From an uncultured bacterium (GTDB lineage: Bacteria; Armatimonadota; Abditibacteriia; Abditibacteriales; Abditibacteriaceae), in assembly GCA_963843795.1 (NCBI GenBank), contig CAWJLW010000006.1:1612001-1676000 (forward strand): 64,000 bases of DNA, in the 5' to 3' direction. Positions 1 through 64,000 of this stretch are shown here, one piece after another. Position 1 is the first letter of the stretch. The number at the start of each line of letters is the position of its first letter. The position numbers and the translations under genes are program-made. The notes under the pieces were generated by a model. It was given only the letters and a program-made list of their open reading frames with translations, did not search any database and was not told where the DNA came from.

Positions 1-1030
1 TTTTGCCATACAAATGCAATTTTAAATCTGCACATCCCAGAAGCGCGGCCCAATCGGGCGTGCCGTTTTCCCAACAATCGCCCAGCAAATTCGCCATCGC
101 CGCGGGGCGCAGCATTGTGGTTTGTCCCAAAGGCAGGCCACACACTGCGCGCAGCTGCTGCTCGAACTGGCTGGTCGAACACGCATCAATTGTCCAATGT
201 CCCGAATTGTGCGGACGCGGGGCCAATTCATTGATCACCAATTCGCCATTTCCCAACAAGAAAAATTCCACGCACAGCACACCAACGACTTGCAAAGTTT
301 CCAACACGGCACGCGCGATCTCAACCGCGCGCGCAAGTACTTGCCATGGGATTTGGGCAGGCGCAATCGTGACATCTAAAATCTGATTAACGTGACGATT
401 TTCGACTGCACCGTAGTGCACGAAATTCCCTTGCTCATCGCGCGCCGCCACGACGGAAATTTCGCGTTCAAAGCTCATCCATTTTTCCAGCACACCTTCG
501 TCGTCGCCCAAACCTCGCGCAGCCGCTTCCACATCATCAGGCGTTTTAATGACGAACTGGCCTTTGCCATCGTAACCGAAACCGGCAGTTTTCAAAACGC
601 AGGGCGCGCCAAGCTCCTGCACGCCGGCAAGTACTTGCGCGTGCCCGCGCACATGACGAAATGGCGCAATGGGAAAACCGTGCTGCGCCAGCCAATCTTT
701 TTCACGCTTGCGATGCTGCGTGATGTGTAGCACTTCGCCGCGTGGATGAACCGGCACTTGCGCCGCGCACGCTTCGACCGCACTCAATGGCACGTTTTCA
801 AATTCAAAAGTGACAACCGAAACTTCGCGCGCAAATTCGCTGATGCGCTCAATGTCGTGGTAGGAAGCTTGAATTTCGCGGTCGGCCACCTGTCCGGTCG
901 GCGTATCTTCGTCAGGCGAGTAAGTGTGCACGCGATAGCCCATTTGCCGCGCAGCAATTGCAAACATTCGTCCTAACTGGCCCGAACCCAACACGCCAAT
1001 TGTCGCGCCCGGCAATATCGTTTTGCTCAT
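1..1030 (-). CDS. purK: N5-carboxyaminoimidazole ribonucleotide synthase (3' end runs off the window)
   Basis: Manual translation from ATG 1030 gives MSKTILPGATIGVLGSGQLGRMF, and the same frame gives LKLHLYGK at the window edge. Lies downstream of purE. Absent from the ORF track because no stop falls in the window. Confidence 0.93.
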   Translation of the reverse strand, partial: MSKTILPGATIGVLGSGQLGRMFAIAARQMGYRVHTYSPDEDTPTGQVADREIQASYHDIERISEFAREVSVVTFEFENVPLSAVEACAAQVPVHPRGEVLHITQHRKREKDWLAQHGFPIAPFRHVRGHAQVLAGVQELGAPCVLKTAGFGYDGKGQFVIKTPDDVEAAARGLGDDEGVLEKWMSFEREISVVAARDEQGNFVHYGAVENRHVNQILDVTIAPAQIPWQVLARAVEIARAVLETLQVVGVLCVEFFLLGNGELVINELAPRPHNSGHWTIDACSTSQFEQQLRAVCGLPLGQTTMLRPAAMANLLGDCWENGTPDWAALLGCADLKLHLYGK

Positions 1031-1114
1031 AATTTTTGAGAGAAAATGAAAAAGATTTTACAGACTTTTTCACCGCAACTCCTGCAGCAGAGCGCAGCTG
1101 TCTGCATTGTTTCG

Positions 1115-1618
1115 TTATTCGCCCGGAATGGGATTATCCAGCACGCGCTGAGTTTGAGCAGCGCGATATTCGTCTAATCGCACGCGCAAATCTTCATCGT
1201 GATTGGCTAAAATCGCTGCGGCAAAGAGCGCGGCATTGGTTGCGCCCGCGTTGCCGATAGCCAGAGTACCGACAGGAATACCGGCGGGCATTTGCGCAAT
1301 CGAAAGCAGAGAATCCATGCCACTAAGCGCGCGACTTTGAACGGGCACACCCAGAACCGGCACGCTGGTTTGTGCGGCGATCATGCCGGGCAGATGCGCC
1401 GCGCCACCGGCTCCGGCGATGATGACTTGCAAACCTTGTTCACGCGCGCTTTGCGCAAATTCCGCCATCAATTGCGGCGTGCGATGCGCCGAAACCACGC
1501 GCGCGAGATAAGGAATTTCAAGTTGTACAAGTACTTGCACCGCATTTTTCATCGTTTCCCAATCGGATTGACTGCCCATAACGACCGCGACTTTTGCCGC
1601 CACTTTTGCGTTTTCCAT
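1115..1618 (-). CDS. purE: N5-CAIR mutase
   Basis: [26 protein letters not shown] and [11 protein letters not shown] motifs; start placed at MENAK. Confidence 0.96.
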
Positions 1619-1750
1619 TTTTTTCACCCCGCTCAATTTTGCCCCGCCGCGTGTTTGGACACAAGCACCGATTTGCAAATACAGTCGTATCAAATGCTTT
1701 TCACACACTTTGAACAAGGAATTTACCGCTCGCGACAGTAAACTATTCGG

Positions 1751-4246
1751 GTGAACGATTCGCTGGATTTTGTGCGTGCCATCGCGCGCTGGTGGCAACG
1801 TCCGCGTGTGCGACGTGGGGTCATGGCGCTGTTTGGATTGTGGTTTTTGAACGCCATCATCGGCACCATTACGGAAAAATGGTGGTGCGATGCGTTAGGC
1901 GTCGGTGCGTTGTGGGCCGCGCGCACGTTCGCGCAATGGCAACTTTTTTTCGCTTCCGCCCTGCTCAACTGCGCGCTTCTGCTGGCTCTAATTCATTTTC
2001 TCACTCCACATCGCGAGCAGCTTTTTCATGTTAACCAAACCAGCGTTCTGGTGCGTGGCGTGGCGGCTTACGCGCAGCACGGACGGCGTTTGGCGTGGTA
2101 CGGCGGCCTGCTTTGGGTGTGGTGGCAAAGTCGGCGTGCGGCCTTGTGGGGCGATGAATGGCTATTGTGGCGCAGCGGTACGAATTGGGGCGAGCGCGAT
2201 TTGAGTGGTGCCGATTGGAGCGCGTGGGTTTGGGGCTGGCCGCTGGTCGACGCCCTGAATCGCATCGTGTGGTCGAGCGTGACGTTGGCCTTGCTATTCG
2301 GATTCGCCTTACATTCCGCACAAATCGCGCTGCTTTCGCTGCGCCGGCAGAACGAAAACACTCTTCTGGGGGCGCGCCGTTTCTTGTGGTTTTTAGGCGC
2401 GCTCTGGTTCGCGTGTCTAGCCCTGCGCTATTATTGGCTTCGAGCGCAAAACGCTGTGACATGGCGCGGTAACGACGCGACGGTTCCCGCCGGCTGGGAT
2501 TGGCTGAGCTGGCATTGGACACGCTTGACCGACAACGCTGGAATCGCGCTGGCTGTTGGCGGATGCTTGCTGTGCGCGCTGGCTTTAATATTTTCTGCAA
2601 GTAATCGCAGGCACTTTTCGCGTTGGACGTGGAGCGCTGCGTTTGCGGCATGGTGGCTGCCGGGCACGTTGCAAGTACTTGTGGGCGGCCCACTGTGGCG
2701 ACTGGTCGTGGCACCCGATGAAAATGCCCGCGAGGCGCCTTTCGTGGCCGCCTATCGCACTGCGACGCAGCGCGCCTGGCGCGTCCAAACCCAGAGCCGC
2801 GTGGTGAAAGTCGAACCGGTGGGAATCTTAAACGCAGTCGAGCGCGCAGAACTGGAGCGCACGGCGCGGTTGTGGGACGAAGACGCGCTGCAAGCGACTC
2901 TGGGCGATGCCAACGCCAGTGTGCCCTCCACCCTCAATTACGAAAATAAACGTTTGGTTGGTGTTTCGACCGATGGCGTTTACGATGCAACGCGCGTCGT
3001 CGATGGCAAACCTCCACTTTTGCACGCTTTCACGCCTCCGATAAGCTGGCCGGTTCCTACAACTCATGAAACGCGCGGCGACATTGCACTGTCGGGCGCG
3101 GCGCGAGTTTTGTGGGCCTGGCGGCTGCGCGATGTCGGCGCGTTGTGGCGTTCCCGCGCGACGCTGCACACTGATTGGGACGAACGGGCACGCGCGCTTC
3201 TGCCGGGCGCGCGCCCAGTTGATGCCCCCTATTTGACACCACGAGGCTGGCTGGTGCAAAATCTCAGCGGCACCACAGCCCGCTTACCGGGTGTTTTGCG
3301 CGTGGCGAACTTGCGCGGTGAAAGCGCTCAAATCAGCGATTGCGCACAAATCGTGATCGCGCCTGCAGGCCAAACTCAATTATGGGCGAGCCGCGACGAC
3401 GAGCCTTGGGTGCGTGCGTGGCGCACGCTGGCAGGCGCGGCTCTGCGAAGCGGCGAGGGTGCGCCAGTGGGCAGGCGCACGTCGAAAAGCACGAGCGAAG
3501 CACGCGTGCAAGTTTGGAATCAATTGGAGCGCACGCCCAATCCGAACTGGTTGTGCAACGAAATCGAATACGCCCTGCTCGCGACGCCCGCAACTGGCGC
3601 GGGGCCAGCAGGCTCCCGCTGGGTTTTGCAGGGCGCAATCCGCGACCAAACGCGACTAGCAGGTTGGCTACAAATCGACGCCACAAATGAGAGCACACCA
3701 AATTCTGCCGACGCATGGCGAGTCTGGCAAATCGCGCCCAATCTGGCCCGTTTGGAACCTCTGTGGCCCTTGAACGAAGAAGCTGTGGATAGCGAGGCGG
3801 CCATCACAGCGCGCGCGACCGAGATGAAAGAAGCGCGCGTTCGCAGTAAAGTATTAATGGCTCCGTTGTGGCGTGGCGAGTCGGGACAAGCAACGCATGT
3901 GGCGTTGTTGTTGTGGCAAAACCAATATGAAGCGCCCAGCCCGGCGCGCTTACCATTGTGGGCCATGCCAATAACGGGTTGGCGATTGCATCGAGTGGCA
4001 CTCGGCGATGCGGCACGCGAAGATCGCGTGGTAGTTGCACGCAATGCTGGCGAACTGTTAGGTTTATGGTCGCAAGTCGCGCCGCCGCTCACGCCCGCCC
4101 AAAACGAAATTTTGGCCACACGTCACGCTGTGCAGCAGTTATTAAACCTGCTCGAACAAGAAGAAAAGGCGGCGCGAACTGGCGACTGGCCCAGCGCGGA
4201 AATTCTGCGCGATAAGCAACGCGAAATTTTGGAGCAGATGAAATGA
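1751..4246 (+). CDS. Divergent UPF0182-like membrane protein
   Basis: Multi-TM N-terminus (EKWWCDALG) followed by [22 protein letters not shown], resembling UPF0182 signatures; soluble C-terminal part. Confidence 0.55.
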
Positions 4247-4383
4247 AGTGAGGACGGAAGATTTCAAAAGGGAGAAGTAAGAAGGTTTTTGTCTCCGCAA
4301 GTACTTGCAGAGTGGAATTTATCCCTGCCACTTTTGAAATTTCCTTTTCATCTCTCAATTTTTTCCTCAATCAAAAGGTTTTT

Positions 4384-4677
4384 ATGCAATTGACGCCCGA
4401 ACAAGTCGATCACATCGCGCTGTTAGCGCGCTTGGAATTATCCGTTGAAGAAAAGCAGCGCGCAGCTGGTGAACTGTCGCAAATTCTCAATCACTTCGAG
4501 CAACTGTCACAGCTCGATACCGACGACATCGAACCAACCGATCACGTTTTGCCCTTGGTGAATGTTTTGCGCGCCGATATGCCGCGCCCAAGTCTGCAGC
4601 GCGAGGCCGCTTTACAAAACGCGCCCGAAGCCGCCGATGGCATGTTTCAAGTGCCGCGCGTTGTCGAAGCCGAATAA
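4384..4677 (+). CDS. gatC: Asp/Glu-tRNA amidotransferase subunit C
   Basis: [12 protein letters not shown]...[17 protein letters not shown]; upstream of gatA. Confidence 0.95.
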
Positions 4678-4709
4678 AATGCGCTGCACGTACGTGCAGC
4701 GCGCATTTT
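4676..4709. repeat. Hairpin centred on the motif variant TGCACGTACGTGCA
   Basis: aaaatgcgc-tgcacgtacgtgca-gcgcgcatttt between gatC and gatA. Confidence 0.8.
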
Positions 4710-4730
4710 CTCTTTACTCTTCTTACACTT

Positions 4731-6191
4731 ATGTCTCTTTTGCAACTTTCCGCGTTTCAATTAGCGCAGCAAATTCAGCACAAACAAGTCTCGTGTCGTG
4801 AAGCCGTCGATGAATATCTGACGCGCATTGAAAAAGTCGAAGATCGCGTAAAAGCCTTTGTCACCGTGACCGGTGAGGAAGCTCGCCGTCGCGCAGATAT
4901 GCTGGATCGTCGTCTGGCATCGGGCGAAGATATTGGCCCTTTGGGCGGCGTGCCGATTGCCGTAAAAGATTTGCTGTGTACGCGCGGCGTGCGCACGACC
5001 TGCTCGTCCAAAATGCTCCAAAACTTCGTTCCGCCTTACGATGCGCACGTTGTAGAGCGTTTGGCGACCGATGGCGCAATTTGCATCGGCAAGGCCAACA
5101 TGGACGAGTTCGCGATGGGTTCCTCGACCGAAAATTCGGCGTTTTTTCCGACGCGCAATCCGTGGAATCTCAATCGCGTGCCCGGCGGTTCCTCTGGCGG
5201 ATCGACGGCTGCGGTCGCGGCCTTGGAAGCGCCTTTGGCGTTGGGGTCAGACACCGGCGGCTCGATTCGTCAGCCGGCAGCTTACTGCGGCTCCGTGGGT
5301 ATGAAACCAACTTATGGTTTGGTTTCGCGTTATGGCTTAATCGCCTTCGCTTCTTCCCTCGATCAAATTGGCCCGATTGCCAATGATGTGCGCGATTGCG
5401 CTTTATTGTTGCAATCTATCGCCGGACACGACCGCCGCGATTCGAGTTCGATCAATCGCGCGCTGCCCGATTATGTGAACGCGCTGACCGGTGACATCAA
5501 AGGTTTGCGCGTTGGCGTGCCAGAAGAATATTTTGCGCAGGGCGTAGAAAGTTACGTCAGCGATGCGGTGCATAAAGCGATTGGCGAAATGGAAAACTTG
5601 GGCGCGCAAATTGTGCCGGTTTCAATGCCTTCGACCGAATACGCTCTGGCGACGTATTACATTATCGCGCCCAGCGAGGCGTCTTCGAACCTGGCGCGCT
5701 ACGATGGCGTGCAATACGGTTTGCGCGTGGCCGAAGCGGGCGACGACATCGTGGCGATGTATTCGAAAACGCGCGCCGCTGGTTTCGGCCACGAAGTCCA
5801 GCATCGCATTCTGATTGGCACGCACACGCTTTCCAGTGGATTTTACGACGCGTATTACCTCAAAGCTCAGAAAGTGCGCACTCTGATTCGCCGTGAATTC
5901 GAAGCGGCGTTTGAAAAATGCGACGTTCTGGCGACGCCGACCGCGCCAAGCGTAGCGTTTGAAATCGGTGCGCGCACCGATGACCCGTTCGCGATGAAAT
6001 TGGCCGATGTCTGCACAATTCCGGTGAATATGGCCGGTTTGCCAGCGATTTCCCTTCCCTGCGGAATGCACGAAGGTTTGCCGATTGGCTTACAACTGAT
6101 TGGCAACATTCTGGATGAAAGCACCGTGCTGCGCGCCGCGCATGCTTACGAACAAAACACGCCGTGGCACAAAGAGCGCGCGGCTTTATAA
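4731..6191 (+). CDS. gatA: Asp/Glu-tRNA amidotransferase subunit A
   Basis: Amidase signature [28 protein letters not shown]. Confidence 0.97.
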
Positions 6192-6232
6192 TTGACCACA
6201 CCTCCTCTGCAAGTACTTGCAGTGCCTTTGCT

Positions 6233-7705
6233 ATGTCCAAATATGAAATCGTCATCGGCATGGAAGTCCACGCCGAACTTCTGACAAACACCAAACAATT
6301 TTGCGCCTGTGCCAACGAAGCGGTCGCGCCGCCCAATACCAACATTTGCCCGGTGTGTCTGGGCTTTCCCGGCTCGTTGCCAGTTTTAAACGCGCGCAGC
6401 GTCGATTTGTCATTGCGCGCGGTTCTGGCTTTCAACGCCAGAATCAATCGGCGTTGTATCTTCGAGCGTAAGAACTATTTTTATCCCGATTTGCCCAAAG
6501 CCTACCAAATTTCCCAGCGGCTTTTGCCCCTTGGCGAAGGCGGCCACATCGAAATAGACGTGACACCAAGCGACGGCGAAACTTACACGCGCCGCGTCGG
6601 AATGCACGATGTTCACATGGAAGAAGACACCGGCAAATCCTCGCACGGCGAAGCCATTGGCGACCCCGATTCAAGTTTGATTGACTTCAATCGTTCGGGA
6701 ATTCCGCTCTTGGAAATCGTCTCATTGCCCGATATGCGCTCGATTGAAGAAGCCGAAGCTTATATGACGGCACTGCGCCAGCTACTTTTATATCTCGAAG
6801 TTAGCGATTGCAAAATGGAGCTAGGCCGCTTACGCTTCGAGGCCAGCGTTTCGCTTCGCCCGTTTGGTCAGGAGGAATATGGCACACGCGTCGAAGTCAA
6901 AAACCTCAACTCGATGAAAGCGGTGCGCGACAGCTTGCGCTATGAAATCGAACGGCAAACCAAGATGCTCGACAACGGTGAAACCATCCAACAGCAAACC
7001 ATGCTGTGGGACGACGCGACCGGAACTACGCAATCGATGCGTTCCAAGGAGCAGGCCCACGATTACCGTTATTTCCCCGAACCCGATTTGGTGCCAATTG
7101 ATATAGACGATGCATGGCTGCAACGCGTGAAAGATTCGATGCCCGAATTGCCGCGCGTCAAACATCAGCGTTTTCAAGACGACTTAGGCTTGTCGGCTTA
7201 TGAAGCGGGGGTTTTGACTTCGCAAAAACCGGTCGCCGATTATTACGAAGCGGCTTTGAATGGCTACACGCGCAGCGATGGACTGGCGCCGAAAATCGTT
7301 TCCAATTGGGTTTCCAATGAATTATTGGGGCGTTTGAACGCGCAGAACTTGGAAATCGGCGCATCGAAAGTCGCGCCCGAACAGTTGCGTGGCTTGCTGC
7401 AATTGATGGACGACGGCACGATTTCCGGCAAGTTGGCTAAAGAAGTTTTCGACGAAATGTTCGCATCGGGCAAAGACGCCAAAGCCGTCGTGGCCGAAAA
7501 AGGCTTGACGCAAATGAGCGATGAAAGCGAACTCGAAGCGATTTGCCAGCGCGTTTTGGAAGCCAATCCCAAAGCCGTCGAAGATTACAAAGGTGGCAAA
7601 CAGAAAAGTTTCGGTTCTCTGGTTGGCGGTGTGATGAAAGAAACCAAAGGTCGCGCCAATCCCGCATTGGTCAATTCACTGTTGAAAAAATTGTTGGAGA
7701 ATTGA
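6233..7705 (+). CDS. gatB: Asp/Glu-tRNA amidotransferase subunit B
   Basis: IGMEVHAEL, RKNYFYPDLPK, DYRYFPEPDL; start at MSKYEIV. Confidence 0.97.
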   Translation: MSKYEIVIGMEVHAELLTNTKQFCACANEAVAPPNTNICPVCLGFPGSLPVLNARSVDLSLRAVLAFNARINRRCIFERKNYFYPDLPKAYQISQRLLPLGEGGHIEIDVTPSDGETYTRRVGMHDVHMEEDTGKSSHGEAIGDPDSSLIDFNRSGIPLLEIVSLPDMRSIEEAEAYMTALRQLLLYLEVSDCKMELGRLRFEASVSLRPFGQEEYGTRVEVKNLNSMKAVRDSLRYEIERQTKMLDNGETIQQQTMLWDDATGTTQSMRSKEQAHDYRYFPEPDLVPIDIDDAWLQRVKDSMPELPRVKHQRFQDDLGLSAYEAGVLTSQKPVADYYEAALNGYTRSDGLAPKIVSNWVSNELLGRLNAQNLEIGASKVAPEQLRGLLQLMDDGTISGKLAKEVFDEMFASGKDAKAVVAEKGLTQMSDESELEAICQRVLEANPKAVEDYKGGKQKSFGSLVGGVMKETKGRANPALVNSLLKKLLEN

Positions 7706-7712
7706 AGTCTCA

Positions 7713-7760
7713 AAATGCAAAAAGCGCCCTGCAAGTACTTGCAGGGCGCTTTTTGCATTT
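7713..7760. terminator. 48-bp perfect palindrome, probable bidirectional terminator, motif-centred
   Basis: aaatgcaaaaagcgccctgcaagt|acttgcagggcgctttttgcattt between convergent genes. Confidence 0.8.
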
Positions 7761-7768
7761 CGATCGCA

Positions 7769-8576
7769 TTATTTGCGATACCAATCGCGCAACACGACGC
7801 GCGTACCGCTGCCTTGTAGAGCGTTTTTGAACTGAAGCGAATTTTCGTTGGGCTTATCGAACGGAAAACGATAGTGATAAGGCGCAACTTGTTTGGGATG
7901 AAAAGCGCGCACGCCCTGCGGCGGCTTCGAGCGGAGTCATCGTATAAGGCAAGTTCATCGGCAGAAATGCCAAATCCAGACCGCGTATTTGTTTCATTTC
8001 CGGTGTGATTTCGGTATCGCCCGCGACGTAAATGCGCTTACCATCTATGTTCAACACATAACCGTTGAATTGGCCTTTGGGATGATATTTTTTGTCGGCT
8101 TCGGGGCCGCGCACAAGATTATAAGCGGGCACAGCGCGCACAAAGATGGTTATCGGCTTGTTCTTGTCGGAGGTCAGCAAAAACTTTACGGTCTGGCCGT
8201 TGCCAAGTGTCGTGACTTCTGGATTTTTAATCTCTTTTTCGGCTAATTGATCGGTCACAGCTTTGGGCGCGACGATGCGAGTGTGGTCGTTGGAAACGCG
8301 CTTGATGGCTTCGGGATCAAAATGGTCGGAATGAGTGTGCGTTATGAGCAGAATATCGGCTTTGGCAGCATGCGAGTAATCGCCCTGCGAAAACGGATCG
8401 ACGTGAATCGTTTTGCCGCGATAATCAATCTGCATCGAAGCATGAAAAATTGGCGTAATGCGAATCGGCCCGCCTTTGGCCTGCAGAATAATTGGCGTAT
8501 CAATCGCCTGCGCGACAGATGCGCTCGAAACGATAAACAAAGCAGCAGCAATAAATGGTCTGGCAAGTACTTGCAT
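7769..8576 (-). CDS. Secreted MBL-fold metallo-hydrolase (+1 frameshift near 7915)
   Basis: Signal peptide, THTHSDH, AGDTE, LPMNLPYTM; the alternate frame continues FHPKQVAPYHYR to TAA at 7769. Confidence 0.8.
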
Positions 8577-8595
8577 AATTATTCTCCTTGAATTT

Positions 8596-9666
8596 TCAAC
8601 CCAGCCACTGCGGATTTTTGGCGGTGCCGTCGAAATTTTGCGTGGTCTTAAATTTTTCGTAGCGACCAGTCAGCGCGGCCTCACGCGTTTTGGCCAGCAA
8701 AGCGTTTTGTTGGGTCACACTCATCGGGGCAAAAGTGCGACCGGCCTGAATCGCTTGCTGCACCAACTCTTCGTTCTGGCAGCCAGTAATTACGACTGAT
8801 ACCGGCTGCGACATCGCATAATGTAGCAACTCTATCGGTTTGGCGACAGCATTATTCTCGTTGAGAAAACGCATAATTGCGCCGCCGCCGAAACATTTCA
8901 TGCCCAGCACTCCGATATTTTCTGCCACTAAGCGCGGCACGATATCGCGCGTGAACGAACGAAAATGCGCGTCCATCACGTTGATCGGCATTTGTGCTGT
9001 ATCAAATTTAGTATCGTGCGCTTTGGCGACATCTAACATTCGCGCGAATACAATTGGATCTTTATGACCGGTGAAACCGATAAAGCGAATTTTGCCCGCT
9101 TTTTGTGCCTCGCGCATCGCGTCCATCGTACCTCCATCAGCGAAGCACACATCAGGGTCTTCCAAACGAATAATTTCGTGAATTTGCATTAAGTCGATGT
9201 GATCGGTTTGCAATCGTTTGAGAGATTCGTCTATCTGCTTGGCTGCGCTGTCCTTGGTGCGGCCATCAATTTTGGTCATCAAAAACGCTTTATCGCGATA
9301 ACCATCTTGCAACGCGCGCCCCATGCGCACTTCGCTTTCGCCACCATTGTAATCCCAGCAATTATCCAGAAAATTGATGCCGTTATCCAATGCCATGCGA
9401 ATCAAACGGACGCTTTCATCAGGTTCCTTTTGAAAACCGATGTGCGCGCCGCCCAGTCCGACAATTGACACCATTTCACCAGTCTCACCCAGCGCACGAT
9501 AAATCATCTCACCGCGCTTTTCGCTTTTTGGCATCGCTAATTCCGGCTTTGGCAGTGAGGTAGTTGCTTGATTTTGCGCCGCAACCTCGTTCGTCAAAGC
9601 TGTTGCGGCCACACTGCCAGCGGTGAGAAGTGACGTGTCGCGTATAAAATTGCGTCGCGTTTGCAT
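8596..9666 (-). CDS. Aldo/keto reductase with Tat-like signal
   Basis: TRRNF N-terminus; GLGGAHIG, FLDNCWDY, SLKRLQTDHIDL. Confidence 0.88.
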   Translation of the reverse strand: MQTRRNFIRDTSLLTAGSVAATALTNEVAAQNQATTSLPKPELAMPKSEKRGEMIYRALGETGEMVSIVGLGGAHIGFQKEPDESVRLIRMALDNGINFLDNCWDYNGGESEVRMGRALQDGYRDKAFLMTKIDGRTKDSAAKQIDESLKRLQTDHIDLMQIHEIIRLEDPDVCFADGGTMDAMREAQKAGKIRFIGFTGHKDPIVFARMLDVAKAHDTKFDTAQMPINVMDAHFRSFTRDIVPRLVAENIGVLGMKCFGGGAIMRFLNENNAVAKPIELLHYAMSQPVSVVITGCQNEELVQQAIQAGRTFAPMSVTQQNALLAKTREAALTGRYEKFKTTQNFDGTAKNPQWLG

Positions 9667-9869
9667 TATTTTTTCCTTTGAATACAAAAATTCCTAACTC
9701 ACTGACGTATTTTTTTTGCAAGTGTCGCGCCGTCAAAAAAGCGCAAGCGCCAAAATCAATAAATATCGTGTAACGTCAATCTTTGGACCCCAAGTTGCAA
9801 AAGCGCAATGCAGATCAAAAAATTAATGAATTGATTTCAAATAAGGTTCCGATTCCAAGGGAGAAACTA

Positions 9870-11018
9870 ATGACAGGCAAACAATTTTCAGTTGCAAAAC
9901 AGGCTACAGGCGCGCTTTCGCTAACAATGCTGGTTTCGTTGGCTCCAGCTCAGGCGCAAACTACGGCAAAGCAGAAATCTTCTATCGACACGAACGTTGT
10001 GGTGTCGCCGCATGGCATGTCGACGATGAAATTTGGGTCAGCAACCAAAATGATCGACCGTGATATGAAAGATGTTTTAATGTCGCTGAAAGAGCTTGGC
10101 CCCAAGCCGATTGCTAAATTGAATTACAAACAGGCGAGAATGCAGCCCGGCCCTGCCGATGCAGTTAAGCGCACATTGCAAAAACGCGGTATGAGCACAT
10201 CGCCCGAAAAAGTCGGTAGCGTGGTCGATTACAAAGTGCCCACTCCCGCTGGCCCAGTTACAGTTCGCGTTTACAAACCATTAGATGCGCCGAAGGGGCC
10301 GCTACCAGTTTTAGTCTATACGCATGGCGGCGGATATGTTATTGCCAGCGTTTCAGCCTATGATTCTTCGACACGTGCTTTGGCAAATGCGGCCAAATGC
10401 ATGGTGGTTTCGGTCGCCTATCGTCAAGCTCCCGAACATCGCTTGCCCGCCGCACAGGAAGACAGCTACGCGGTGACCCAATGGGTGATGAAAAATGTTA
10501 GCGGCTGGGGCGGCGATCCCAAGCGGGTCGCGGTTGGTGGCGAAAGCGCCGGTGGGGCGCTGGCGACAACAACGTGTATGCTGGCGCGTGATCGCGGCGG
10601 CATGATGCCGATTCATCAGATGCTCATTTATCCATACGCCGACATTTCGTATTCCGGAGTAAACGCGCAATCGGCGCGCGAAAATAAAACCACGATTCCA
10701 TTGAATACACCAATGCTGCCATGGTTTTCCAGCTACGCGTTGCCCGTTTCATCTTACGGTCGCAAAGCTATCGCGTCGCCGACTTTCGGCAACACTCAAG
10801 GTTTGCCTCCTGCTACAGTGGTCGCCGCCGAACTTGACCCGCTACGCACCCAAGTTGCACAATATGCTTATCAATTGATTCGCTCTGGTGTGCCAGTGAA
10901 TATGCGGTTATATAAAGGCGTGACACATGAATTCTTCGGAATGGGTGCTGCAGTGCCCGCTGCCAAAGATGCAGTGAAGTTCGCTGCTAATGACCTCAAG
11001 CGCGTTTTTAGGAAATAA
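9870..11018 (+). CDS. Secreted alpha/beta hydrolase (HSL-family esterase)
   Basis: HGGGY oxyanion motif, GESAGG nucleophile elbow, ELDPL, HEF. Confidence 0.9.
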   Translation: MTGKQFSVAKQATGALSLTMLVSLAPAQAQTTAKQKSSIDTNVVVSPHGMSTMKFGSATKMIDRDMKDVLMSLKELGPKPIAKLNYKQARMQPGPADAVKRTLQKRGMSTSPEKVGSVVDYKVPTPAGPVTVRVYKPLDAPKGPLPVLVYTHGGGYVIASVSAYDSSTRALANAAKCMVVSVAYRQAPEHRLPAAQEDSYAVTQWVMKNVSGWGGDPKRVAVGGESAGGALATTTCMLARDRGGMMPIHQMLIYPYADISYSGVNAQSARENKTTIPLNTPMLPWFSSYALPVSSYGRKAIASPTFGNTQGLPPATVVAAELDPLRTQVAQYAYQLIRSGVPVNMRLYKGVTHEFFGMGAAVPAAKDAVKFAANDLKRVFRK

Positions 11019-11035
11019 GCGAATCAGTCAACCCG

Positions 11036-11073
11036 AAAAAAGCACGCTGCAAGTACTTGCAGCGTGCTTTTTT
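11036..11073. terminator. 38-bp perfect palindrome, probable bidirectional terminator, motif-centred
   Basis: aaaaaagcacgctgcaagt|acttgcagcgtgctttttt between convergent genes. Confidence 0.8.
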
Positions 11074-11086
11074 TAGATTTACGAGC

Positions 11087-11623
11087 TTAATTCACCAGTT
11101 CAATTTCCAGCGGTGGCGAACGGAGAATTGGATTTGTCGTGAACTCTCCGCGCACCAGATACTTGCCGCGAGGCACGATTTGGCCAGTCCCAGCGTTTTG
11201 ATCCCACGTGGCAGTGAATTTCTGCTCATCGCCGGGCTTGAGAGTCATATTACGGATGCTCTGCATGAACATCTTGTCCATGCTCCAGCGCCAAATCGGA
11301 TCATCATCTTTGACACCAACACGTTGAATAAAGACATCGAAAGTCTGGCCTGAAGTAAACGTGACGGTTTGCGCCCGATCGCTTGTATTGCGCGCGCTGA
11401 GTTGAAAACTCAGATTTTCGCCACGCGCGAATTTGGTTTTGTTCAGCGCAATCGCCACTTCTATGGGCTGCTTGGCGTTACCGGCTTGGCCAATTGCAGG
11501 AACGCTTGGCAAACCGATAAGCGGCGGAACATTTTCTTCACTGGCGGTCGGCATCGGATTACGTGTCTTGCAACCCGTCAAGACAACAATTGTCAGCGCC
11601 GAAAAGAGGTGAATTAATTTCAT
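11087..11623 (-). CDS. Lipoprotein with BsuPI-like (proteinase inhibitor) domain
   Basis: Lipobox VLTGC; FTSGQTFDV...WRWSMDKMFMQ...LKPGD. Confidence 0.7.
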   Translation of the reverse strand: MKLIHLFSALTIVVLTGCKTRNPMPTASEENVPPLIGLPSVPAIGQAGNAKQPIEVAIALNKTKFARGENLSFQLSARNTSDRAQTVTFTSGQTFDVFIQRVGVKDDDPIWRWSMDKMFMQSIRNMTLKPGDEQKFTATWDQNAGTGQIVPRGKYLVRGEFTTNPILRSPPLEIELVN

Positions 11624-11759
11624 GATTTTTCCTTTAAGATTGTATCCTGTAAATACTTGCAGTGCGATTTGAGCACTGTCTTTGTGCCGCGCTGCGGTTC
11701 GTGGCAAAATGTCAAGCGCTGTATTTCTCAACCAACATTTTATTTCACGGAAATTTACA

Positions 11760-12320
11760 ATGAATCAAGACGCTACGAAAAAAGTTAACGAACCCACGGT
11801 TGAAACGCGACGCATTCACGAGGGCCGCATCATCAATTTGCGCGAAGACACAGTGTTAATGCCTTCAGGGCGCGAAGCCAAACGCGAGATTGTCGAGCAC
11901 GGAGGAGCAGTCTGTATCGTGCCGATTCTACCCGATAGACGCGTGGTTTTGGTGCGCCAGTATCGCAAACCGGCGGAAGATTTTTTGCTGGAAATTCCGG
12001 CAGGCGGATTGGAAAAAGGCGAAAGCATCGAAGAATGTGCGGCGCGTGAACTTCGCGAAGAATGCGGATATCAGCCGGGTAAGTTAACCCATCTATACGA
12101 CGCGTTCTTGGCTCCCGGCTATTCGACCGAACTGATTCACTGCTTTTTGGCCGAAGACCTCAGCGCGCAAAGAGATGAGCCGGACGAAGACGAAAACGTT
12201 GAAATCGAAATTTATAATCTGGATGAACTGAACACGATGATCGATGATGGCCGCATTAAGGACGCCAAAACCATTTGCGCGATTGGCGTGGTCTATCGAA
12301 AGAGAAACGGGAACGGATAA
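11760..12320 (+). CDS. NUDIX hydrolase, ADP-ribose pyrophosphatase-like
   Basis: Nudix box GGLEKGESIEECAARELREECG; REIVEHGGAV, VRQYR. Confidence 0.9.
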   Translation: MNQDATKKVNEPTVETRRIHEGRIINLREDTVLMPSGREAKREIVEHGGAVCIVPILPDRRVVLVRQYRKPAEDFLLEIPAGGLEKGESIEECAARELREECGYQPGKLTHLYDAFLAPGYSTELIHCFLAEDLSAQRDEPDEDENVEIEIYNLDELNTMIDDGRIKDAKTICAIGVVYRKRNGNG

Positions 12321-12341
12321 AAATATAATACGCTTGAAAGC

Positions 12342-12385
12342 GCAAAGCCTGCGTGCTACAAGTACTTGCAGCACGCAGGCTTTGC
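12342..12385. terminator. 44-bp near-perfect palindrome centred on a motif variant
   Basis: gcaaagcctgcgtgctacaagt|acttgcagcacgcaggctttgc followed by a T tract, between convergent genes. Confidence 0.75.
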
Positions 12386-12395
12386 TTTTTCTGGG

Positions 12396-12929
12396 TTAAA
12401 GTCCGCCCATGTAATAAATTTTTGGCTCGCCTTTTTCGGGAAAGAAAATTGTGACCGAACCTGGCAAACCGCCGCTATCGGGCTTTTTGGCCAGAAAATA
12501 ATCATCGACGCGCCCGCGCTCGACATTTTCGCTGCCTTCACCGATTGTCAGATTGCCTTTGGCACGCACCCGCATAATTTTCACGGGCAGCAGATAAGAA
12601 TCGGCATTGGCGATAGCTTTTTTCCACGCGACTTTCACGCTGGGATCGATGTCTTTGCCGTTTGCGGTCAGCTGCGAGCGATGCAGTAGCGGCAAACACG
12701 CCTCCAAACGCTCGGCTTCGGGCTTTTGCAAAGCGCGCAAAAATTCTTCCGCCAAACTTTCGCCTTTTTTATTTACTTCACTTTTTTCGGTTTGCAGTTG
12801 AGTTGTGTCCGACTTTTCGTTCTGCGCTCGTGCAGCGGGCGACCAGCCGGGCGCGCTCAACAAAGGCAGCGCCACAACGACCAGAAAACCGGTGCGCGCT
12901 CGTTTACGTTTCATCAATTGGGTTTTCAT
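12396..12929 (-). CDS. Hypothetical secreted protein
   Basis: 177-aa ORF with a signal-peptide-like N-terminus (PAARA). Confidence 0.65.
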   Translation of the reverse strand: MKTQLMKRKRARTGFLVVVALPLLSAPGWSPAARAQNEKSDTTQLQTEKSEVNKKGESLAEEFLRALQKPEAERLEACLPLLHRSQLTANGKDIDPSVKVAWKKAIANADSYLLPVKIMRVRAKGNLTIGEGSENVERGRVDDYFLAKKPDSGGLPGSVTIFFPEKGEPKIYYMGGL

Positions 12930-13027
12930 AATTTCTACTTCGATTCACCACCCAATTATCAACTGAGATGGTGTCAATAGGCGCAGCGACGCAGCCAGAG
13001 CGCCGAGGTTCAATCGAAAGCCCACGC

Positions 13028-13073
13028 GAAATGGCCCCGCCAGTATTAATGCAAGTACTGGCGGGGCCATTTC
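13028..13073. terminator. GC-rich hairpin downstream of the DegT-family gene
   Basis: gaaatggccccgccagta...tactggcggggccatttc; overlaps the motif variant at 13051. Confidence 0.6.
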
Positions 13074-13095
13074 ATATGCAAGCAGTACTGCAATT

Positions 13096-14206
13096 TTATG
13101 CGTGTTGAAGTGCCGCGATGACTTGCTCGCGTTCGTCGCGCGCGCAATTCGGGAAAGACCGGCAGCGAAATCACTTCGCGCGCCGCGCGTTCGGCTATCG
13201 GCAAATCGCCTTCTTTGTAACCCAAATTTTCATAAACAGCCTGCAAATGAAGCGGAACAGGATAGAAAATCGCCGCTGAAACCTCGCGTTCGGTTAAAGT
13301 TTGCAACACATGATCGCGCTGGTCTTCTGGCACGCGAATCGTGTATTGATGATAAACGTGATACGCGCCCGCGCGCTCAACCGGCAAGCCATAAATCGAA
13401 CCTTCAAGCGCCGCATTATAAGCCTGAGCATGAGCGCGCCGCGCTTCGTTCCAAGCTGCGGCGTGCGGCAACTTAACGCTCAAAAGTGCGGCTTGCAAGG
13501 CATCCAAACGCGAGTTATAACCGATTTCGTCGTGATAATAACGCCGCTTTTGACCGTGAACACGCAACATTTGTGCACGCGCTGCTAGCGCGTCGTCATC
13601 GGTCGTAATCAAACCGGCATCGCCGCAGGCACCGAGATTTTTAGTCGGATAAAACGAAAAAGAAGCCATGTCGCCCATCGTGCCACACTGCTGCTTTTGT
13701 CCGTCAACTTCCAAATGCGCGCCCCACGACTGCGCTGCATCGGACAACACGCGCAAACCGTGTTGGCGGGCGATTTTATTGATTTCTTTCATCGGCGCAG
13801 GATGGCCGAAAAGATGTACCGGGATGATGGCTTTGGTGCGCGGCGTGATTTTTTCTATGATTAAAGCGGGATCGATGTTGAAGGTATCGGGCGTGATGTC
13901 CACGAAAATCGGCGTGGCACCGGCGCGCGAGATGACTTCGGCGGTAGCGAAAAAGGAAAACGGCGTGGTAATGACTTCATCGCCCGCGCCGATAGCAAGG
14001 GCTTGCAAACAAATTTGCAGCGCATCGGTGCCATTGGCAACGCCGATAGCGTGCTTGACATTGAGAGCACGGGCGGCTTCACGTTCAAACTGTTCCACAG
14101 CTTCACCGAGAATGTAGCCACCTCCGGCAAGTACCTGCAAGGCTGCAGCTTCCATTTCGGGCTGCAATGTGGCGTATTGGCGAGAAAGATCGAGCAAGGG
14201 AACCAT
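13096..14206 (-). CDS. DegT/DnrJ/EryC1/StrS PLP aminotransferase (+1 frameshift near 13140)
   Basis: NGTDAL, SFYPTKNLGACGD, NSRLDALQAA; the alternate frame ends DEREQVIAALQHA*. Confidence 0.9.
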
Positions 14207-14275
14207 ATAAGAAAAAAGGATGAAGGACGGAAAACAGATTTGCATCTGCTTCCATTCTTCATCCTCAACAGAATC

Positions 14276-14348
<73 letters not shown>

Positions 14349-14425
14349 GTCAACGCGGACAATCATTATACACCCTAACACACCCCGCGTCCACCTATTT
14401 TTTCACAAATTTCACATTTTTCATT

Positions 14426-15340
14426 TCAATTTTGTCCTGCCACACGTTTTGGCACTCCTGACGAACGCCGCGCATTCACTACAACCACGCCAATGAGAGC
14501 AATAATTCCGCCTAGCAACGAACGCGACGAAGGAACTTCATGCAGCCACAGCCACGCTAGGAATGTTGCTAATGGCGGCACTAAATTCAAAAAGCTCACC
14601 GTGCGCGACGCCGTCCAGCGGGATAGCACAAACGCCCACATCACATAAGCCAGGGCTGCGGGAAACACGCCCAGATATAAAACCGCAAAACGTCCACGCA
14701 AGGGTGCCAAATTCCACTGCGCAGCGACTTGGGGGGCGAAAATCAGCAACATTGCAGTGCCAATCCAGACCGAATACGAAACCAACTCCAGGGCCGAATA
14801 ACGTTGCAAAAGCGGTTTATTTAAAATCATCGAAGCGCTCGCAGCAATGGCCGAAACGACAATCCACAGCGCAGGAGGATTGAACATTTGCGACCAAAAC
14901 GAACCGCCTTCGTGTTCGCCACTGGCGATGATTAAAGCACCCGCCCACGAAATCGCGATGCCAAACCACACCTGCGCGTTCAAGCGCTCGCCCAGAAATC
15001 GCGTCGCCAAAAGTGCCGTAAAAACCGGCGCGGTATTAACCAAGAAACTGGCCGCTCCAGCTGTCACTTTCACTTCGCCGAAATTCAAACAAGTGTGATA
15101 AACCGTGATCGCCAAAAAGCCCGACAAAGCCACGCGCCCTAAATCTTCGCGCCGCAAACGCTGCACAGGCCGCCATAACGCAACGATTCCCAGCACAACC
15201 GAAGCAACCGCAAAGCGCAATAGCGCTAATTCGCCCGGCCCGAAAAATCGCAGCCCATCACGCACAAAAGCGAACGCCGACGCCCAAGTGACCAACGTCA
15301 CAATCAACGCGATGATGACGCGCCCGTTATCAGTCTTCAA
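14426..15340 (-). CDS. EamA/DMT family transporter
   Basis: About 10 TM segments in two EamA repeats; TTG start. Confidence 0.9.
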   Translation of the reverse strand: MKTDNGRVIIALIVTLVTWASAFAFVRDGLRFFGPGELALLRFAVASVVLGIVALWRPVQRLRREDLGRVALSGFLAITVYHTCLNFGEVKVTAGAASFLVNTAPVFTALLATRFLGERLNAQVWFGIAISWAGALIIASGEHEGGSFWSQMFNPPALWIVVSAIAASASMILNKPLLQRYSALELVSYSVWIGTAMLLIFAPQVAAQWNLAPLRGRFAVLYLGVFPAALAYVMWAFVLSRWTASRTVSFLNLVPPLATFLAWLWLHEVPSSRSLLGGIIALIGVVVVNARRSSGVPKRVAGQN

Positions 15341-15406
15341 TTTCGCCGCCGCATCGCTGATTTGCTTTCAATATTGGCTCTGCAAGTACTTGCAATGTCA
15401 TTCTCA

Positions 15407-16093
15407 TTACGAAACAAAGAGCAGACGATTGCAATTTTCGCAGATCGGCCATTCTTCCGTTTTGGCAGCGCGCAAATTAAACGGAGTAATCGAAGTTCCG
15501 CAAGCCGAACAATTGCCATCTTCTATGTGCGCCACGCCCAAACCGTGAAAACGCTCGGCGTATTGAGCATATTTCTTTTGTGAAATTTCATCCAGTTGCG
15601 CCCAAATTTCGTCGCGTTCGCTTTGCGCCGCTTCAAGTTCAGCTTCCAACCGTTCAGTTTCAAGAGTAAAGCGCCCTTCGATTTGGCGTTTTTCCTGTTG
15701 CGCCGATTCTAAACTTGCGCGCGTTTGTGCCAATCCGTTTTCCTGTGTTTCGCCCTCGTCCATCGCCAGCAAAACCGCTTCATCCAATTCGCCGCGCCGA
15801 TGATTCAATGATTCAATATCGCGCTGCAATGAAGTCACTTCGTGCGCGTTTTTCGCGTTCATTAAACGCTTTTGCTGCAAAGCAATTTTGCTTTCCACCG
15901 CTGAAGATTCATCTTCTAATTCTTTGCGGCGCGCGGTAATTCCTTTTAGTTGTGCACTCTGTTGTTCCAATGTTTGGCGCACGTTCTCAAATGCTTCGCG
16001 CGCTTGGCTGCCATCGTCCAACCGTTCGAGTTCGCGCTCGCATTGCGCGATTTTGGAATCGAGATTTTGCAATTTATTGAGCAATGGATTCAT
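15407..16093 (-). CDS. Coiled-coil protein with C4 zinc ribbon (DUF164 type)
   Basis: LQNLDSKI coiled coil; CSACG...CENCNRLL; downstream of the Nif3-like gene. Confidence 0.88.
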   Translation of the reverse strand: MNPLLNKLQNLDSKIAQCERELERLDDGSQAREAFENVRQTLEQQSAQLKGITARRKELEDESSAVESKIALQQKRLMNAKNAHEVTSLQRDIESLNHRRGELDEAVLLAMDEGETQENGLAQTRASLESAQQEKRQIEGRFTLETERLEAELEAAQSERDEIWAQLDEISQKKYAQYAERFHGLGVAHIEDGNCSACGTSITPFNLRAAKTEEWPICENCNRLLFVS

Positions 16094-16125
16094 AATTTCT
16101 CCCGCAAGTACTTGCAGCCGATTTA

Positions 16126-17224
16126 TCAAAGCGCCTCAAACGGATTGGTGTTAATCAAACACATATCAACTGTTTCGACGCCAGCTTTTTTCACCACTTC
16201 AGTCAGCATGGCAACCACTACGCTTTCAGTAGGCGTGTGCGTGACATCAATAACCGAAACGCCCAAAGCGCGCGCTTTGAGCGCATCGTGATGCTTGAAA
16301 TCGCCCGTCACCAGACAATCGACACCGGCACGCGCAATTTTGTCCAGAAAACTCGCGCCCGCGCCCGGCACGCACGCGACGCGCCGAATTTCTTTTTGAT
16401 TGGCCGCACGCACGATGCGCACGTTCGGCGGCTTCAAACAATTTTTCACTTTGCGCGCCCAATCGTCCAAACTTTGCGCTTCGATTTCGCCGACACGACA
16501 CGAACCATAGCTTTCGACCGTATTGTGCAGCGGATAAATATCGTGGGCAATTTCTTCGTAAAAATCCAGATTCAAGCAGCGCGCTCACCACATCATCGCG
16601 CACGCGCTCGCTGGCGATCACTTCCAAACGCCACTCGTTTTCTGCGCTATCTTTGCCGATTTCGCCAACTTTGGGCCGCGCATTTTCGTCGGGCCGAAAA
16701 GTGCCGATGCCCTGCGTGCGAAAACTGGCGCGCGAGTAACGTCCGATATCGCCCGCGCCCGCCTTCCACATCGCTTCGCACGCAGATTCCAGCGCAGTTT
16801 CCGGCACGAAAACCACGATTTTCCACAAACTTTCGCGCCCGCTTGCGGCAAGTACGTGCACGTTTCGCAAACCTAAACTTTGCGCCAAAAAATCCCCCAG
16901 CGCATTCGGCATCGGCGCGTGATCGAGCGCGGTGTGCGCAGCGATGACATTGAGATTTTCGCGCACGCAACGCGCGGCGAAACGCGCGGTTGGGTCGGCA
17001 AAATTCAAGTTTTCCAGCGCGCGAAAAATCAGCGGATGATAAGTCAGCAAAACATCGTAACCGCGCGCCGCATCGAGAGTTTCATCGGTGATTTCGTGCG
17101 CGACCAGAACGCGATTAGCCTCAGCGTTTTCGTCGCCAATGAGCAAGCCAACGCGATCCCATTTTTCGACGCGCGCAAACGGGAATTCGGCATCGATGGC
17201 ACGTAAAATCTCCGCAACTTTCAT
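16126..17224 (-). CDS. Nif3-like dinuclear metal centre protein (+1 frameshift near 16570)
   Basis: WDRVGLLIG, YHPLIF, AHTALD in one frame; YEEIAHDIYPL, TGDFKHHDA, HTPTE in the next. Confidence 0.88.
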
Positions 17225-17253
17225 AAAAGCTCTGCTGCAAGTACTTGCAGCTA

Positions 17254-17637
17254 TTATTTGGCGTAAACCTGCTGCGGATCGAACAACGGTTCTTCTTCGG
17301 TGTTCGCGTTGCCATCTTCATCGACCGTGAGATAAAAACACGAGCGATAGCCTTTGTGACACGCCGCGCCGCCGACTTGCTCGATTTTCACGACCAGCGC
17401 ATCAGCATCACAATCGACCAGAATATCTTTGACGTTTTGCACGTTGCCGCTCTGCTCGCCTTTCATCATCACGCGCCCGTGACTGCGCCGATACAGCCAG
17501 ACCTGTTTTTCCTGCCAGGTTTTCTCTACCGCTTCACGATTCATCCACGCCAGCGTCAGCACTTCGCCGCTTTGCCAGTCTTGAAAAACCGCGCACACCA
17601 AACCTTTATCGTCGTATTTCAATTCGTCCCAAAACAT
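17254..17637 (-). CDS. hisI: Phosphoribosyl-AMP cyclohydrolase
   Basis: KGEQSG, DCDADAL, ACHKGYRSCF. Confidence 0.95.
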   Translation of the reverse strand: MFWDELKYDDKGLVCAVFQDWQSGEVLTLAWMNREAVEKTWQEKQVWLYRRSHGRVMMKGEQSGNVQNVKDILVDCDADALVVKIEQVGGAACHKGYRSCFYLTVDEDGNANTEEEPLFDPQQVYAK

Positions 17638-17638
17638 A

Positions 17639-18815
17639 TCAATTTCGCTCCGTCACAACTTTAATCTGCGCCGCCGCCTTTTTCGCGCGCTCGCGCAAAG
17701 CGTTCATATCGCAGCCAATTTCATCATACGCCAACGCGACTGCCATGCGCCGATACTGCCGCGTCGAAGGCTTGCCGAAAATTCGTAAATCGCTGCGCGG
17801 TTCGCTTAACGCATTTTCCAAACCTTCGTAAATCGGCGCAGTTTTCGATTCTTCATCCGCCAGAACCACTGCCGAAACACCTGCTCGCAACAATTCGATT
17901 TGGGGAATGGGCAAGCCCAGAACCGCGCGCAGATGCAGTTCAAACTCGTTCAAATTCTGCGTTTGAGCCAGCGTGACCATTCCGGTATCGTGCGGGCGCG
18001 GCGACAATTCCGAAAAATACACGCCATCTTCACCCAGAAAAAATTCCACGCCCCACAAACCTGCGCCGCCCAACGCTTCCGTCACACGCGCTGCCATTTG
18101 CTGCGCGGTTTGCAAATCAGCATCGTCAATCGCGCATGGCTGCCACGATTCCATGTAATCGCCGCGCGCCTGCACATGACCAATCGGTGCGCAAAATAAG
18201 GTCGGCCCAAGGTTCTGCGTCACGGTCAAGAGCGTGATTTCGGTTTCAAAGCGCACAAAACCTTCGACAATCATCGTCGCTTCATCGCCGCGTCCTTTGG
18301 AAATGCCATCCTGCCACGCGCGCTCGATTTCGCTTTCATTGCGAATCGTCGATTGACCTTTGCCCGAACTCGACATCAGCGGCTTAACGACAGCAAGGAA
18401 TGCCGATGCGCGCGACCGCATTTTGAAATTCTTCCAGCGTATTGGCGTATTCGTAAGGCGCAGTTTTGATTCCCAATTCGCGCGCCGCCAAATCACGAAT
18501 CGCGCGCCGATTCATGGTGAAATTCGCCGCGCGCGCACTGGGCACGACTTGAATGCCCTGCTTTTCGTAATCGTAAAAACGCTGCGTGCGAATCGCTTCG
18601 ATTTCGGGCACGATAATGTCAGGACGGAATTTTTCGACGACAGAATCCAACGCCGCACCATCCAGCATATTGATAACCGCGCGCTCGTGCGCGACTTGCA
18701 TCGCGGGCGCCTCGTCGTAGGAATCGACAGCGATGACGTGGCAGCCCAGCCGTTGCGCAGCGATGGTGAATTCTTTGCCCAGTTCGCCCGCGCCCAAAAG
18801 AAGAATCGTTTTCAT
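17639..18815 (-). CDS. purT: Formate-dependent GAR transformylase (+1 frameshift near 18392)
   Basis: [18 protein letters not shown] then [31 protein letters not shown]. Confidence 0.93.
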
Positions 18816-18847
18816 GTCGTGTTATTTCGCGCAAAGCTATGCGAAAT

Positions 18848-19607
18848 TCAAAGCCGCACGTCAACGCCGCGTTCGCGCAGTTGCGTTTTGATTTCACCAA
18901 TTGTGAAAATGCCGTAATGCACCATCGAAGCCACTAACGCCGCTTCGGCTTTGCCTACTGTGAGCGCGTCGTAAATATGTTCAATCGTGCCCGCGCCGCC
19001 ACTGGCAATTACCGGAATATCCACGGCTTCGGCGACTGCGCGCGTCAATTTCAAATCGTAACCGGCCTGCGTTCCATCACCGTCCATCGAAGTCAGGAGA
19101 ATTTCACCGGCGCCGCGTCGCTGCGCTTCGCGCGCCCATTCAATCGCGTTTTTGCCGGTCGGCGTGCGTCCGCCGTGCAGAAAAACCTGCCAATCATCTT
19201 CGCCGCGTCTGCTTGGCATCAATCGCCACCACGATGCACTGGACGCCAAATTGTTGCGCGCCCGCTTCGATTAAATCTGGGTTTTCAAAGGCGGCGGTGT
19301 TGATGAAGATTTTGTCCGCGCCCGCCGCTAAAACCGCCTGCATATCTTCAACCGTTTTCAAACCGCCGCCGACGGTGAAGGGAATAAAGACTTCTTCGGA
19401 AACGCGCGCCGCCAGTTGCGCCACAATGTCGCGCCGTTCGTGACTGGCCGTGATGTCGAGAAACACCAGTTCGTCCGCGCCCTGAGCATCATAAAACGCA
19501 GCGCGTTCAACCGGATCGCCAGCGTCGCGCATATTCTCAAACTGCACGCATTTCACAACGCGATTGTCTTTGATGTCTAAAGCGGGAATGATTCGTTTTG
19601 CGGGCAT
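18848..19607 (-). CDS. hisF: IGP synthase cyclase subunit (+1 frameshift near 19205)
   Basis: [19 protein letters not shown] then [24 protein letters not shown]. Confidence 0.94.
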
Positions 19608-19634
19608 AATGAGATGCTGCAAGTACTTGCAGCG

Positions 19635-20363
19635 CTAATTTTCCTCAGCGATTTGCAACATTTCGTTCATCGAGGCAGTTTTTTCATACAAGGCTTTGCC
19701 GACGATCACGCCTTCGATATTGGCAATTTGTTTGATAGCGCGCACGTCATCACTTTTTGCGACGCCGCCACTGGCAATAACCGGAATGGTCACCGCACTT
19801 GCCACTTTTTCCAGCGCTTCTAAATTCGGCCCGGCCAAGGTGCCATCGCGCGCGATGTCGGTGAAAATAATGCGGCGACAGCCCAAACTTTCCATGCGCT
19901 GCGCGAACTCAACCGAAGAAGTTTGCGAAGTTTCCAGCCAACCTTCGGTCGCCACAAAACCATCGCGCGCATCAATGCCGAGAATTAAACTCTCGCCGAA
20001 CTGCTCGAACATTTGCCGCGCCCAATCTTCATTTTCGATGGCGCGCGTGCCGATAATGCAACGCTCGACACCCGCGTCCAGAGTCCTTTGAATATCGGAT
20101 TGCGTGCGCAAACCGCCACCGAGTTGAACCGGAACGGAAATCGCGCGCGCGATTTCGCCAATTACTTGCGTGTTAATCGGCTTTCCTTCGCGCGCGCCAT
20201 CCAAATCAACCAAATGCAAGCGCCGCGCGCCTTCGGATTCCCACTGTCGCGCCACGACAACTGGCACATCATTGTAAATCGTTTCCTGTGCGTAATCGCC
20301 GCGCAATAAGCGCACACATTTTCCATCGCGCAGGTCGATAGCTGGCAATATTTCAAATTTCAT
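19635..20363 (-). CDS. hisA: ProFAR isomerase
   Basis: PAIDLRDGKCVRL, HLVDLDGA, TDIARDGTL. Confidence 0.96.
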   Translation of the reverse strand: MKFEILPAIDLRDGKCVRLLRGDYAQETIYNDVPVVVARQWESEGARRLHLVDLDGAREGKPINTQVIGEIARAISVPVQLGGGLRTQSDIQRTLDAGVERCIIGTRAIENEDWARQMFEQFGESLILGIDARDGFVATEGWLETSQTSSVEFAQRMESLGCRRIIFTDIARDGTLAGPNLEALEKVASAVTIPVIASGGVAKSDDVRAIKQIANIEGVIVGKALYEKTASMNEMLQIAEEN

Positions 20364-20396
20364 AGTTATTGATTTCGTGTAGAGAACACAGAAGAA

Positions 20397-20430
20397 AAAT
20401 TCATTCTGCAAGTACTCGCAGAATGAATTT
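20397..20430. repeat. 34-bp near-perfect palindrome centred on a motif variant, between hisH and hisA
   Basis: aaattcattctgcaagt|actcgcagaatgaattt. Confidence 0.8.
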
Positions 20431-20470
20431 CTCAAAAAACTCTCTGCGAAATCTCTGCGCGAAACGAATT

Positions 20471-21076
20471 TTAAATTCGGGCGAAGTTATCCAAGATTTT
20501 CAAGCCCACCGCGCTGCTTTTTTCGGGATGAAACTGACACGCCATCACGTTTTCTCGTTCAACCGCCGCCACAAATTCAATTCCGTGATGCGCGGTTGCC
20601 GCGATGCAATTTGGGTCGTCGGGCAGCGCGTGATACGAATGCACAAAATACACGCTCGCGCCGGTTTCCAAACCGTGCAACAAGCGACTTTCGCGCGGGA
20701 TTTGCAGTTCGCTCCAGCCCATGTGCGGAATTTTCAATTCCGGCATCGGCGTGAACTTTTCGATTTTGCCCGGCAGAATTCCCAGACCCGCGTGCAACCC
20801 TAACTCTTCGCTCCAATCGAACATCAATTGCAGCGCCAAACAGACGCCCAGAATTGGCACGCCCGCGCTTACGGCATCCAAAATCGGCTCGACTAATTGG
20901 CGCTGGCGCAGATTCGCCATCGCCGCGCCAAACGCGCCCACGCCGGGCAACACCAACTTTTCCGCCCGCGCGATGCGCGCCGCATCGGAAGTCACTTCGG
21001 TTTCAAAACCCAAATGCTCGAAAGCTTTTTGCACGCTGCGCAAGTTATTCACGCTGTAATCGACAATCGTTATCAT
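20471..21076 (-). CDS. hisH: IGP synthase glutaminase subunit
   Basis: LPGVGAF, GVCLALQ, YFVHSY, QFHPEKS. Confidence 0.96.
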   Translation of the reverse strand: MITIVDYSVNNLRSVQKAFEHLGFETEVTSDAARIARAEKLVLPGVGAFGAAMANLRQRQLVEPILDAVSAGVPILGVCLALQLMFDWSEELGLHAGLGILPGKIEKFTPMPELKIPHMGWSELQIPRESRLLHGLETGASVYFVHSYHALPDDPNCIAATAHHGIEFVAAVERENVMACQFHPEKSSAVGLKILDNFARI

Positions 21077-21102
21077 CACAACACGCTGCAAGTACTTGCA
21101 GC

Positions 21103-21711
21103 CTACAATTTCCCTTTCGTCGTCGGCAATTCATCGCCATCAATTACTAAAGCCGCTTTCATTGCGCGCGCCAAGGCTTTCATCGTCGCTTCGATAACAT
21201 GGTGCGCGTTGCCGCAAGTACTTGCCAGCGTTAAATCGCGCACATGAAGATTGATTTTCGCGCTGTTGCTGAGTCCAACTAAAAACTCGCGCGCCAGAAA
21301 CACATCAAATTCACCGATGCGCTCTTGATTCAATTTCCAATCAATTTGCAGAAACGGGCGATTGCAAAAATCGACCGCGCACATCATCAAAACTTCGTCC
21401 ATCGGCGCGATGAAAAACCCGTAGCGCGCAATGCCACGCTTGTCGCCAACCGCTTCATCCAAAGCCATGCCGAGCGCGATGCCCAAATCTTCGACCAGAT
21501 GATGCCCATCAATTTGCGTGTCGCCGGTCGCTTTGATTTTCAAATCGAAGCCGCCGTGCCGCGTCCAGCCTTCGAGCATGTGCTGCCAAAAGGGAAGGCC
21601 AGCGGCAGTAGGCAAATTGATGTCAAATTGCCCGCTGCCATCGAGCGCCAGTTCGATAGCGATTTGCGTTTCGTTAGTGTTGCGCGTAATCTGCGCCGTG
21701 CGCGTGTTCAT
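21103..21711 (-). CDS. hisB: Imidazoleglycerol-phosphate dehydratase
   Basis: RNTNETQI, DGHHLVED, NAHHVIEA, PTTKGKL. Confidence 0.96.
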   Translation of the reverse strand: MNTRTAQITRNTNETQIAIELALDGSGQFDINLPTAAGLPFWQHMLEGWTRHGGFDLKIKATGDTQIDGHHLVEDLGIALGMALDEAVGDKRGIARYGFFIAPMDEVLMMCAVDFCNRPFLQIDWKLNQERIGEFDVFLAREFLVGLSNSAKINLHVRDLTLASTCGNAHHVIEATMKALARAMKAALVIDGDELPTTKGKL

Positions 21712-21735
21712 AATGATGGTGCAAGTACTTGCGGG

Positions 21736-22710
21736 CTATTTTTTCAAGACACTTTTCAAATACGCCAGAAACAAATTGACATCCGGCGCGATAATTTCTG
21801 TACCATCTTCCAAAAACACTTTGCGATGACGCGCCGCATTTGGCCCATCGAGCACGATACAGCCGAAAATTTTCGCTCGACCCGCTTGGTTGAAGGTGCG
21901 GTAATCGACCACAGTTTGCCAATCGTCCCACGTATCGCCGATGAAAACCGCATTTTTGAATTTCATCTTTTCTTGCAACATAATCAGCGTGCGCCCATCC
22001 GGTTTGCGCACGCCGTCGCTTTCGGTGATGCGATGCGCGGGCGGAATTTGCAAACGCGCCATCTTCAATGCCAACTGCGTTTCATTCGCGGTGCGCCCGG
22101 TCAAAATACCCAGCGGTAAATTGGGCAGAAAACTGGTATCTAAAATCAATTTTTCGCGCTGATAATAGCCTTCGACTTTAATGGTTTCCGGTTCGTAGCC
22201 ATATAAATTCTCGCATTCCTCAACGCCCGCATAGCGCTCCTGAAACCATTGTGTCACCAGTTTGGGATGCGAGTTGAGCGAGTATTCGCGGCGCTGATTG
22301 GGTGTCATCAGTTCCAGCACGAATTGCTCGGCAGCGACCGGCCCGCCGCCGCGCCGCTTGATTTCATCGGTAAATTGCGCCCAACTCGGCCCTTCTGCGC
22401 GCACACTTTGCGTATCGGTCGCGCCCGAAATCGCTTGCTTGGCGATCACCAAAGCAACCGCTGCGACAGTCAAATCCCAATCGGAGTTGAAGCCGCCCGC
22501 CATTTTAAAACCGTCGATTTCGTCCAATTCGAGCAGCGTGCCGGTGTCTTCGAGACCAAGTTTTTCGATGGCGTAATATTGTGTGGTTTCGCTGATGACA
22601 ACGCGAAACGACTGCGACACATCGAGAACGACGCCGTCGATGTCGAGAATAATGGCGTCGATTTGCGGCAGAGTTTTGATGAGTTCTTGTTTAATATAAA
22701 GTTCGGACAT
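21736..22710 (-). CDS. HAD-superfamily hydrolase (TIGR01548-like)
   Basis: DIDGV motif I, GGFNSDWD, LTGR, KPD, IGDTWDD. Confidence 0.8.
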   Translation of the reverse strand: MSELYIKQELIKTLPQIDAIILDIDGVVLDVSQSFRVVISETTQYYAIEKLGLEDTGTLLELDEIDGFKMAGGFNSDWDLTVAAVALVIAKQAISGATDTQSVRAEGPSWAQFTDEIKRRGGGPVAAEQFVLELMTPNQRREYSLNSHPKLVTQWFQERYAGVEECENLYGYEPETIKVEGYYQREKLILDTSFLPNLPLGILTGRTANETQLALKMARLQIPPAHRITESDGVRKPDGRTLIMLQEKMKFKNAVFIGDTWDDWQTVVDYRTFNQAGRAKIFGCIVLDGPNAARHRKVFLEDGTEIIAPDVNLFLAYLKSVLKK

Positions 22711-22776
22711 GAATTTTCAATACAATTTTGCTAACGACAAACGCGCGTCAGTATAAATAAAAGGTGCAACACGAAA

Positions 22777-23313
22777 TCACCACAAAATCAATTCCGCTTC
22801 CGGCTTGCCATCAACGATTTCCAAAATCGCCACGCCATAATTCTCCGCCCAACGTTTATCGGTGGGCGAACCCGGATTGAGCAGCAGCACTTCCGAGCCA
22901 TCGTCACGGCGATGCCACGCACACATTGGCCGATGCGAATGGCCGAAAACTACCACATCGGCAGTCGGGAAATGGGAAAGGGCAAACGCCGCAGTTTGCT
23001 TGTTGCCCTTAAACTCCAGCACTTTGGGAGGTCGGGCGCACTGGTCGCTGTAACAATCGCCGTGCGTCAAACCAAGCGTGCAACCTTCGAGTTTCATCTG
23101 CAAGGCATCGCGCAGATTCAAGTGCGCGCCATCGTTATTGCCGCGCACCGCGATGACCGGCGCGAGGGCTTCCAGTTCGGTCACGACGCGCGCAATCATC
23201 AAATCGCCAGCGTGCAGAATGAGATCGACGCCAGCAAAATCGGTGAAAATGCGCGGCGGCAAAACGCGCCGTCCGCCGGTAATATGCGTATCGGAAATCA
23301 CACCAATTCTCAT
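22777..23313 (-). CDS. YfcE-like metallophosphoesterase
   Basis: ISDTH, HAGD, RGNND, GHSH, NPGS. Confidence 0.9.
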   Translation of the reverse strand: MRIGVISDTHITGGRRVLPPRIFTDFAGVDLILHAGDLMIARVVTELEALAPVIAVRGNNDGAHLNLRDALQMKLEGCTLGLTHGDCYSDQCARPPKVLEFKGNKQTAAFALSHFPTADVVVFGHSHRPMCAWHRRDDGSEVLLLNPGSPTDKRWAENYGVAILEIVDGKPEAELILW

Positions 23314-23318
23314 AATTT

Positions 23319-24392
23319 TTACGGGAAGATAGCCGCGTTTTGTAATCCAGTGCTTTCATCAAAGCCACACATCAAATTCATATTTTGAATCGCTTGTCCC
23401 GATGCGCCTTTGACCAAATTATCTTCGCCCGCAATCACGATCAAACGCCCCGAATGTGGCGACACAACGGCGCCGATGTCGCAGAAGTTCGAGCCGTTGA
23501 CAGTTTTAATCGTCGGCAATTCGCCCTGCGGCAACACGCGCACGAACGGTTCGCTTTCGTAACGCTCTGCAAGTACCTGCAGCGCGCCTTCCGTATCCAT
23601 TTCGCCCTTCAATTTCGCGTAGCAAGTGCTGAGAATGCCGCGCGCGACCGGCAATAAATGCGGCGTAAATGTCACCAAGATTTTCGTGTTTTCGCCCGCG
23701 CTATCACGCAAACCTTGTTCAATTTCGGGCGTGTGGCGATGCGTGCCGACGCCGTAGGCCTTGAAATTATTTTCCAATTCCGCAAAGTGAAAATCCAACC
23801 CGAAACTGCTGCGACCCGCGCCGCTTGCGCCGCTCGCGCTATCGACAATTAAATCGCTGGCGTCAATCAAATCGCGCTCGACAAACGGCAGCAAGGCCAA
23901 AATTGCGCTCGTCGGATAACAGCCCGGATTGGCCACTAAATTCGCGCTTTTGATTTTTTCGCGGTGCAATTCGGGCAAGCCGTAAATCGCTTGGGCAAGT
24001 GCTTGCGGCGCGCTATGCGGCAACTTGTACCATTTTTCATATTGTGACGTATCACGTAAACGAAAATCGGCGCCTAAATCGACAATTTTCAAGCCTCGCT
24101 CCAACAGTTGCGGCGCGATTTCCAACGCGCGGCCATGTCCAAGCGCGATGAAAGCAAAATCGGCTTTTTTGGCGATGCTGTCGGTGTCATATTCTTCACA
24201 TTCGACGTCGCAAATGTTACGCAGCGAGGGAAATAGTTTGGACAATGGCTGTCCGACGCGTTCGCCCGAAGCGGTGGCGACGGTAATTTGTGCGTGCGGA
24301 TGGTTGGCCAGCAAGCGCGCTAATTCGGCGCCGGTGTAGCCGCTGGCACCGACGATAGCGACGCGCAATTTTTCATTTTCTGCCCGTTTCAT
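23319..24392 (-). CDS. argC: N-acetyl-gamma-glutamyl-phosphate reductase
   Basis: GASGYTGAEL, ANPGCYPT, HRHTPEI, DNLVKGASGQA. Confidence 0.96.
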   Translation of the reverse strand: MKRAENEKLRVAIVGASGYTGAELARLLANHPHAQITVATASGERVGQPLSKLFPSLRNICDVECEEYDTDSIAKKADFAFIALGHGRALEIAPQLLERGLKIVDLGADFRLRDTSQYEKWYKLPHSAPQALAQAIYGLPELHREKIKSANLVANPGCYPTSAILALLPFVERDLIDASDLIVDSASGASGAGRSSFGLDFHFAELENNFKAYGVGTHRHTPEIEQGLRDSAGENTKILVTFTPHLLPVARGILSTCYAKLKGEMDTEGALQVLAERYESEPFVRVLPQGELPTIKTVNGSNFCDIGAVVSPHSGRLIVIAGEDNLVKGASGQAIQNMNLMCGFDESTGLQNAAIFP

Positions 24393-24481
24393 AAGGCGCA
24401 GTGTAGCAGCGCACGGCGCAGCTATTGAAGCCCGCAAGTACTTGCAGCACACTGGAGCTATTCACGAATAAAAGGAATGCA

Positions 24482-25132
24482 ATGAAAAAAGCGTTAATGG
24501 TGTGGGGCGGTTGGGAAGGTCACGAGCCGAAACAGTGCGTTGAAGTTTTCGCGCCGATTTTGGAAAAACACGGCTTTGAAGTCGAAATTTCCGACACGAT
24601 GGACAGTTATCTCGATGTCGAGAACATGCAAGCGCTAAGTTTGATTGTGCCGATGTGGACGATGGGCACAATCACCAATGAGCAAGAAGCTGGCTTGCTG
24701 AACGCGGTGCGCAACGGCGTGGGTTTAGCCGGTTGGCACGGCGGAATGTGCGATAGTTTTCGCAACACTACCAGCTATCAATTCATGACTGGCGGTCAAT
24801 GGGTCGCGCATCCGGGCAATATCATTGATTACACGGTGAACATCATTGATGGCGAGCATGAAATTACGCGCGGTATCAGTGATTTTTCGATGCACTCGGA
24901 GCAGTATTATCTGCACACCGATCCCGCAAATAACGTTTTGGCAACTACGACTTTCAGCGGCGAACACGAAAATATGCCGTGGATTAAAGGCGTCGTGATG
25001 CCGGTTGTATGGACGAAAATGTGGGGACAAGGCCGCGTTTTTTATTCCAGTCTGGGCCACGTCGCAGCGGATTTCGACGGGCCGGAAGTGCGCGAAATTC
25101 AAACGCGCGGCATGTTGTGGGCAGCGCGCTGA
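24482..25132 (+). CDS. ThuA-like domain protein
   Basis: [24 protein letters not shown]. Confidence 0.85.
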
Positions 25133-25181
25133 TTTATAGTGCTGCAAGTACTTGCAGGGAGACAATCGTCTTACAATTTCT

Positions 25182-26288
<1,107 letters not shown>

Positions 26289-26507
26289 ATTTAAAGCGGA
26301 AACCTTTCTTCAACGTCTGGTAAATTTCTGCGGTGCATTTATATTTGCACAATAGCCATAAGTTTTGTTGCGCATCAATTATTTACGAGTAAGTAAAAAC
26401 GGCATTGGCTTTGCCTTATTTCTGGGCATCGAACACAATTCATTTGCTCTCAGGAGTCAGCGCCGTCATGGTGGCGGTGCTGCGACGAATTGTGAAAAGG
26501 ACAAAGC

Positions 26508-27050
26508 ATGAAGATGCAGAAATGGCAGAAGACGTTGCAAGTGGCGGCAGTTCTGGGCGGAGCCGCGGTATTGACACAAGCGCAGCCGGCGCAAGCCGAT
26601 AACATCGCCGAGGTTGCGATGGGGGCCAATCAATTTTCGACTTTGGTCACCGCTGTCAAAGCCGCTGGCTTGGCCGATGCTCTGATGGGTAAAGGGCCGC
26701 TGACAGTTTTCGCGCCGACCAATGCCGCGTTTGCCAAGCTGCCCGCCGCGCAGTTACAAATGTTGCTCAAGCCGGAAAACAAAGCCACTTTGGTGAAAAT
26801 CCTCACGTACCACGTCGTTCCGGGCCGCGTTCCGGCCAGCGCTGTAATGAAGCTGAAAAGCGGCGCGAACGTGCGCACCTTACAAGGACAAACTTTCGCC
26901 GTGCGCAAGATGAACGGTAAGATTATGCTCGACCCGTTCGCTTCGGGAAAAGCCACTGTCACCGCGACCGATATTAAAGCTGATAATGGCGTGATTCACG
27001 CCATCGACACTGTTTTGATTCCACCCGCTGTGATGGAAATGATGAAATAA
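26508..27050 (+). CDS. Secreted fasciclin (FAS1) domain protein
   Basis: TVFAPTNAAF, ILTYHVV, NGVIHAIDTVL. Confidence 0.93.
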   Translation: MKMQKWQKTLQVAAVLGGAAVLTQAQPAQADNIAEVAMGANQFSTLVTAVKAAGLADALMGKGPLTVFAPTNAAFAKLPAAQLQMLLKPENKATLVKILTYHVVPGRVPASAVMKLKSGANVRTLQGQTFAVRKMNGKIMLDPFASGKATVTATDIKADNGVIHAIDTVLIPPAVMEMMK

Positions 27051-27064
27051 GTTGTTCATCTTAC

Positions 27065-27097
27065 AAAAACCCGCACGATGTTTCGTGCGGGTTTTTT
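27065..27097 (+). terminator. Intrinsic terminator without the motif
   Basis: aaaaacccgcacga-tgtt-tcgtgcgggtttttt. Confidence 0.8.
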
Positions 27098-27170
27098 GTT
27101 TGCAAAAATCCGCATCGCAGGTACTTGCAATATTTCCCGAACGCTGTCCTTAACGTTTTCACTTGGCTCT

Positions 27171-27896
27171 TTATTCTTTTCGTTCTGTTCCGTAATCAGC
27201 ACGATACTGCTGCTTTTGTAAGGGCTTCCACAAACCGCACACAATTAAAGGTGCAATGCGCGTGTAAAATGCGCTGAGTTTCCAGAAACCATCGCGCGCG
27301 TAACGTCGCCCTGAAGTTTCCAGCGGGACGAGCAAATGGCGATGCCAGCCATAGCGAGGTGAGGCGCGACGTAGAAAATGCACGTCTTCGCCCAAATGCA
27401 AATTTTCATCGAAGCCACCGCACTTTTCCCACGCTTCTCGTCGCGCGATAATACAAACGCCCGAACCGGTGCGCAAAGTACTTTGGCCCAGCCAAAACAA
27501 CAGATTGAAAACCCAATACGCCACACGCACGCTCAGGCCAGCATCGCGCGCCACGAACCATGGGCAGGCTACCGCAAAGGGAAAACGGCGATAAGAACGA
27601 ACAACATCGCACACGAAAGTTGGCGCGGGCCGGTCATCGGCGTCCATGAAAATTATCAATTCGCCGGTCGCTTTTTCCGCGCCCGCATTGCGCTGATGGC
27701 TGACGCCGCGCTCAGTTTGCACGGCAAGTACTTGCGGATGTTGGTGTACAATCCCAAGTGTGCCATCAGCAGAATTGCCATCGCTGACGATGATTTGCAA
27801 CTCGCCGTCGAATTGCTGCGCTTCTAAAGCACGCAACAAGGTTTCAATGTTGCGCGCTTCGTTTAAAGTAGGGATGACAACAGAAACGGAATTCAT
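27171..27896 (-). CDS. GT2 glycosyltransferase
   Basis: VVIPTLNE, SDGNSADGT, FMDAD, GGFDE, ED. Confidence 0.9.
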   Translation of the reverse strand: MNSVSVVIPTLNEARNIETLLRALEAQQFDGELQIIVSDGNSADGTLGIVHQHPQVLAVQTERGVSHQRNAGAEKATGELIIFMDADDRPAPTFVCDVVRSYRRFPFAVACPWFVARDAGLSVRVAYWVFNLLFWLGQSTLRTGSGVCIIARREAWEKCGGFDENLHLGEDVHFLRRASPRYGWHRHLLVPLETSGRRYARDGFWKLSAFYTRIAPLIVCGLWKPLQKQQYRADYGTERKE

Positions 27897-27993
27897 TATT
27901 TTGTTGCAAAAGTGCTGCAAGTACTGGCCCGGCATTCACTTTGCCGCAAGGTATCTTCGCCGACAAATCAATTAAACAGGAGATACATTTATT

Positions 27994-28557
27994 ATGGCAG
28001 AAGAACTCAATGGCAAAACCGTGGCGATTTTGGCCACCGATGGCTTTGAACAATCCGAACTATTTGAACCCAAGAAAGCGCTTGAAGCCGCGGGAGCGAA
28101 AACTCATATCGTATCGCTGCAAAGTGGACAAATCAAAGGCTGGAACGAGAAGGATTGGGGCGAAACAATTGCTGTCGATGTGACGGTTGATGATGCCAAC
28201 GCCGCTGATTACGACGCGCTGATGTTGCCCGGTGGCGTGATGAACCCCGATAAACTGCGCATCAACGACAAAGCAGTATCGTTTGTAAAAGCGTTTTTCG
28301 AGGCGGGCAAACCGGTGGGCGCAATTTGTCACGCGCCGTGGACTTTGATTAGCGCCGAGGTGGTCGAAGGCCGCAATGTCACTTCGTGGCCCTCGTTGCA
28401 AGACGATTTGGAAAACGCCGGTGCGAATTGGAGCGATCAAGAAGTGGTGTGCGATCAGGCGTTGGTGACCAGCCGCAAACCAGCGGACTTGCCCGCATTC
28501 AATGCCAAACTGATCGAAGAAATCGGCGAAGGCAAACATCGCGGACAACACGCATAA
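27994..28557 (+). CDS. PfpI/DJ-1 family type 1 glutamine amidotransferase-like protein
   Basis: ATDGFEQSEL, LPGG, AICHAPW, TSRKPADL. Confidence 0.92.
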   Translation: MAEELNGKTVAILATDGFEQSELFEPKKALEAAGAKTHIVSLQSGQIKGWNEKDWGETIAVDVTVDDANAADYDALMLPGGVMNPDKLRINDKAVSFVKAFFEAGKPVGAICHAPWTLISAEVVEGRNVTSWPSLQDDLENAGANWSDQEVVCDQALVTSRKPADLPAFNAKLIEEIGEGKHRGQHA

Positions 28558-28563
28558 AACTAG

Positions 28564-28602
28564 AAAAAAAGTCGCTGCAGGTACTTGCAGCGACTTTTTT
28601 TT
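28564..28602 (+). terminator. Palindromic terminator centred on a motif variant
   Basis: aaaaaaagtcgctgcaggt|acttgcagcgactttttttt. Confidence 0.78.
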
Positions 28603-28658
28603 CTCTCTACCCTTGCCAAGTGCGGCTAAAGGCGTTAATATTCTTTGGGCCGTCGCAT

Positions 28659-28733
28659 TCCCCGATAGCTCAACGGTGGAGCATCCGACTGTTAATCGGA
28701 GGGTTACTGGTTCGAATCCAGTTCGGGGAGCCA
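28659..28733 (+). tRNA. tRNA-Asn(GTT), CCA encoded
   Basis: TCCCCGATAGCTCAACGGTGGAGCATCCGACTGTTAATCGGAGGGTTACTGGTTCGAATCCAGTTCGGGGAGCCA. Confidence 0.95.
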
Positions 28734-28740
28734 AATTTTC

Positions 28741-28773
28741 AAAAGCCGCGCATCAATTTGATGCGCGGCTTTT
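28741..28773 (+). terminator. Intrinsic terminator after tRNA-Asn
   Basis: aaaagccgcgcatcaa-t-ttgatgcgcggctttt. Confidence 0.8.
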
Positions 28774-28837
28774 GTGGTTTTGCTTTACCTTGGCATTTAA
28801 TACGCTCATCATATCGGGGAAATTCACAAGGAGAATT

Positions 28838-29791
28838 ATGAAATACAATAGTTTGGGACGCACCGGATTGAAAGTGAGCCGTTTATGTTTGGGCACGATG
28901 AACTTCGGGCCGCAAACCTCGGAAAGCGATTCGTTTGCTGTGATGGATCGGGCATTGGAACACGAAATCAATTTCTGGGATTCAGCTAATGTTTATGGAG
29001 GTCGGGGCGGCACCGAGGAAATTATCGGACGCTATTTCGCGCAAGGCGAAGGACGGCGCGAAAAAGTGGTGCTGGCGACCAAAGTTTACGGAGATATGGG
29101 CGATTGGCCCAACACATCGCGCCTTTCCGCGCTGCATATTCGGCGCGCTTGCGAGGACAGTTTGCGCCGCCTGAAAACCGATTACATCGACTTGTATCAG
29201 ATGCATCATGTGTGGCGGGAAGCGCCGTGGGAAGAAATTTGGCAGGCGATGGAATTATTGGTGCAGCAAGGCAAAGTGCTGTATATCGGCTCTTCTAACT
29301 TCGCTGGATGGCACATCGCACAAGCCAATGAAATCGCCAAAAGTCGTCATTTTCTGGGTTTGGTTTCTGAACAAAGTTTGTACAACCTGAACGCGCGCAC
29401 CGTCGAACGTGATTTGTTACCTGCGTGCGAAAGTTACGGCGTGGGCGTAATTCCGTGGAGCCCGCTTGGCGGTGGCTTACTGGGCGGCATTCTGGACAAA
29501 CCCAGTGAAGGACGGCGCGCCGGAATGGACAAGCAGATAGAGGATAATCGCAATAAGTTGGAGCCGTGGGAAGCGTTATGCAAAGAAATCGGTGAAAAAC
29601 CGGCTGACGTGGCTTTGGCGTGGCTTCTGCATCAGCCCGCAGTCACCGCCCCGATTATCGGCCCGCGCACCATGGACCAGTTGGACGGTTCGCTGCGCGC
29701 GTTGGATATCGAATTGTCGGATGAGACGCTAAAGAAGCTGGATGAAATTTTCCCCGGTCACAAACCTTCACCCGAAGGTTACGCTTGGTAA
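28838..29791 (+). CDS. Aldo/keto reductase
   Basis: LCLGTMNFG, DSANVYG, SLRRLKTDYIDLY, PWSPLGGG; GGAG RBS. Confidence 0.92.
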   Translation: MKYNSLGRTGLKVSRLCLGTMNFGPQTSESDSFAVMDRALEHEINFWDSANVYGGRGGTEEIIGRYFAQGEGRREKVVLATKVYGDMGDWPNTSRLSALHIRRACEDSLRRLKTDYIDLYQMHHVWREAPWEEIWQAMELLVQQGKVLYIGSSNFAGWHIAQANEIAKSRHFLGLVSEQSLYNLNARTVERDLLPACESYGVGVIPWSPLGGGLLGGILDKPSEGRRAGMDKQIEDNRNKLEPWEALCKEIGEKPADVALAWLLHQPAVTAPIIGPRTMDQLDGSLRALDIELSDETLKKLDEIFPGHKPSPEGYAW

Positions 29792-29795
29792 ATTT

Positions 29796-29843
29796 AAAAG
29801 TAAAAAGCGCGCTGCAAGTACTTGCAGCGCGCTTTTTACTTTT
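29796..29843. terminator. 48-bp perfect palindrome, probable bidirectional terminator, motif-centred
   Basis: aaaagtaaaaagcgcgctgcaagt|acttgcagcgcgctttttactttt. Confidence 0.8.
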
Positions 29844-29849
29844 GGATAG

Positions 29850-31871
29850 TCATTTGTTTGGTGTGCTTTTTGAGTCCCAAGCCAAAATTTGGCCGCCAGT
29901 CTTCAGCATTTTTTCCAAACCTGAATACGGAATATCTTGCAACGCGCTACTGTTTTCGATAGACAAATGCGCCGCTAAAGCGCCGGATTGGCCCAAAATC
30001 ATAAATACTGGTTCCATGCGAATCGAGCCATAGGCGATATGCGACGCGGCTAAGCAGACTGGCACAACGAGGTTTTCGCATTCAGCTTTGCGCGGCACAA
30101 TGGCGCGATAGGAAATCGGATAGGGTGGGAAACCTCGCTCTTGCACATCACCTTCATTCCACACGCGGCCATCGCGCACAAAGCGCTGCGTATTATGCGA
30201 GTCCATTGTATAGGCCGCCAAACCGACCGCGTCTTCGGCCACCTTTTGGCCACGGCAGTTAGCTTCTGTCATCACGTAATCCGACACCAAGCGCCGCGCT
30301 TCGCGCACATACAATTGATGCGGCCATCCACCGGTTTTGGTGAATTCATCTTTGGCCAAACCCCATTCATTCCAACGCGCGCGGATCGGTTCCGGCACGC
30401 GAGAATCATTGCCCAGAAACCACATCAAGCCTTTTTGATAAGTGACATGCGCTTGAAAAATGAGTTCGCGCGTGGCGTAGTCGGCTTCGGGATAAGCGTA
30501 ATTGCGCCCGATGAAATCGGTAGAAACTGCGCCGTGATTGTTCTTATCGACCTTCTGAAATTTCTTCGGCCCCAATTCATCGGGATACGATTGTTCGAGC
30601 AAACTGCGATTCAATCGCAGCAGTTCCTCGCCCACTAAATTCTGCTCTAATAAGGCGCGCGTTGGTGCGTTCAAATTCACTTTCGCAAAGCGTTCTGGCG
30701 TGTATAAAAGCGCGCCGTTCAATAAAGCATTCAATGCTTCGATGACCTCATTTTGCAATTTCAAAGTGGGAGTTTGCCCATCAGCAAAATCATCGAGCTT
30801 GGCGCGTAAATCGGGCGAAAACTGCTCTTTCAAATATTTGGTCAATGGCCCGCCCGCGTTGCGCAGTTTGATGATAAAGCCGCGCGCGTCGCGCAAATCT
30901 GCTACTTGTAAAAGTGTTGATTTTGGGTCTGGCAAAGCGCTGAAACTGTTATGAATCGGGTCGAATTTCTGAAAGACCTGCGCTTCGGGCCAACCGGTTT
31001 GAAGATAGCGAGCCAACAGTTCGTATTCGCGCGCGTCATAATCCTCTGGCTTTTCATAAGCAATGCGGTTGGCGGGATCATTGGTGAGGCACAAGCGAAA
31101 ATTATAGGCTTGCACGCGCTTGTCACCGCTACCGGTGGGCGCTTCCAAAACTGGATTGATGCCGGGCAAAAGTCCGCTCTTCGGGTCGCCCGCGACAACA
31201 TAGGGATCGACAGGCAAATCGAATTGATGCGCGTTATGAACCTGCACACCATTGTTCTTTTCGCCATACACGTTGTTATCCTCACGTCCCACAAAATAAG
31301 TCACACCAGCACGCGCCATTAAATCGCCTTCATAAGTCGCGTCAATGAACATTTTCGCGCGCACTGTTAAGCCGCTTTGCGTGGTCAGCGATACGATGCG
31401 CGCGTTTTGTTTTTCAACGGAAGCCAGAAACTGTCCCAGATAAAGCGGCGCTCTGGATTCGCGCACCATGTCCAAAAAAACCGCTTCGGCGATGTGTGGC
31501 TCGAAGCGCCATTCTTCTGGCACACCATATTTTTGACCGACGCGTTGATAAAATTCGCGCGCGATGCCACCAATAGCGGCTTTGTTGCCGATATCGGTTT
31601 CGCCTAATCCGCCCGCGCTTAAGCCGCCGATGTGTTGTTCAGGCGCAACGATTACAACACTGCGATTTAAGCGCGCCAATTGCAGCGCAGCGGCAATGGC
31701 CGCTGATGTGCCGCCGTAAATGCAGACATCGGTTTGCAGGCTTTCCTGCTGAAATGGTGCGGGCTGATAATACGATGGTGCGTTTTGTGGTGCTGCAAGT
31801 GCTTGTGGAAGAGTGGCGGCGGTTGAAAGCATGATGAGAGCAAAATTAAAAAGAGTGGATTTGATTTTCAT
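29850..31871 (-). CDS. Secreted FAD-dependent oxidoreductase (FAD_oxidored family) with an internal insertion
   Basis: YGGTSA, IDATYEGDL, QAYNFRLCL, YVREARR, GSIRMEP. Confidence 0.85.
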   Translation of the reverse strand: MKIKSTLFNFALIMLSTAATLPQALAAPQNAPSYYQPAPFQQESLQTDVCIYGGTSAAIAAALQLARLNRSVVIVAPEQHIGGLSAGGLGETDIGNKAAIGGIAREFYQRVGQKYGVPEEWRFEPHIAEAVFLDMVRESRAPLYLGQFLASVEKQNARIVSLTTQSGLTVRAKMFIDATYEGDLMARAGVTYFVGREDNNVYGEKNNGVQVHNAHQFDLPVDPYVVAGDPKSGLLPGINPVLEAPTGSGDKRVQAYNFRLCLTNDPANRIAYEKPEDYDAREYELLARYLQTGWPEAQVFQKFDPIHNSFSALPDPKSTLLQVADLRDARGFIIKLRNAGGPLTKYLKEQFSPDLRAKLDDFADGQTPTLKLQNEVIEALNALLNGALLYTPERFAKVNLNAPTRALLEQNLVGEELLRLNRSLLEQSYPDELGPKKFQKVDKNNHGAVSTDFIGRNYAYPEADYATRELIFQAHVTYQKGLMWFLGNDSRVPEPIRARWNEWGLAKDEFTKTGGWPHQLYVREARRLVSDYVMTEANCRGQKVAEDAVGLAAYTMDSHNTQRFVRDGRVWNEGDVQERGFPPYPISYRAIVPRKAECENLVVPVCLAASHIAYGSIRMEPVFMILGQSGALAAHLSIENSSALQDIPYSGLEKMLKTGGQILAWDSKSTPNK

Positions 31872-31929
31872 AAGTTTGATAGCGCTGCAAGTACTTGCAA
31901 GGCACATTTTCAGCCGAAAAAGATCCTTT

Positions 31930-32349
31930 TCAATCGTTCCAATCGACGCGCCCGCGCAGTTGCTTGGTTTGGCTTTGACGCTTCTTGGCGTCTAAACGTC
32001 GCACTTGCGAACTACGCGATGGCTTGGTGGCGCGCCGCACGTTGGGCCGATGCGAGGCTCGTTCGATGAGTTCGATCAAGCGATTCAACGCGTCCTGGCG
32101 GTTGCGTTCCTGCGTGCGCATGGTTTGGGCTTTGATGACCAAAATGCCATCTTTGGTCATGCGACTGCCCGCGATGGTTTTCAAGCGCGCGCGCACATCA
32201 GCAGGTAGCGAGGAATGGGCGACATCGAAGCGTAATTGAACCGCAGTCGCGACTTTGTTGACGTTTTGGCCGCCTGCGCCGGACGAGCGCACGAATTCCT
32301 CCTCGATTTCACTTTCGTCGATAAATAATTGGGGCGTGATTTGTATCAT
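31930..32349 (-). CDS. arfB: Alternative ribosome rescue factor B (peptidyl-tRNA hydrolase)
   Basis: RSSGAGGQNVNKV, RTQERNR, basic C-terminal tail. Confidence 0.93.
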   Translation of the reverse strand: MIQITPQLFIDESEIEEEFVRSSGAGGQNVNKVATAVQLRFDVAHSSLPADVRARLKTIAGSRMTKDGILVIKAQTMRTQERNRQDALNRLIELIERASHRPNVRRATKPSRSSQVRRLDAKKRQSQTKQLRGRVDWND

Positions 32350-32431
32350 AAGGGTGAATTCAATTGACGCGAATTGGCACTCAAAGTATGCTGCAAGTAC
32401 TTGCGGACTGCCTCTAAATCTCCCAATTGTT

Positions 32432-33109
32432 ATGAATGCTTCTTCGTCATCAAGCGGAAATACTCCACAACGCCATCATGCCTCGCATATTCGCCTGTGG
32501 ATTGCGGGCGCACTGGGCGCGATATTGTTATTGACTCTGCCCTATTCATGGCCGATGGAACTGCGCACTTTACTGGCGTGGGATGTCACCGTTTCGTGTT
32601 ATTTGGTTTTGGGGTGGCGCATCATTTTGCGCAGCGATGCTGATAAAACGCGCAATCTCAGCCGACTGGAAGACGAGCATCTTGGTGTTATCGACACCAT
32701 TTTGATTTTAGCCAGCTTCGTCAGCTTGGTTGGCGTGTTGCGCGCGCTCGCTAAAGCCGAACAACTCAAAGACACTTTTGGTTTGGCCTTAACCTGCGTT
32801 GCTATCGCCGGAGTCATTTTATCGTGGCTTCTGGTGCATACGCTTTACGCATTTCATTATGCCCGTTTGTATTATGAAGGCGGCGGCGATGGCGCGGGCG
32901 TCGATTTTCATGGCGATGAACCGCCCGATTATCTGGATTTTTGCTACCTGGCTTTCGCCGTCGGCACCACGTTTGGCGCGACCGACAGCGAAGTTGGCGG
33001 ACGTCCGATTCGACGCACAATAATGAAGCACAGCTTATTATCTTTTACGTATGCTACCGTCATCGTTTCTCTCGCGCTCAGCATCATTTCCGATCTGATT
33101 GCTTCATGA
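32432..33109 (+). CDS. DUF1345 family membrane protein
   Basis: HTLYAFHYARLYY, PDYLDFCYLAF, HSLLSF. Confidence 0.85.
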   Translation: MNASSSSSGNTPQRHHASHIRLWIAGALGAILLLTLPYSWPMELRTLLAWDVTVSCYLVLGWRIILRSDADKTRNLSRLEDEHLGVIDTILILASFVSLVGVLRALAKAEQLKDTFGLALTCVAIAGVILSWLLVHTLYAFHYARLYYEGGGDGAGVDFHGDEPPDYLDFCYLAFAVGTTFGATDSEVGGRPIRRTIMKHSLLSFTYATVIVSLALSIISDLIAS

Positions 33110-33655
33110 ATTACGCGCCTGCAAGTCTTGCAGCGCGCTTTGAAACTGTTCAAATTCCTTCTGCCCGAACATAGCGAAGATAATCTGCGTTATAGACGTG
33201 TTCGGTGTGGCCTGCAAGTACCTGTAGACAGTTTCTATCGCCAGTGACGCCGCGTCTTCTATTGGATATCCATAAACACCAGTTGAAATCGAACAAAACG
33301 CCAGGCTGGATAATTTCAATTCTTCTGCCACTTCTAAACAACCGCGGTAACATTGCGCCAAGAGACGCGCCGCTTCATTGGGCGTGTAATTGCGGTAAAT
33401 CGGGCCGGGCGTGTGCAGAATGAATCGCTGCGGCAATTCGTGGCCTTGCGTCACGACAACGCTGCCGGTTGCAGCGCCTTTGGGCGCGCGACTTTGTAAT
33501 TCGAGCAGCAGTTTTGGGCCAGCTCCTTGATGAATCGCGCCATCGACTCCACCGCCGCCGCGCATCAGGGTATTGGCGGCATTGACTATCGCGTCCACGC
33601 CTTGCTCTAAAACGCTGCCGCGCACGATTTCAATAGTTGTGTTGTTCAATTTCAT
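33104..33655 (-). CDS. Macro-domain protein (O-acetyl-ADP-ribose deacetylase-like)
   Basis: AIVNAAN, GGGGVDGAIH, SISTGVYGYP. Confidence 0.93.
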   Translation of the reverse strand: MKLNNTTIEIVRGSVLEQGVDAIVNAANTLMRGGGGVDGAIHQGAGPKLLLELQSRAPKGAATGSVVVTQGHELPQRFILHTPGPIYRNYTPNEAARLLAQCYRGCLEVAEELKLSSLAFCSISTGVYGYPIEDAASLAIETVYRYLQATPNTSITQIIFAMFGQKEFEQFQSALQDLQARNS

Positions 33656-33765
33656 AGAGGCTTTTCTCCTATGCTCAATTGTGGCAACTTTAAATCTTCT
33701 GGTATGTCAGAAGGAATTCAACTTAATAAGTGAGAATAATTAGCAATCAAGGAGCTTATTTTAGA

Positions 33766-36246
33766 ATGCAGAAGTTTTTTCGTCCCGCCAAGTTTGCGGG
33801 AACAGCCTTGAGTTTGACGGCCGCCGTATGGTTCGCTCAGCCGTCGTGGGCGGCACCACAAGCGCAGTTGACTGTCGATATGAACAAGCCGGGTGCGCAA
33901 ATCAGTCCTCTTTTATACGGCATTTTTTTTGAAGAAATCAATCGCGCAGGTGATGGCGGTATTTATGCAGAAATGCTGCAAAACCGCTCGTTTGAAGATG
34001 CATCCAATCCGGTTGGCTGGGACGCTTTGCCTTCGGGAAACGCGCGCACCAGTTTAAGTTTGGACAAAGTGCAGCCTTTGAACACCCAGAATCCGAGCAG
34101 TTTGCGAGTCGAAATCAAAGCGGGCGGCGGGCGGGCGGGCGTTTATAACCAAGGCTTCACCGACATCACGCCGCGCCCGAATATTCGCCCCGAAAATTGG
34201 AAGCCCGAAACCAAACGTGTGCCCGGCGGCATCGGCGTGACCAAGGGCGCAACTTACGCCGCTTCACTTTACGCGCGCCCCGACACGAATTTCAAGGGCC
34301 AATTGAACGTGAATTTGGAAACGCCGGAAGGCAAAATTCTCGCTTCGCAAAAAATTAATTTGCGTGGTTCGCAATGGCAGAAATTTGAAGTTGCTCTCAA
34401 AGCCAATGCGACCGTTCCCAATGCGCGCTTGGTAATTGCGAGCACCCAACCGGGCACATTCTGGCTGGATATGGTGTCGCTGTTTCCCCGCAACACTTTC
34501 AAAAATCGCAACAACGGTTTACGTGCCGATTTGATGCAGAAGATCGACCGCATTAATCCGGCTTTCGTGCGTTTTCCCGGCGGTTGCTACGTTGAGGGTC
34601 AGCGTTTGGCCGATGCATTTCGTTGGAAAGATACCATCGGCGATATCGCCCAACGGCCCGGCCATTGGAATTTGTGGGGCTATCACTCGACCGATGGTCT
34701 GGGCTTTCACGAATACCTGCAAATGTGCGAAGACCTCAAAGCCGAGCCGCTTTTTGTGATTAACGTCGGGATGTCGCACACCGACCATGTGCCGATGAAC
34801 GAAATGGGGCCGTGGGTGCAAGACGCTCTGGACGCCATCGAGTATGCCAACGGCCCAGTCACAAGTACTTGGGGCGCTAAACGCGCCAAAAATGGTCATC
34901 CGGCGCCGTTCAACATGAAAATGATGCAGATTGGCAACGAAAACGGTGGCCCGCTTTATAACGAGCGTTACGCGCTGTTTTACGATGCCATCAAAGCCAA
35001 ATATCCGCAGATGCAACTGGTCGCGTGCGATTGGGGCGGCTTGCCCACTTCCCGTCCGGTTGACATCAGCGATCCGCACTTGTATTCCGACCCGACCACG
35101 ATGATGAATCAGGCGACGCGCTTTGACAATGCCGACCGCAAAGGTCATCACATTTACTTTGGTGAGTACGCGGTGACTCAGGAAGCTGGAACCGGAAATT
35201 TGCAAGCGGCTTTGGGCGAAGCGGCGTTTATGACCGGTTTGGAGCGCAATGGCGACATCGTGAAAATGTCGTCCTATGCACCGCTTCTGGTCAATCCCGA
35301 TTGGCGCGCGTGGAACCCGAATGCCGTGGTTTTCGATGCTTCCAAAAACTACGGCACGCCCTCGTACTGGGTGCAAACGATGTTTGGACAAAACCGCGCC
35401 GACCGCAATTTGCCGGTCCAAATTACGCAGCCTAAAACGCAAGAAATGTCCGTTCCCACAGGGCAAATCGGGCTGGGGACATGGCGCACACAGGCCGAAT
35501 TCAAAGATGTCAGTGTGACCAAAAACGGTCAGACGCTGTGGCAAAGCGCGGGTAAAAATCTCGCCGATTGGAAAGATAACGGCAAAGGTCAGTGGAAGTT
35601 GGAAGACGGTGTTTTGCATCAGAGCGCAACCGGCGAGGACGTGCGTTTGCTGGCTGGCGATGCCAATTGGAGCGATTACACGCTCAGCCTCAAAGCGCGC
35701 AAAACCGGCGGCGACGAAGGCTTTTTGGTCATGTTTCAAACACCTAATAGCCAAACCAAAAACTGGCTCAATCTGGGCGGATGGGAAAACTCCGCTCACG
35801 CTTTGGAAGTGCCGGGTATTAGCTCGGCGCGCATCAACGGCAAGATTGAAAATAATCGCTGGTATGACATCAAAATCGAATTGCAAGGCCAGAATATCAA
35901 GGCTTATTTAGACGGCAAAAAGATTTTCGATGTTACCCGTTCGCAGGCGACACCTTTGTATGCAGTGGCTGGCGTGGATAACAAAACCGGCGAGACGATT
36001 TTGAAAGTCGTGAACAGCTACGACCAACCGATAGAAACCAAAGTCGATCTGCGCGGTGCGCGCGAAGTGGCACGGCGAGCCAAGGCATTGGTGTTGGGTG
36101 GTGCGGGCGATTTAGCAGAAAATTCATTTGAAGCCACAACCAACATTGCGCCGCGTCAGCAGGAAATCTTGCTGCCCGCGACTGTTTTCAATCATATTTT
36201 TCCCGCCAACTCGGTCACCGTTTTGCGCGTAAAAGCCAATGCATAA
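33766..36246 (+). CDS. Secreted GH51 alpha-L-arabinofuranosidase
   Basis: YGIFFEEIN, RFPGGC, IGNE, GEYA, SYAPL. Confidence 0.9.
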   Translation: MQKFFRPAKFAGTALSLTAAVWFAQPSWAAPQAQLTVDMNKPGAQISPLLYGIFFEEINRAGDGGIYAEMLQNRSFEDASNPVGWDALPSGNARTSLSLDKVQPLNTQNPSSLRVEIKAGGGRAGVYNQGFTDITPRPNIRPENWKPETKRVPGGIGVTKGATYAASLYARPDTNFKGQLNVNLETPEGKILASQKINLRGSQWQKFEVALKANATVPNARLVIASTQPGTFWLDMVSLFPRNTFKNRNNGLRADLMQKIDRINPAFVRFPGGCYVEGQRLADAFRWKDTIGDIAQRPGHWNLWGYHSTDGLGFHEYLQMCEDLKAEPLFVINVGMSHTDHVPMNEMGPWVQDALDAIEYANGPVTSTWGAKRAKNGHPAPFNMKMMQIGNENGGPLYNERYALFYDAIKAKYPQMQLVACDWGGLPTSRPVDISDPHLYSDPTTMMNQATRFDNADRKGHHIYFGEYAVTQEAGTGNLQAALGEAAFMTGLERNGDIVKMSSYAPLLVNPDWRAWNPNAVVFDASKNYGTPSYWVQTMFGQNRADRNLPVQITQPKTQEMSVPTGQIGLGTWRTQAEFKDVSVTKNGQTLWQSAGKNLADWKDNGKGQWKLEDGVLHQSATGEDVRLLAGDANWSDYTLSLKARKTGGDEGFLVMFQTPNSQTKNWLNLGGWENSAHALEVPGISSARINGKIENNRWYDIKIELQGQNIKAYLDGKKIFDVTRSQATPLYAVAGVDNKTGETILKVVNSYDQPIETKVDLRGAREVARRAKALVLGGAGDLAENSFEATTNIAPRQQEILLPATVFNHIFPANSVTVLRVKANA

Positions 36247-36262
36247 ATCCCAACGCGTAAAC

Positions 36263-36304
36263 GTGATGGTGTTCGCAGCAAGTACTTGCTGCGAACACCA
36301 TCAC
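36263..36304. repeat. 42-bp perfect palindrome, motif-centred
   Basis: gtgatggtgttcgcagcaagt|acttgctgcgaacaccatcac; no U tract. Confidence 0.85.
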
Positions 36305-36328
36305 ACCGCAAAGCGTCAAAGGAATCTT

Positions 36329-36958
36329 ATGAAATCATTTCACTTTCTCGTCCTCGGCAGTTTTTGCTTCATCACTTTGCCAGGGCACGCGCAACAAGCC
36401 GATTCGACGCCACAAAATTCGGTTTCCAAACCGTCGTCGATAGGGCCCTCGTTGCGCACGCATTTGCAGTTGAAAGCTACGCAGATCGAAGATTTGAACG
36501 CGCTATATGATAATTGGGTGAACACGCGCGGCGAATTGTCGCAAGCGCACGAGCGCGCTCTGCAAATTCTGACGCCTCTACAACGCGTGCAGTTGGACAC
36601 CATCATAAAAAATCAGCGTTTGCGCATTCGCGACGATCAGTATTCGCAGCTGCTTTTAGTGCCCGATGGCGCGGCCAATACACAGAATCAGCCCGCTGAA
36701 TACCGCACGAATAATAATCGCGACAACCGCAATCGCGACAAAGACCAGCAGCGGCCAAGCAAAAAATCGCGCAATCGCGGAAATAATGGCAGCGGCAGTT
36801 ACGGCGTTTATGGCGGCTACGGTTACGGCGGCCCGAATTACGGCGTTTACGGGAATTACGGACAGGGCAATGTCGGTGTCGGCGCGACGATTGGGCGTTA
36901 CGGCCCGTCGATTGGCGTTAATGTGGGACGCGTTTTTGGCGGACGCCGCTTTCGCTAA
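36329..36958 (+). CDS. Hypothetical secreted protein with Gly/Tyr-rich C-terminus
   Basis: Signal peptide; ILTPLQR (LTxxQ-like); GYGVYGGYG tail. Confidence 0.6.
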   Translation: MKSFHFLVLGSFCFITLPGHAQQADSTPQNSVSKPSSIGPSLRTHLQLKATQIEDLNALYDNWVNTRGELSQAHERALQILTPLQRVQLDTIIKNQRLRIRDDQYSQLLLVPDGAANTQNQPAEYRTNNNRDNRNRDKDQQRPSKKSRNRGNNGSGSYGVYGGYGYGGPNYGVYGNYGQGNVGVGATIGRYGPSIGVNVGRVFGGRRFR

Positions 36959-36963
36959 ACAGT

Positions 36964-37027
36964 GAATCCGCAACACAAAAAACGCTCCTGCAAGTACTTG
37001 CAGGAGCGTTTTTTGTGTTGCGGATTC
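36964..37027. terminator. 64-bp perfect palindrome, motif-centred, abutting the tRNA-Val 3' end
   Basis: gaatccgcaacacaaaaaacgctcctgcaagt|acttgcaggagcgttttttgtgttgcggattc. Confidence 0.85.
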
Positions 37028-37100
<73 letters not shown>

Positions 37101-37351
37101 GCTCTGCTCGGTTGCAATCACGGACTCAACTACTTATAGCGAACCTTAGCGCAAGAAATTGTAACGTTTTTGCGCACTCGACGCAAGCCTTATTGCGAAA
37201 ATCGTCAAGGTTTTTTCGCGATTGCGTGAGAATCTTCTCATAATGACGTCTGAAAATTTCTTTTGGCACTCGCCTTGATGATCTTGGCGCAGGCGTTCGA
37301 TCACGTAGTGTTTCGCCAAAATCATCGTTTGTCATTAAGGAAAACCTTATT

Positions 37352-37876
37352 ATGTCACCGGCTCATCTTCATCTGCTTTTGAATCACTTCCCCATTCTGG
37401 GCACTTATTTCGGCACTGCGCTGCTGGCGTGGGGGTTGTTGCGCCACAGCGACGAGGTAAGTCGCGTAGCGCTTGGGGTGTTTGTCATCGCGGCGGTGAT
37501 GACTATTCCTGTTTATCTCACTGGTCAGCCCGCTGAACATTTCATAGAAGGCGCGCCAAGCGTGACCGAACAATTCATTGCGCCGCACGAACACGCAGCC
37601 AAAATTGCGCTGTGGGTAAGCGAGCTGCTGGGCGTTCTGGCCTTGGGCGGATTATGGGCGTTCATGCGCCGCTCGTTGCTCCCAAAATGGCTGCCCTCTC
37701 TGGTTTTTGTGGCATCGCTTGGTGTTGGTGGCTGGATGGGATATACCGGCTGGTTGGGCGGACAAGTGCGCCATACCGAAGTTCGCACCGATTTTAAAGG
37801 TTTTCCTCACGACGATAAGCAGGCCGCAAAAGAGGCCAATTTACAAAGCAAACCCAAAAGCACCGATGGCGATTAA
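37352..37876 (+). CDS. Membrane protein, DUF2231-like
   Basis: HLLLNHFPI, 4 TM segments, GGQVRHTE. Confidence 0.65.
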   Translation: MSPAHLHLLLNHFPILGTYFGTALLAWGLLRHSDEVSRVALGVFVIAAVMTIPVYLTGQPAEHFIEGAPSVTEQFIAPHEHAAKIALWVSELLGVLALGGLWAFMRRSLLPKWLPSLVFVASLGVGGWMGYTGWLGGQVRHTEVRTDFKGFPHDDKQAAKEANLQSKPKSTDGD

Positions 37877-37933
37877 CAAATCTTTGCCTGCTGCAAGTAC
37901 TTGCGGAGCGTTCGATTCTGTCATATCTCGCTT

Positions 37934-38629
37934 ATGAACACCACAATGCACATCGAAAAACATTTTAATTCCAGTGACACGGTGCGCGATATCGTAATTG
38001 GCATGGCCGATGGCCTGACCGTGCCATTTGCTCTCGCCGCTGGCCTTTCGGGCGCGGTCTCGACCAGCAAAATCGTTGTCACGGCGGGCTTGGCCGAAGT
38101 CGCGGCAGGTTCGATTGCGATGGGCTTGGGCGGTTATCTCGCGGCGCGCAGCGAAGCCGAACATTATGAAAACGAGCGCCGACGCGAAACGCGCGAAGTG
38201 GAGACCGTGCCCGAAACCGAAGCCGCAGAAGTCCAAGAAATTTTCCAAAATTACGGTCTGGATGCAGCGCAAAGCGTTTTGGTGGTGGAGGCGATGCGCA
38301 AAAATCCCTCAGCGTGGATCGACTTTATGATGCGCTTCGAATTAGGTTTGGAAGAACCTGATCCCAAACGAGCGCTACAATCAGCGTTTACCATCGCTGC
38401 TTCCTATATTGTGGGCGGCCTGATTCCTCTCGCACCCTATATGCTGGAAGCCAATTTAAGCGTTGCGCTGCGCGTTTCGGTCGGTGTAACCCTGGTTGCG
38501 CTGGCTGTTTTTGGCGCGGTCAAGGGTTATTTCACGGGTGCTGCGATGGTAAAAAGCGCCCTGCAAACGGCGTTAGTTGGCGGGCTGGCGGCGACGGCGG
38601 CGTTTGCTATCGCAAGTTGGATAAGGTAA
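37934..38629 (+). CDS. VIT1/CCC1 iron/manganese transporter
   Basis: RDIVIGMADGL, AGSIAMGLGGYL, FMMRFELG. Confidence 0.93.
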   Translation: MNTTMHIEKHFNSSDTVRDIVIGMADGLTVPFALAAGLSGAVSTSKIVVTAGLAEVAAGSIAMGLGGYLAARSEAEHYENERRRETREVETVPETEAAEVQEIFQNYGLDAAQSVLVVEAMRKNPSAWIDFMMRFELGLEEPDPKRALQSAFTIAASYIVGGLIPLAPYMLEANLSVALRVSVGVTLVALAVFGAVKGYFTGAAMVKSALQTALVGGLAATAAFAIASWIR

Positions 38630-38638
38630 CTAATAGCT

Positions 38639-39118
38639 ATGAAACCCTCTTCCGAAACCAACCATTCCGTGCGCGATCAATTCAGAAATATCAGCCAGAA
38701 ATTGCATCTGCGCCATCCGGTTTTTGTGCGTTACCACGGCGAAGACGCACCGCTGGGCATTCGTTTGGCCAATGTGATTACTGGCTTTATGGGTTCGTGG
38801 ACGTTTTTGATTTTGCAGACGATCATCGTTGGCGTTTGGATTGCGCTCAACATTTTCATGTGGATCAAACACTTCGATCCGTATCCATTCATTCTGCTCA
38901 ATTTAGCGTTCAGCACGCAGGCCGCTTACGCTGCGCCGCTGATTTTAATGGCTGGCAACGTGGCGGCGGCAAAAGATCGGGAGTTGTGGGATCACGATTA
39001 CGATACCAATCAGAAGGCGTATGCAAAAATCGAGGGATTGGAACTGCAAATCAAAACCCTCATCGAGCAAAATCAACAATTACTCTTAATTTTGACCGAA
39101 CAAGACGATAACCCGTAG
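38639..39118 (+). CDS. DUF1003 membrane protein
   Basis: GSWTF, FDPYPFILLNL, QAAYAAPLILM. Confidence 0.9.
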   Translation: MKPSSETNHSVRDQFRNISQKLHLRHPVFVRYHGEDAPLGIRLANVITGFMGSWTFLILQTIIVGVWIALNIFMWIKHFDPYPFILLNLAFSTQAAYAAPLILMAGNVAAAKDRELWDHDYDTNQKAYAKIEGLELQIKTLIEQNQQLLLILTEQDDNP

Positions 39119-39180
39119 CCATTTAGCCATTTGTATCAATCCTCAATAAGACACCGACAATAACAGGCTTCTAAATAGCA

Positions 39181-39223
39181 AAAACGCTTCTCATCATCGG
39201 AATTACCGGATAAGAAGCGTTTT
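39181..39223. terminator. Probable bidirectional terminator without the motif
   Basis: aaaacgcttct...agaagcgtttt between convergent genes. Confidence 0.6.
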
Positions 39224-39293
39224 ATTTTCAGTGCGCACTTGCCGCGAACGGTGCATCAAGATGCCGCTGCGGCTTCAGTTCGCGAGCTCTATT

Positions 39294-39773
39294 TTAGTAG
39301 CGTTCGCGACGATTGTTGTCACGGCTGCCGCCGCGACCACCACCGCGACCACCGCCGCCGCCGCCATAACCGCCGCCGCCACTTCCACCACCGTAGCCAC
39401 CGCCGCCGCCATAATCGCCACCGCCGCCGTAACCGCCGCCACCGCCACTTCCACCACCGTAGCCGCCTCCGCCGCCATAACCGCCACCACCGCCGCGACT
39501 TCCACCGCCTCCGCCGCCGCGTTCCTCGCGCGGTCGGGCTTCATTGACTGTCAGTGTGCGTCCCATGTGATCTTTTCCGTTGAGGGCTTCGACAGCGGCT
39601 TCGGCTTCGCTATCGTTGTTCATTTCGACAAAGCCGAAACCTTTGCTGCGTCCCGAATCGCGATGGCTGATAACTTCGGCGTTGCTCACCGCGCCAAACG
39701 AGCCAAACAATTCTTCTAATTCCGCGTTGCCCACATCGTAGCTCAAATTCCCCACATACAACCGCTTGCTCAT
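39294..39773 (-). CDS. RRM RNA-binding protein with Gly-rich tail
   Basis: RNP2 LYVGNL, RNP1 KGFGFVEM, VNEARPR, GGGYGG repeats. Confidence 0.95.
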   Translation of the reverse strand: MSKRLYVGNLSYDVGNAELEELFGSFGAVSNAEVISHRDSGRSKGFGFVEMNNDSEAEAAVEALNGKDHMGRTLTVNEARPREERGGGGGGSRGGGGGYGGGGGYGGGSGGGGGYGGGGDYGGGGGYGGGSGGGGYGGGGGGRGGGRGGSRDNNRRERY

Positions 39774-40359
39774 GTTCCCCTCTCCAAACGTTCTCTCCGC
39801 GCCAACGCCAACGCCCATACCGCGCGAAACAAATTTCCGGCTGCGGCCACGCATTCAGAAATTATCGACGCGTTGAACACAACCTTACCCCTCATTATTC
39901 CACAAAATAGTTTTTCTGTAACGCAACAAGCCCTTTTTTTTCAGAATGCTATCGAAAATACTCAATCGACAGTTCAAAGCAAAGTTTTTTACAATCAAAG
40001 AGCTTCTCTTTAGTCAACCCTGTCGCCTGTTAGGGTCATACTTTCAAAACTCAACTTGTTGTGCACTTTGGATATATTAAGGACCGAAGCATTAGCCACG
40101 ACTGCTTCGACCAATTACAGACGCTCCACACAATTCACTTAACTTGGCCCATAAACCCAATCTCACTTCTGTTTTCATCGACGAGACGGACTATTGCGAT
40201 CTGAGTTGTTACATGAGCGCGGAGTTACATGAATAATCGCGCGTTGAATACAAAGCGCGGCCGCAACATGGCTCGATGGGCGCATTTTCAACTGGCCGCA
40301 CCTTCAAATTAAAGTCAAACCACTAAATTTGCGGATTGAAAATAAATACTTCGAAAGCA

Positions 40360-40393
40360 CGAAGCGCCCTGCAAGTACTTGCAGGGCGCTTCG
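40360..40393. repeat. 34-bp perfect palindrome, motif-centred
   Basis: cgaagcgccctgcaagt|acttgcagggcgcttcg; the central 30 bp match 7722-7751. Confidence 0.85.
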
Positions 40394-40422
40394 GAGCATA
40401 AGTTAATCGTAGAAGCAGATTT

Positions 40423-41818
40423 TTACAAGCTCAACTGAGAGCCGATGTGGGCAAAAAGGGCATCGGTGTTGGGACCATTATCGGGGAGAATAGCGATAGC
40501 GCTTTGCACGTTGAGGTTGGCCTTTTGCAAGCGCGGCGGTGCTTCAGAGCCGAAATCGCTGTTGAGGGCTTCTTCCAAGCGCTCCTGCACTAAATTCCCC
40601 GCTTCACCAGTGTGAGGCAGCACGACGAGAAAATTCAAATCGGTCCATAAACCCGGCGGTAGCGGCAGCAAACGGTCACCGCTGCGCAGCGTTTCGCGCG
40701 CCGTATGCGCAAGATGAGCGATACATTGCGCGCTTTCCTGTGCTGTCCAACGCGCACTGACGCGCGCCCAGTTGGGAATTTGCAGCCACACCAGACTGGT
40801 TTCCAGATGATAGCGCGCTGCGCGCATCACTTCGTCATCGATGAGCGCGACAAAGCCCGCCAAATCTTTCAAAGTTTCGCGCGCAGAGGGGCTTGACAAC
40901 GAATTTTTGCGTTTTTTGCTGCTTTTGGCGTCCTCTTCGCGGTGGGCATTTTTTCTGCAACAGCGAAAGTAGATAAACCGTGCGAGCCTGAGCGGGCGAG
41001 GTGACATCTTCTTCAAATTGCGGGTCTTCAATAATCTCGCGCAGATGCTGCGTGCCTTGCTTGATGAGATAGGCGGCGTAATTCACCGAAATTCCCAGTT
41101 CGCCCGCGACTTCGGTTTTCGAGCGTTCTTCGAAAAAGAACAGTTGAATGGCGCGTTTTTCCAAATCGCGCAATTGCGGCAGCGCTTCGCCCAGCAAAAC
41201 GCGGTCTTCGACCTGCGGCGCCAAAGCGCGCGGCGCAGCCGAACTGTCGCTGCCCGAAACCAGATTATTCTCTTCGTGATCGTTGCGCTCGGCGTCCAGA
41301 GAATCGACGCTGAGAGTTTGCGAATTTTTCAAAACATCACGCACCGTCGTGACGCGCACATTCAAGGCTTCGGCAATGTCTTCGGCGCGCGGCGCGCGGC
41401 CCAGCTGCTGCGTAAGTTGATCGCTGGTGCGCGCGATGCGTTGGCGCAGTTCGGAATGCCAGCCCGGTTCGTGAATCATCTTGCCCAGATCGCGCAGATA
41501 ATGACGAATTTCGCCCGAAATTAAATGGCACGCATAAGTCGAGAAACGCACGCCTTTAACTGGATCGAAACGGTCAACTGCCTTGATTAAACCGACGTAG
41601 CCTTCCTGCAGCAGGTCTTCCAGCGGCTCGCCCGAAGCGGTAAAATTGCGCGCGCAATGTTCGACCAAAGGCGTGTGAAGCATCACGAGATGGTCACGCA
41701 GCGAAATGCTGTCGCCGCCGCGCACTTCCTGCGCGGGGCCGCGCAGGCGTCCGAACAGGTGAGCCACGTTCGCTTCGTCGCGCCCGTTCTTGTTGCTGCT
41801 ATTGCCGAAATTCTCCAT
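40423..41818 (-). CDS. SigB/SigF-type sigma factor, probably fused to a degenerate GGDEF-like C-terminal domain (+1 frameshift in A6 at 40949-40954)
   Basis: EDLLQEGYVGLIKAVDRFDP, FSTYA, GEIRHYLRD, region 4 HTH; the overlapping frame 40423-41031 continues IDDEVMRAARY. Confidence 0.8.
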
Positions 41819-41858
41819 AAAACTTGTTGCCCGCTGACTCTCCTGAACGCAAGTTTGC

Positions 41859-41889
41859 GTCGCAAGTACTTGCAGCAAGTACTTGCGAC
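41859..41889. repeat. Tandem double motif forming a higher-order palindrome
   Basis: gtcGCAAGTACTTGC-a-GCAAGTACTTGCgac. Confidence 0.92.
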
Positions 41890-41963
41890 ACGACGCTTTA
41901 TGTTTAACCGATTCGCAGCAATTTGTGGAATAACAGGGATTTCGTTCTCATCAACCGCAAGTT

Positions 41964-43331
41964 TTAAGACGTTTCGTTTTTCGCCTGATTCGGCTTTGAG
42001 TCCGGCTCATCGAAGCGACCCGCTACCAAATCGCCAGCGCGCTCATCCAAAGCTTCGCGCGATGTGCGTTGCGGACGCGCATAAAATTCGTCGAACAGAA
42101 TTTTGACAATTGCAGCCGTAGGCACGGCCAAGATTGCGCCCACAATGCCTAATACCGAACCCATTGCGAGGGCGAAGAATATGATTGTGGCGGGATGCAA
42201 TTCCATCGAACGCCCCATGACAAATGGCACCAGTAAATTGCTTTCGACTTGCTGAACGAACAGAATCGCCAGCAAAGCCTGACCCAACTTCGCTGGCCCC
42301 ATGCCCAGTGCCACGAACAAAGCCGGAGCCGCTGCGACAATCGGCCCGATATTGGGCACAAATTCACCGAAGAAAGCTAACACGCCAAAAACCAGCGCGG
42401 GCTGAACTCCGATAATCGCCAGTAAAACGCCCGTTGTGATTCCAGTAATTACACCGTTAATCAAGGTCGCGCGCGCCCAAGCCGTCATCTGACCTTGGGT
42501 GCGTTCCAATGCGCGTACCGAAGCCTCGCGGTGGCGTTCGGGCACGGCGCGCAGAAAACCAGAAACCAGTGGTTTAGGGTTGAGCAAAGTGAAAACCAGT
42601 AGCAAAATTGCGACGACCAAACCAAAAATCGCACCAACCAGACCGAACGTATAGGTCAGAATCTGCTGAGCATAAGTGCTAAGGCGCGACATATCGAAGG
42701 CCGAAGAATCTTGCAATTGCTGAATTTCAGGCAAAAAACGGTCTAAAGCTGGATAGCGTTGCGTTAAATGCTGGGTTTGCGCGCGAATCGTTTCCCAATA
42801 ACCTGGCGCGTGCTGGGCCAAAACGTTGATCTCATCTAAAACTGCAGGCACAACCAACATACCCACACCAATTAAAATTCCCACCAGCAGCAGCATGATA
42901 ATCACAACTGCGGGAGCGCGCTTTATGCCGCGCCGTTCCATCGCCGTGACCATTGGATTCAACACCATCGCCAGCATAAAAACCACAGTGAACAAAATCA
43001 GCGTCGGCGCGATGGCACGAATCAGCACGTAAGTCACCGCCATCAGCGAAATCAAACCGAGAAAACGACGCAGTTCGGCGTAAGAAAGTGGTCGCTCGAA
43101 ATCTTGCGCCGGATTATCGCTACGGCTGGCACGTTCGTCGTGCTGAGCTTGTGGTGATGGCGCTTGTGGTGATGGCGCTTGTGGTGCTGGCGCTTGTGGT
43201 GCTGGCGCTTGTGGTGATGGCGCTTGTGGTGATGGCGCTTGTGGCGAAGATGGCTGCGCCGACGCAGATTCGCTAGCGGCTTGTGAACTCTGGCTGGAAT
43301 GGCCCTCGCCGGTTAATTCGTTTGAACTCAT
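41964..43331 (-). CDS. AI-2E family transporter
   Basis: LNPMV, FVPNIGP, QQVESNLLVP, GAILAVP. Confidence 0.9.
   Translation of the reverse strand: MSSNELTGEGHSSQSSQAASESASAQPSSPQAPSPQAPSPQAPAPQAPAPQAPSPQAPSPQAQHDERASRSDNPAQDFERPLSYAELRRFLGLISLMAVTYVLIRAIAPTLILFTVVFMLAMVLNPMVTAMERRGIKRAPAVVIIMLLLVGILIGVGMLVVPAVLDEINVLAQHAPGYWETIRAQTQHLTQRYPALDRFLPEIQQLQDSSAFDMSRLSTYAQQILTYTFGLVGAIFGLVVAILLLVFTLLNPKPLVSGFLRAVPERHREASVRALERTQGQMTAWARATLINGVITGITTGVLLAIIGVQPALVFGVLAFFGEFVPNIGPIVAAAPALFVALGMGPAKLGQALLAILFVQQVESNLLVPFVMGRSMELHPATIIFFALAMGSVLGIVGAILAVPTAAIVKILFDEFYARPQRTSREALDERAGDLVAGRFDEPDSKPNQAKNETS
43147..43244. repeat. 15-bp coding tandem repeat, about 6.5 copies (PQAPS/PQAPA)
   Basis: gcttgtggtg(a/c)tggc units. 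Confidence 0.93.
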
Positions 43332-43363
43332 AGAAATGACATTGTAGAAAATTAGTTTGAATT

Positions 43364-43403
43364 GTAAAAAATGCTCTGCAAGTACTTGCAGAGCATTTTT
43401 TAC
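43364..43403. terminator. 40-bp perfect palindrome, motif-centred
   Basis: gtaaaaaatgctctgcaagt|acttgcagagcattttttac after the M16 peptidase gene. Confidence 0.78.
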
Positions 43404-43423
43404 GATTCAGTGCGTTTGAAAAT

Positions 43424-44698
43424 TCAAGACAAATTGTCCAGAGGTCCCAACGCCGCAATCGTTGCGCGCTCGAATGGCATGGTGCGCAAAATTTCGTTGA
43501 CCTTTTCGGTTGTCACACTTAGCAAGCGTTGCAGCGATTCGTCCGGCCCGTTTTGTTCGCGTCGATACATCCAGTTCACGCCGACCGGTCGCAAACGGCC
43601 CATCGGTGTTTCACTACCCAACACTAAATTCGACGCCAAACGGCGTTTGGCGCGCTCGACTTCCTGTTCGGTCAAGCCTTCCTCGCACGCTTTTTTCACT
43701 ACGGATTGGAAAGCTGCCAAAGCTTCGGGCGCGCGCTGCGGGTCGCTCAAAAGATAACCGTAAAATGTGCCCACACCGTCATTTGATTCATGGCCGATTT
43801 GCGCCGCTTCGCTTAAGCCGTTGTGCACCAGCGCCCAATACAAGCGCGATGCATCGCCAGCGCCAATCGCTTCGCACGCCACATTCGCCGCGTAACGCCG
43901 CATATCCTGCGCACTAAAACCCGGCGCCATCATCGCGATGTGGGCACGATTGAATTTATCGACCAGTTCCGTTGCCCCTTCATTCTCAGATTCTTTCGCG
44001 ATTTGTGGACGTTCGACAACTAAAGCGCTCTTGCCTTCATAAGGCAACAGTTCGCGTATGGCTTCGGCACTGTTCCACGCGCCACACAATTCCTGCGCCT
44101 GCGCTTTTAATTCGTCCCAATCATAATTTCCGGTTGCAACCAGCGTCAAATTATTGGCGGCATAACGCGATTCGAAATAAGCGTGCATTTGATCGCGCGT
44201 TAATTCGGTGATGCTTTGCGAAGTGCCTAAAATCGACTTGCCGAGAGGATGCTCGCCGAAATAGTTTTCACGCACCAAGTCGAACACCGAAAATTGAGGA
44301 CGATCTTCATACATCGCGATCTCTTCCAGAATCACTTTTTTTTCCATCGTGAAATCTTCATCACGTAAGGCGGGCCGCATCATATCGGCCAGCAAATCGA
44401 ACAAGCGCGCTTGGAATTCGGGCAACACATTGCCGTAATAAACCGTGGTTTCTTCCGAAGTAAAAGCGTTGTAACGCGCGCCCATTTCATCGAATTCGCG
44501 ATTGACGGCTTCGGGCGTGCGCCGGTCGGTGCCCTTGAACATCATGTGTTCCAAAAAGTGCGAAACGCCCGAAACTTCCGGCGTTTCGTCACGCGCACCG
44601 GCGCGCACGAAAAAGCCCATCGCCACTGAACGCGCCGAAGGTGAATATTCGCCAACCAAAGTGAGACCATTTTCCAACTCGTGATGATGTGTTTGCAT
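43424..44698 (-). CDS. M16 family Zn peptidase
   Basis: HFLEH (HxxEH), NAFTSEE, EKKVILEEI. Confidence 0.93.
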   Translation of the reverse strand: MQTHHHELENGLTLVGEYSPSARSVAMGFFVRAGARDETPEVSGVSHFLEHMMFKGTDRRTPEAVNREFDEMGARYNAFTSEETTVYYGNVLPEFQARLFDLLADMMRPALRDEDFTMEKKVILEEIAMYEDRPQFSVFDLVRENYFGEHPLGKSILGTSQSITELTRDQMHAYFESRYAANNLTLVATGNYDWDELKAQAQELCGAWNSAEAIRELLPYEGKSALVVERPQIAKESENEGATELVDKFNRAHIAMMAPGFSAQDMRRYAANVACEAIGAGDASRLYWALVHNGLSEAAQIGHESNDGVGTFYGYLLSDPQRAPEALAAFQSVVKKACEEGLTEQEVERAKRRLASNLVLGSETPMGRLRPVGVNWMYRREQNGPDESLQRLLSVTTEKVNEILRTMPFERATIAALGPLDNLS

Positions 44699-44782
44699 AA
44701 TTTAAGTTCAACCTAAACCTACGTCAGTCTGAATAACTAGAAACGACACAGCGGGTTTTCAAAGAGCGGAACTCTCTGTTCT

Positions 44783-45580
44783 TCATCCGTCACTGCGTTG
44801 ATCGAGCCAATTTTGCGCGCGCTCCAAATCTTCGGGCGTGTCGATGGCAATATCGACATTTTTTTCGATGGCAAGTACTTGCAGCGAAACTCCGTGTTCT
44901 AATGCGCGCAACTGTTCCAATTTTTCGATCTGTTCTAAGGGCGTCGGTGGAAGCGCGGCCATTTGCAATAGCCAGAGCGCATCGTAAGCATAAACGCCGA
45001 GATGACGCCGGTAATTGTCGTGAGCGCCATCGCGACCAAACGGAATGCGCGCGCGCGAAAAATACAACGCGCGCCCTTTGCGGTCGCAAACCACCTTGAC
45101 CAAATTTGGATTATCAACCGCAGTGGCCTCCAGCGGTACCGCCAAAGTCGCCATTTGCAGTTCATCGTTTTCAATCATCGCTTGCGCCAGAACCGCCAGA
45201 TGCGCGGGATCGATAAATGGCTCATCGCCCTGCACGTTAAGCACCACCAAACGCTGCGCCCAGCTTTCTGGCGCTCCGAACTGCGTCACAATCGCCTGCG
45301 CGATGCGGTCGGTTCCCGTAGCGCAATCTTCTGTGGTCATCACCACACCGACCGGCTCGTTCACGCAATGTTGGCGAACGGCTTGCGCGATGCGCTCGTC
45401 ATCGGTCGCTACGATCACCGGCGCGTTCATTTCGGGCGTGGTTTCGGACATTTTCAAAGCTGCGCGCGCGACATGAACGACGACCGGCAAGCCATTCAAA
45501 AGAGCGAGCGGCTTACCGGGAAAGCGCGTTGAAGCGTAACGCGCCGGAATCACAATCACGACCTGCGTTTTTTTAGCCAT
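44783..45580 (-). CDS. kdsB: CMP-KDO synthetase
   Basis: IPARYASTRFPGKPL, NVQGDEP, LYFSRA, EKLEQLRAL. Confidence 0.95.
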   Translation of the reverse strand: MAKKTQVVIVIPARYASTRFPGKPLALLNGLPVVVHVARAALKMSETTPEMNAPVIVATDDERIAQAVRQHCVNEPVGVVMTTEDCATGTDRIAQAIVTQFGAPESWAQRLVVLNVQGDEPFIDPAHLAVLAQAMIENDELQMATLAVPLEATAVDNPNLVKVVCDRKGRALYFSRARIPFGRDGAHDNYRRHLGVYAYDALWLLQMAALPPTPLEQIEKLEQLRALEHGVSLQVLAIEKNVDIAIDTPEDLERAQNWLDQRSDG

Positions 45581-45604
45581 AAATTTCAATCGCTACGGGT
45601 TCTT

Positions 45605-46651
45605 TCATACTCCAACTAAATCACTCACAGCGCGCACAACTTCCTGACCTTCGCCATTGGCCAGCACCGCGCGACAATTGGCACTTTGTGGCACGCTACG
45701 CCCGGCCCCGTCGCCATTGATAATTCCAACGAGTGGCGTTTGCATCGCGTGCGCCATCTGCAGCAATCCGCCATCGTTTCCAATGAACGCCGTCGCGCAT
45801 TCGCACAGCGCCGCCAGCACCAGCAAATCGACGCGATTACCGCCCAAATCAAAAACATTTGGCACGCCCGATAGCTGCAGGCAAGGCGCGTTGCCAATTA
45901 AAATCAGCGGACGACGTTGTGCAAGTACTTGCAGAGCGCTTTGCCATTGATTCACCGTCCATTCACGATGCGCACGCCGCTTTTCGACCGCCACATTGAC
46001 CACCAGAAATTCACCCACAATACCGCGTTCATCGAGAATTTTCTGCGCTTTGGCGCACGCTTCTGCGCCCGGATGCAGCAAGCCGCGCGCATCCAAGTAA
46101 TGGGTTTTACAACCCACTTCGCGCACCAGTTCTAGATAATCGTGCAAGCGTGGTTGGGCGCGCGGAGTATTTTTTGAACTCCGCTGCAACGGCACACGAT
46201 GCGTCAGCAAAACGTCCATGTGCGCGCCCTGAAATCCGGCGCGCTGATGCGCTGCGCTCGACCAGTTCAACAAAATCGCGTTGCGCGAAGTCGAAAACGA
46301 CAAAGCCAAATCAAAATGACAACTGTGCAAACGCGCCATCAGCGGGGCCTGCGCGCTCAAACCACGCGGTCGCGGCCATACTTCATCGACGCAACCAGTT
46401 TCGCGTAAAATCGCGCCCAGCGCGGGGCGCACGACACTGATGATGCGCGCGCCCGGGAATGAATCGCGCAGGGCCGCCAGCGCGGGTAGCGCCCAAATCA
46501 GCTCGTCCAAACCGCTGCCGTGAACCGTCACAATTTTGCGAATCGGCACAGCGAGATGTTCGGCCACATCTAACGCTTTCACTTTGCCATTGGCAACCGC
46601 TGTGGCCGCGCCGGAATTGCGCAGCGTTTGCTTTTCTTTTTCACCGCTCAT
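45605..46651 (-). CDS. GT9 (heptosyltransferase-like) glycosyltransferase
   Basis: LPALAALRDSFPGARI, FIGNDGGLLQMAHA; next to kdsB. Confidence 0.8.
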   Translation of the reverse strand: MSGEKEKQTLRNSGAATAVANGKVKALDVAEHLAVPIRKIVTVHGSGLDELIWALPALAALRDSFPGARIISVVRPALGAILRETGCVDEVWPRPRGLSAQAPLMARLHSCHFDLALSFSTSRNAILLNWSSAAHQRAGFQGAHMDVLLTHRVPLQRSSKNTPRAQPRLHDYLELVREVGCKTHYLDARGLLHPGAEACAKAQKILDERGIVGEFLVVNVAVEKRRAHREWTVNQWQSALQVLAQRRPLILIGNAPCLQLSGVPNVFDLGGNRVDLLVLAALCECATAFIGNDGGLLQMAHAMQTPLVGIINGDGAGRSVPQSANCRAVLANGEGQEVVRAVSDLVGV

Positions 46652-46764
46652 ACATTGCTCATCTTCGCGCCTTGAAATTGCAAAGCAAAGTTTGGCACAA
46701 ACGCGCTGCAAGTACTTGCACGGCATTAGTTTGGCTCACAGCGCAGCGATTCCAAGGAGAAAAT

Positions 46765-47745
46765 ATGCAATTACGCAAACTGGGCACAAGTGACATTCAA
46801 GTATCGGAAATTTCGTTCGGCTGCTGGACGATGGGCGGTTTGAACTGGGTGAACGGCACGCCCAATGGTTGGGCCGATGTCGATGAAGATGAAGTCGTGG
46901 AAGCAATCAAAATCGCTGTCGATAATGGCGTCAATCATTTTGATAACGCCGATGTTTACGGCAACGGACGTGCCGAACGGATGCTGGCGCGCGCTTTTAA
47001 AAAGCTGGGTTTGAACACCAACGATTACATCATTGCCACCAAAATTGGCCATTTTCCCGGCACTGCCGCGCATGCTTACGAACCCGCGCACATTCGCCAT
47101 CAGTGCGAACAATCGCTGATTAATCTGCAACGCGATGTCATTGACATTTATTATCTGCATCACGGTGACTTCGGCCCCGATGGCAAGTACTTGCAGGGCG
47201 CAGCGGACACATTAGACGCGCTGGTGCAAGAAGGCAAAGTGCGCGTCAAAGGTCAATCGGCGTATTCGGTCTCCGATTTCGAGCGCGCGGTTCCGGTCGT
47301 AAAACCACAGGTTTTGCAAAGTTGGGCGCATGCGCTGGACGATGGGTTCGTGCGCCCCGATTCGCCGCTGCAAAAATTAATGGACGAACACAATTTATCG
47401 TTTGTCGCGTTCAGCCCGCTGGCGCAGGCGCGTTTATTGGACAAATATGATCCCGAAAATCCGCCCGAATTCGATGAAGGCGATAACCGTCGCGGCAATG
47501 GCGGTTTTTCCGGCCCCGAACTGGCGAAATTGAAACCGAAATTGCAAAAGTTGAAAGACCGCTTCGGCGATTCGACGGATGATCTGGTCGCGGTGGCTTT
47601 GAATTATATTCTGGCGCAGCCGCGCGTGGCGTGCGTGATTCCGGGCTTTCGTAATCCGCGTCAAGCGCAATCGAACGTCAATGCAGCAGGAAAAAGTTTG
47701 TCGACCGAAGCTGTCGATTTCGTGCGACAAACATTGGCCGATTAA
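46765..47745 (+). CDS. Aldo/keto reductase
   Basis: ISFGCWTMGG, FDNADVYG, ATKIG, FSPLAQ; AGGAG RBS. Confidence 0.9.
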   Translation: MQLRKLGTSDIQVSEISFGCWTMGGLNWVNGTPNGWADVDEDEVVEAIKIAVDNGVNHFDNADVYGNGRAERMLARAFKKLGLNTNDYIIATKIGHFPGTAAHAYEPAHIRHQCEQSLINLQRDVIDIYYLHHGDFGPDGKYLQGAADTLDALVQEGKVRVKGQSAYSVSDFERAVPVVKPQVLQSWAHALDDGFVRPDSPLQKLMDEHNLSFVAFSPLAQARLLDKYDPENPPEFDEGDNRRGNGGFSGPELAKLKPKLQKLKDRFGDSTDDLVAVALNYILAQPRVACVIPGFRNPRQAQSNVNAAGKSLSTEAVDFVRQTLAD

Positions 47746-47762
47746 GTCGGCTCTGGTTCAAA

Positions 47763-47794
47763 AGAGCTTGCTGCAAGTACTTGCAGCAAGCTCT
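47763..47794. repeat. 32-bp perfect palindrome, motif-centred
   Basis: agagcttgctgcaagt|acttgcagcaagctct. Confidence 0.85.
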
Positions 47795-47842
47795 CGGGTC
47801 GGACAAATCAACAGCGGCTCGTGCTTTGCCCGCTTAATAACC

Positions 47843-48427
47843 ATGCGCAACTTTTCGGATTTGACCGTGCCCGTTATACGCCAGAGCCTTTTCGGCTTGG
47901 CTTTACTATTCGTTTCACTGCCGCTTTTACGCGCGCTGCACAAGCGCTTTTCACTGGGCGCACCACCGACTTCAGCGCTGCTACTCATCGCCGTATGTGT
48001 GTTAATTATTTTCAGCGGCGCAGCGATTATTGGCGCGTTCAGCGGCAGCAATGCCAGAGCGCGCAACAGTACCGGGCCGCTTCTCATTGCGCTGGCATTA
48101 TCTTTGGGATGGAGCCTGGTGGTTTGCAGTGTGGCGATTCCATTCTATGCTACGAGCGTGGTTGATCATATGACCCAAAGCGTGGCAATGGACACGGTGC
48201 GCGACAGAGATGCGGTCATCGACAAAACGCGCGGCGCTTACGACGCAGTGCGTGGTGGAAAAACGGGCAAATTCATCGGCGAAAACAGCGAAATGGCATG
48301 GACGAAATCGAAAGCGCTTTTACGCGAAGGCGCGGCGCGGCTGCCCGCTGTCGGATTGCTCGCAATTGCCGTAATTGCTGCGCCAATTGGTGCTGCGTTC
48401 GAGTGCTGGCGCGTACGCAAGCGCTGA
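47843..48427 (+). CDS. Hypothetical membrane protein
   Basis: Four hydrophobic segments. Confidence 0.6.
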   Translation: MRNFSDLTVPVIRQSLFGLALLFVSLPLLRALHKRFSLGAPPTSALLLIAVCVLIIFSGAAIIGAFSGSNARARNSTGPLLIALALSLGWSLVVCSVAIPFYATSVVDHMTQSVAMDTVRDRDAVIDKTRGAYDAVRGGKTGKFIGENSEMAWTKSKALLREGAARLPAVGLLAIAVIAAPIGAAFECWRVRKR

Positions 48428-48551
48428 CACGTCAAGGCTAATTTACACACACGGGAATGACGCGCGCCGATTTTTTCGGGAACATTTCGCGCGGTTCCGG
48501 CTTCCTTATGGAAAGCGACATGGAAAGCGACACAATTCACAAGGAACATAA

Positions 48552-49970
48552 ATGAAACTCACATTTCTGGCACCTCTGTCTGCCGCAACACTTTTCCCAT
48601 CCGCCAACGCGCAAGCACAGGACGTAGCCAATACCCAAACGCAAACTGCAGTTCGCCATTTGAAATCGAGTCATGAAATCGACCCGGCACCCAACGCGCA
48701 GGCAACGATTTTAGCGGGCACCGAATGGGAGCTTACCGAACCGGCTTACCAAGATTTGCCAATACAACCATTTTTGAAGTTCACCGACACGCGCATTAGC
48801 GCCAGCGCGGGTGGCAACGCGATTGGCGGCACTTACGAAATTCAAAACAGCAATATAAGTTTCACGCGCCTTTATTCGACTAAAATGCTTGCACCAGCGC
48901 CAATTGCGGCTGCCGAAAGCGAATATATCAAAGCCTTAGAAGGCGTGCGCGAACTGGAAATTTCGCCCGACCGCAAAACGCTCACGCTGCGCGGCGAAAC
49001 AAATTTAACCTTTCATCTCACCAAGGGAGTGGCGCAGATGCCCGCTCCTGCACTGATTCCACCCAAAACCAGTTCCGACTTGCCGTGGACGCAATGGCAA
49101 CTGACCAAGCCGACTTATAGCGATTTGGCGACGCGCCCGTTTTTAAATTTTAGCGATAAAGGTATTGGGGTTGGCGTGGGCGGCAACGCAATTGGCGGTG
49201 ATTATCAAATCGACAAGAACAAAATCGTTTTCAGCAATCTGGTTTCGACGATGATGATGCCGCCACCGCCGATTGCAGCAGCGGAAAAGGCTCTCAAGAA
49301 AGCGCTCGAAGGCATGCACAAATTCTCGCTTTCCAAAGATGGTATGACGCTTACCCTGCGAGGAAAACCAAATTTGGTTTATCGTTTGGTCGCTAACACG
49401 CCGGACGTATTTGTGCCCGAAGCCACTAAAATTATCAACGTCGCGCCGCAATTGGGGCCAGAAATGGATGGTGATGGTACCCTCAAGTACTTGCAGATGG
49501 AAGATTTGAGCGAGGGCACCAGTTGGGGCAAATTTACCGAGCCGAAAATTGAAGGATTCGATTTTGTGCCGGGTAATCGTTATCAATTGCGTGTACAAGT
49601 CGAGCGCAATCCGCGCAGCGGCGAAAAACAGTTGCGTCTTTTAGACGTGATTTCCCAGCAATCTATGGAAAGACCATTGCCACAAGGTGATGAAGTTTTG
49701 CTGGAAGTCGCGCCCACAAAAATCGATTGCATGGGCATCGGGCCGATGAAATGTTTGCAGGTGCGCGTTATGAATACAGATGCCGCTAATGGCGACAAAG
49801 CGGGCGCGTGGATGCCATTACATCGTGGAATCGAGGGCTTTGATTATGCGGAAGGTTTCAAATATCGTTTGATCGTGCGTCAGATTCCCGAAGGCACGGT
49901 TCCAGTCGATGCGGCTTCGCCACTGTATAAATTGGTGCGATTAATCGAAAAAATGCCGGTCACGATGTAA
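48552..49970 (+). CDS. Secreted protein with two META domains and two DUF4377-like domains
   Basis: Two W-L..GNAIGG-Y..STxM..AAE repeats; two IEGFD(F/Y)..G..Y.L repeats. Confidence 0.8.
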   Translation: MKLTFLAPLSAATLFPSANAQAQDVANTQTQTAVRHLKSSHEIDPAPNAQATILAGTEWELTEPAYQDLPIQPFLKFTDTRISASAGGNAIGGTYEIQNSNISFTRLYSTKMLAPAPIAAAESEYIKALEGVRELEISPDRKTLTLRGETNLTFHLTKGVAQMPAPALIPPKTSSDLPWTQWQLTKPTYSDLATRPFLNFSDKGIGVGVGGNAIGGDYQIDKNKIVFSNLVSTMMMPPPPIAAAEKALKKALEGMHKFSLSKDGMTLTLRGKPNLVYRLVANTPDVFVPEATKIINVAPQLGPEMDGDGTLKYLQMEDLSEGTSWGKFTEPKIEGFDFVPGNRYQLRVQVERNPRSGEKQLRLLDVISQQSMERPLPQGDEVLLEVAPTKIDCMGIGPMKCLQVRVMNTDAANGDKAGAWMPLHRGIEGFDYAEGFKYRLIVRQIPEGTVPVDAASPLYKLVRLIEKMPVTM

Positions 49971-50034
49971 AAATATCTAATTCCGAGATGCGCAATGTGG
50001 CGGACATTTTGTATAATGTTTGCGGTTTCGACGA

Positions 50035-52290
<2,256 letters not shown>

Positions 52291-52323
52291 GCCCGCAAGT
52301 ACTTGCGGACGGTATATGTGATT

Positions 52324-53250
52324 ATGAAATTAAGCAGCAAAGACGTGTTGGGCTTGCGCGAAATGCCGCGCCGCGACATCGAACTCGTTCTGGATACCGC
52401 ACTGGAAATGCGCGAGATTTTGGGTCGTCGCGTCAAAAAAGTGCCGACGTTACGCGGGCGCTCGATGATTACGCTCTTCTACGAAAACTCGACGCGCACG
52501 CGCACCAGTTTTGAACTTGCGGCGAAAATTATGAGTACTGAAGCCATCAATATCGCCGTCGCGCAATCGTCGGCGGCCAAAGGCGAAAGTCTCAAAGATA
52601 CGCTGCTCACCTTGCAATCGCTGAGCGCCGATTGCGTGGTGATTCGCCACCCGCACTCCGGCGCGCCGCATCTGGCTGCGTCGTTAGTCGATATCCCGAT
52701 TATCAACGCGGGCGACGGTTTTCACGAACATCCTTCGCAAGGCTTGCTCGATTTGCTGACAATTCGTTCGCACAAAGCCGCTTTCGAAAGTTTGAATGTG
52801 ACAATTGTTGGCGATTTGATGCACTCGCGCGTGGCGCGTTCGGCGTGCTGGGGACTTTTGAAAATGGGTGCGAATGTCACATTATGCGGCCCGCACACTT
52901 TGCTGCCACCGGAATTCGCTTCGACCGGCGCGCGTTTGGAAACCGATTGCGATGCGGCGGTCGAAGGCGCAGATGTTGTCATGATGCTGCGATTACAAAA
53001 CGAACGCATGGACGGCCAATATTTGCCCGGCGTACGCGAATACTCGGCACTTTATGGGTTGAACCCCAAGCGCTTGGCGCGCGCGAAGCATGATGCGATT
53101 GTGATGCATCCAGGGCCAATTAATCGTGGCGTAGAAATTTCGCAAGACGTGGCCGATGGCGAGCGCAGCGTGATTTTGCAACAGGTGAATAACGGCGTCG
53201 CAGTGCGCATGGCGTTGTTGTATTTGCTGATGGGAGGCGAGGAAGAGTGA
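52324..53250 (+). CDS. pyrB: Aspartate carbamoyltransferase catalytic subunit
   Basis: FYENSTRTRTSFE, HPSQ, HPGPINRG. Confidence 0.97.
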   Translation: MKLSSKDVLGLREMPRRDIELVLDTALEMREILGRRVKKVPTLRGRSMITLFYENSTRTRTSFELAAKIMSTEAINIAVAQSSAAKGESLKDTLLTLQSLSADCVVIRHPHSGAPHLAASLVDIPIINAGDGFHEHPSQGLLDLLTIRSHKAAFESLNVTIVGDLMHSRVARSACWGLLKMGANVTLCGPHTLLPPEFASTGARLETDCDAAVEGADVVMMLRLQNERMDGQYLPGVREYSALYGLNPKRLARAKHDAIVMHPGPINRGVEISQDVADGERSVILQQVNNGVAVRMALLYLLMGGEEE

Positions 53251-53432
53251 AAGATATTCTCGAAGAAATTTTAGTTCAACACGTCGAATTACGTTCGCAA
53301 GCCGGACAAACCTCCTATTGAGATGATGGCGTATTGGAAAAATACGATGAGCGCTGGATTAAATTGCGTAAAAGTGACGGCGAAACGATTTATTTCCCTA
53401 TCGTCAATATCCGTTTGCTGAAACCGCTGTAA
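53247..53432 (+). pseudogene. Small 61-codon ORF with an in-frame TGA at 53319-53321
   Basis: GTG start overlaps the pyrB stop; MKDILEEILVQHVELRSQAGQTSY*DDGVLEKYDERWIKLRKSDGETIYFPIVNIRLLKPL; ends 6 nt before pyrC. Confidence 0.6.
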
Positions 53433-53438
53433 ATTGTT

Positions 53439-54734
53439 ATGAATCTGCTTATAAAAAATGGTCGCGTGCTCGACCCAACACAAAATATCGATAAAGTCAC
53501 TGATATTCTCATCCGCGACGGTCGCGTCTCTGAAATTGGCGACAATCTTAGCGCCGGAAACGATGTGCAAGTACTTGCAGCGAAGAATTTGGTCGTCGCA
53601 CCTGGCTTGATCGATTTGCACGTGCATCATCGCACGCCGGGACAGGAATATAAGGAAGACACGCGCTCGGTTTCGAATGCCGCCGCGCGCGGTGGCGTGA
53701 CAACGATTTGCGTGATGCCCAACACCGAACCGCCGATTGATAGCGCGCCAATTGTGCGCGACATTCTGCGTTTGGCACGTGAAGAAGGCAATGGCGTGCG
53801 CATTTTGCCGATTGCTTCGGTTTCGATGGAGGCCAAAAATGCGCAACTCAGCGAATTCGCCGACATGAAAAACGCTGGTGCGGTCGCGGTTTCCGACGAT
53901 GCGTTTCCGATGCAGGACATGGGCTTTATGCGTCGCGTGTTTCAATACGCGCGCACCTGCGATTTGTGCGTGATGCTGCACTGCGAAGACACCGATCTCA
54001 CGCATTCCTATTCGCAGGGCGGCGCGACGATGAATGAAGGCATCGTGTCCAACGAACTCGGTTTGCGCGGTGCGCCCGCTGTGGCCGAGCGCATTGCGGT
54101 TTTTCGCGCCTGCGCACTGGCCAAAGATACCGGCGCGCACATTCACATTCTCCACGTTAGCACAGCCGACGCAGTGGACGTGATTCGACAGGCCAAACAT
54201 GACGGCGTAAACGTAACGGCAGAAGTGTGTCCACATCATTTTGCGCTCACCGACGAAGCGTGTCGCGGCTATAACACGAACGCGAAAATGAATCCGCCAC
54301 TGCGCACGCAAAAGGATATTGACGCGTTGATTGAAGGTTTGAAAGATGGCACAATCGACGCGATTGCGACCGATCACGCGCCGCACGCCGCCTATGAAAA
54401 AGAACGCGAATTTGCTCTTGCTTCATTCGGTATTATCGGTGTCGAAACATCCTTAGCGACTTCATGCAAGTACTTGCAAAATCATTTGACGCTGAATCAA
54501 ATCATCGAAAAGATGAGCGCGGCTCCGGCACGCATTTTAAATTTAGATAGCGGCACCTTGAACGTCGGTGCGCGCGCAGACGTTATTGTTTTCGACGCGG
54601 AAAAATCGTGGACATTAGAGGCGAAAAATCTGGCCTCGAAATCTAAAAACACACCCTTTGATGGCTACGAAATGTTGGGGCAAGTTCACGCCACAATTAT
54701 TGACGGGAAGTTGATTTATCAATCTGAAGCGTAG
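53439..54734 (+). CDS. pyrC: Dihydroorotase
   Basis: IDLHVH, MPNT, KMNPPLR, ATDHAPH. Confidence 0.96.
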   Translation: MNLLIKNGRVLDPTQNIDKVTDILIRDGRVSEIGDNLSAGNDVQVLAAKNLVVAPGLIDLHVHHRTPGQEYKEDTRSVSNAAARGGVTTICVMPNTEPPIDSAPIVRDILRLAREEGNGVRILPIASVSMEAKNAQLSEFADMKNAGAVAVSDDAFPMQDMGFMRRVFQYARTCDLCVMLHCEDTDLTHSYSQGGATMNEGIVSNELGLRGAPAVAERIAVFRACALAKDTGAHIHILHVSTADAVDVIRQAKHDGVNVTAEVCPHHFALTDEACRGYNTNAKMNPPLRTQKDIDALIEGLKDGTIDAIATDHAPHAAYEKEREFALASFGIIGVETSLATSCKYLQNHLTLNQIIEKMSAAPARILNLDSGTLNVGARADVIVFDAEKSWTLEAKNLASKSKNTPFDGYEMLGQVHATIIDGKLIYQSEA

Positions 54735-54741
54735 AATAAAT

Positions 54742-55893
54742 ATGAAAGCACTTTTAATTTTAATAGACGGCACGACAGTGGAAGGCCAAAGCGTCGGCGC
54801 GACCGGCACAGCAACAGGCGAAGTGGTTTTCAACACTTCGATGACCGGTTATCAGGAAATCCTCACCGATCCGTCATACGCGGGTCAGTTGGTGTCTTTA
54901 ACCTACCCGCTCATTGGCAATTACGGCGTTAATAGCGAAGACGGCGAATCGGTCGGTCCTCAGGTCGCCGGTTTCATCGTCAAGGAAATGTGCGAAACAC
55001 CATCGAACTATCGCTCGACCAGCGATGGCGACGATTATCTAAAAACCCATAACATCGTGGCGATTCAAGGCGTCGATGTACGCTCTCTGGTGAAAAAACT
55101 GCGCGATGGCGGTGTTTTGATGGGCATGATTACGACGGAACATTCCGCCGAAGAGGGTCTGCAAATTCTGCGTGATTTGCCTCCTTACGACATGGGCACT
55201 TACGCGCGCGAAGTTTCGACCAAGAGCGTTTATCAGTGGCAACAAAGCGGGCAAACGCCGCACGCTTTTCCGCCGGGCGCGCAGCCGCCGCAGCAGTGGG
55301 AAATGCCGCTCGATGCGCAGGCGCGCGTTGTCGTCGTAGATTACGGCACCAAGTTCAATATTCTGCGTTCCTTGCGCGAGCGTGGCTTGGAAGTCGTGGT
55401 TTTGCCGTGTTCGGCCACAATGGAAGACATCATGGCATGGCAACCCGACGGCATCATGTTATCGAATGGGCCGGGCGATCCGCGTTCGCTGCAATCGGAA
55501 ATCCACACCATTGAAGACATCGCAGAACGCGAACCGCAACTGCCGATTTTCGGAATTTGCCTGGGCCATCAATTGCTGGGACAATCGCTGGGCGGCGAGA
55601 CGTTTAAACTGAAATTCGGCCATCGCGGGGCGAATCATCCGGTGAAAGATCTCACAACTGGCAAAGTTCACATCACCAGCCAAAATCACGGCTATGCCAT
55701 TGAAGCCTCTTCACTGCCCGATGACGTGGAAGTGACGCATTTGAATTTGAACGATAACACGGTCGAAGGCTTGAAACATAAAAGTCGACCCGTCTTTTCG
55801 GTGCAATATCATCCCGAAGCCAGTCCCGGGCCGAAAGACAACGATTATCTGTTCGACCGCTTTGCTGAATTGGTGAAGGCGCGCAAAAAGTAA
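54742..55893 (+). CDS. carA: Carbamoyl-phosphate synthase small subunit
   Basis: GEVVFNT, SNGPGDP, GICLGHQ, QYHPE. Confidence 0.97.
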   Translation: MKALLILIDGTTVEGQSVGATGTATGEVVFNTSMTGYQEILTDPSYAGQLVSLTYPLIGNYGVNSEDGESVGPQVAGFIVKEMCETPSNYRSTSDGDDYLKTHNIVAIQGVDVRSLVKKLRDGGVLMGMITTEHSAEEGLQILRDLPPYDMGTYAREVSTKSVYQWQQSGQTPHAFPPGAQPPQQWEMPLDAQARVVVVDYGTKFNILRSLRERGLEVVVLPCSATMEDIMAWQPDGIMLSNGPGDPRSLQSEIHTIEDIAEREPQLPIFGICLGHQLLGQSLGGETFKLKFGHRGANHPVKDLTTGKVHITSQNHGYAIEASSLPDDVEVTHLNLNDNTVEGLKHKSRPVFSVQYHPEASPGPKDNDYLFDRFAELVKARKK

Positions 55894-55917
55894 GCGGCAG
55901 GTACTTGCATCCCCATT

Positions 55918-56631
55918 ATGAGCGCAGACAAAGAATTTGAAGACGTTCACGCCGAAGATCAAGACGAACTGGACGCCGTTGTTATCATCGACAACGGCGA
56001 ACCGTTGGTTGATTTTTTGAAAGACGCGCCGCCGCAACTGGTTTTTGCACCGACGCATCCAGTCTTTGAAATCGCGCGCGTTCATCTGGCACGGCAAAGC
56101 ATGGCGCGCATGTTACACGAAGCCGCACGCGCTTTGCCCGCAGGTTTGCGTTTGCAAATTGTCGAAGCCTATCGTCCAATTGAAACGCAGCGTTTGATGT
56201 TCGCGCACGCCTTACAACGCGCGCGCGAGCGCTTCCCTAACTCCGACGAAGAAACTATCGTGCGTGAAGCTGGTCGCTACTCGGCTCCGCCGGATGCGAT
56301 TACGCCACCGCCACACATCACCGGCGGCGCGGTGGATTTGGGAATCATTGATGAAAACGGCGAAAGATTAGATTTCATTTCGCCTTTCGAAATGATGGAT
56401 CAAAAACAAGCCGCGATGCACGCGCGCGGCTTGAGCGAAATTGCCGAGCGCAATCGCGCTTTGCTGCGTTCAGTTTTGGAGCCGACAGGCCTGACCAATT
56501 ACGCCGACGAATGGTGGCATTGGAGTTATGGCGATAATGGCTGGGCTTTACGCGTCGGCGCTCCGCACGCAATTTATGACAAAATCGCGCTACCAGATGA
56601 TGCGCATTGGATTGGCGGGCCGGATGCGTGA
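55918..56631 (+). CDS. M15-family D-Ala-D-Ala dipeptidase-like (VanX/DdpX)
   Basis: EAYRP, HITGGAVD, EWWHWSYG. Confidence 0.88.
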   Translation: MSADKEFEDVHAEDQDELDAVVIIDNGEPLVDFLKDAPPQLVFAPTHPVFEIARVHLARQSMARMLHEAARALPAGLRLQIVEAYRPIETQRLMFAHALQRARERFPNSDEETIVREAGRYSAPPDAITPPPHITGGAVDLGIIDENGERLDFISPFEMMDQKQAAMHARGLSEIAERNRALLRSVLEPTGLTNYADEWWHWSYGDNGWALRVGAPHAIYDKIALPDDAHWIGGPDA

Positions 56632-56655
56632 GGCAAGTACTTGCGGGGCGATTTT

Positions 56656-57654
56656 ATGAGAATTAGCAAGCGACAAGAAGTTGCGCCGAAAGAAATTTGG
56701 AGCATGGAAACCCAATTTAGTGCGTGGCTGGCTTCGGAAGCGGGCTTGGAGTTGATTGCCTCGGATATTGGCATCGAAGTCGAAAACGCGCGCACCGAAT
56801 GTGCGCCGGGCGATTTTCGCTGCGATATTGTGGGCAATGCGTTGGGCGATGAAAATCATCGCATTGTGATTGAAAATCAATATGGCAAAACCGATCACGA
56901 CCATCTGGGCAAAATGTTGACGTATGCAGCAGTTCACGAAGCAACGACTGGAATCTGGATTTCCGAGCGCATTTCCGACGATCATCGCCAAGTTATCGAT
57001 TGGCTAAATTCTATAACGCCCGCCAATGTGAACTTTTATCTGGCGCAAATCAAAGCGTATCGCATTGATGATTCAGCCGTCGCGCCGGAACTGGATGTGA
57101 TTTGTCGGCCAAATTTGGACGTCAAAATTCAACGCGGCCAGAGTAAGAAAGAATTGAAAGAGCGTCATATTTGGCGTAAAGAATTTTGGGACGATGTTTT
57201 ACCTTACATAAAAGACCAAAACCCGCCCTTCAATCTACAAAGTCCAGGCATTAAATATTGGTCAGCGATTGCATTGGGACGCACTGATTTTTGGTTGGAG
57301 TTAGTCACAAAGTTGCGAAATCCGTGTATTCGCTGCGAAATCTGCATCAAAACACCATGGCGCTTGGCCGCATACGAACAACTCTACGAGCAACGCGCAG
57401 AGATCGAAAATGAAATAGGATGCAAATTGGAGTGGATTGCATTAGAAGGGAAAAGCTATACGCGCATTGGGGTAAGTAAGGAAATTGATCCCAAAGACGA
57501 AAACAATCGCGATGAAATTAAGCGTTGGATGAATCATTACGCAACAGCTTTCTATCGCGTATTTCGACCGCGCATCCAAAATCTCGATGCCGATTATGAA
57601 GCAGAAATCGTCCCGCAAGTACTTGCACCGCAAGAGCAACACACATTTAACTAA
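56656..57654 (+). CDS. DUF4268-domain protein with N-terminal PD-(D/E)XK-like nuclease
   Basis: DIVG...[18 protein letters not shown]-terminal FW...[11 protein letters not shown]. Confidence 0.75.
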
Positions 57655-57668
57655 TTTCTAAAAACAAT

Positions 57669-59316
57669 ATGCCTAAACGAACTGATATTCACAAAGTTAT
57701 GGTCATCGGCTCCGGCCCGATTGTCATCGGACAAGCCGCCGAATTTGATTACGCCGGAACTCAAGCCTGCGCTTCGCTGCGCGAAGAAGGCATTTCGGTC
57801 GTCTTGGTCAATTCCAATCCGGCGACGATTATGACCGATGCCGATACTGCCGATGCGGTTTATATCGAGCCGCTGACCGTCGGGTTTTTGGAACAAGTCA
57901 TCGCCAAAGAACGGCCCGATGGACTTTTGCCCAGTTTGGGCGGACAAACCGGTCTGAACATGGCCTACGAATTGGCCGAAGCCGGAATTCTGGATAAATA
58001 CAACGTCGAACTTTTGGGCACGCCGTTGACTTCGATTAAAAAAGCCGAAGACCGCGATTTGTTCAAGGCCACGATGCAACAAATCGGGCAGCCGGTTCCC
58101 GAATCGGTCATCTGCGACAACATTCGAGGAAGCGCGCGCTTTCCGCGATAACATCGGCTATCCGCTGATTATTCGCCCGGCCTACACGCTGGGCGGAAGC
58201 GGCGGCGGCATCGCGTGGAACGATGAACAATTGGAACAATTCGTGCGTTCGGGTCTGGATCGCTCGCTGATCCATCAGATTTTGCTGGAGCGTTATCTCG
58301 TCGGTTGGAAGGAAGTCGAATATGAAGTGATGCGCGACGCCAACGACACGGCGATCACGATTTGCAACATGGAAAACTTCGATCCGATGGGCGTTCATAC
58401 TGGCGATTCCATTGTGGTCGCGCCCAGCCAAACGCTTTCCGACAGAGAATATCAAATGTTGCGCAGCGCGAGTTTGGAGATTATTCGCGCACTGGAAATC
58501 GAAGGCGGCTGCAATGTGCAACTCGCGCTTGATCCGCATTCGCCCGCGTATTATGTAATTGAAGTCAATCCGCGCGTCTCGCGCTCATCGGCTTTGGCCT
58601 CGAAAGCAACTGGTTACCCAATTGCGCGCGTTTCGGCCAAAATTGCCATTGGCTTTCATTTAGATGAAATCGCTAACGCTGTTACGCAGAAAACTCTGGC
58701 GTGTTTTGAACCGGCGCTGGATTATTGCGTAGTGAAAATTCCGCGCTGGCCGTTCGATAAATTCTCGACTTCCGACCGGCGCATCACGACGCAGATGAAA
58801 GCGACGGGTGAAGTGATGAGCATCGACCGCAACTTTGAATCGGCGCTGATGAAAGCCTTGCGTTCGCTGGAAATCGGCGTGGTCGGTTTGCGCTTAAAAG
58901 GCGTCGGTTTGCTGAGCGAAATGGAAATCGAAGAGAAATTGCGCGTGGCAACCGACGAGCGCATTTTCGTGATCGCCGAAGCCTTTCGTCGCGGAATGTT
59001 GATTGATGAAGTGCATCAATTAACGAACGTTGATCGCTGGTTTTTGCACAAAGTGCTGCGTTTGGTTGAATTGGAAACCGAACTGCGCGAAACGACATTA
59101 GACAAAATCACGCGCGAAGAATTGTTGCACGCCAAGAAATTAGGCTTCAACGATGCACAGTTGGCACAGTTGTTGAGTTGTGATGAAAGCGAATTGCGCC
59201 AGAAGCGTAAAGATTGGAATATCGTGCCGGTGTATAAAATGGTTGATACCTGCGCTGGTGAGTTCGAAGCGGAAACGCCGTATTATTATTCGTGCTACGA
59301 AACCGAAAACGAGTAA
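57669..59316 (+). CDS. carB: Carbamoyl-phosphate synthase large subunit, N-terminal half only (+1 frameshift near 58128)
   Basis: [33 protein letters not shown]; ends [23 protein letters not shown]. Confidence 0.92.
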
Positions 59317-59361
59317 AATTGTCCTGCAAGTACTTGCAGGCAAAAACTAGAGGAGACAATC

Positions 59362-59586
59362 ATGGCGACGAAGAAACAAACGGACGAAAGCATTACAACA
59401 AACGAAGCAGCCACAGAAGAACCGAAATTAACGCCTTTGCAGCGCGTGAAGCAGCAGCAATCTCGGATGCAGCAAGCGCGTAGCGCAGGCACTTCGCGCA
59501 AAATCAGTGGCGAAGATGACGCAGCGGGCACAACCGAAGGCGGCACCAAACGCATTGATTTACAACGTCGCAGTGGCGGCGGATAA
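59362..59586 (+). CDS. Small hydrophilic protein (C-terminus RRSGGG)
   Basis: Strong AGGAG RBS, 74 aa, followed by a terminator. Confidence 0.65.
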   Translation: MATKKQTDESITTNEAATEEPKLTPLQRVKQQQSRMQQARSAGTSRKISGEDDAAGTTEGGTKRIDLQRRSGGG

Positions 59587-59591
59587 ATAGA

Positions 59592-59651
59592 AAGTTGAAG
59601 AATAAAAAGCGCGCTGCGAGTACTTGCAGCGCGCTTTTTATTCTTCAACTT
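59592..59651. terminator. 60-bp near-perfect palindrome centred on a motif variant
   Basis: aagttgaagaataaaaagcgcgctgcgagt|acttgcagcgcgctttttattcttcaactt. Confidence 0.8.
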
Positions 59652-59695
59652 CGTTTTTAAGTCAACTTCGTTTTTAGGTCAACTTGGTTTTTAAG
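59645..59695. repeat. 17-bp tandem repeat, three copies
   Basis: tcaacttcgtttttaag / tcaacttcgtttttagg / tcaacttggtttttaag. Confidence 0.88.
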
Positions 59696-60470
59696 TCGCG
59701 CTTTTCGCAGCTTTGATGGGAGCTTCCACATCAGCTTTCTTAGCTTTCAAGCGCGTAATCGTACACGCATACGCTTTAGTTTCGGGCCTGGTCACAGTTT
59801 GATTATTAGACACTGCAACAATGGCGTTTTCCAAGTCGGTGCTTTGAATTTGGCTGGTATCGTAGATGCTATCATCGACGCGACCGTGATAGCGCAGTTT
59901 GCCTTCGCGGTCGAGCAAAAACGCTTCTGTCGTGCATTGAACGTTGAACAGATTCATCAATTTCTGGTCGCCATCGCGCACCAAGGGCCAGTTGTAACCG
60001 CGTTTTTGAGCGAATTGTTTGATTTGCGCGGAATCTTCTTCGGGTAGAGGAAAAACATAAATCACGCGCAAGCCTTGCGCAGCGAATTTTTGCTGCAAAG
60101 TTTTCATGCGGCTATCGTAGGCTTGCACGCACGGGCAAATCATGTCGGCAAAGAATACAAGCGGCATCTGGCCGCGCAGCTCAGAAATGCGATGAGTTTT
60201 GCCATCGACATCGGTGTAAGCGAAATCGGGCACCGGATGGTTGAGAGCGACAGTTTTGGTGTCGGCGACAGCTTGGGAGTAGCTGTGCGGCGAGGAAAAG
60301 GTAATGCCCGCGTTCTGTCGGTTGGTGCTGTCTCCGCCGCCCGAAATCCCCATCGAAGCGGCGGCGGCAACTGCGATAATCGCTGCGCCAATCGGCAGCA
60401 CAATAGGCCAATAGCGCATCCAACGACGCGGTTTTGGCTGGCGCGACGAACTCGATTGATTTTGTGTCAT
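59691..60470 (-). CDS. Membrane-anchored redoxin (AhpC/TSA-like)
   Basis: PDFAYTDVDG, CPC, LRYHGRVDD, AYAC. Confidence 0.85.
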   Translation of the reverse strand: MTQNQSSSSRQPKPRRWMRYWPIVLPIGAAIIAVAAAASMGISGGGDSTNRQNAGITFSSPHSYSQAVADTKTVALNHPVPDFAYTDVDGKTHRISELRGQMPLVFFADMICPCVQAYDSRMKTLQQKFAAQGLRVIYVFPLPEEDSAQIKQFAQKRGYNWPLVRDGDQKLMNLFNVQCTTEAFLLDREGKLRYHGRVDDSIYDTSQIQSTDLENAIVAVSNNQTVTRPETKAYACTITRLKAKKADVEAPIKAAKSAT

Positions 60471-60934
60471 GAGTTTGCTCCGGTTTTGGCGGCCAAATTC
60501 AGCTTTGTCGAAGCGGGCAAGATTTCGATGTTGTCGATAATCAGACCTTTGCCCAACTTCAAATCGAACCGAATTTTGTCGCCTGCTTTAATCTTTTCGG
60601 CATCGGCATCGTTACGCAGCGGAATCGTCATACGCATCGCTTCCATAAAATCAGGGATTTTTTCATGGTCGATTTCCACTGCGGATGGCTCCTTAGCTTG
60701 TGCGGGCTTTACCACCGCGACGATTTGGCCGCGCACGCCAGCATAAATTTTTTCGTTTGGTGAAGTCGCCTCTGACGCAGTTCCGACCGTTGCACTTTTG
60801 GCAATTGCATTCTCGGCAATTGCATTCTCGGCAATTGCATTCTCGGCAGAATTTGGAGCCGAATTATCGGGTGCGCCGCAGCCAGAGAGCGCCAAGACAC
60901 ATCCCAAAGCACCAACGAGGAAGTTGGTTTTCAT
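60467..60934 (-). CDS. Lipoprotein with CusF-like copper-binding domain
   Basis: Lipobox LSGC; IDHEKIPDFMEAMRM; GDKIRF. Confidence 0.8.
   Translation of the reverse strand: MKTNFLVGALGCVLALSGCGAPDNSAPNSAENAIAENAIAENAIAKSATVGTASEATSPNEKIYAGVRGQIVAVVKPAQAKEPSAVEIDHEKIPDFMEAMRMTIPLRNDADAEKIKAGDKIRFDLKLGKGLIIDNIEILPASTKLNLAAKTGANS
60801..60848. repeat. 15-bp coding tandem repeat, three copies (AENAI)
   Basis: gcaattgcattctcg x3. Confidence 0.9.
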
Positions 60935-61089
60935 AGAAAATCCTTTTCGCAACCAAGCGAAGTATTCGGTTGAAGGCTTTGAGTGTGATACCATTTCGTG
61001 CGCGCAGCACGCGCCAATTGGTTATCAATCTATTGGGCTGTGCGTTTACTGTGCCTTTCTATTAATCCGCGCCTTCTCACTTGGAACAG

Positions 61090-64000
61090 TCAGGCGTTTT
61101 CATGGCGCCACTTTTTGGGCAGATAAACTGAAAATGTGGTGCCCTGCCCGATTTGGCTTTGCACTTCTATACGGCCCCCGTGTGCTTCGACCAATTGTTT
61201 TACCAGATATAAGCCCAATCCGGTGCCTTTAATGCCACGCTGCTGAGCATCGGGAGTGCGATAATACTTTTGGAACAAATTCGTCACTTGTTCTGCACTC
61301 ATGCCCATCCCCTGATCTCTGACATGGAGAACCACTTCATCGCCCTCTGCAAGTACTTGCAGCGTAATTAGACCACCTTCGGGCGAGTATTTAAACGCAT
61401 TAGAAAGCAAATTATTCAAAACCTGCTCGATACGATCCGGGTCGAAATCGGCCATAATCGGACGAATCGGCGCTTCGAAAGCCATCTGATATTCTTCACG
61501 ATTACCGAGCGCGCGACGATGTTCGTTCAGCATTCGCTCGCCCAGCGCGACCAAATCGGCGTATTGCGGACGAAATGATAGTGTGTGACCGGCATCGAGC
61601 CGGGAAACATCGAGCAGTTCGGAGATCATGCCATTTAAGCGTTTGCAATGCTCTACGATGACGCTGCTCATCTCGCCGCGCTGCGCGCTATCCATGTTTT
61701 CGCCCGCGCCCTGTAACAGCGATGCATAACCCAAAATCGTCGTCAGCGGAGTGCGCAATTCGTGCGCGACATAAGAAATGAATTCGGTTTTCATTCTGTC
61801 CAGTTCGCGCTGTAACGTCACATCGGCCACGACTAGCATTGCGCCCAGAGGGCACTTATTTTCGCCCAGCAAGGGTACAAGATGCGACGACAAAACTAGC
61901 GGCTTCAAGTCCGTATTGTCGCTTTTACTTCTGTCTTTGGCATTTTCCAGCACAACGTGACGCACAAATTCGCGCTGAATTTTCTGTGGGCTATCAGCTT
62001 TATCAACTCGGGCAGACGGGCTTGGGATGAGCGAGTCGAAAAGGGTCGCCAGTTCCGGCCAACCGTGCGAATTCAGAAAAAGGGGAACGTTCGTGCCGAT
62101 GGGCGGCGTGGCACCGCGCAAAATTCTCCAGGCAGCACCATTGACATATACCGCGCACGCGTTTTCGTCGGTAATAATAATGACGTCTTCAATATTTTCG
62201 ATGGACGCCAACATCTTGATATTCTGCTCGCTCATTACCGAATACGCCAAAGCCAGCTCGCGGTCGGCGGCTTCGATACGGCCTTGCAATTGTTCATGAA
62301 AAGCTACATTTTCCAAAGCCAGAGCGGTCTGTGCTGCCAAATTTTCCAGTAAAATCGCTTCTCGCGGGCCAAATATGCGACCATTGCGCTGTCCCAAAGC
62401 TACAAAAACCTCGCCGCTCGCCACGTTTTGATTTTCACCTTCATCGGCTTGCATCAAAGGCGCTGCTACCAAAGTACGCGATAACGGGAGCGAGCCACGG
62501 CTGCTGCGCATTTGCTGGAAAAGGTGCGCGCATATTTCATGCAAATCTGCGTGTTCGCTTATGACCTGGAATCCGTGGCGCTCAGAACTGCGCTCATGTT
62601 TGTTTAGGTGCGTACGCTGAGGTTGAATCTGGCGCACGCGCTGCCACATCTCACTGGGACGTTCGTCGCTTTCGACAATGGCCGCGGGCCATAAAATCGC
62701 GCGTTGCTCGCGCATAACGGCATTGGCTAATTCGGCGCGCAGGGTCTCATCCGTCGCCAACTTATCCGACACGGGTGGGGTGCAAGTACTTGCGGTTACG
62801 ATCCACACATATTGAGCATCCAAGACTTCGCGCGCAGTCTGCAACGCGACCTGTCGCAAGCGCTGGCGGTCGTAACCAGCTGCGATAAGCGCGCCTCCCG
62901 CCAGCGTGGTCATCGCGCTATCGGCACGCCAACTGGCTTCCCACGAACGTCGATAGTTATAAGACATCACCACCGCATAAGTGAGAATAACTCCAGCCAA
63001 CGGTTCCATTAGCGGCAAATAAGTATCAATAAATGTCAGCAGCAAAACCGCCGTTAACATCCAACTCGCGGCGAGCGCCAGTGCCCAAAGCGTCCCGCTG
63101 CGCGCCTGTCGCGGTGCCACCAGAGCTCCAGTTGCCAGGCACACCAAAACCAGCAAGGCTGGCGCGCTCCAATCGGGAGCGATGTGCAAAGGCCGATTTT
63201 GTAAAATATCGTTGGCGGCGTTGGCTTGAAGCTCGATAGCGGGTTGGGCTGACGAAAAAGGCGTAGAGCGAAATTCATACGCGCCCGCTGCCACAATGCC
63301 CACGAAAACCATGCGATTTTTCAGTTGCGCGCGCCCCACTCGACCATCCAAAACGTCCTGATAAGTAAAAGTCGGAAAAGTTCGGTAACTACCGGACCAG
63401 TTGATCCAACTTTCTCCTTCATTATCGATGGGAACACGCCGCACGCCGATGTCTATAAATTGATCATGCGCGCTAATTTCTTGCGGCGCAATGCCCAGCC
63501 AGTGCGCCGAGGCCGCCAAAGCCAACGAAGGAAAAACGCGGTCGCGATAACGAATCAGGTGCGGTATGCGCAGAAGCGAACCGTCGCTTTCGGGAAAAAT
63601 ATTAAGATGGCCAATGGAAGCAGCGCTCTGACTGAGTGCTGACCACGAAGAACTAACCCACACCGCGCTTTGAGCACGAACATTGTGTGAAGAAACCGCA
63701 AAACGATTGGGTAACGTAAACACATTGGCACGCGTGCTGGCCGGGACTTGCGCGGCAGAAATCGAGGGCACGATGAACGCTGCCGCTTGCACGACGTTAT
63801 TGGCACGGCGCGATAGCTTGGCCAGAAGTTCATCGTCGGCCAGAGAAGGCGATGGCTCGGAAAATAAAATGTCGAAAGCGACAGTTTTGGCGCCCTGCTC
63901 TACCAATCGTTGCAGAACACGAGCATGAAGCGAGCGCGGGAGAGGCCAACTTTTGGCGCGTGTCACGGTCGCATCATCGGCCACGATAATTACAATGTTA
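61090..64000 (-). CDS. CHASE2-GAF-PAS sensor histidine kinase (5' end outside the window)
   Basis: WPLPRS, FDILF (CHASE2); AHELRTPLT H-box; NLLSNAFKYS, DQGMG, GTGLGL. Confidence 0.93.
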   Translation of the reverse strand, partial: NIVIIVADDATVTRAKSWPLPRSLHARVLQRLVEQGAKTVAFDILFSEPSPSLADDELLAKLSRRANNVVQAAAFIVPSISAAQVPASTRANVFTLPNRFAVSSHNVRAQSAVWVSSSWSALSQSAASIGHLNIFPESDGSLLRIPHLIRYRDRVFPSLALAASAHWLGIAPQEISAHDQFIDIGVRRVPIDNEGESWINWSGSYRTFPTFTYQDVLDGRVGRAQLKNRMVFVGIVAAGAYEFRSTPFSSAQPAIELQANAANDILQNRPLHIAPDWSAPALLVLVCLATGALVAPRQARSGTLWALALAASWMLTAVLLLTFIDTYLPLMEPLAGVILTYAVVMSYNYRRSWEASWRADSAMTTLAGGALIAAGYDRQRLRQVALQTAREVLDAQYVWIVTASTCTPPVSDKLATDETLRAELANAVMREQRAILWPAAIVESDERPSEMWQRVRQIQPQRTHLNKHERSSERHGFQVISEHADLHEICAHLFQQMRSSRGSLPLSRTLVAAPLMQADEGENQNVASGEVFVALGQRNGRIFGPREAILLENLAAQTALALENVAFHEQLQGRIEAADRELALAYSVMSEQNIKMLASIENIEDVIIITDENACAVYVNGAAWRILRGATPPIGTNVPLFLNSHGWPELATLFDSLIPSPSARVDKADSPQKIQREFVRHVVLENAKDRSKSDNTDLKPLVLSSHLVPLLGENKCPLGAMLVVADVTLQRELDRMKTEFISYVAHELRTPLTTILGYASLLQGAGENMDSAQRGEMSSVIVEHCKRLNGMISELLDVSRLDAGHTLSFRPQYADLVALGERMLNEHRRALGNREEYQMAFEAPIRPIMADFDPDRIEQVLNNLLSNAFKYSPEGGLITLQVLAEGDEVVLHVRDQGMGMSAEQVTNLFQKYYRTPDAQQRGIKGTGLGLYLVKQLVEAHGGRIEVQSQIGQGTTFSVYLPKKWRHENA

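Follow-up and report, generated by a model that had tools for sequence, protein, structure and literature searches.

The window analyzed here, a 64-kb stretch of DNA from a member of the Abditibacteriaceae, contains 44 exact copies of GCAAGTACTTGC, a 12-bp perfect palindrome, and 17 copies with a single mismatch. The exact copies start at positions 333, 627, 4297, 6209, 7731, 8563, 11049, 15382, 16104, 17237, 19619, 21088, 21214, 21721, 24434, 25144, 25499, 27724, 29814, 31887, 32393, 36278, 36990, 37893, 40371, 41862, 41875, 43378, 44871, 45921, 46708, 47183, 47773, 50111, 50728, 51426, 52295, 53567, 54466, 56633, 57615, 59326, 61349 and 62782 (span 333..62793), and the one-mismatch copies at 1527, 2671, 12358, 13051, 14127, 16848, 20408, 23569, 23995, 26223, 27117, 27917, 28577, 49483, 51993, 55897 and 59616 (span 1527..59627); motif copies and hairpins are given without a strand. 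According to our own gene calls, 16 of the 44 are coding (333, 627, 8563, 21214, 25499, 27724, 44871, 45921, 47183, 50728, 51426, 53567, 54466, 57615, 61349 and 62782), where they are read as QVLA, KYL or ASTC, and 28 are intergenic. Two copies form a tandem pair, 13 bp apart (41862..41886), and a single peregrine copy of CAAAGTACTTTG, the dialect of a sister species, lies at 27474..27485 within the gene at 27171-27896. An Rfam search of the window returned three tRNAs only. The initial annotation had counted 44 exact and about 17 one-mismatch copies between 333 and 62793, spread through coding and intergenic DNA, and had seen no causal gene in the window; all of this holds. The outer T and A that it added to make a 14-mer are preferred (66% on each side) and not fixed.

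Across the host genome, which is 92% complete, GCAAGTACTTGC occurs 2567 times in 4.30 Mb, or about once per 1.7 kb, on 11 of 11 contigs, compared to an expectation of 0.32 copies under an order-2 Markov model and 0.65 under an order-3 model. The motif is therefore not restricted to the window, which the initial annotation had named as a refuting outcome. Its density varies from 47 to 83 per 100 kb along most of the 3.6-Mb contig, with 30 in the first bin and 0 in the short last bin. Other contigs carry it as well. Those from run X1, which may be the source sample, extend gap-free through two of the copies (6209 and 8563), and at least 36 contig stretches were matched in a 16-mer scan, 35 with a single GCAAGTACTTGC and one (L020) with three. 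A 2.9-kb contig from another species, 77% identical to the host genome, contains three perfect copies, and at the comparable aligned places there is either GCAAGTACTTGC or a one-off variant.

Eight of the 28 intergenic copies in the window are the centers of long hairpins. One, at 7713..7760, is a perfect, terminator-like hairpin with A/T tracts (18 extra pairs, fold of -37.7 kcal/mol). It lies between convergent genes, as do those at 11036..11073 (13 extra pairs), 29796..29843 (18 extra pairs, -36.0 kcal/mol) and 43364..43403 (14 extra pairs). Two more follow stop codons, at 36263..36304 (15 extra pairs, 31 bp past the stop) and 47763..47794 (10 extra pairs, 27 bp past the stop); another at 36964..37027 (26 extra pairs) adjoins the tRNA gene at 37028-37100 on the minus strand, and the last is at 40360..40393 (11 extra pairs). 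Genome-wide, 545 of 1794 intergenic copies grow into hairpins with at least 6 extra pairs, TTTT lies downstream on the sense strand of 181 of 312 tandem hairpin copies, and about a fifth of all copies seed terminator-like hairpins. These counts would fit a preference for RNA hairpins or terminators, acting alone, as the origin of the motif. However, 753 copies are coding, 484 of them without any arm extension, and consequently hairpin preference is refuted as the sole cause. A G-U wobble bias is also missing among the one-off variants, where A4G and T9C number 5 and 7 in hairpins and 21 and 22 elsewhere; C12T and G1A number 5 and 1 in hairpins and 20 and 10 elsewhere, and A4G is the commonest variant, followed by G1A. 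Since the motif is present in independent contigs and in other genomes, we find either this preference or an assembly artefact barely credible as a full account.

The coding copies record how the motif arose. They inflate the peptides QVLA, KYLQ and ASTC by 14- to 40-fold, and motif codons are used by 503 of 567 QVLA occurrences, where 0.4% would be expected. In alignments to the sister species G001, 34 of 41 coding copies have no alignment gap closer than 15 bp, and the same is true of 21 of 32 copies aligned to G009 (55 of 73 together); the codon of the host copy is occupied by the other dialect in 5 of the 41 G001 alignments and 4 of the 32 G009 alignments. Coding copies thus arose mostly by in-register substitution, not by insertion, and they show no excess arm symmetry. 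This bears on the proposal that GCAAGTACTTGC is a miniature element of the REP type, with a tyrosine transposase (RAYT) making the copies, a recombinase-based origin also raised in the initial annotation. Like REP elements (PMC3733652), the motif is an abundant palindrome located downstream of genes, being about 70% intergenic with many hairpin copies, and the forms in G006 and L280 are hairpins of 22-24 bp with GTAC at both feet. But REP elements bear a GTAG or CGTC end tag, as defined in that source, flank a RAYT gene and spread by insertion; GCAAGTACTTGC has neither the tag nor a flanked RAYT, arose in genes mostly by substitution and has many coding copies. A Y1_Tnp search returned one weak match in the host genome (G000), none in G006 and many in motif-less genomes, and one copy per spacer at most is the rule. 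A REP origin is largely refuted for the 12-bp form, and we consider it very improbable overall.

GCAAGTACTTGC is one dialect within a family-level system. The exact word is a species-level trait, since 60 relatives have between 0 and 3 copies apiece, but 6 of 26 family genomes have their own abundant, GTAC-cored dialect. These include CAAAGTACTTTG in G001, TCGAGTACTCGA in G009, G015 and G019, GAGTACTC in G012 and a form with two GTAC in G006, and 18 of 80 metagenome loci contain further dialects. The outer bases differ while the AGTACT core is invariant. Dialects are mixed in mobile cargo, and GCAAGTACTTGC is depleted in island-like stretches; no phage resembling the host was present among the viral loci inspected. 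Motif-bearing lineages fall in a polytomy with motif-less ones in a GatB tree, and in syntenic spacers the co-occurrence of motifs between species was not significant (n = 13-36).

The genome encodes one N6_N4 adenine methylase (DPPY, 256 aa), an orphan with no adjoining nuclease and with GTAC as its putative target; PF02086 and PF00145 methylases had no match. In a methyl-directed repair ratchet, after Elhai's model for HIP, this orphan beta-class adenine methylase would mark GTAC, and a nicking or repair factor would prefer marked sites that lie in one particular flanking context. Mutations leading to GCAAGTACTTGC would then become fixed until each repair tract had about one site, and the motif would have no function of its own. 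The model predicts saturation near one site per kb (PMC4390886). The genome has MutS and a MutL signature, and the methylase has an ortholog in all seven motif-bearing genomes. In four motif-less relatives that bear the methylase, 68 kb of sequence contains no GTAC, whereas four without the gene do have it. Of 80 metagenome loci with methylase homologs, 63 are AGTACT-poor, and in these no other 4-bp palindrome is as depleted as GTAC (O/E 0.46). However, the gene occurs in 21 of 31 class genomes, including 14 of 24 motif-less ones, which argues against the methylase as a sufficient cause, one of the candidates in the initial annotation. Genomes with different dialects also share a conserved C-terminal region of the methylase, whose phylogeny was built as a quick tree. 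G013 and G016 are GTAC-poor without a methylase match, whereas G003, G004 and G017 have the methylase and keep GTAC. Core positions have no fewer one-off variants (G5A 32, T6C 43) than arm positions (C2T 23, A3G 35), and the ratchet would leave the phased flanks described below unexplained. We therefore regard it as improbable. A HARE-HTH/Mrr nuclease was rejected as a general partner of the methylase because it is full-length only in G005, G014 and G025.

GCAAGTACTTGC is the dyad of a helically phased segment of ~110 bp, with about five turns on each side. AA/TT dinucleotides oscillate with a period of 10.6 bp for ~50 bp either side of the motif (amplitude 0.076, null maximum 0.015), with symmetric peaks about +8/9, +18-21, +29/30 and +39-42 from each end; TA is flat, and the two arms are independent. 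Copies in each of the three reading frames show the phasing, as do those in spacers without a hairpin, and it is absent from same-peptide and other-GTAC controls, which are flat. Helix amphipathy was discarded as the source of the period, as same-peptide xVLA controls had an amplitude of 0.012 versus 0.050; the exact QVLA control comprised 12 sites only and gave noise. Neither G012 (n = 99) nor the AAAAGTACTTTT loci (n = 80) gave significant phasing, and none was evident in G006. Neighboring copies 14-70 bp apart are also in helical phase (n = 105, Rayleigh Z of 22.7 at 10.85 bp, the best period in a scan from 8 to 13 bp). Over longer distances the spacing is even, with 71 gaps over 4 kb versus 114 simulated and a usual limit of one copy per spacer, and it is compensated: a gene carries fewer copies if its flanking spacers already hold one. 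When zero, one or two flanking spacers hold a copy, the coding density is 0.28, 0.09 and 0 per kb in genes up to 600 bp, and 0.39, 0.23 and 0.065 per kb in genes of 600-1200 bp. The initial annotation had recognized a real motif and missed both the dialect family and this phased segment; phased flanks, neighbor phase and compensation are new relative to it. Together, these three characteristics suggest a symmetric protein reader of bent, double-stranded DNA, acting about once per 1-2 kb.

Such a reader could serve chromosome architecture. A lineage-specific dimeric protein would bind the dyad in the cell and wrap or bend ~110 bp, either by itself or with gyrase or HU recruited to the site, and selection would keep one particle per 1-2 kb, with the flank periodicity reflecting a bending preference or a mutational footprint. 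The phased, independent arms, the phased neighbors and the even spacing are all as this explanation would have them, and a chromosomal role was proposed earlier for HIP1 (PMC5861425). The gyrase cleavage motif, as described in PMC13284261 and PMC10117906, is likewise a dyad with a 4-bp center and periodic arms over 110-130 bp (47 + 36 + 47 bp in Escherichia coli; PMC13284261), but it is degenerate and its 36-bp center is non-periodic, whereas GCAAGTACTTGC is a fixed word with its strongest periodicity beside it. The match to the type IIA consensus is partial: GCAAGTACTTGC agrees at -4G/+8C and -2A/+6T (PMC10117906) but fails at -1T/+5A, and other dialects fail at -4G. The GyrA DNA-gate region looks alike across dialects (the G001 GyrA was not recovered), and motif-bearing and motif-less genomes both have an 11-17 aa C-gate insert. 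HU, encoded once, does not follow the dialects; among 21 aligned sequences, from 30 genomes with a match, HU of the motif-less G017 is 81-83% identical to that of the motif-bearing G009, G015 and G019. ParB, with one chromosomal copy beside five parS sites and three more in island-like or small contigs, does not track the motif either. The SlmA-binding sequence GTGAGTACTCAC is also a 12-bp palindrome with an AGTACT core, but it has 52 sites, excluded from Ter and bound by a TetR-family protein (PMC3020112), in contrast to 2567 copies with no terminus gap, an even density across the skew switch and zero TetR_N matches in the 92%-complete host genome. No histone fold was matched there either, and no reader was found among HU, GyrA, TetR/SlmA, histones and RAYT, none of which fit. 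Thousands of sites would also be harder to rewrite by selection alone than by drive. We consider architecture possible, if on the unlikely side. A bolder version, in which GCAAGTACTTGC is the address of a wrapped ~110-bp particle and a dimeric reader of species-varying specificity rewrites thousands of sites, proteins included, to create a species-specific chromatin positioning code and maybe also a self-tag for gene exchange, strikes us as doubtful.

The best explanation, to which we give somewhat less than an even chance, is that GCAAGTACTTGC is a species-level self-tag for natural transformation, spread by drive. A two-fold symmetric factor would read the tag on double-stranded DNA and favor DNA bendable around it, most likely during uptake or subsequent recombination. 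Tag-bearing fragments would enter or recombine more often, and point mutations that create a tag or better its bendable flanks would spread by molecular drive where they are tolerated: freely in spacers, at permissive codons in genes and, secondarily, in intrinsic terminator cores. A second tag within about 1-2 kb would add little, leading to even, compensated spacing, and a shift in reader specificity would rewrite the outer bases around the invariant AGTACT core, leading to dialects. Methylation of the GTAC core by the conserved orphan m6A methylase may act as a licence; the HIP1 motif increases transformation, an effect that depends on methylation (bioRxiv 10.1101/2024.09.10.611283). In favor of a self-tag are the dialects, the phased flanks, the substitution origin with its peptide imprint, the compensated coding density, the depletion in island-like stretches and the mixed dialects of mobile cargo. 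The genome encodes ComEC, ComEA, a DprA signature and a type IV pilus operon, though competence remains putative because this assembly has several genes for the pilus in split form. Methylase and competence genes, which the initial annotation had suggested correlating with the motif, are thus encoded elsewhere in the genome, but both also occur in motif-less relatives: ComEC is present in 30 of 31 genomes and the one minor pilin searched in 27 of 31, with and without the motif. Two-sided phasing over about five turns, together with the phase between neighbors, fits a chromosome-bound particle at least as well as a self-tag. The perfect dyad, the strong intergenic bias and the non-significant co-occurrence in syntenic spacers also count against a self-tag.

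The Abditibacteriaceae offer a natural experiment, as close relatives have thousands of dialect copies, no motif or almost no GTAC, which would let the reader be sought by comparative genomics and pull-down. The reason for HIP1-type words has been an open question for three decades, and to our knowledge sequence-specific uptake is established in two families only. With helical phasing and compensated spacing there are two measurable signatures by which to tell uptake drive from a repair ratchet and from chromosome architecture, and both can be tested for directly in HIP1 or in any other iterated palindrome. Barriers to gene exchange would follow from the dialects, which also identify earlier hosts of mobile DNA.

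Among known systems, HIP1 (GCGATCGC) and its alternates, as described in PMC4390886, PMC5861425 and PMC13756078, are likewise perfect palindromes, over-represented genome-wide at ~1 per kb in coding and intergenic DNA; their core may be the site of an orphan methylase, and some lineages use alternate words. HIP1 words are 5-8 bp long and cyanobacterial, whereas GCAAGTACTTGC is 12 bp, belongs to another phylum, differs in sequence and is no listed cyanobacterial alternate. Its dialects also turn over rapidly, from species to species, and it is strongly biased towards intergenic DNA and used in terminators. One-off variants of HIP1 concentrate at the first and last base, whereas the constraint on GCAAGTACTTGC is spread over all 12 positions, and the 10.6-bp phased flanks have no counterpart in the HIP1 descriptions compared (PMC4390886, PMC5861425). 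The DUS of Neisseriaceae, in the account of PMC3630211, resemble GCAAGTACTTGC in their ~12-bp length, copy numbers in the thousands, dialects that keep an invariant core (eight, with a conserved CTG), peregrine copies of other dialects, terminator co-option and permissive coding positions. However, DUS are asymmetric and pair up to form hairpins, whereas GCAAGTACTTGC is its own dyad, and DUS have a ComP-type receptor, whereas our searches identified no ComP-like one. The USS of Pasteurellaceae share a four-base inner core, co-option as terminators and helically phased A/T tracts, the latter being a defining feature in Haemophilus and thought to aid kinking (PMC3458573). USS are asymmetric with two tracts on one side, in contrast to about five periods on both sides and neighbor phase here, and 1302 of 2000 USS sites lie in ORFs, as given in the same source, in contrast to the strong intergenic bias of GCAAGTACTTGC. 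Overall, the comparison bears out the HIP1- and uptake-sequence-like character first proposed for the motif, which mixes features of both systems.

The 12-bp palindrome GCAAGTACTTGC occurs 2567 times on all 11 contigs of the host genome (4.30 Mb, 92% complete), where an order-3 Markov model expects 0.65 copies and the runner-up palindromic 12-mer reaches 33. The initial annotation had counted 44 perfect and about 17 one-mismatch copies in the window; we recovered 44 and 17, and the excess that it described there holds genome-wide. Two window copies are spanned gap-free by contigs of a sequencing run that may be the source sample itself, and three copies lie on a 2.9-kb contig (L020) from another metagenome-assembled genome, 77% identical to the host. 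L020 is binned with a Gemmatimonadaceae genome yet holds the host's version of the word, and is probably misbinned. The system is real.

We next consider how the word is read. According to gene calls made in this analysis (3539 host genes, some broken by apparent indels), genes contain 753 copies (0.20 per kb) and intergenic spacers 1794 (1.8-4.2 per kb); another 20 overlap a gene end or contig end. Coding copies are read as QVLA (495), KYL (145) or ASTC (113), and the peptides QVLA, KYLQ and ASTC are in 14-, 15- and 40-fold excess; the motif's codons encode 503 of 567 QVLA peptides, against an expectation of 0.4%. Long hairpins extend 545 intergenic copies and peak 10-35 bp past stop codons; therefore, the word has been co-opted by terminators. 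Among the window's tRNA genes (14276-14348, 28659-28730 and 37028-37100), the third adjoins a motif hairpin. Coding copies lack hairpin extension, G-U wobble bias is absent among the A4G/T9C variants, and constraint is distributed across all twelve positions. We infer a symmetric reader that recognizes the word in double-stranded DNA.

The flanks carry a second signal. A/T content rises and falls around the word every 10.5-10.7 bp, with an amplitude of 0.050-0.067, both in non-hairpin spacers and in all three reading frames, while the controls are flat (other GTAC sites, 0.005; AAnnnnTT, 0.004; xVLA in other codons, 0.012). The oscillating signal is AA/TT. Going outward from each end of the word, it peaks at about 8-9, 18-21, 29-30 and 39-42 bp, and a fifth peak is faint. 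TA shows no oscillation, and the two arms are uncorrelated. Phasing declines as the word accumulates zero to four mismatches (3.1, 2.6, 1.9, 1.3 and 0.2). Judged against shifted-site nulls, the AA/TT amplitude is 0.076 in the host (null maximum 0.015), and the phasing amplitude is 0.026 in the relative G001 (null 0.018) and 0.032 in the pooled relatives G009, G015 and G019 (null 0.015); it is not significant in relative G012 or for the AAAA dialect. For neighboring copies 14-70 bp apart, the distances concentrate around multiples of 10-11 bp (n = 105, Z 22.7); beyond 70 bp this clustering is absent. The geometry resembles that of nucleosomes or IHF. A chromosomal particle wrapped at the word would better explain such long, two-sided phasing, and we regard it as possible but rather unlikely.

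Spacing points to saturation. Intergenic spacers mostly hold zero or one copy, with a mean of about 0.6-0.7 across spacer lengths of 60-800 bp. The median distance from a coding to an intergenic copy is 1031 bp, compared with 680 bp after shuffling, and occupied flanking spacers accompany a lower coding density in each of the four classes of gene length. A single copy every 1-2 kb is apparently enough.

Relatives carry different words of the same kind. Across 60 genomes, the exact word has 0-3 copies per genome. AGTACT numbers 2813-4733 per genome in G001, G009, G012, G015 and G019, and 1-285 in the remaining 21 family genomes. In fetched DNA, the dialect is CAAAGTACTTTG in G001, TCGAGTACTCGA in G009, G015 and G019, GAGTACTC with free flanks in G012, and a 24-bp palindrome with two GTAC 18 bp apart, AGTACGGTCGAWWTCGACCGTACT, in G006. 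Among 80 metagenome loci fetched with homologs of the host's methylase, 18 are AGTACT-rich or hold the two-GTAC form, adding the dialects AAAAGTACTTTT, GGAGTACTCC and ATGAGTACTCAT, although several of these loci are short and weakly supported. GTAC is absent from 68 kb of the motif-less genomes G005, G007, G008 and G014. Of the 27 family genomes, host included, 7 bear the motif and 20 do not; a GatB tree places those seven in a polytomy with G003, G004, G017 and genus g5. The two-GTAC form, shared by G006 and the metagenome loci L280 and L271 (6596-6617), is a second architecture with a GAATTC-like centre, and in L271 it lies alongside a single-GTAC dialect. GTAC avoidance is extreme in five motif-less genomes (G005, G007, G008, G013 and G014), with none in fetched stretches of 12-20 kb each. 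One 7.8-kb contig (L380, C98) of the GTAC-poor genome G024 holds 9 of its 18 AGTACT, and is either foreign DNA or misbinned.

Copies turn over at most sites between species. Protein-guided alignment of coding copies against G001 (about 270 kb) and G009 (420 kb) placed most in register (no gap within 15 bp of the copy in 34/41 and 21/32, respectively), with a gap frequency above the 9-10% background. The other dialect occupied the same codon in 5/41 and 4/32 cases, and at aligned VL-VL positions the odds were 4/13 versus 6/156 in G001 and 3/4 versus 10/200 in G009. Aligned coding copies shared no sites with G006 (0/10) or G012 (0/4), and copies in syntenic spacers showed no significant association.

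The host's sole PF01555 adenine methylase (contig C6, 2517365-2518135) has a DPPY motif, M.RsrI as its nearest solved relative and a named homolog in Abditibacterium utsteinense (77%). Such named homologs assign the host to Abditibacteriaceae. Orthologs occur in 21 of 31 class genomes, comprising all 7 motif-bearing and 14 of 24 motif-less ones, and no nuclease adjoins the gene in motif-bearing genomes. GTAC depletion partly accompanies methylase homologs, with exceptions in both directions. The methylase is a candidate GTAC-marking enzyme, and methylation, as a licence, would be compatible with both an uptake drive and a wrapped particle. A methyl-directed ratchet would account for the word's core and density but leaves the phased flanks unexplained, and we consider it improbable. 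Directly upstream of the methylase, G005, G014 and G025 carry a HARE-HTH and Mrr nuclease gene (L153, L155 and L119). The G020 methylase (L140/L383, contig C88) clusters with those of the host and G001, away from its own genus, by transfer or misbinning.

A single cause is needed for three features: a 12-bp dyad whose core stays constant while its arms vary, phased and presumably bendable flanks, and kilobase-scale saturation. The motif is also depleted in island-like stretches of the host, and dialects are mixed on its heavy-metal cargo contig C2 and on three metagenome cassettes. A drive by uptake or recombination would most economically account for dialect change, island depletion and saturation, and is our preferred, if tentative, explanation. 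It has precedents, judging by excerpts of the sources, in the phased tracts of USS (PMC3458573) and the dialects of DUS (PMC3630211). Uptake drive, wrapped particle and methyl ratchet can be combined. The host encodes ComEC, ComEA, a DprA signature, a pilus operon, MutS and a MutL signature; ComEC and the one tested pilin, both family-wide, do not separate motif-bearing genomes.

Several loci deserve separate description. Contig C2 (18.7 kb, mobile-looking, with metal pumps) holds several dialects side by side, and the cassettes L287, L311 and L321 combine mixed dialects with outer-membrane efflux, methylase-homolog and YdjM genes; such cargo has up to 15 AGTACT within 3.3 kb, and either records former hosts or belongs to a lineage whose word is loose. 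A 33-kb conjugative-looking end of C6 (3590136-3623414, 63% GC) and the phage-tail-like or prophage-like contigs C3 and C4 are motif-free or motif-poor. The host has about 25 DUF1559-type pseudopilins, and apparent indels break many of its genes, including pilus genes and EF-G. At 61090-64000 of the window and slightly past its end (L382), a CHASE2 histidine kinase gene follows a pilin-N-terminus/FecR fusion gene. In an unrelated low-GC phage (L530, L550 and L594; IMG/VR 3300009514_000019 and 3300009537 contigs), GTGCAAGTACTTGCACT is repeated at gene boundaries and resembles an operator.

RAYT, as a motif-linked gene, and histone, TetR, HU and GyrA, as readers, do not track the motif. TetR_N has zero matches in the whole host genome, which is unusual for 4.3 Mb. 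A GyrA C-gate insert of 11-17 aa occurs in most of the family and is absent from G003, G017 and outgroups (L351-L378); each of the 29 genomes with a match carries just one type IIA A-subunit hit. Gyrase cleavage sites (PMC10117906, PMC13284261) resemble the word in having periodic arms around a dyad.

In the main texts of the non-subscription literature searched, the exact word does not occur, and no title or abstract opening there on Abditibacterium and its relatives, the Armatimonadota, highly iterated palindromes, methylomes with GTAC or dialects of uptake sequences describes the system. By the defining features of the known systems, as far as excerpts of the sources set these out, the word falls outside HIP1 (PMC4390886, PMC5861425, PMC13756078, bioRxiv 10.1101/2024.09.10.611283), DUS/USS (PMC3630211, PMC3458573), REP (PMC3733652) and the SlmA-binding sequence (PMC3020112). 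In kind it stands with HIPs and uptake sequences, as a new form of them.
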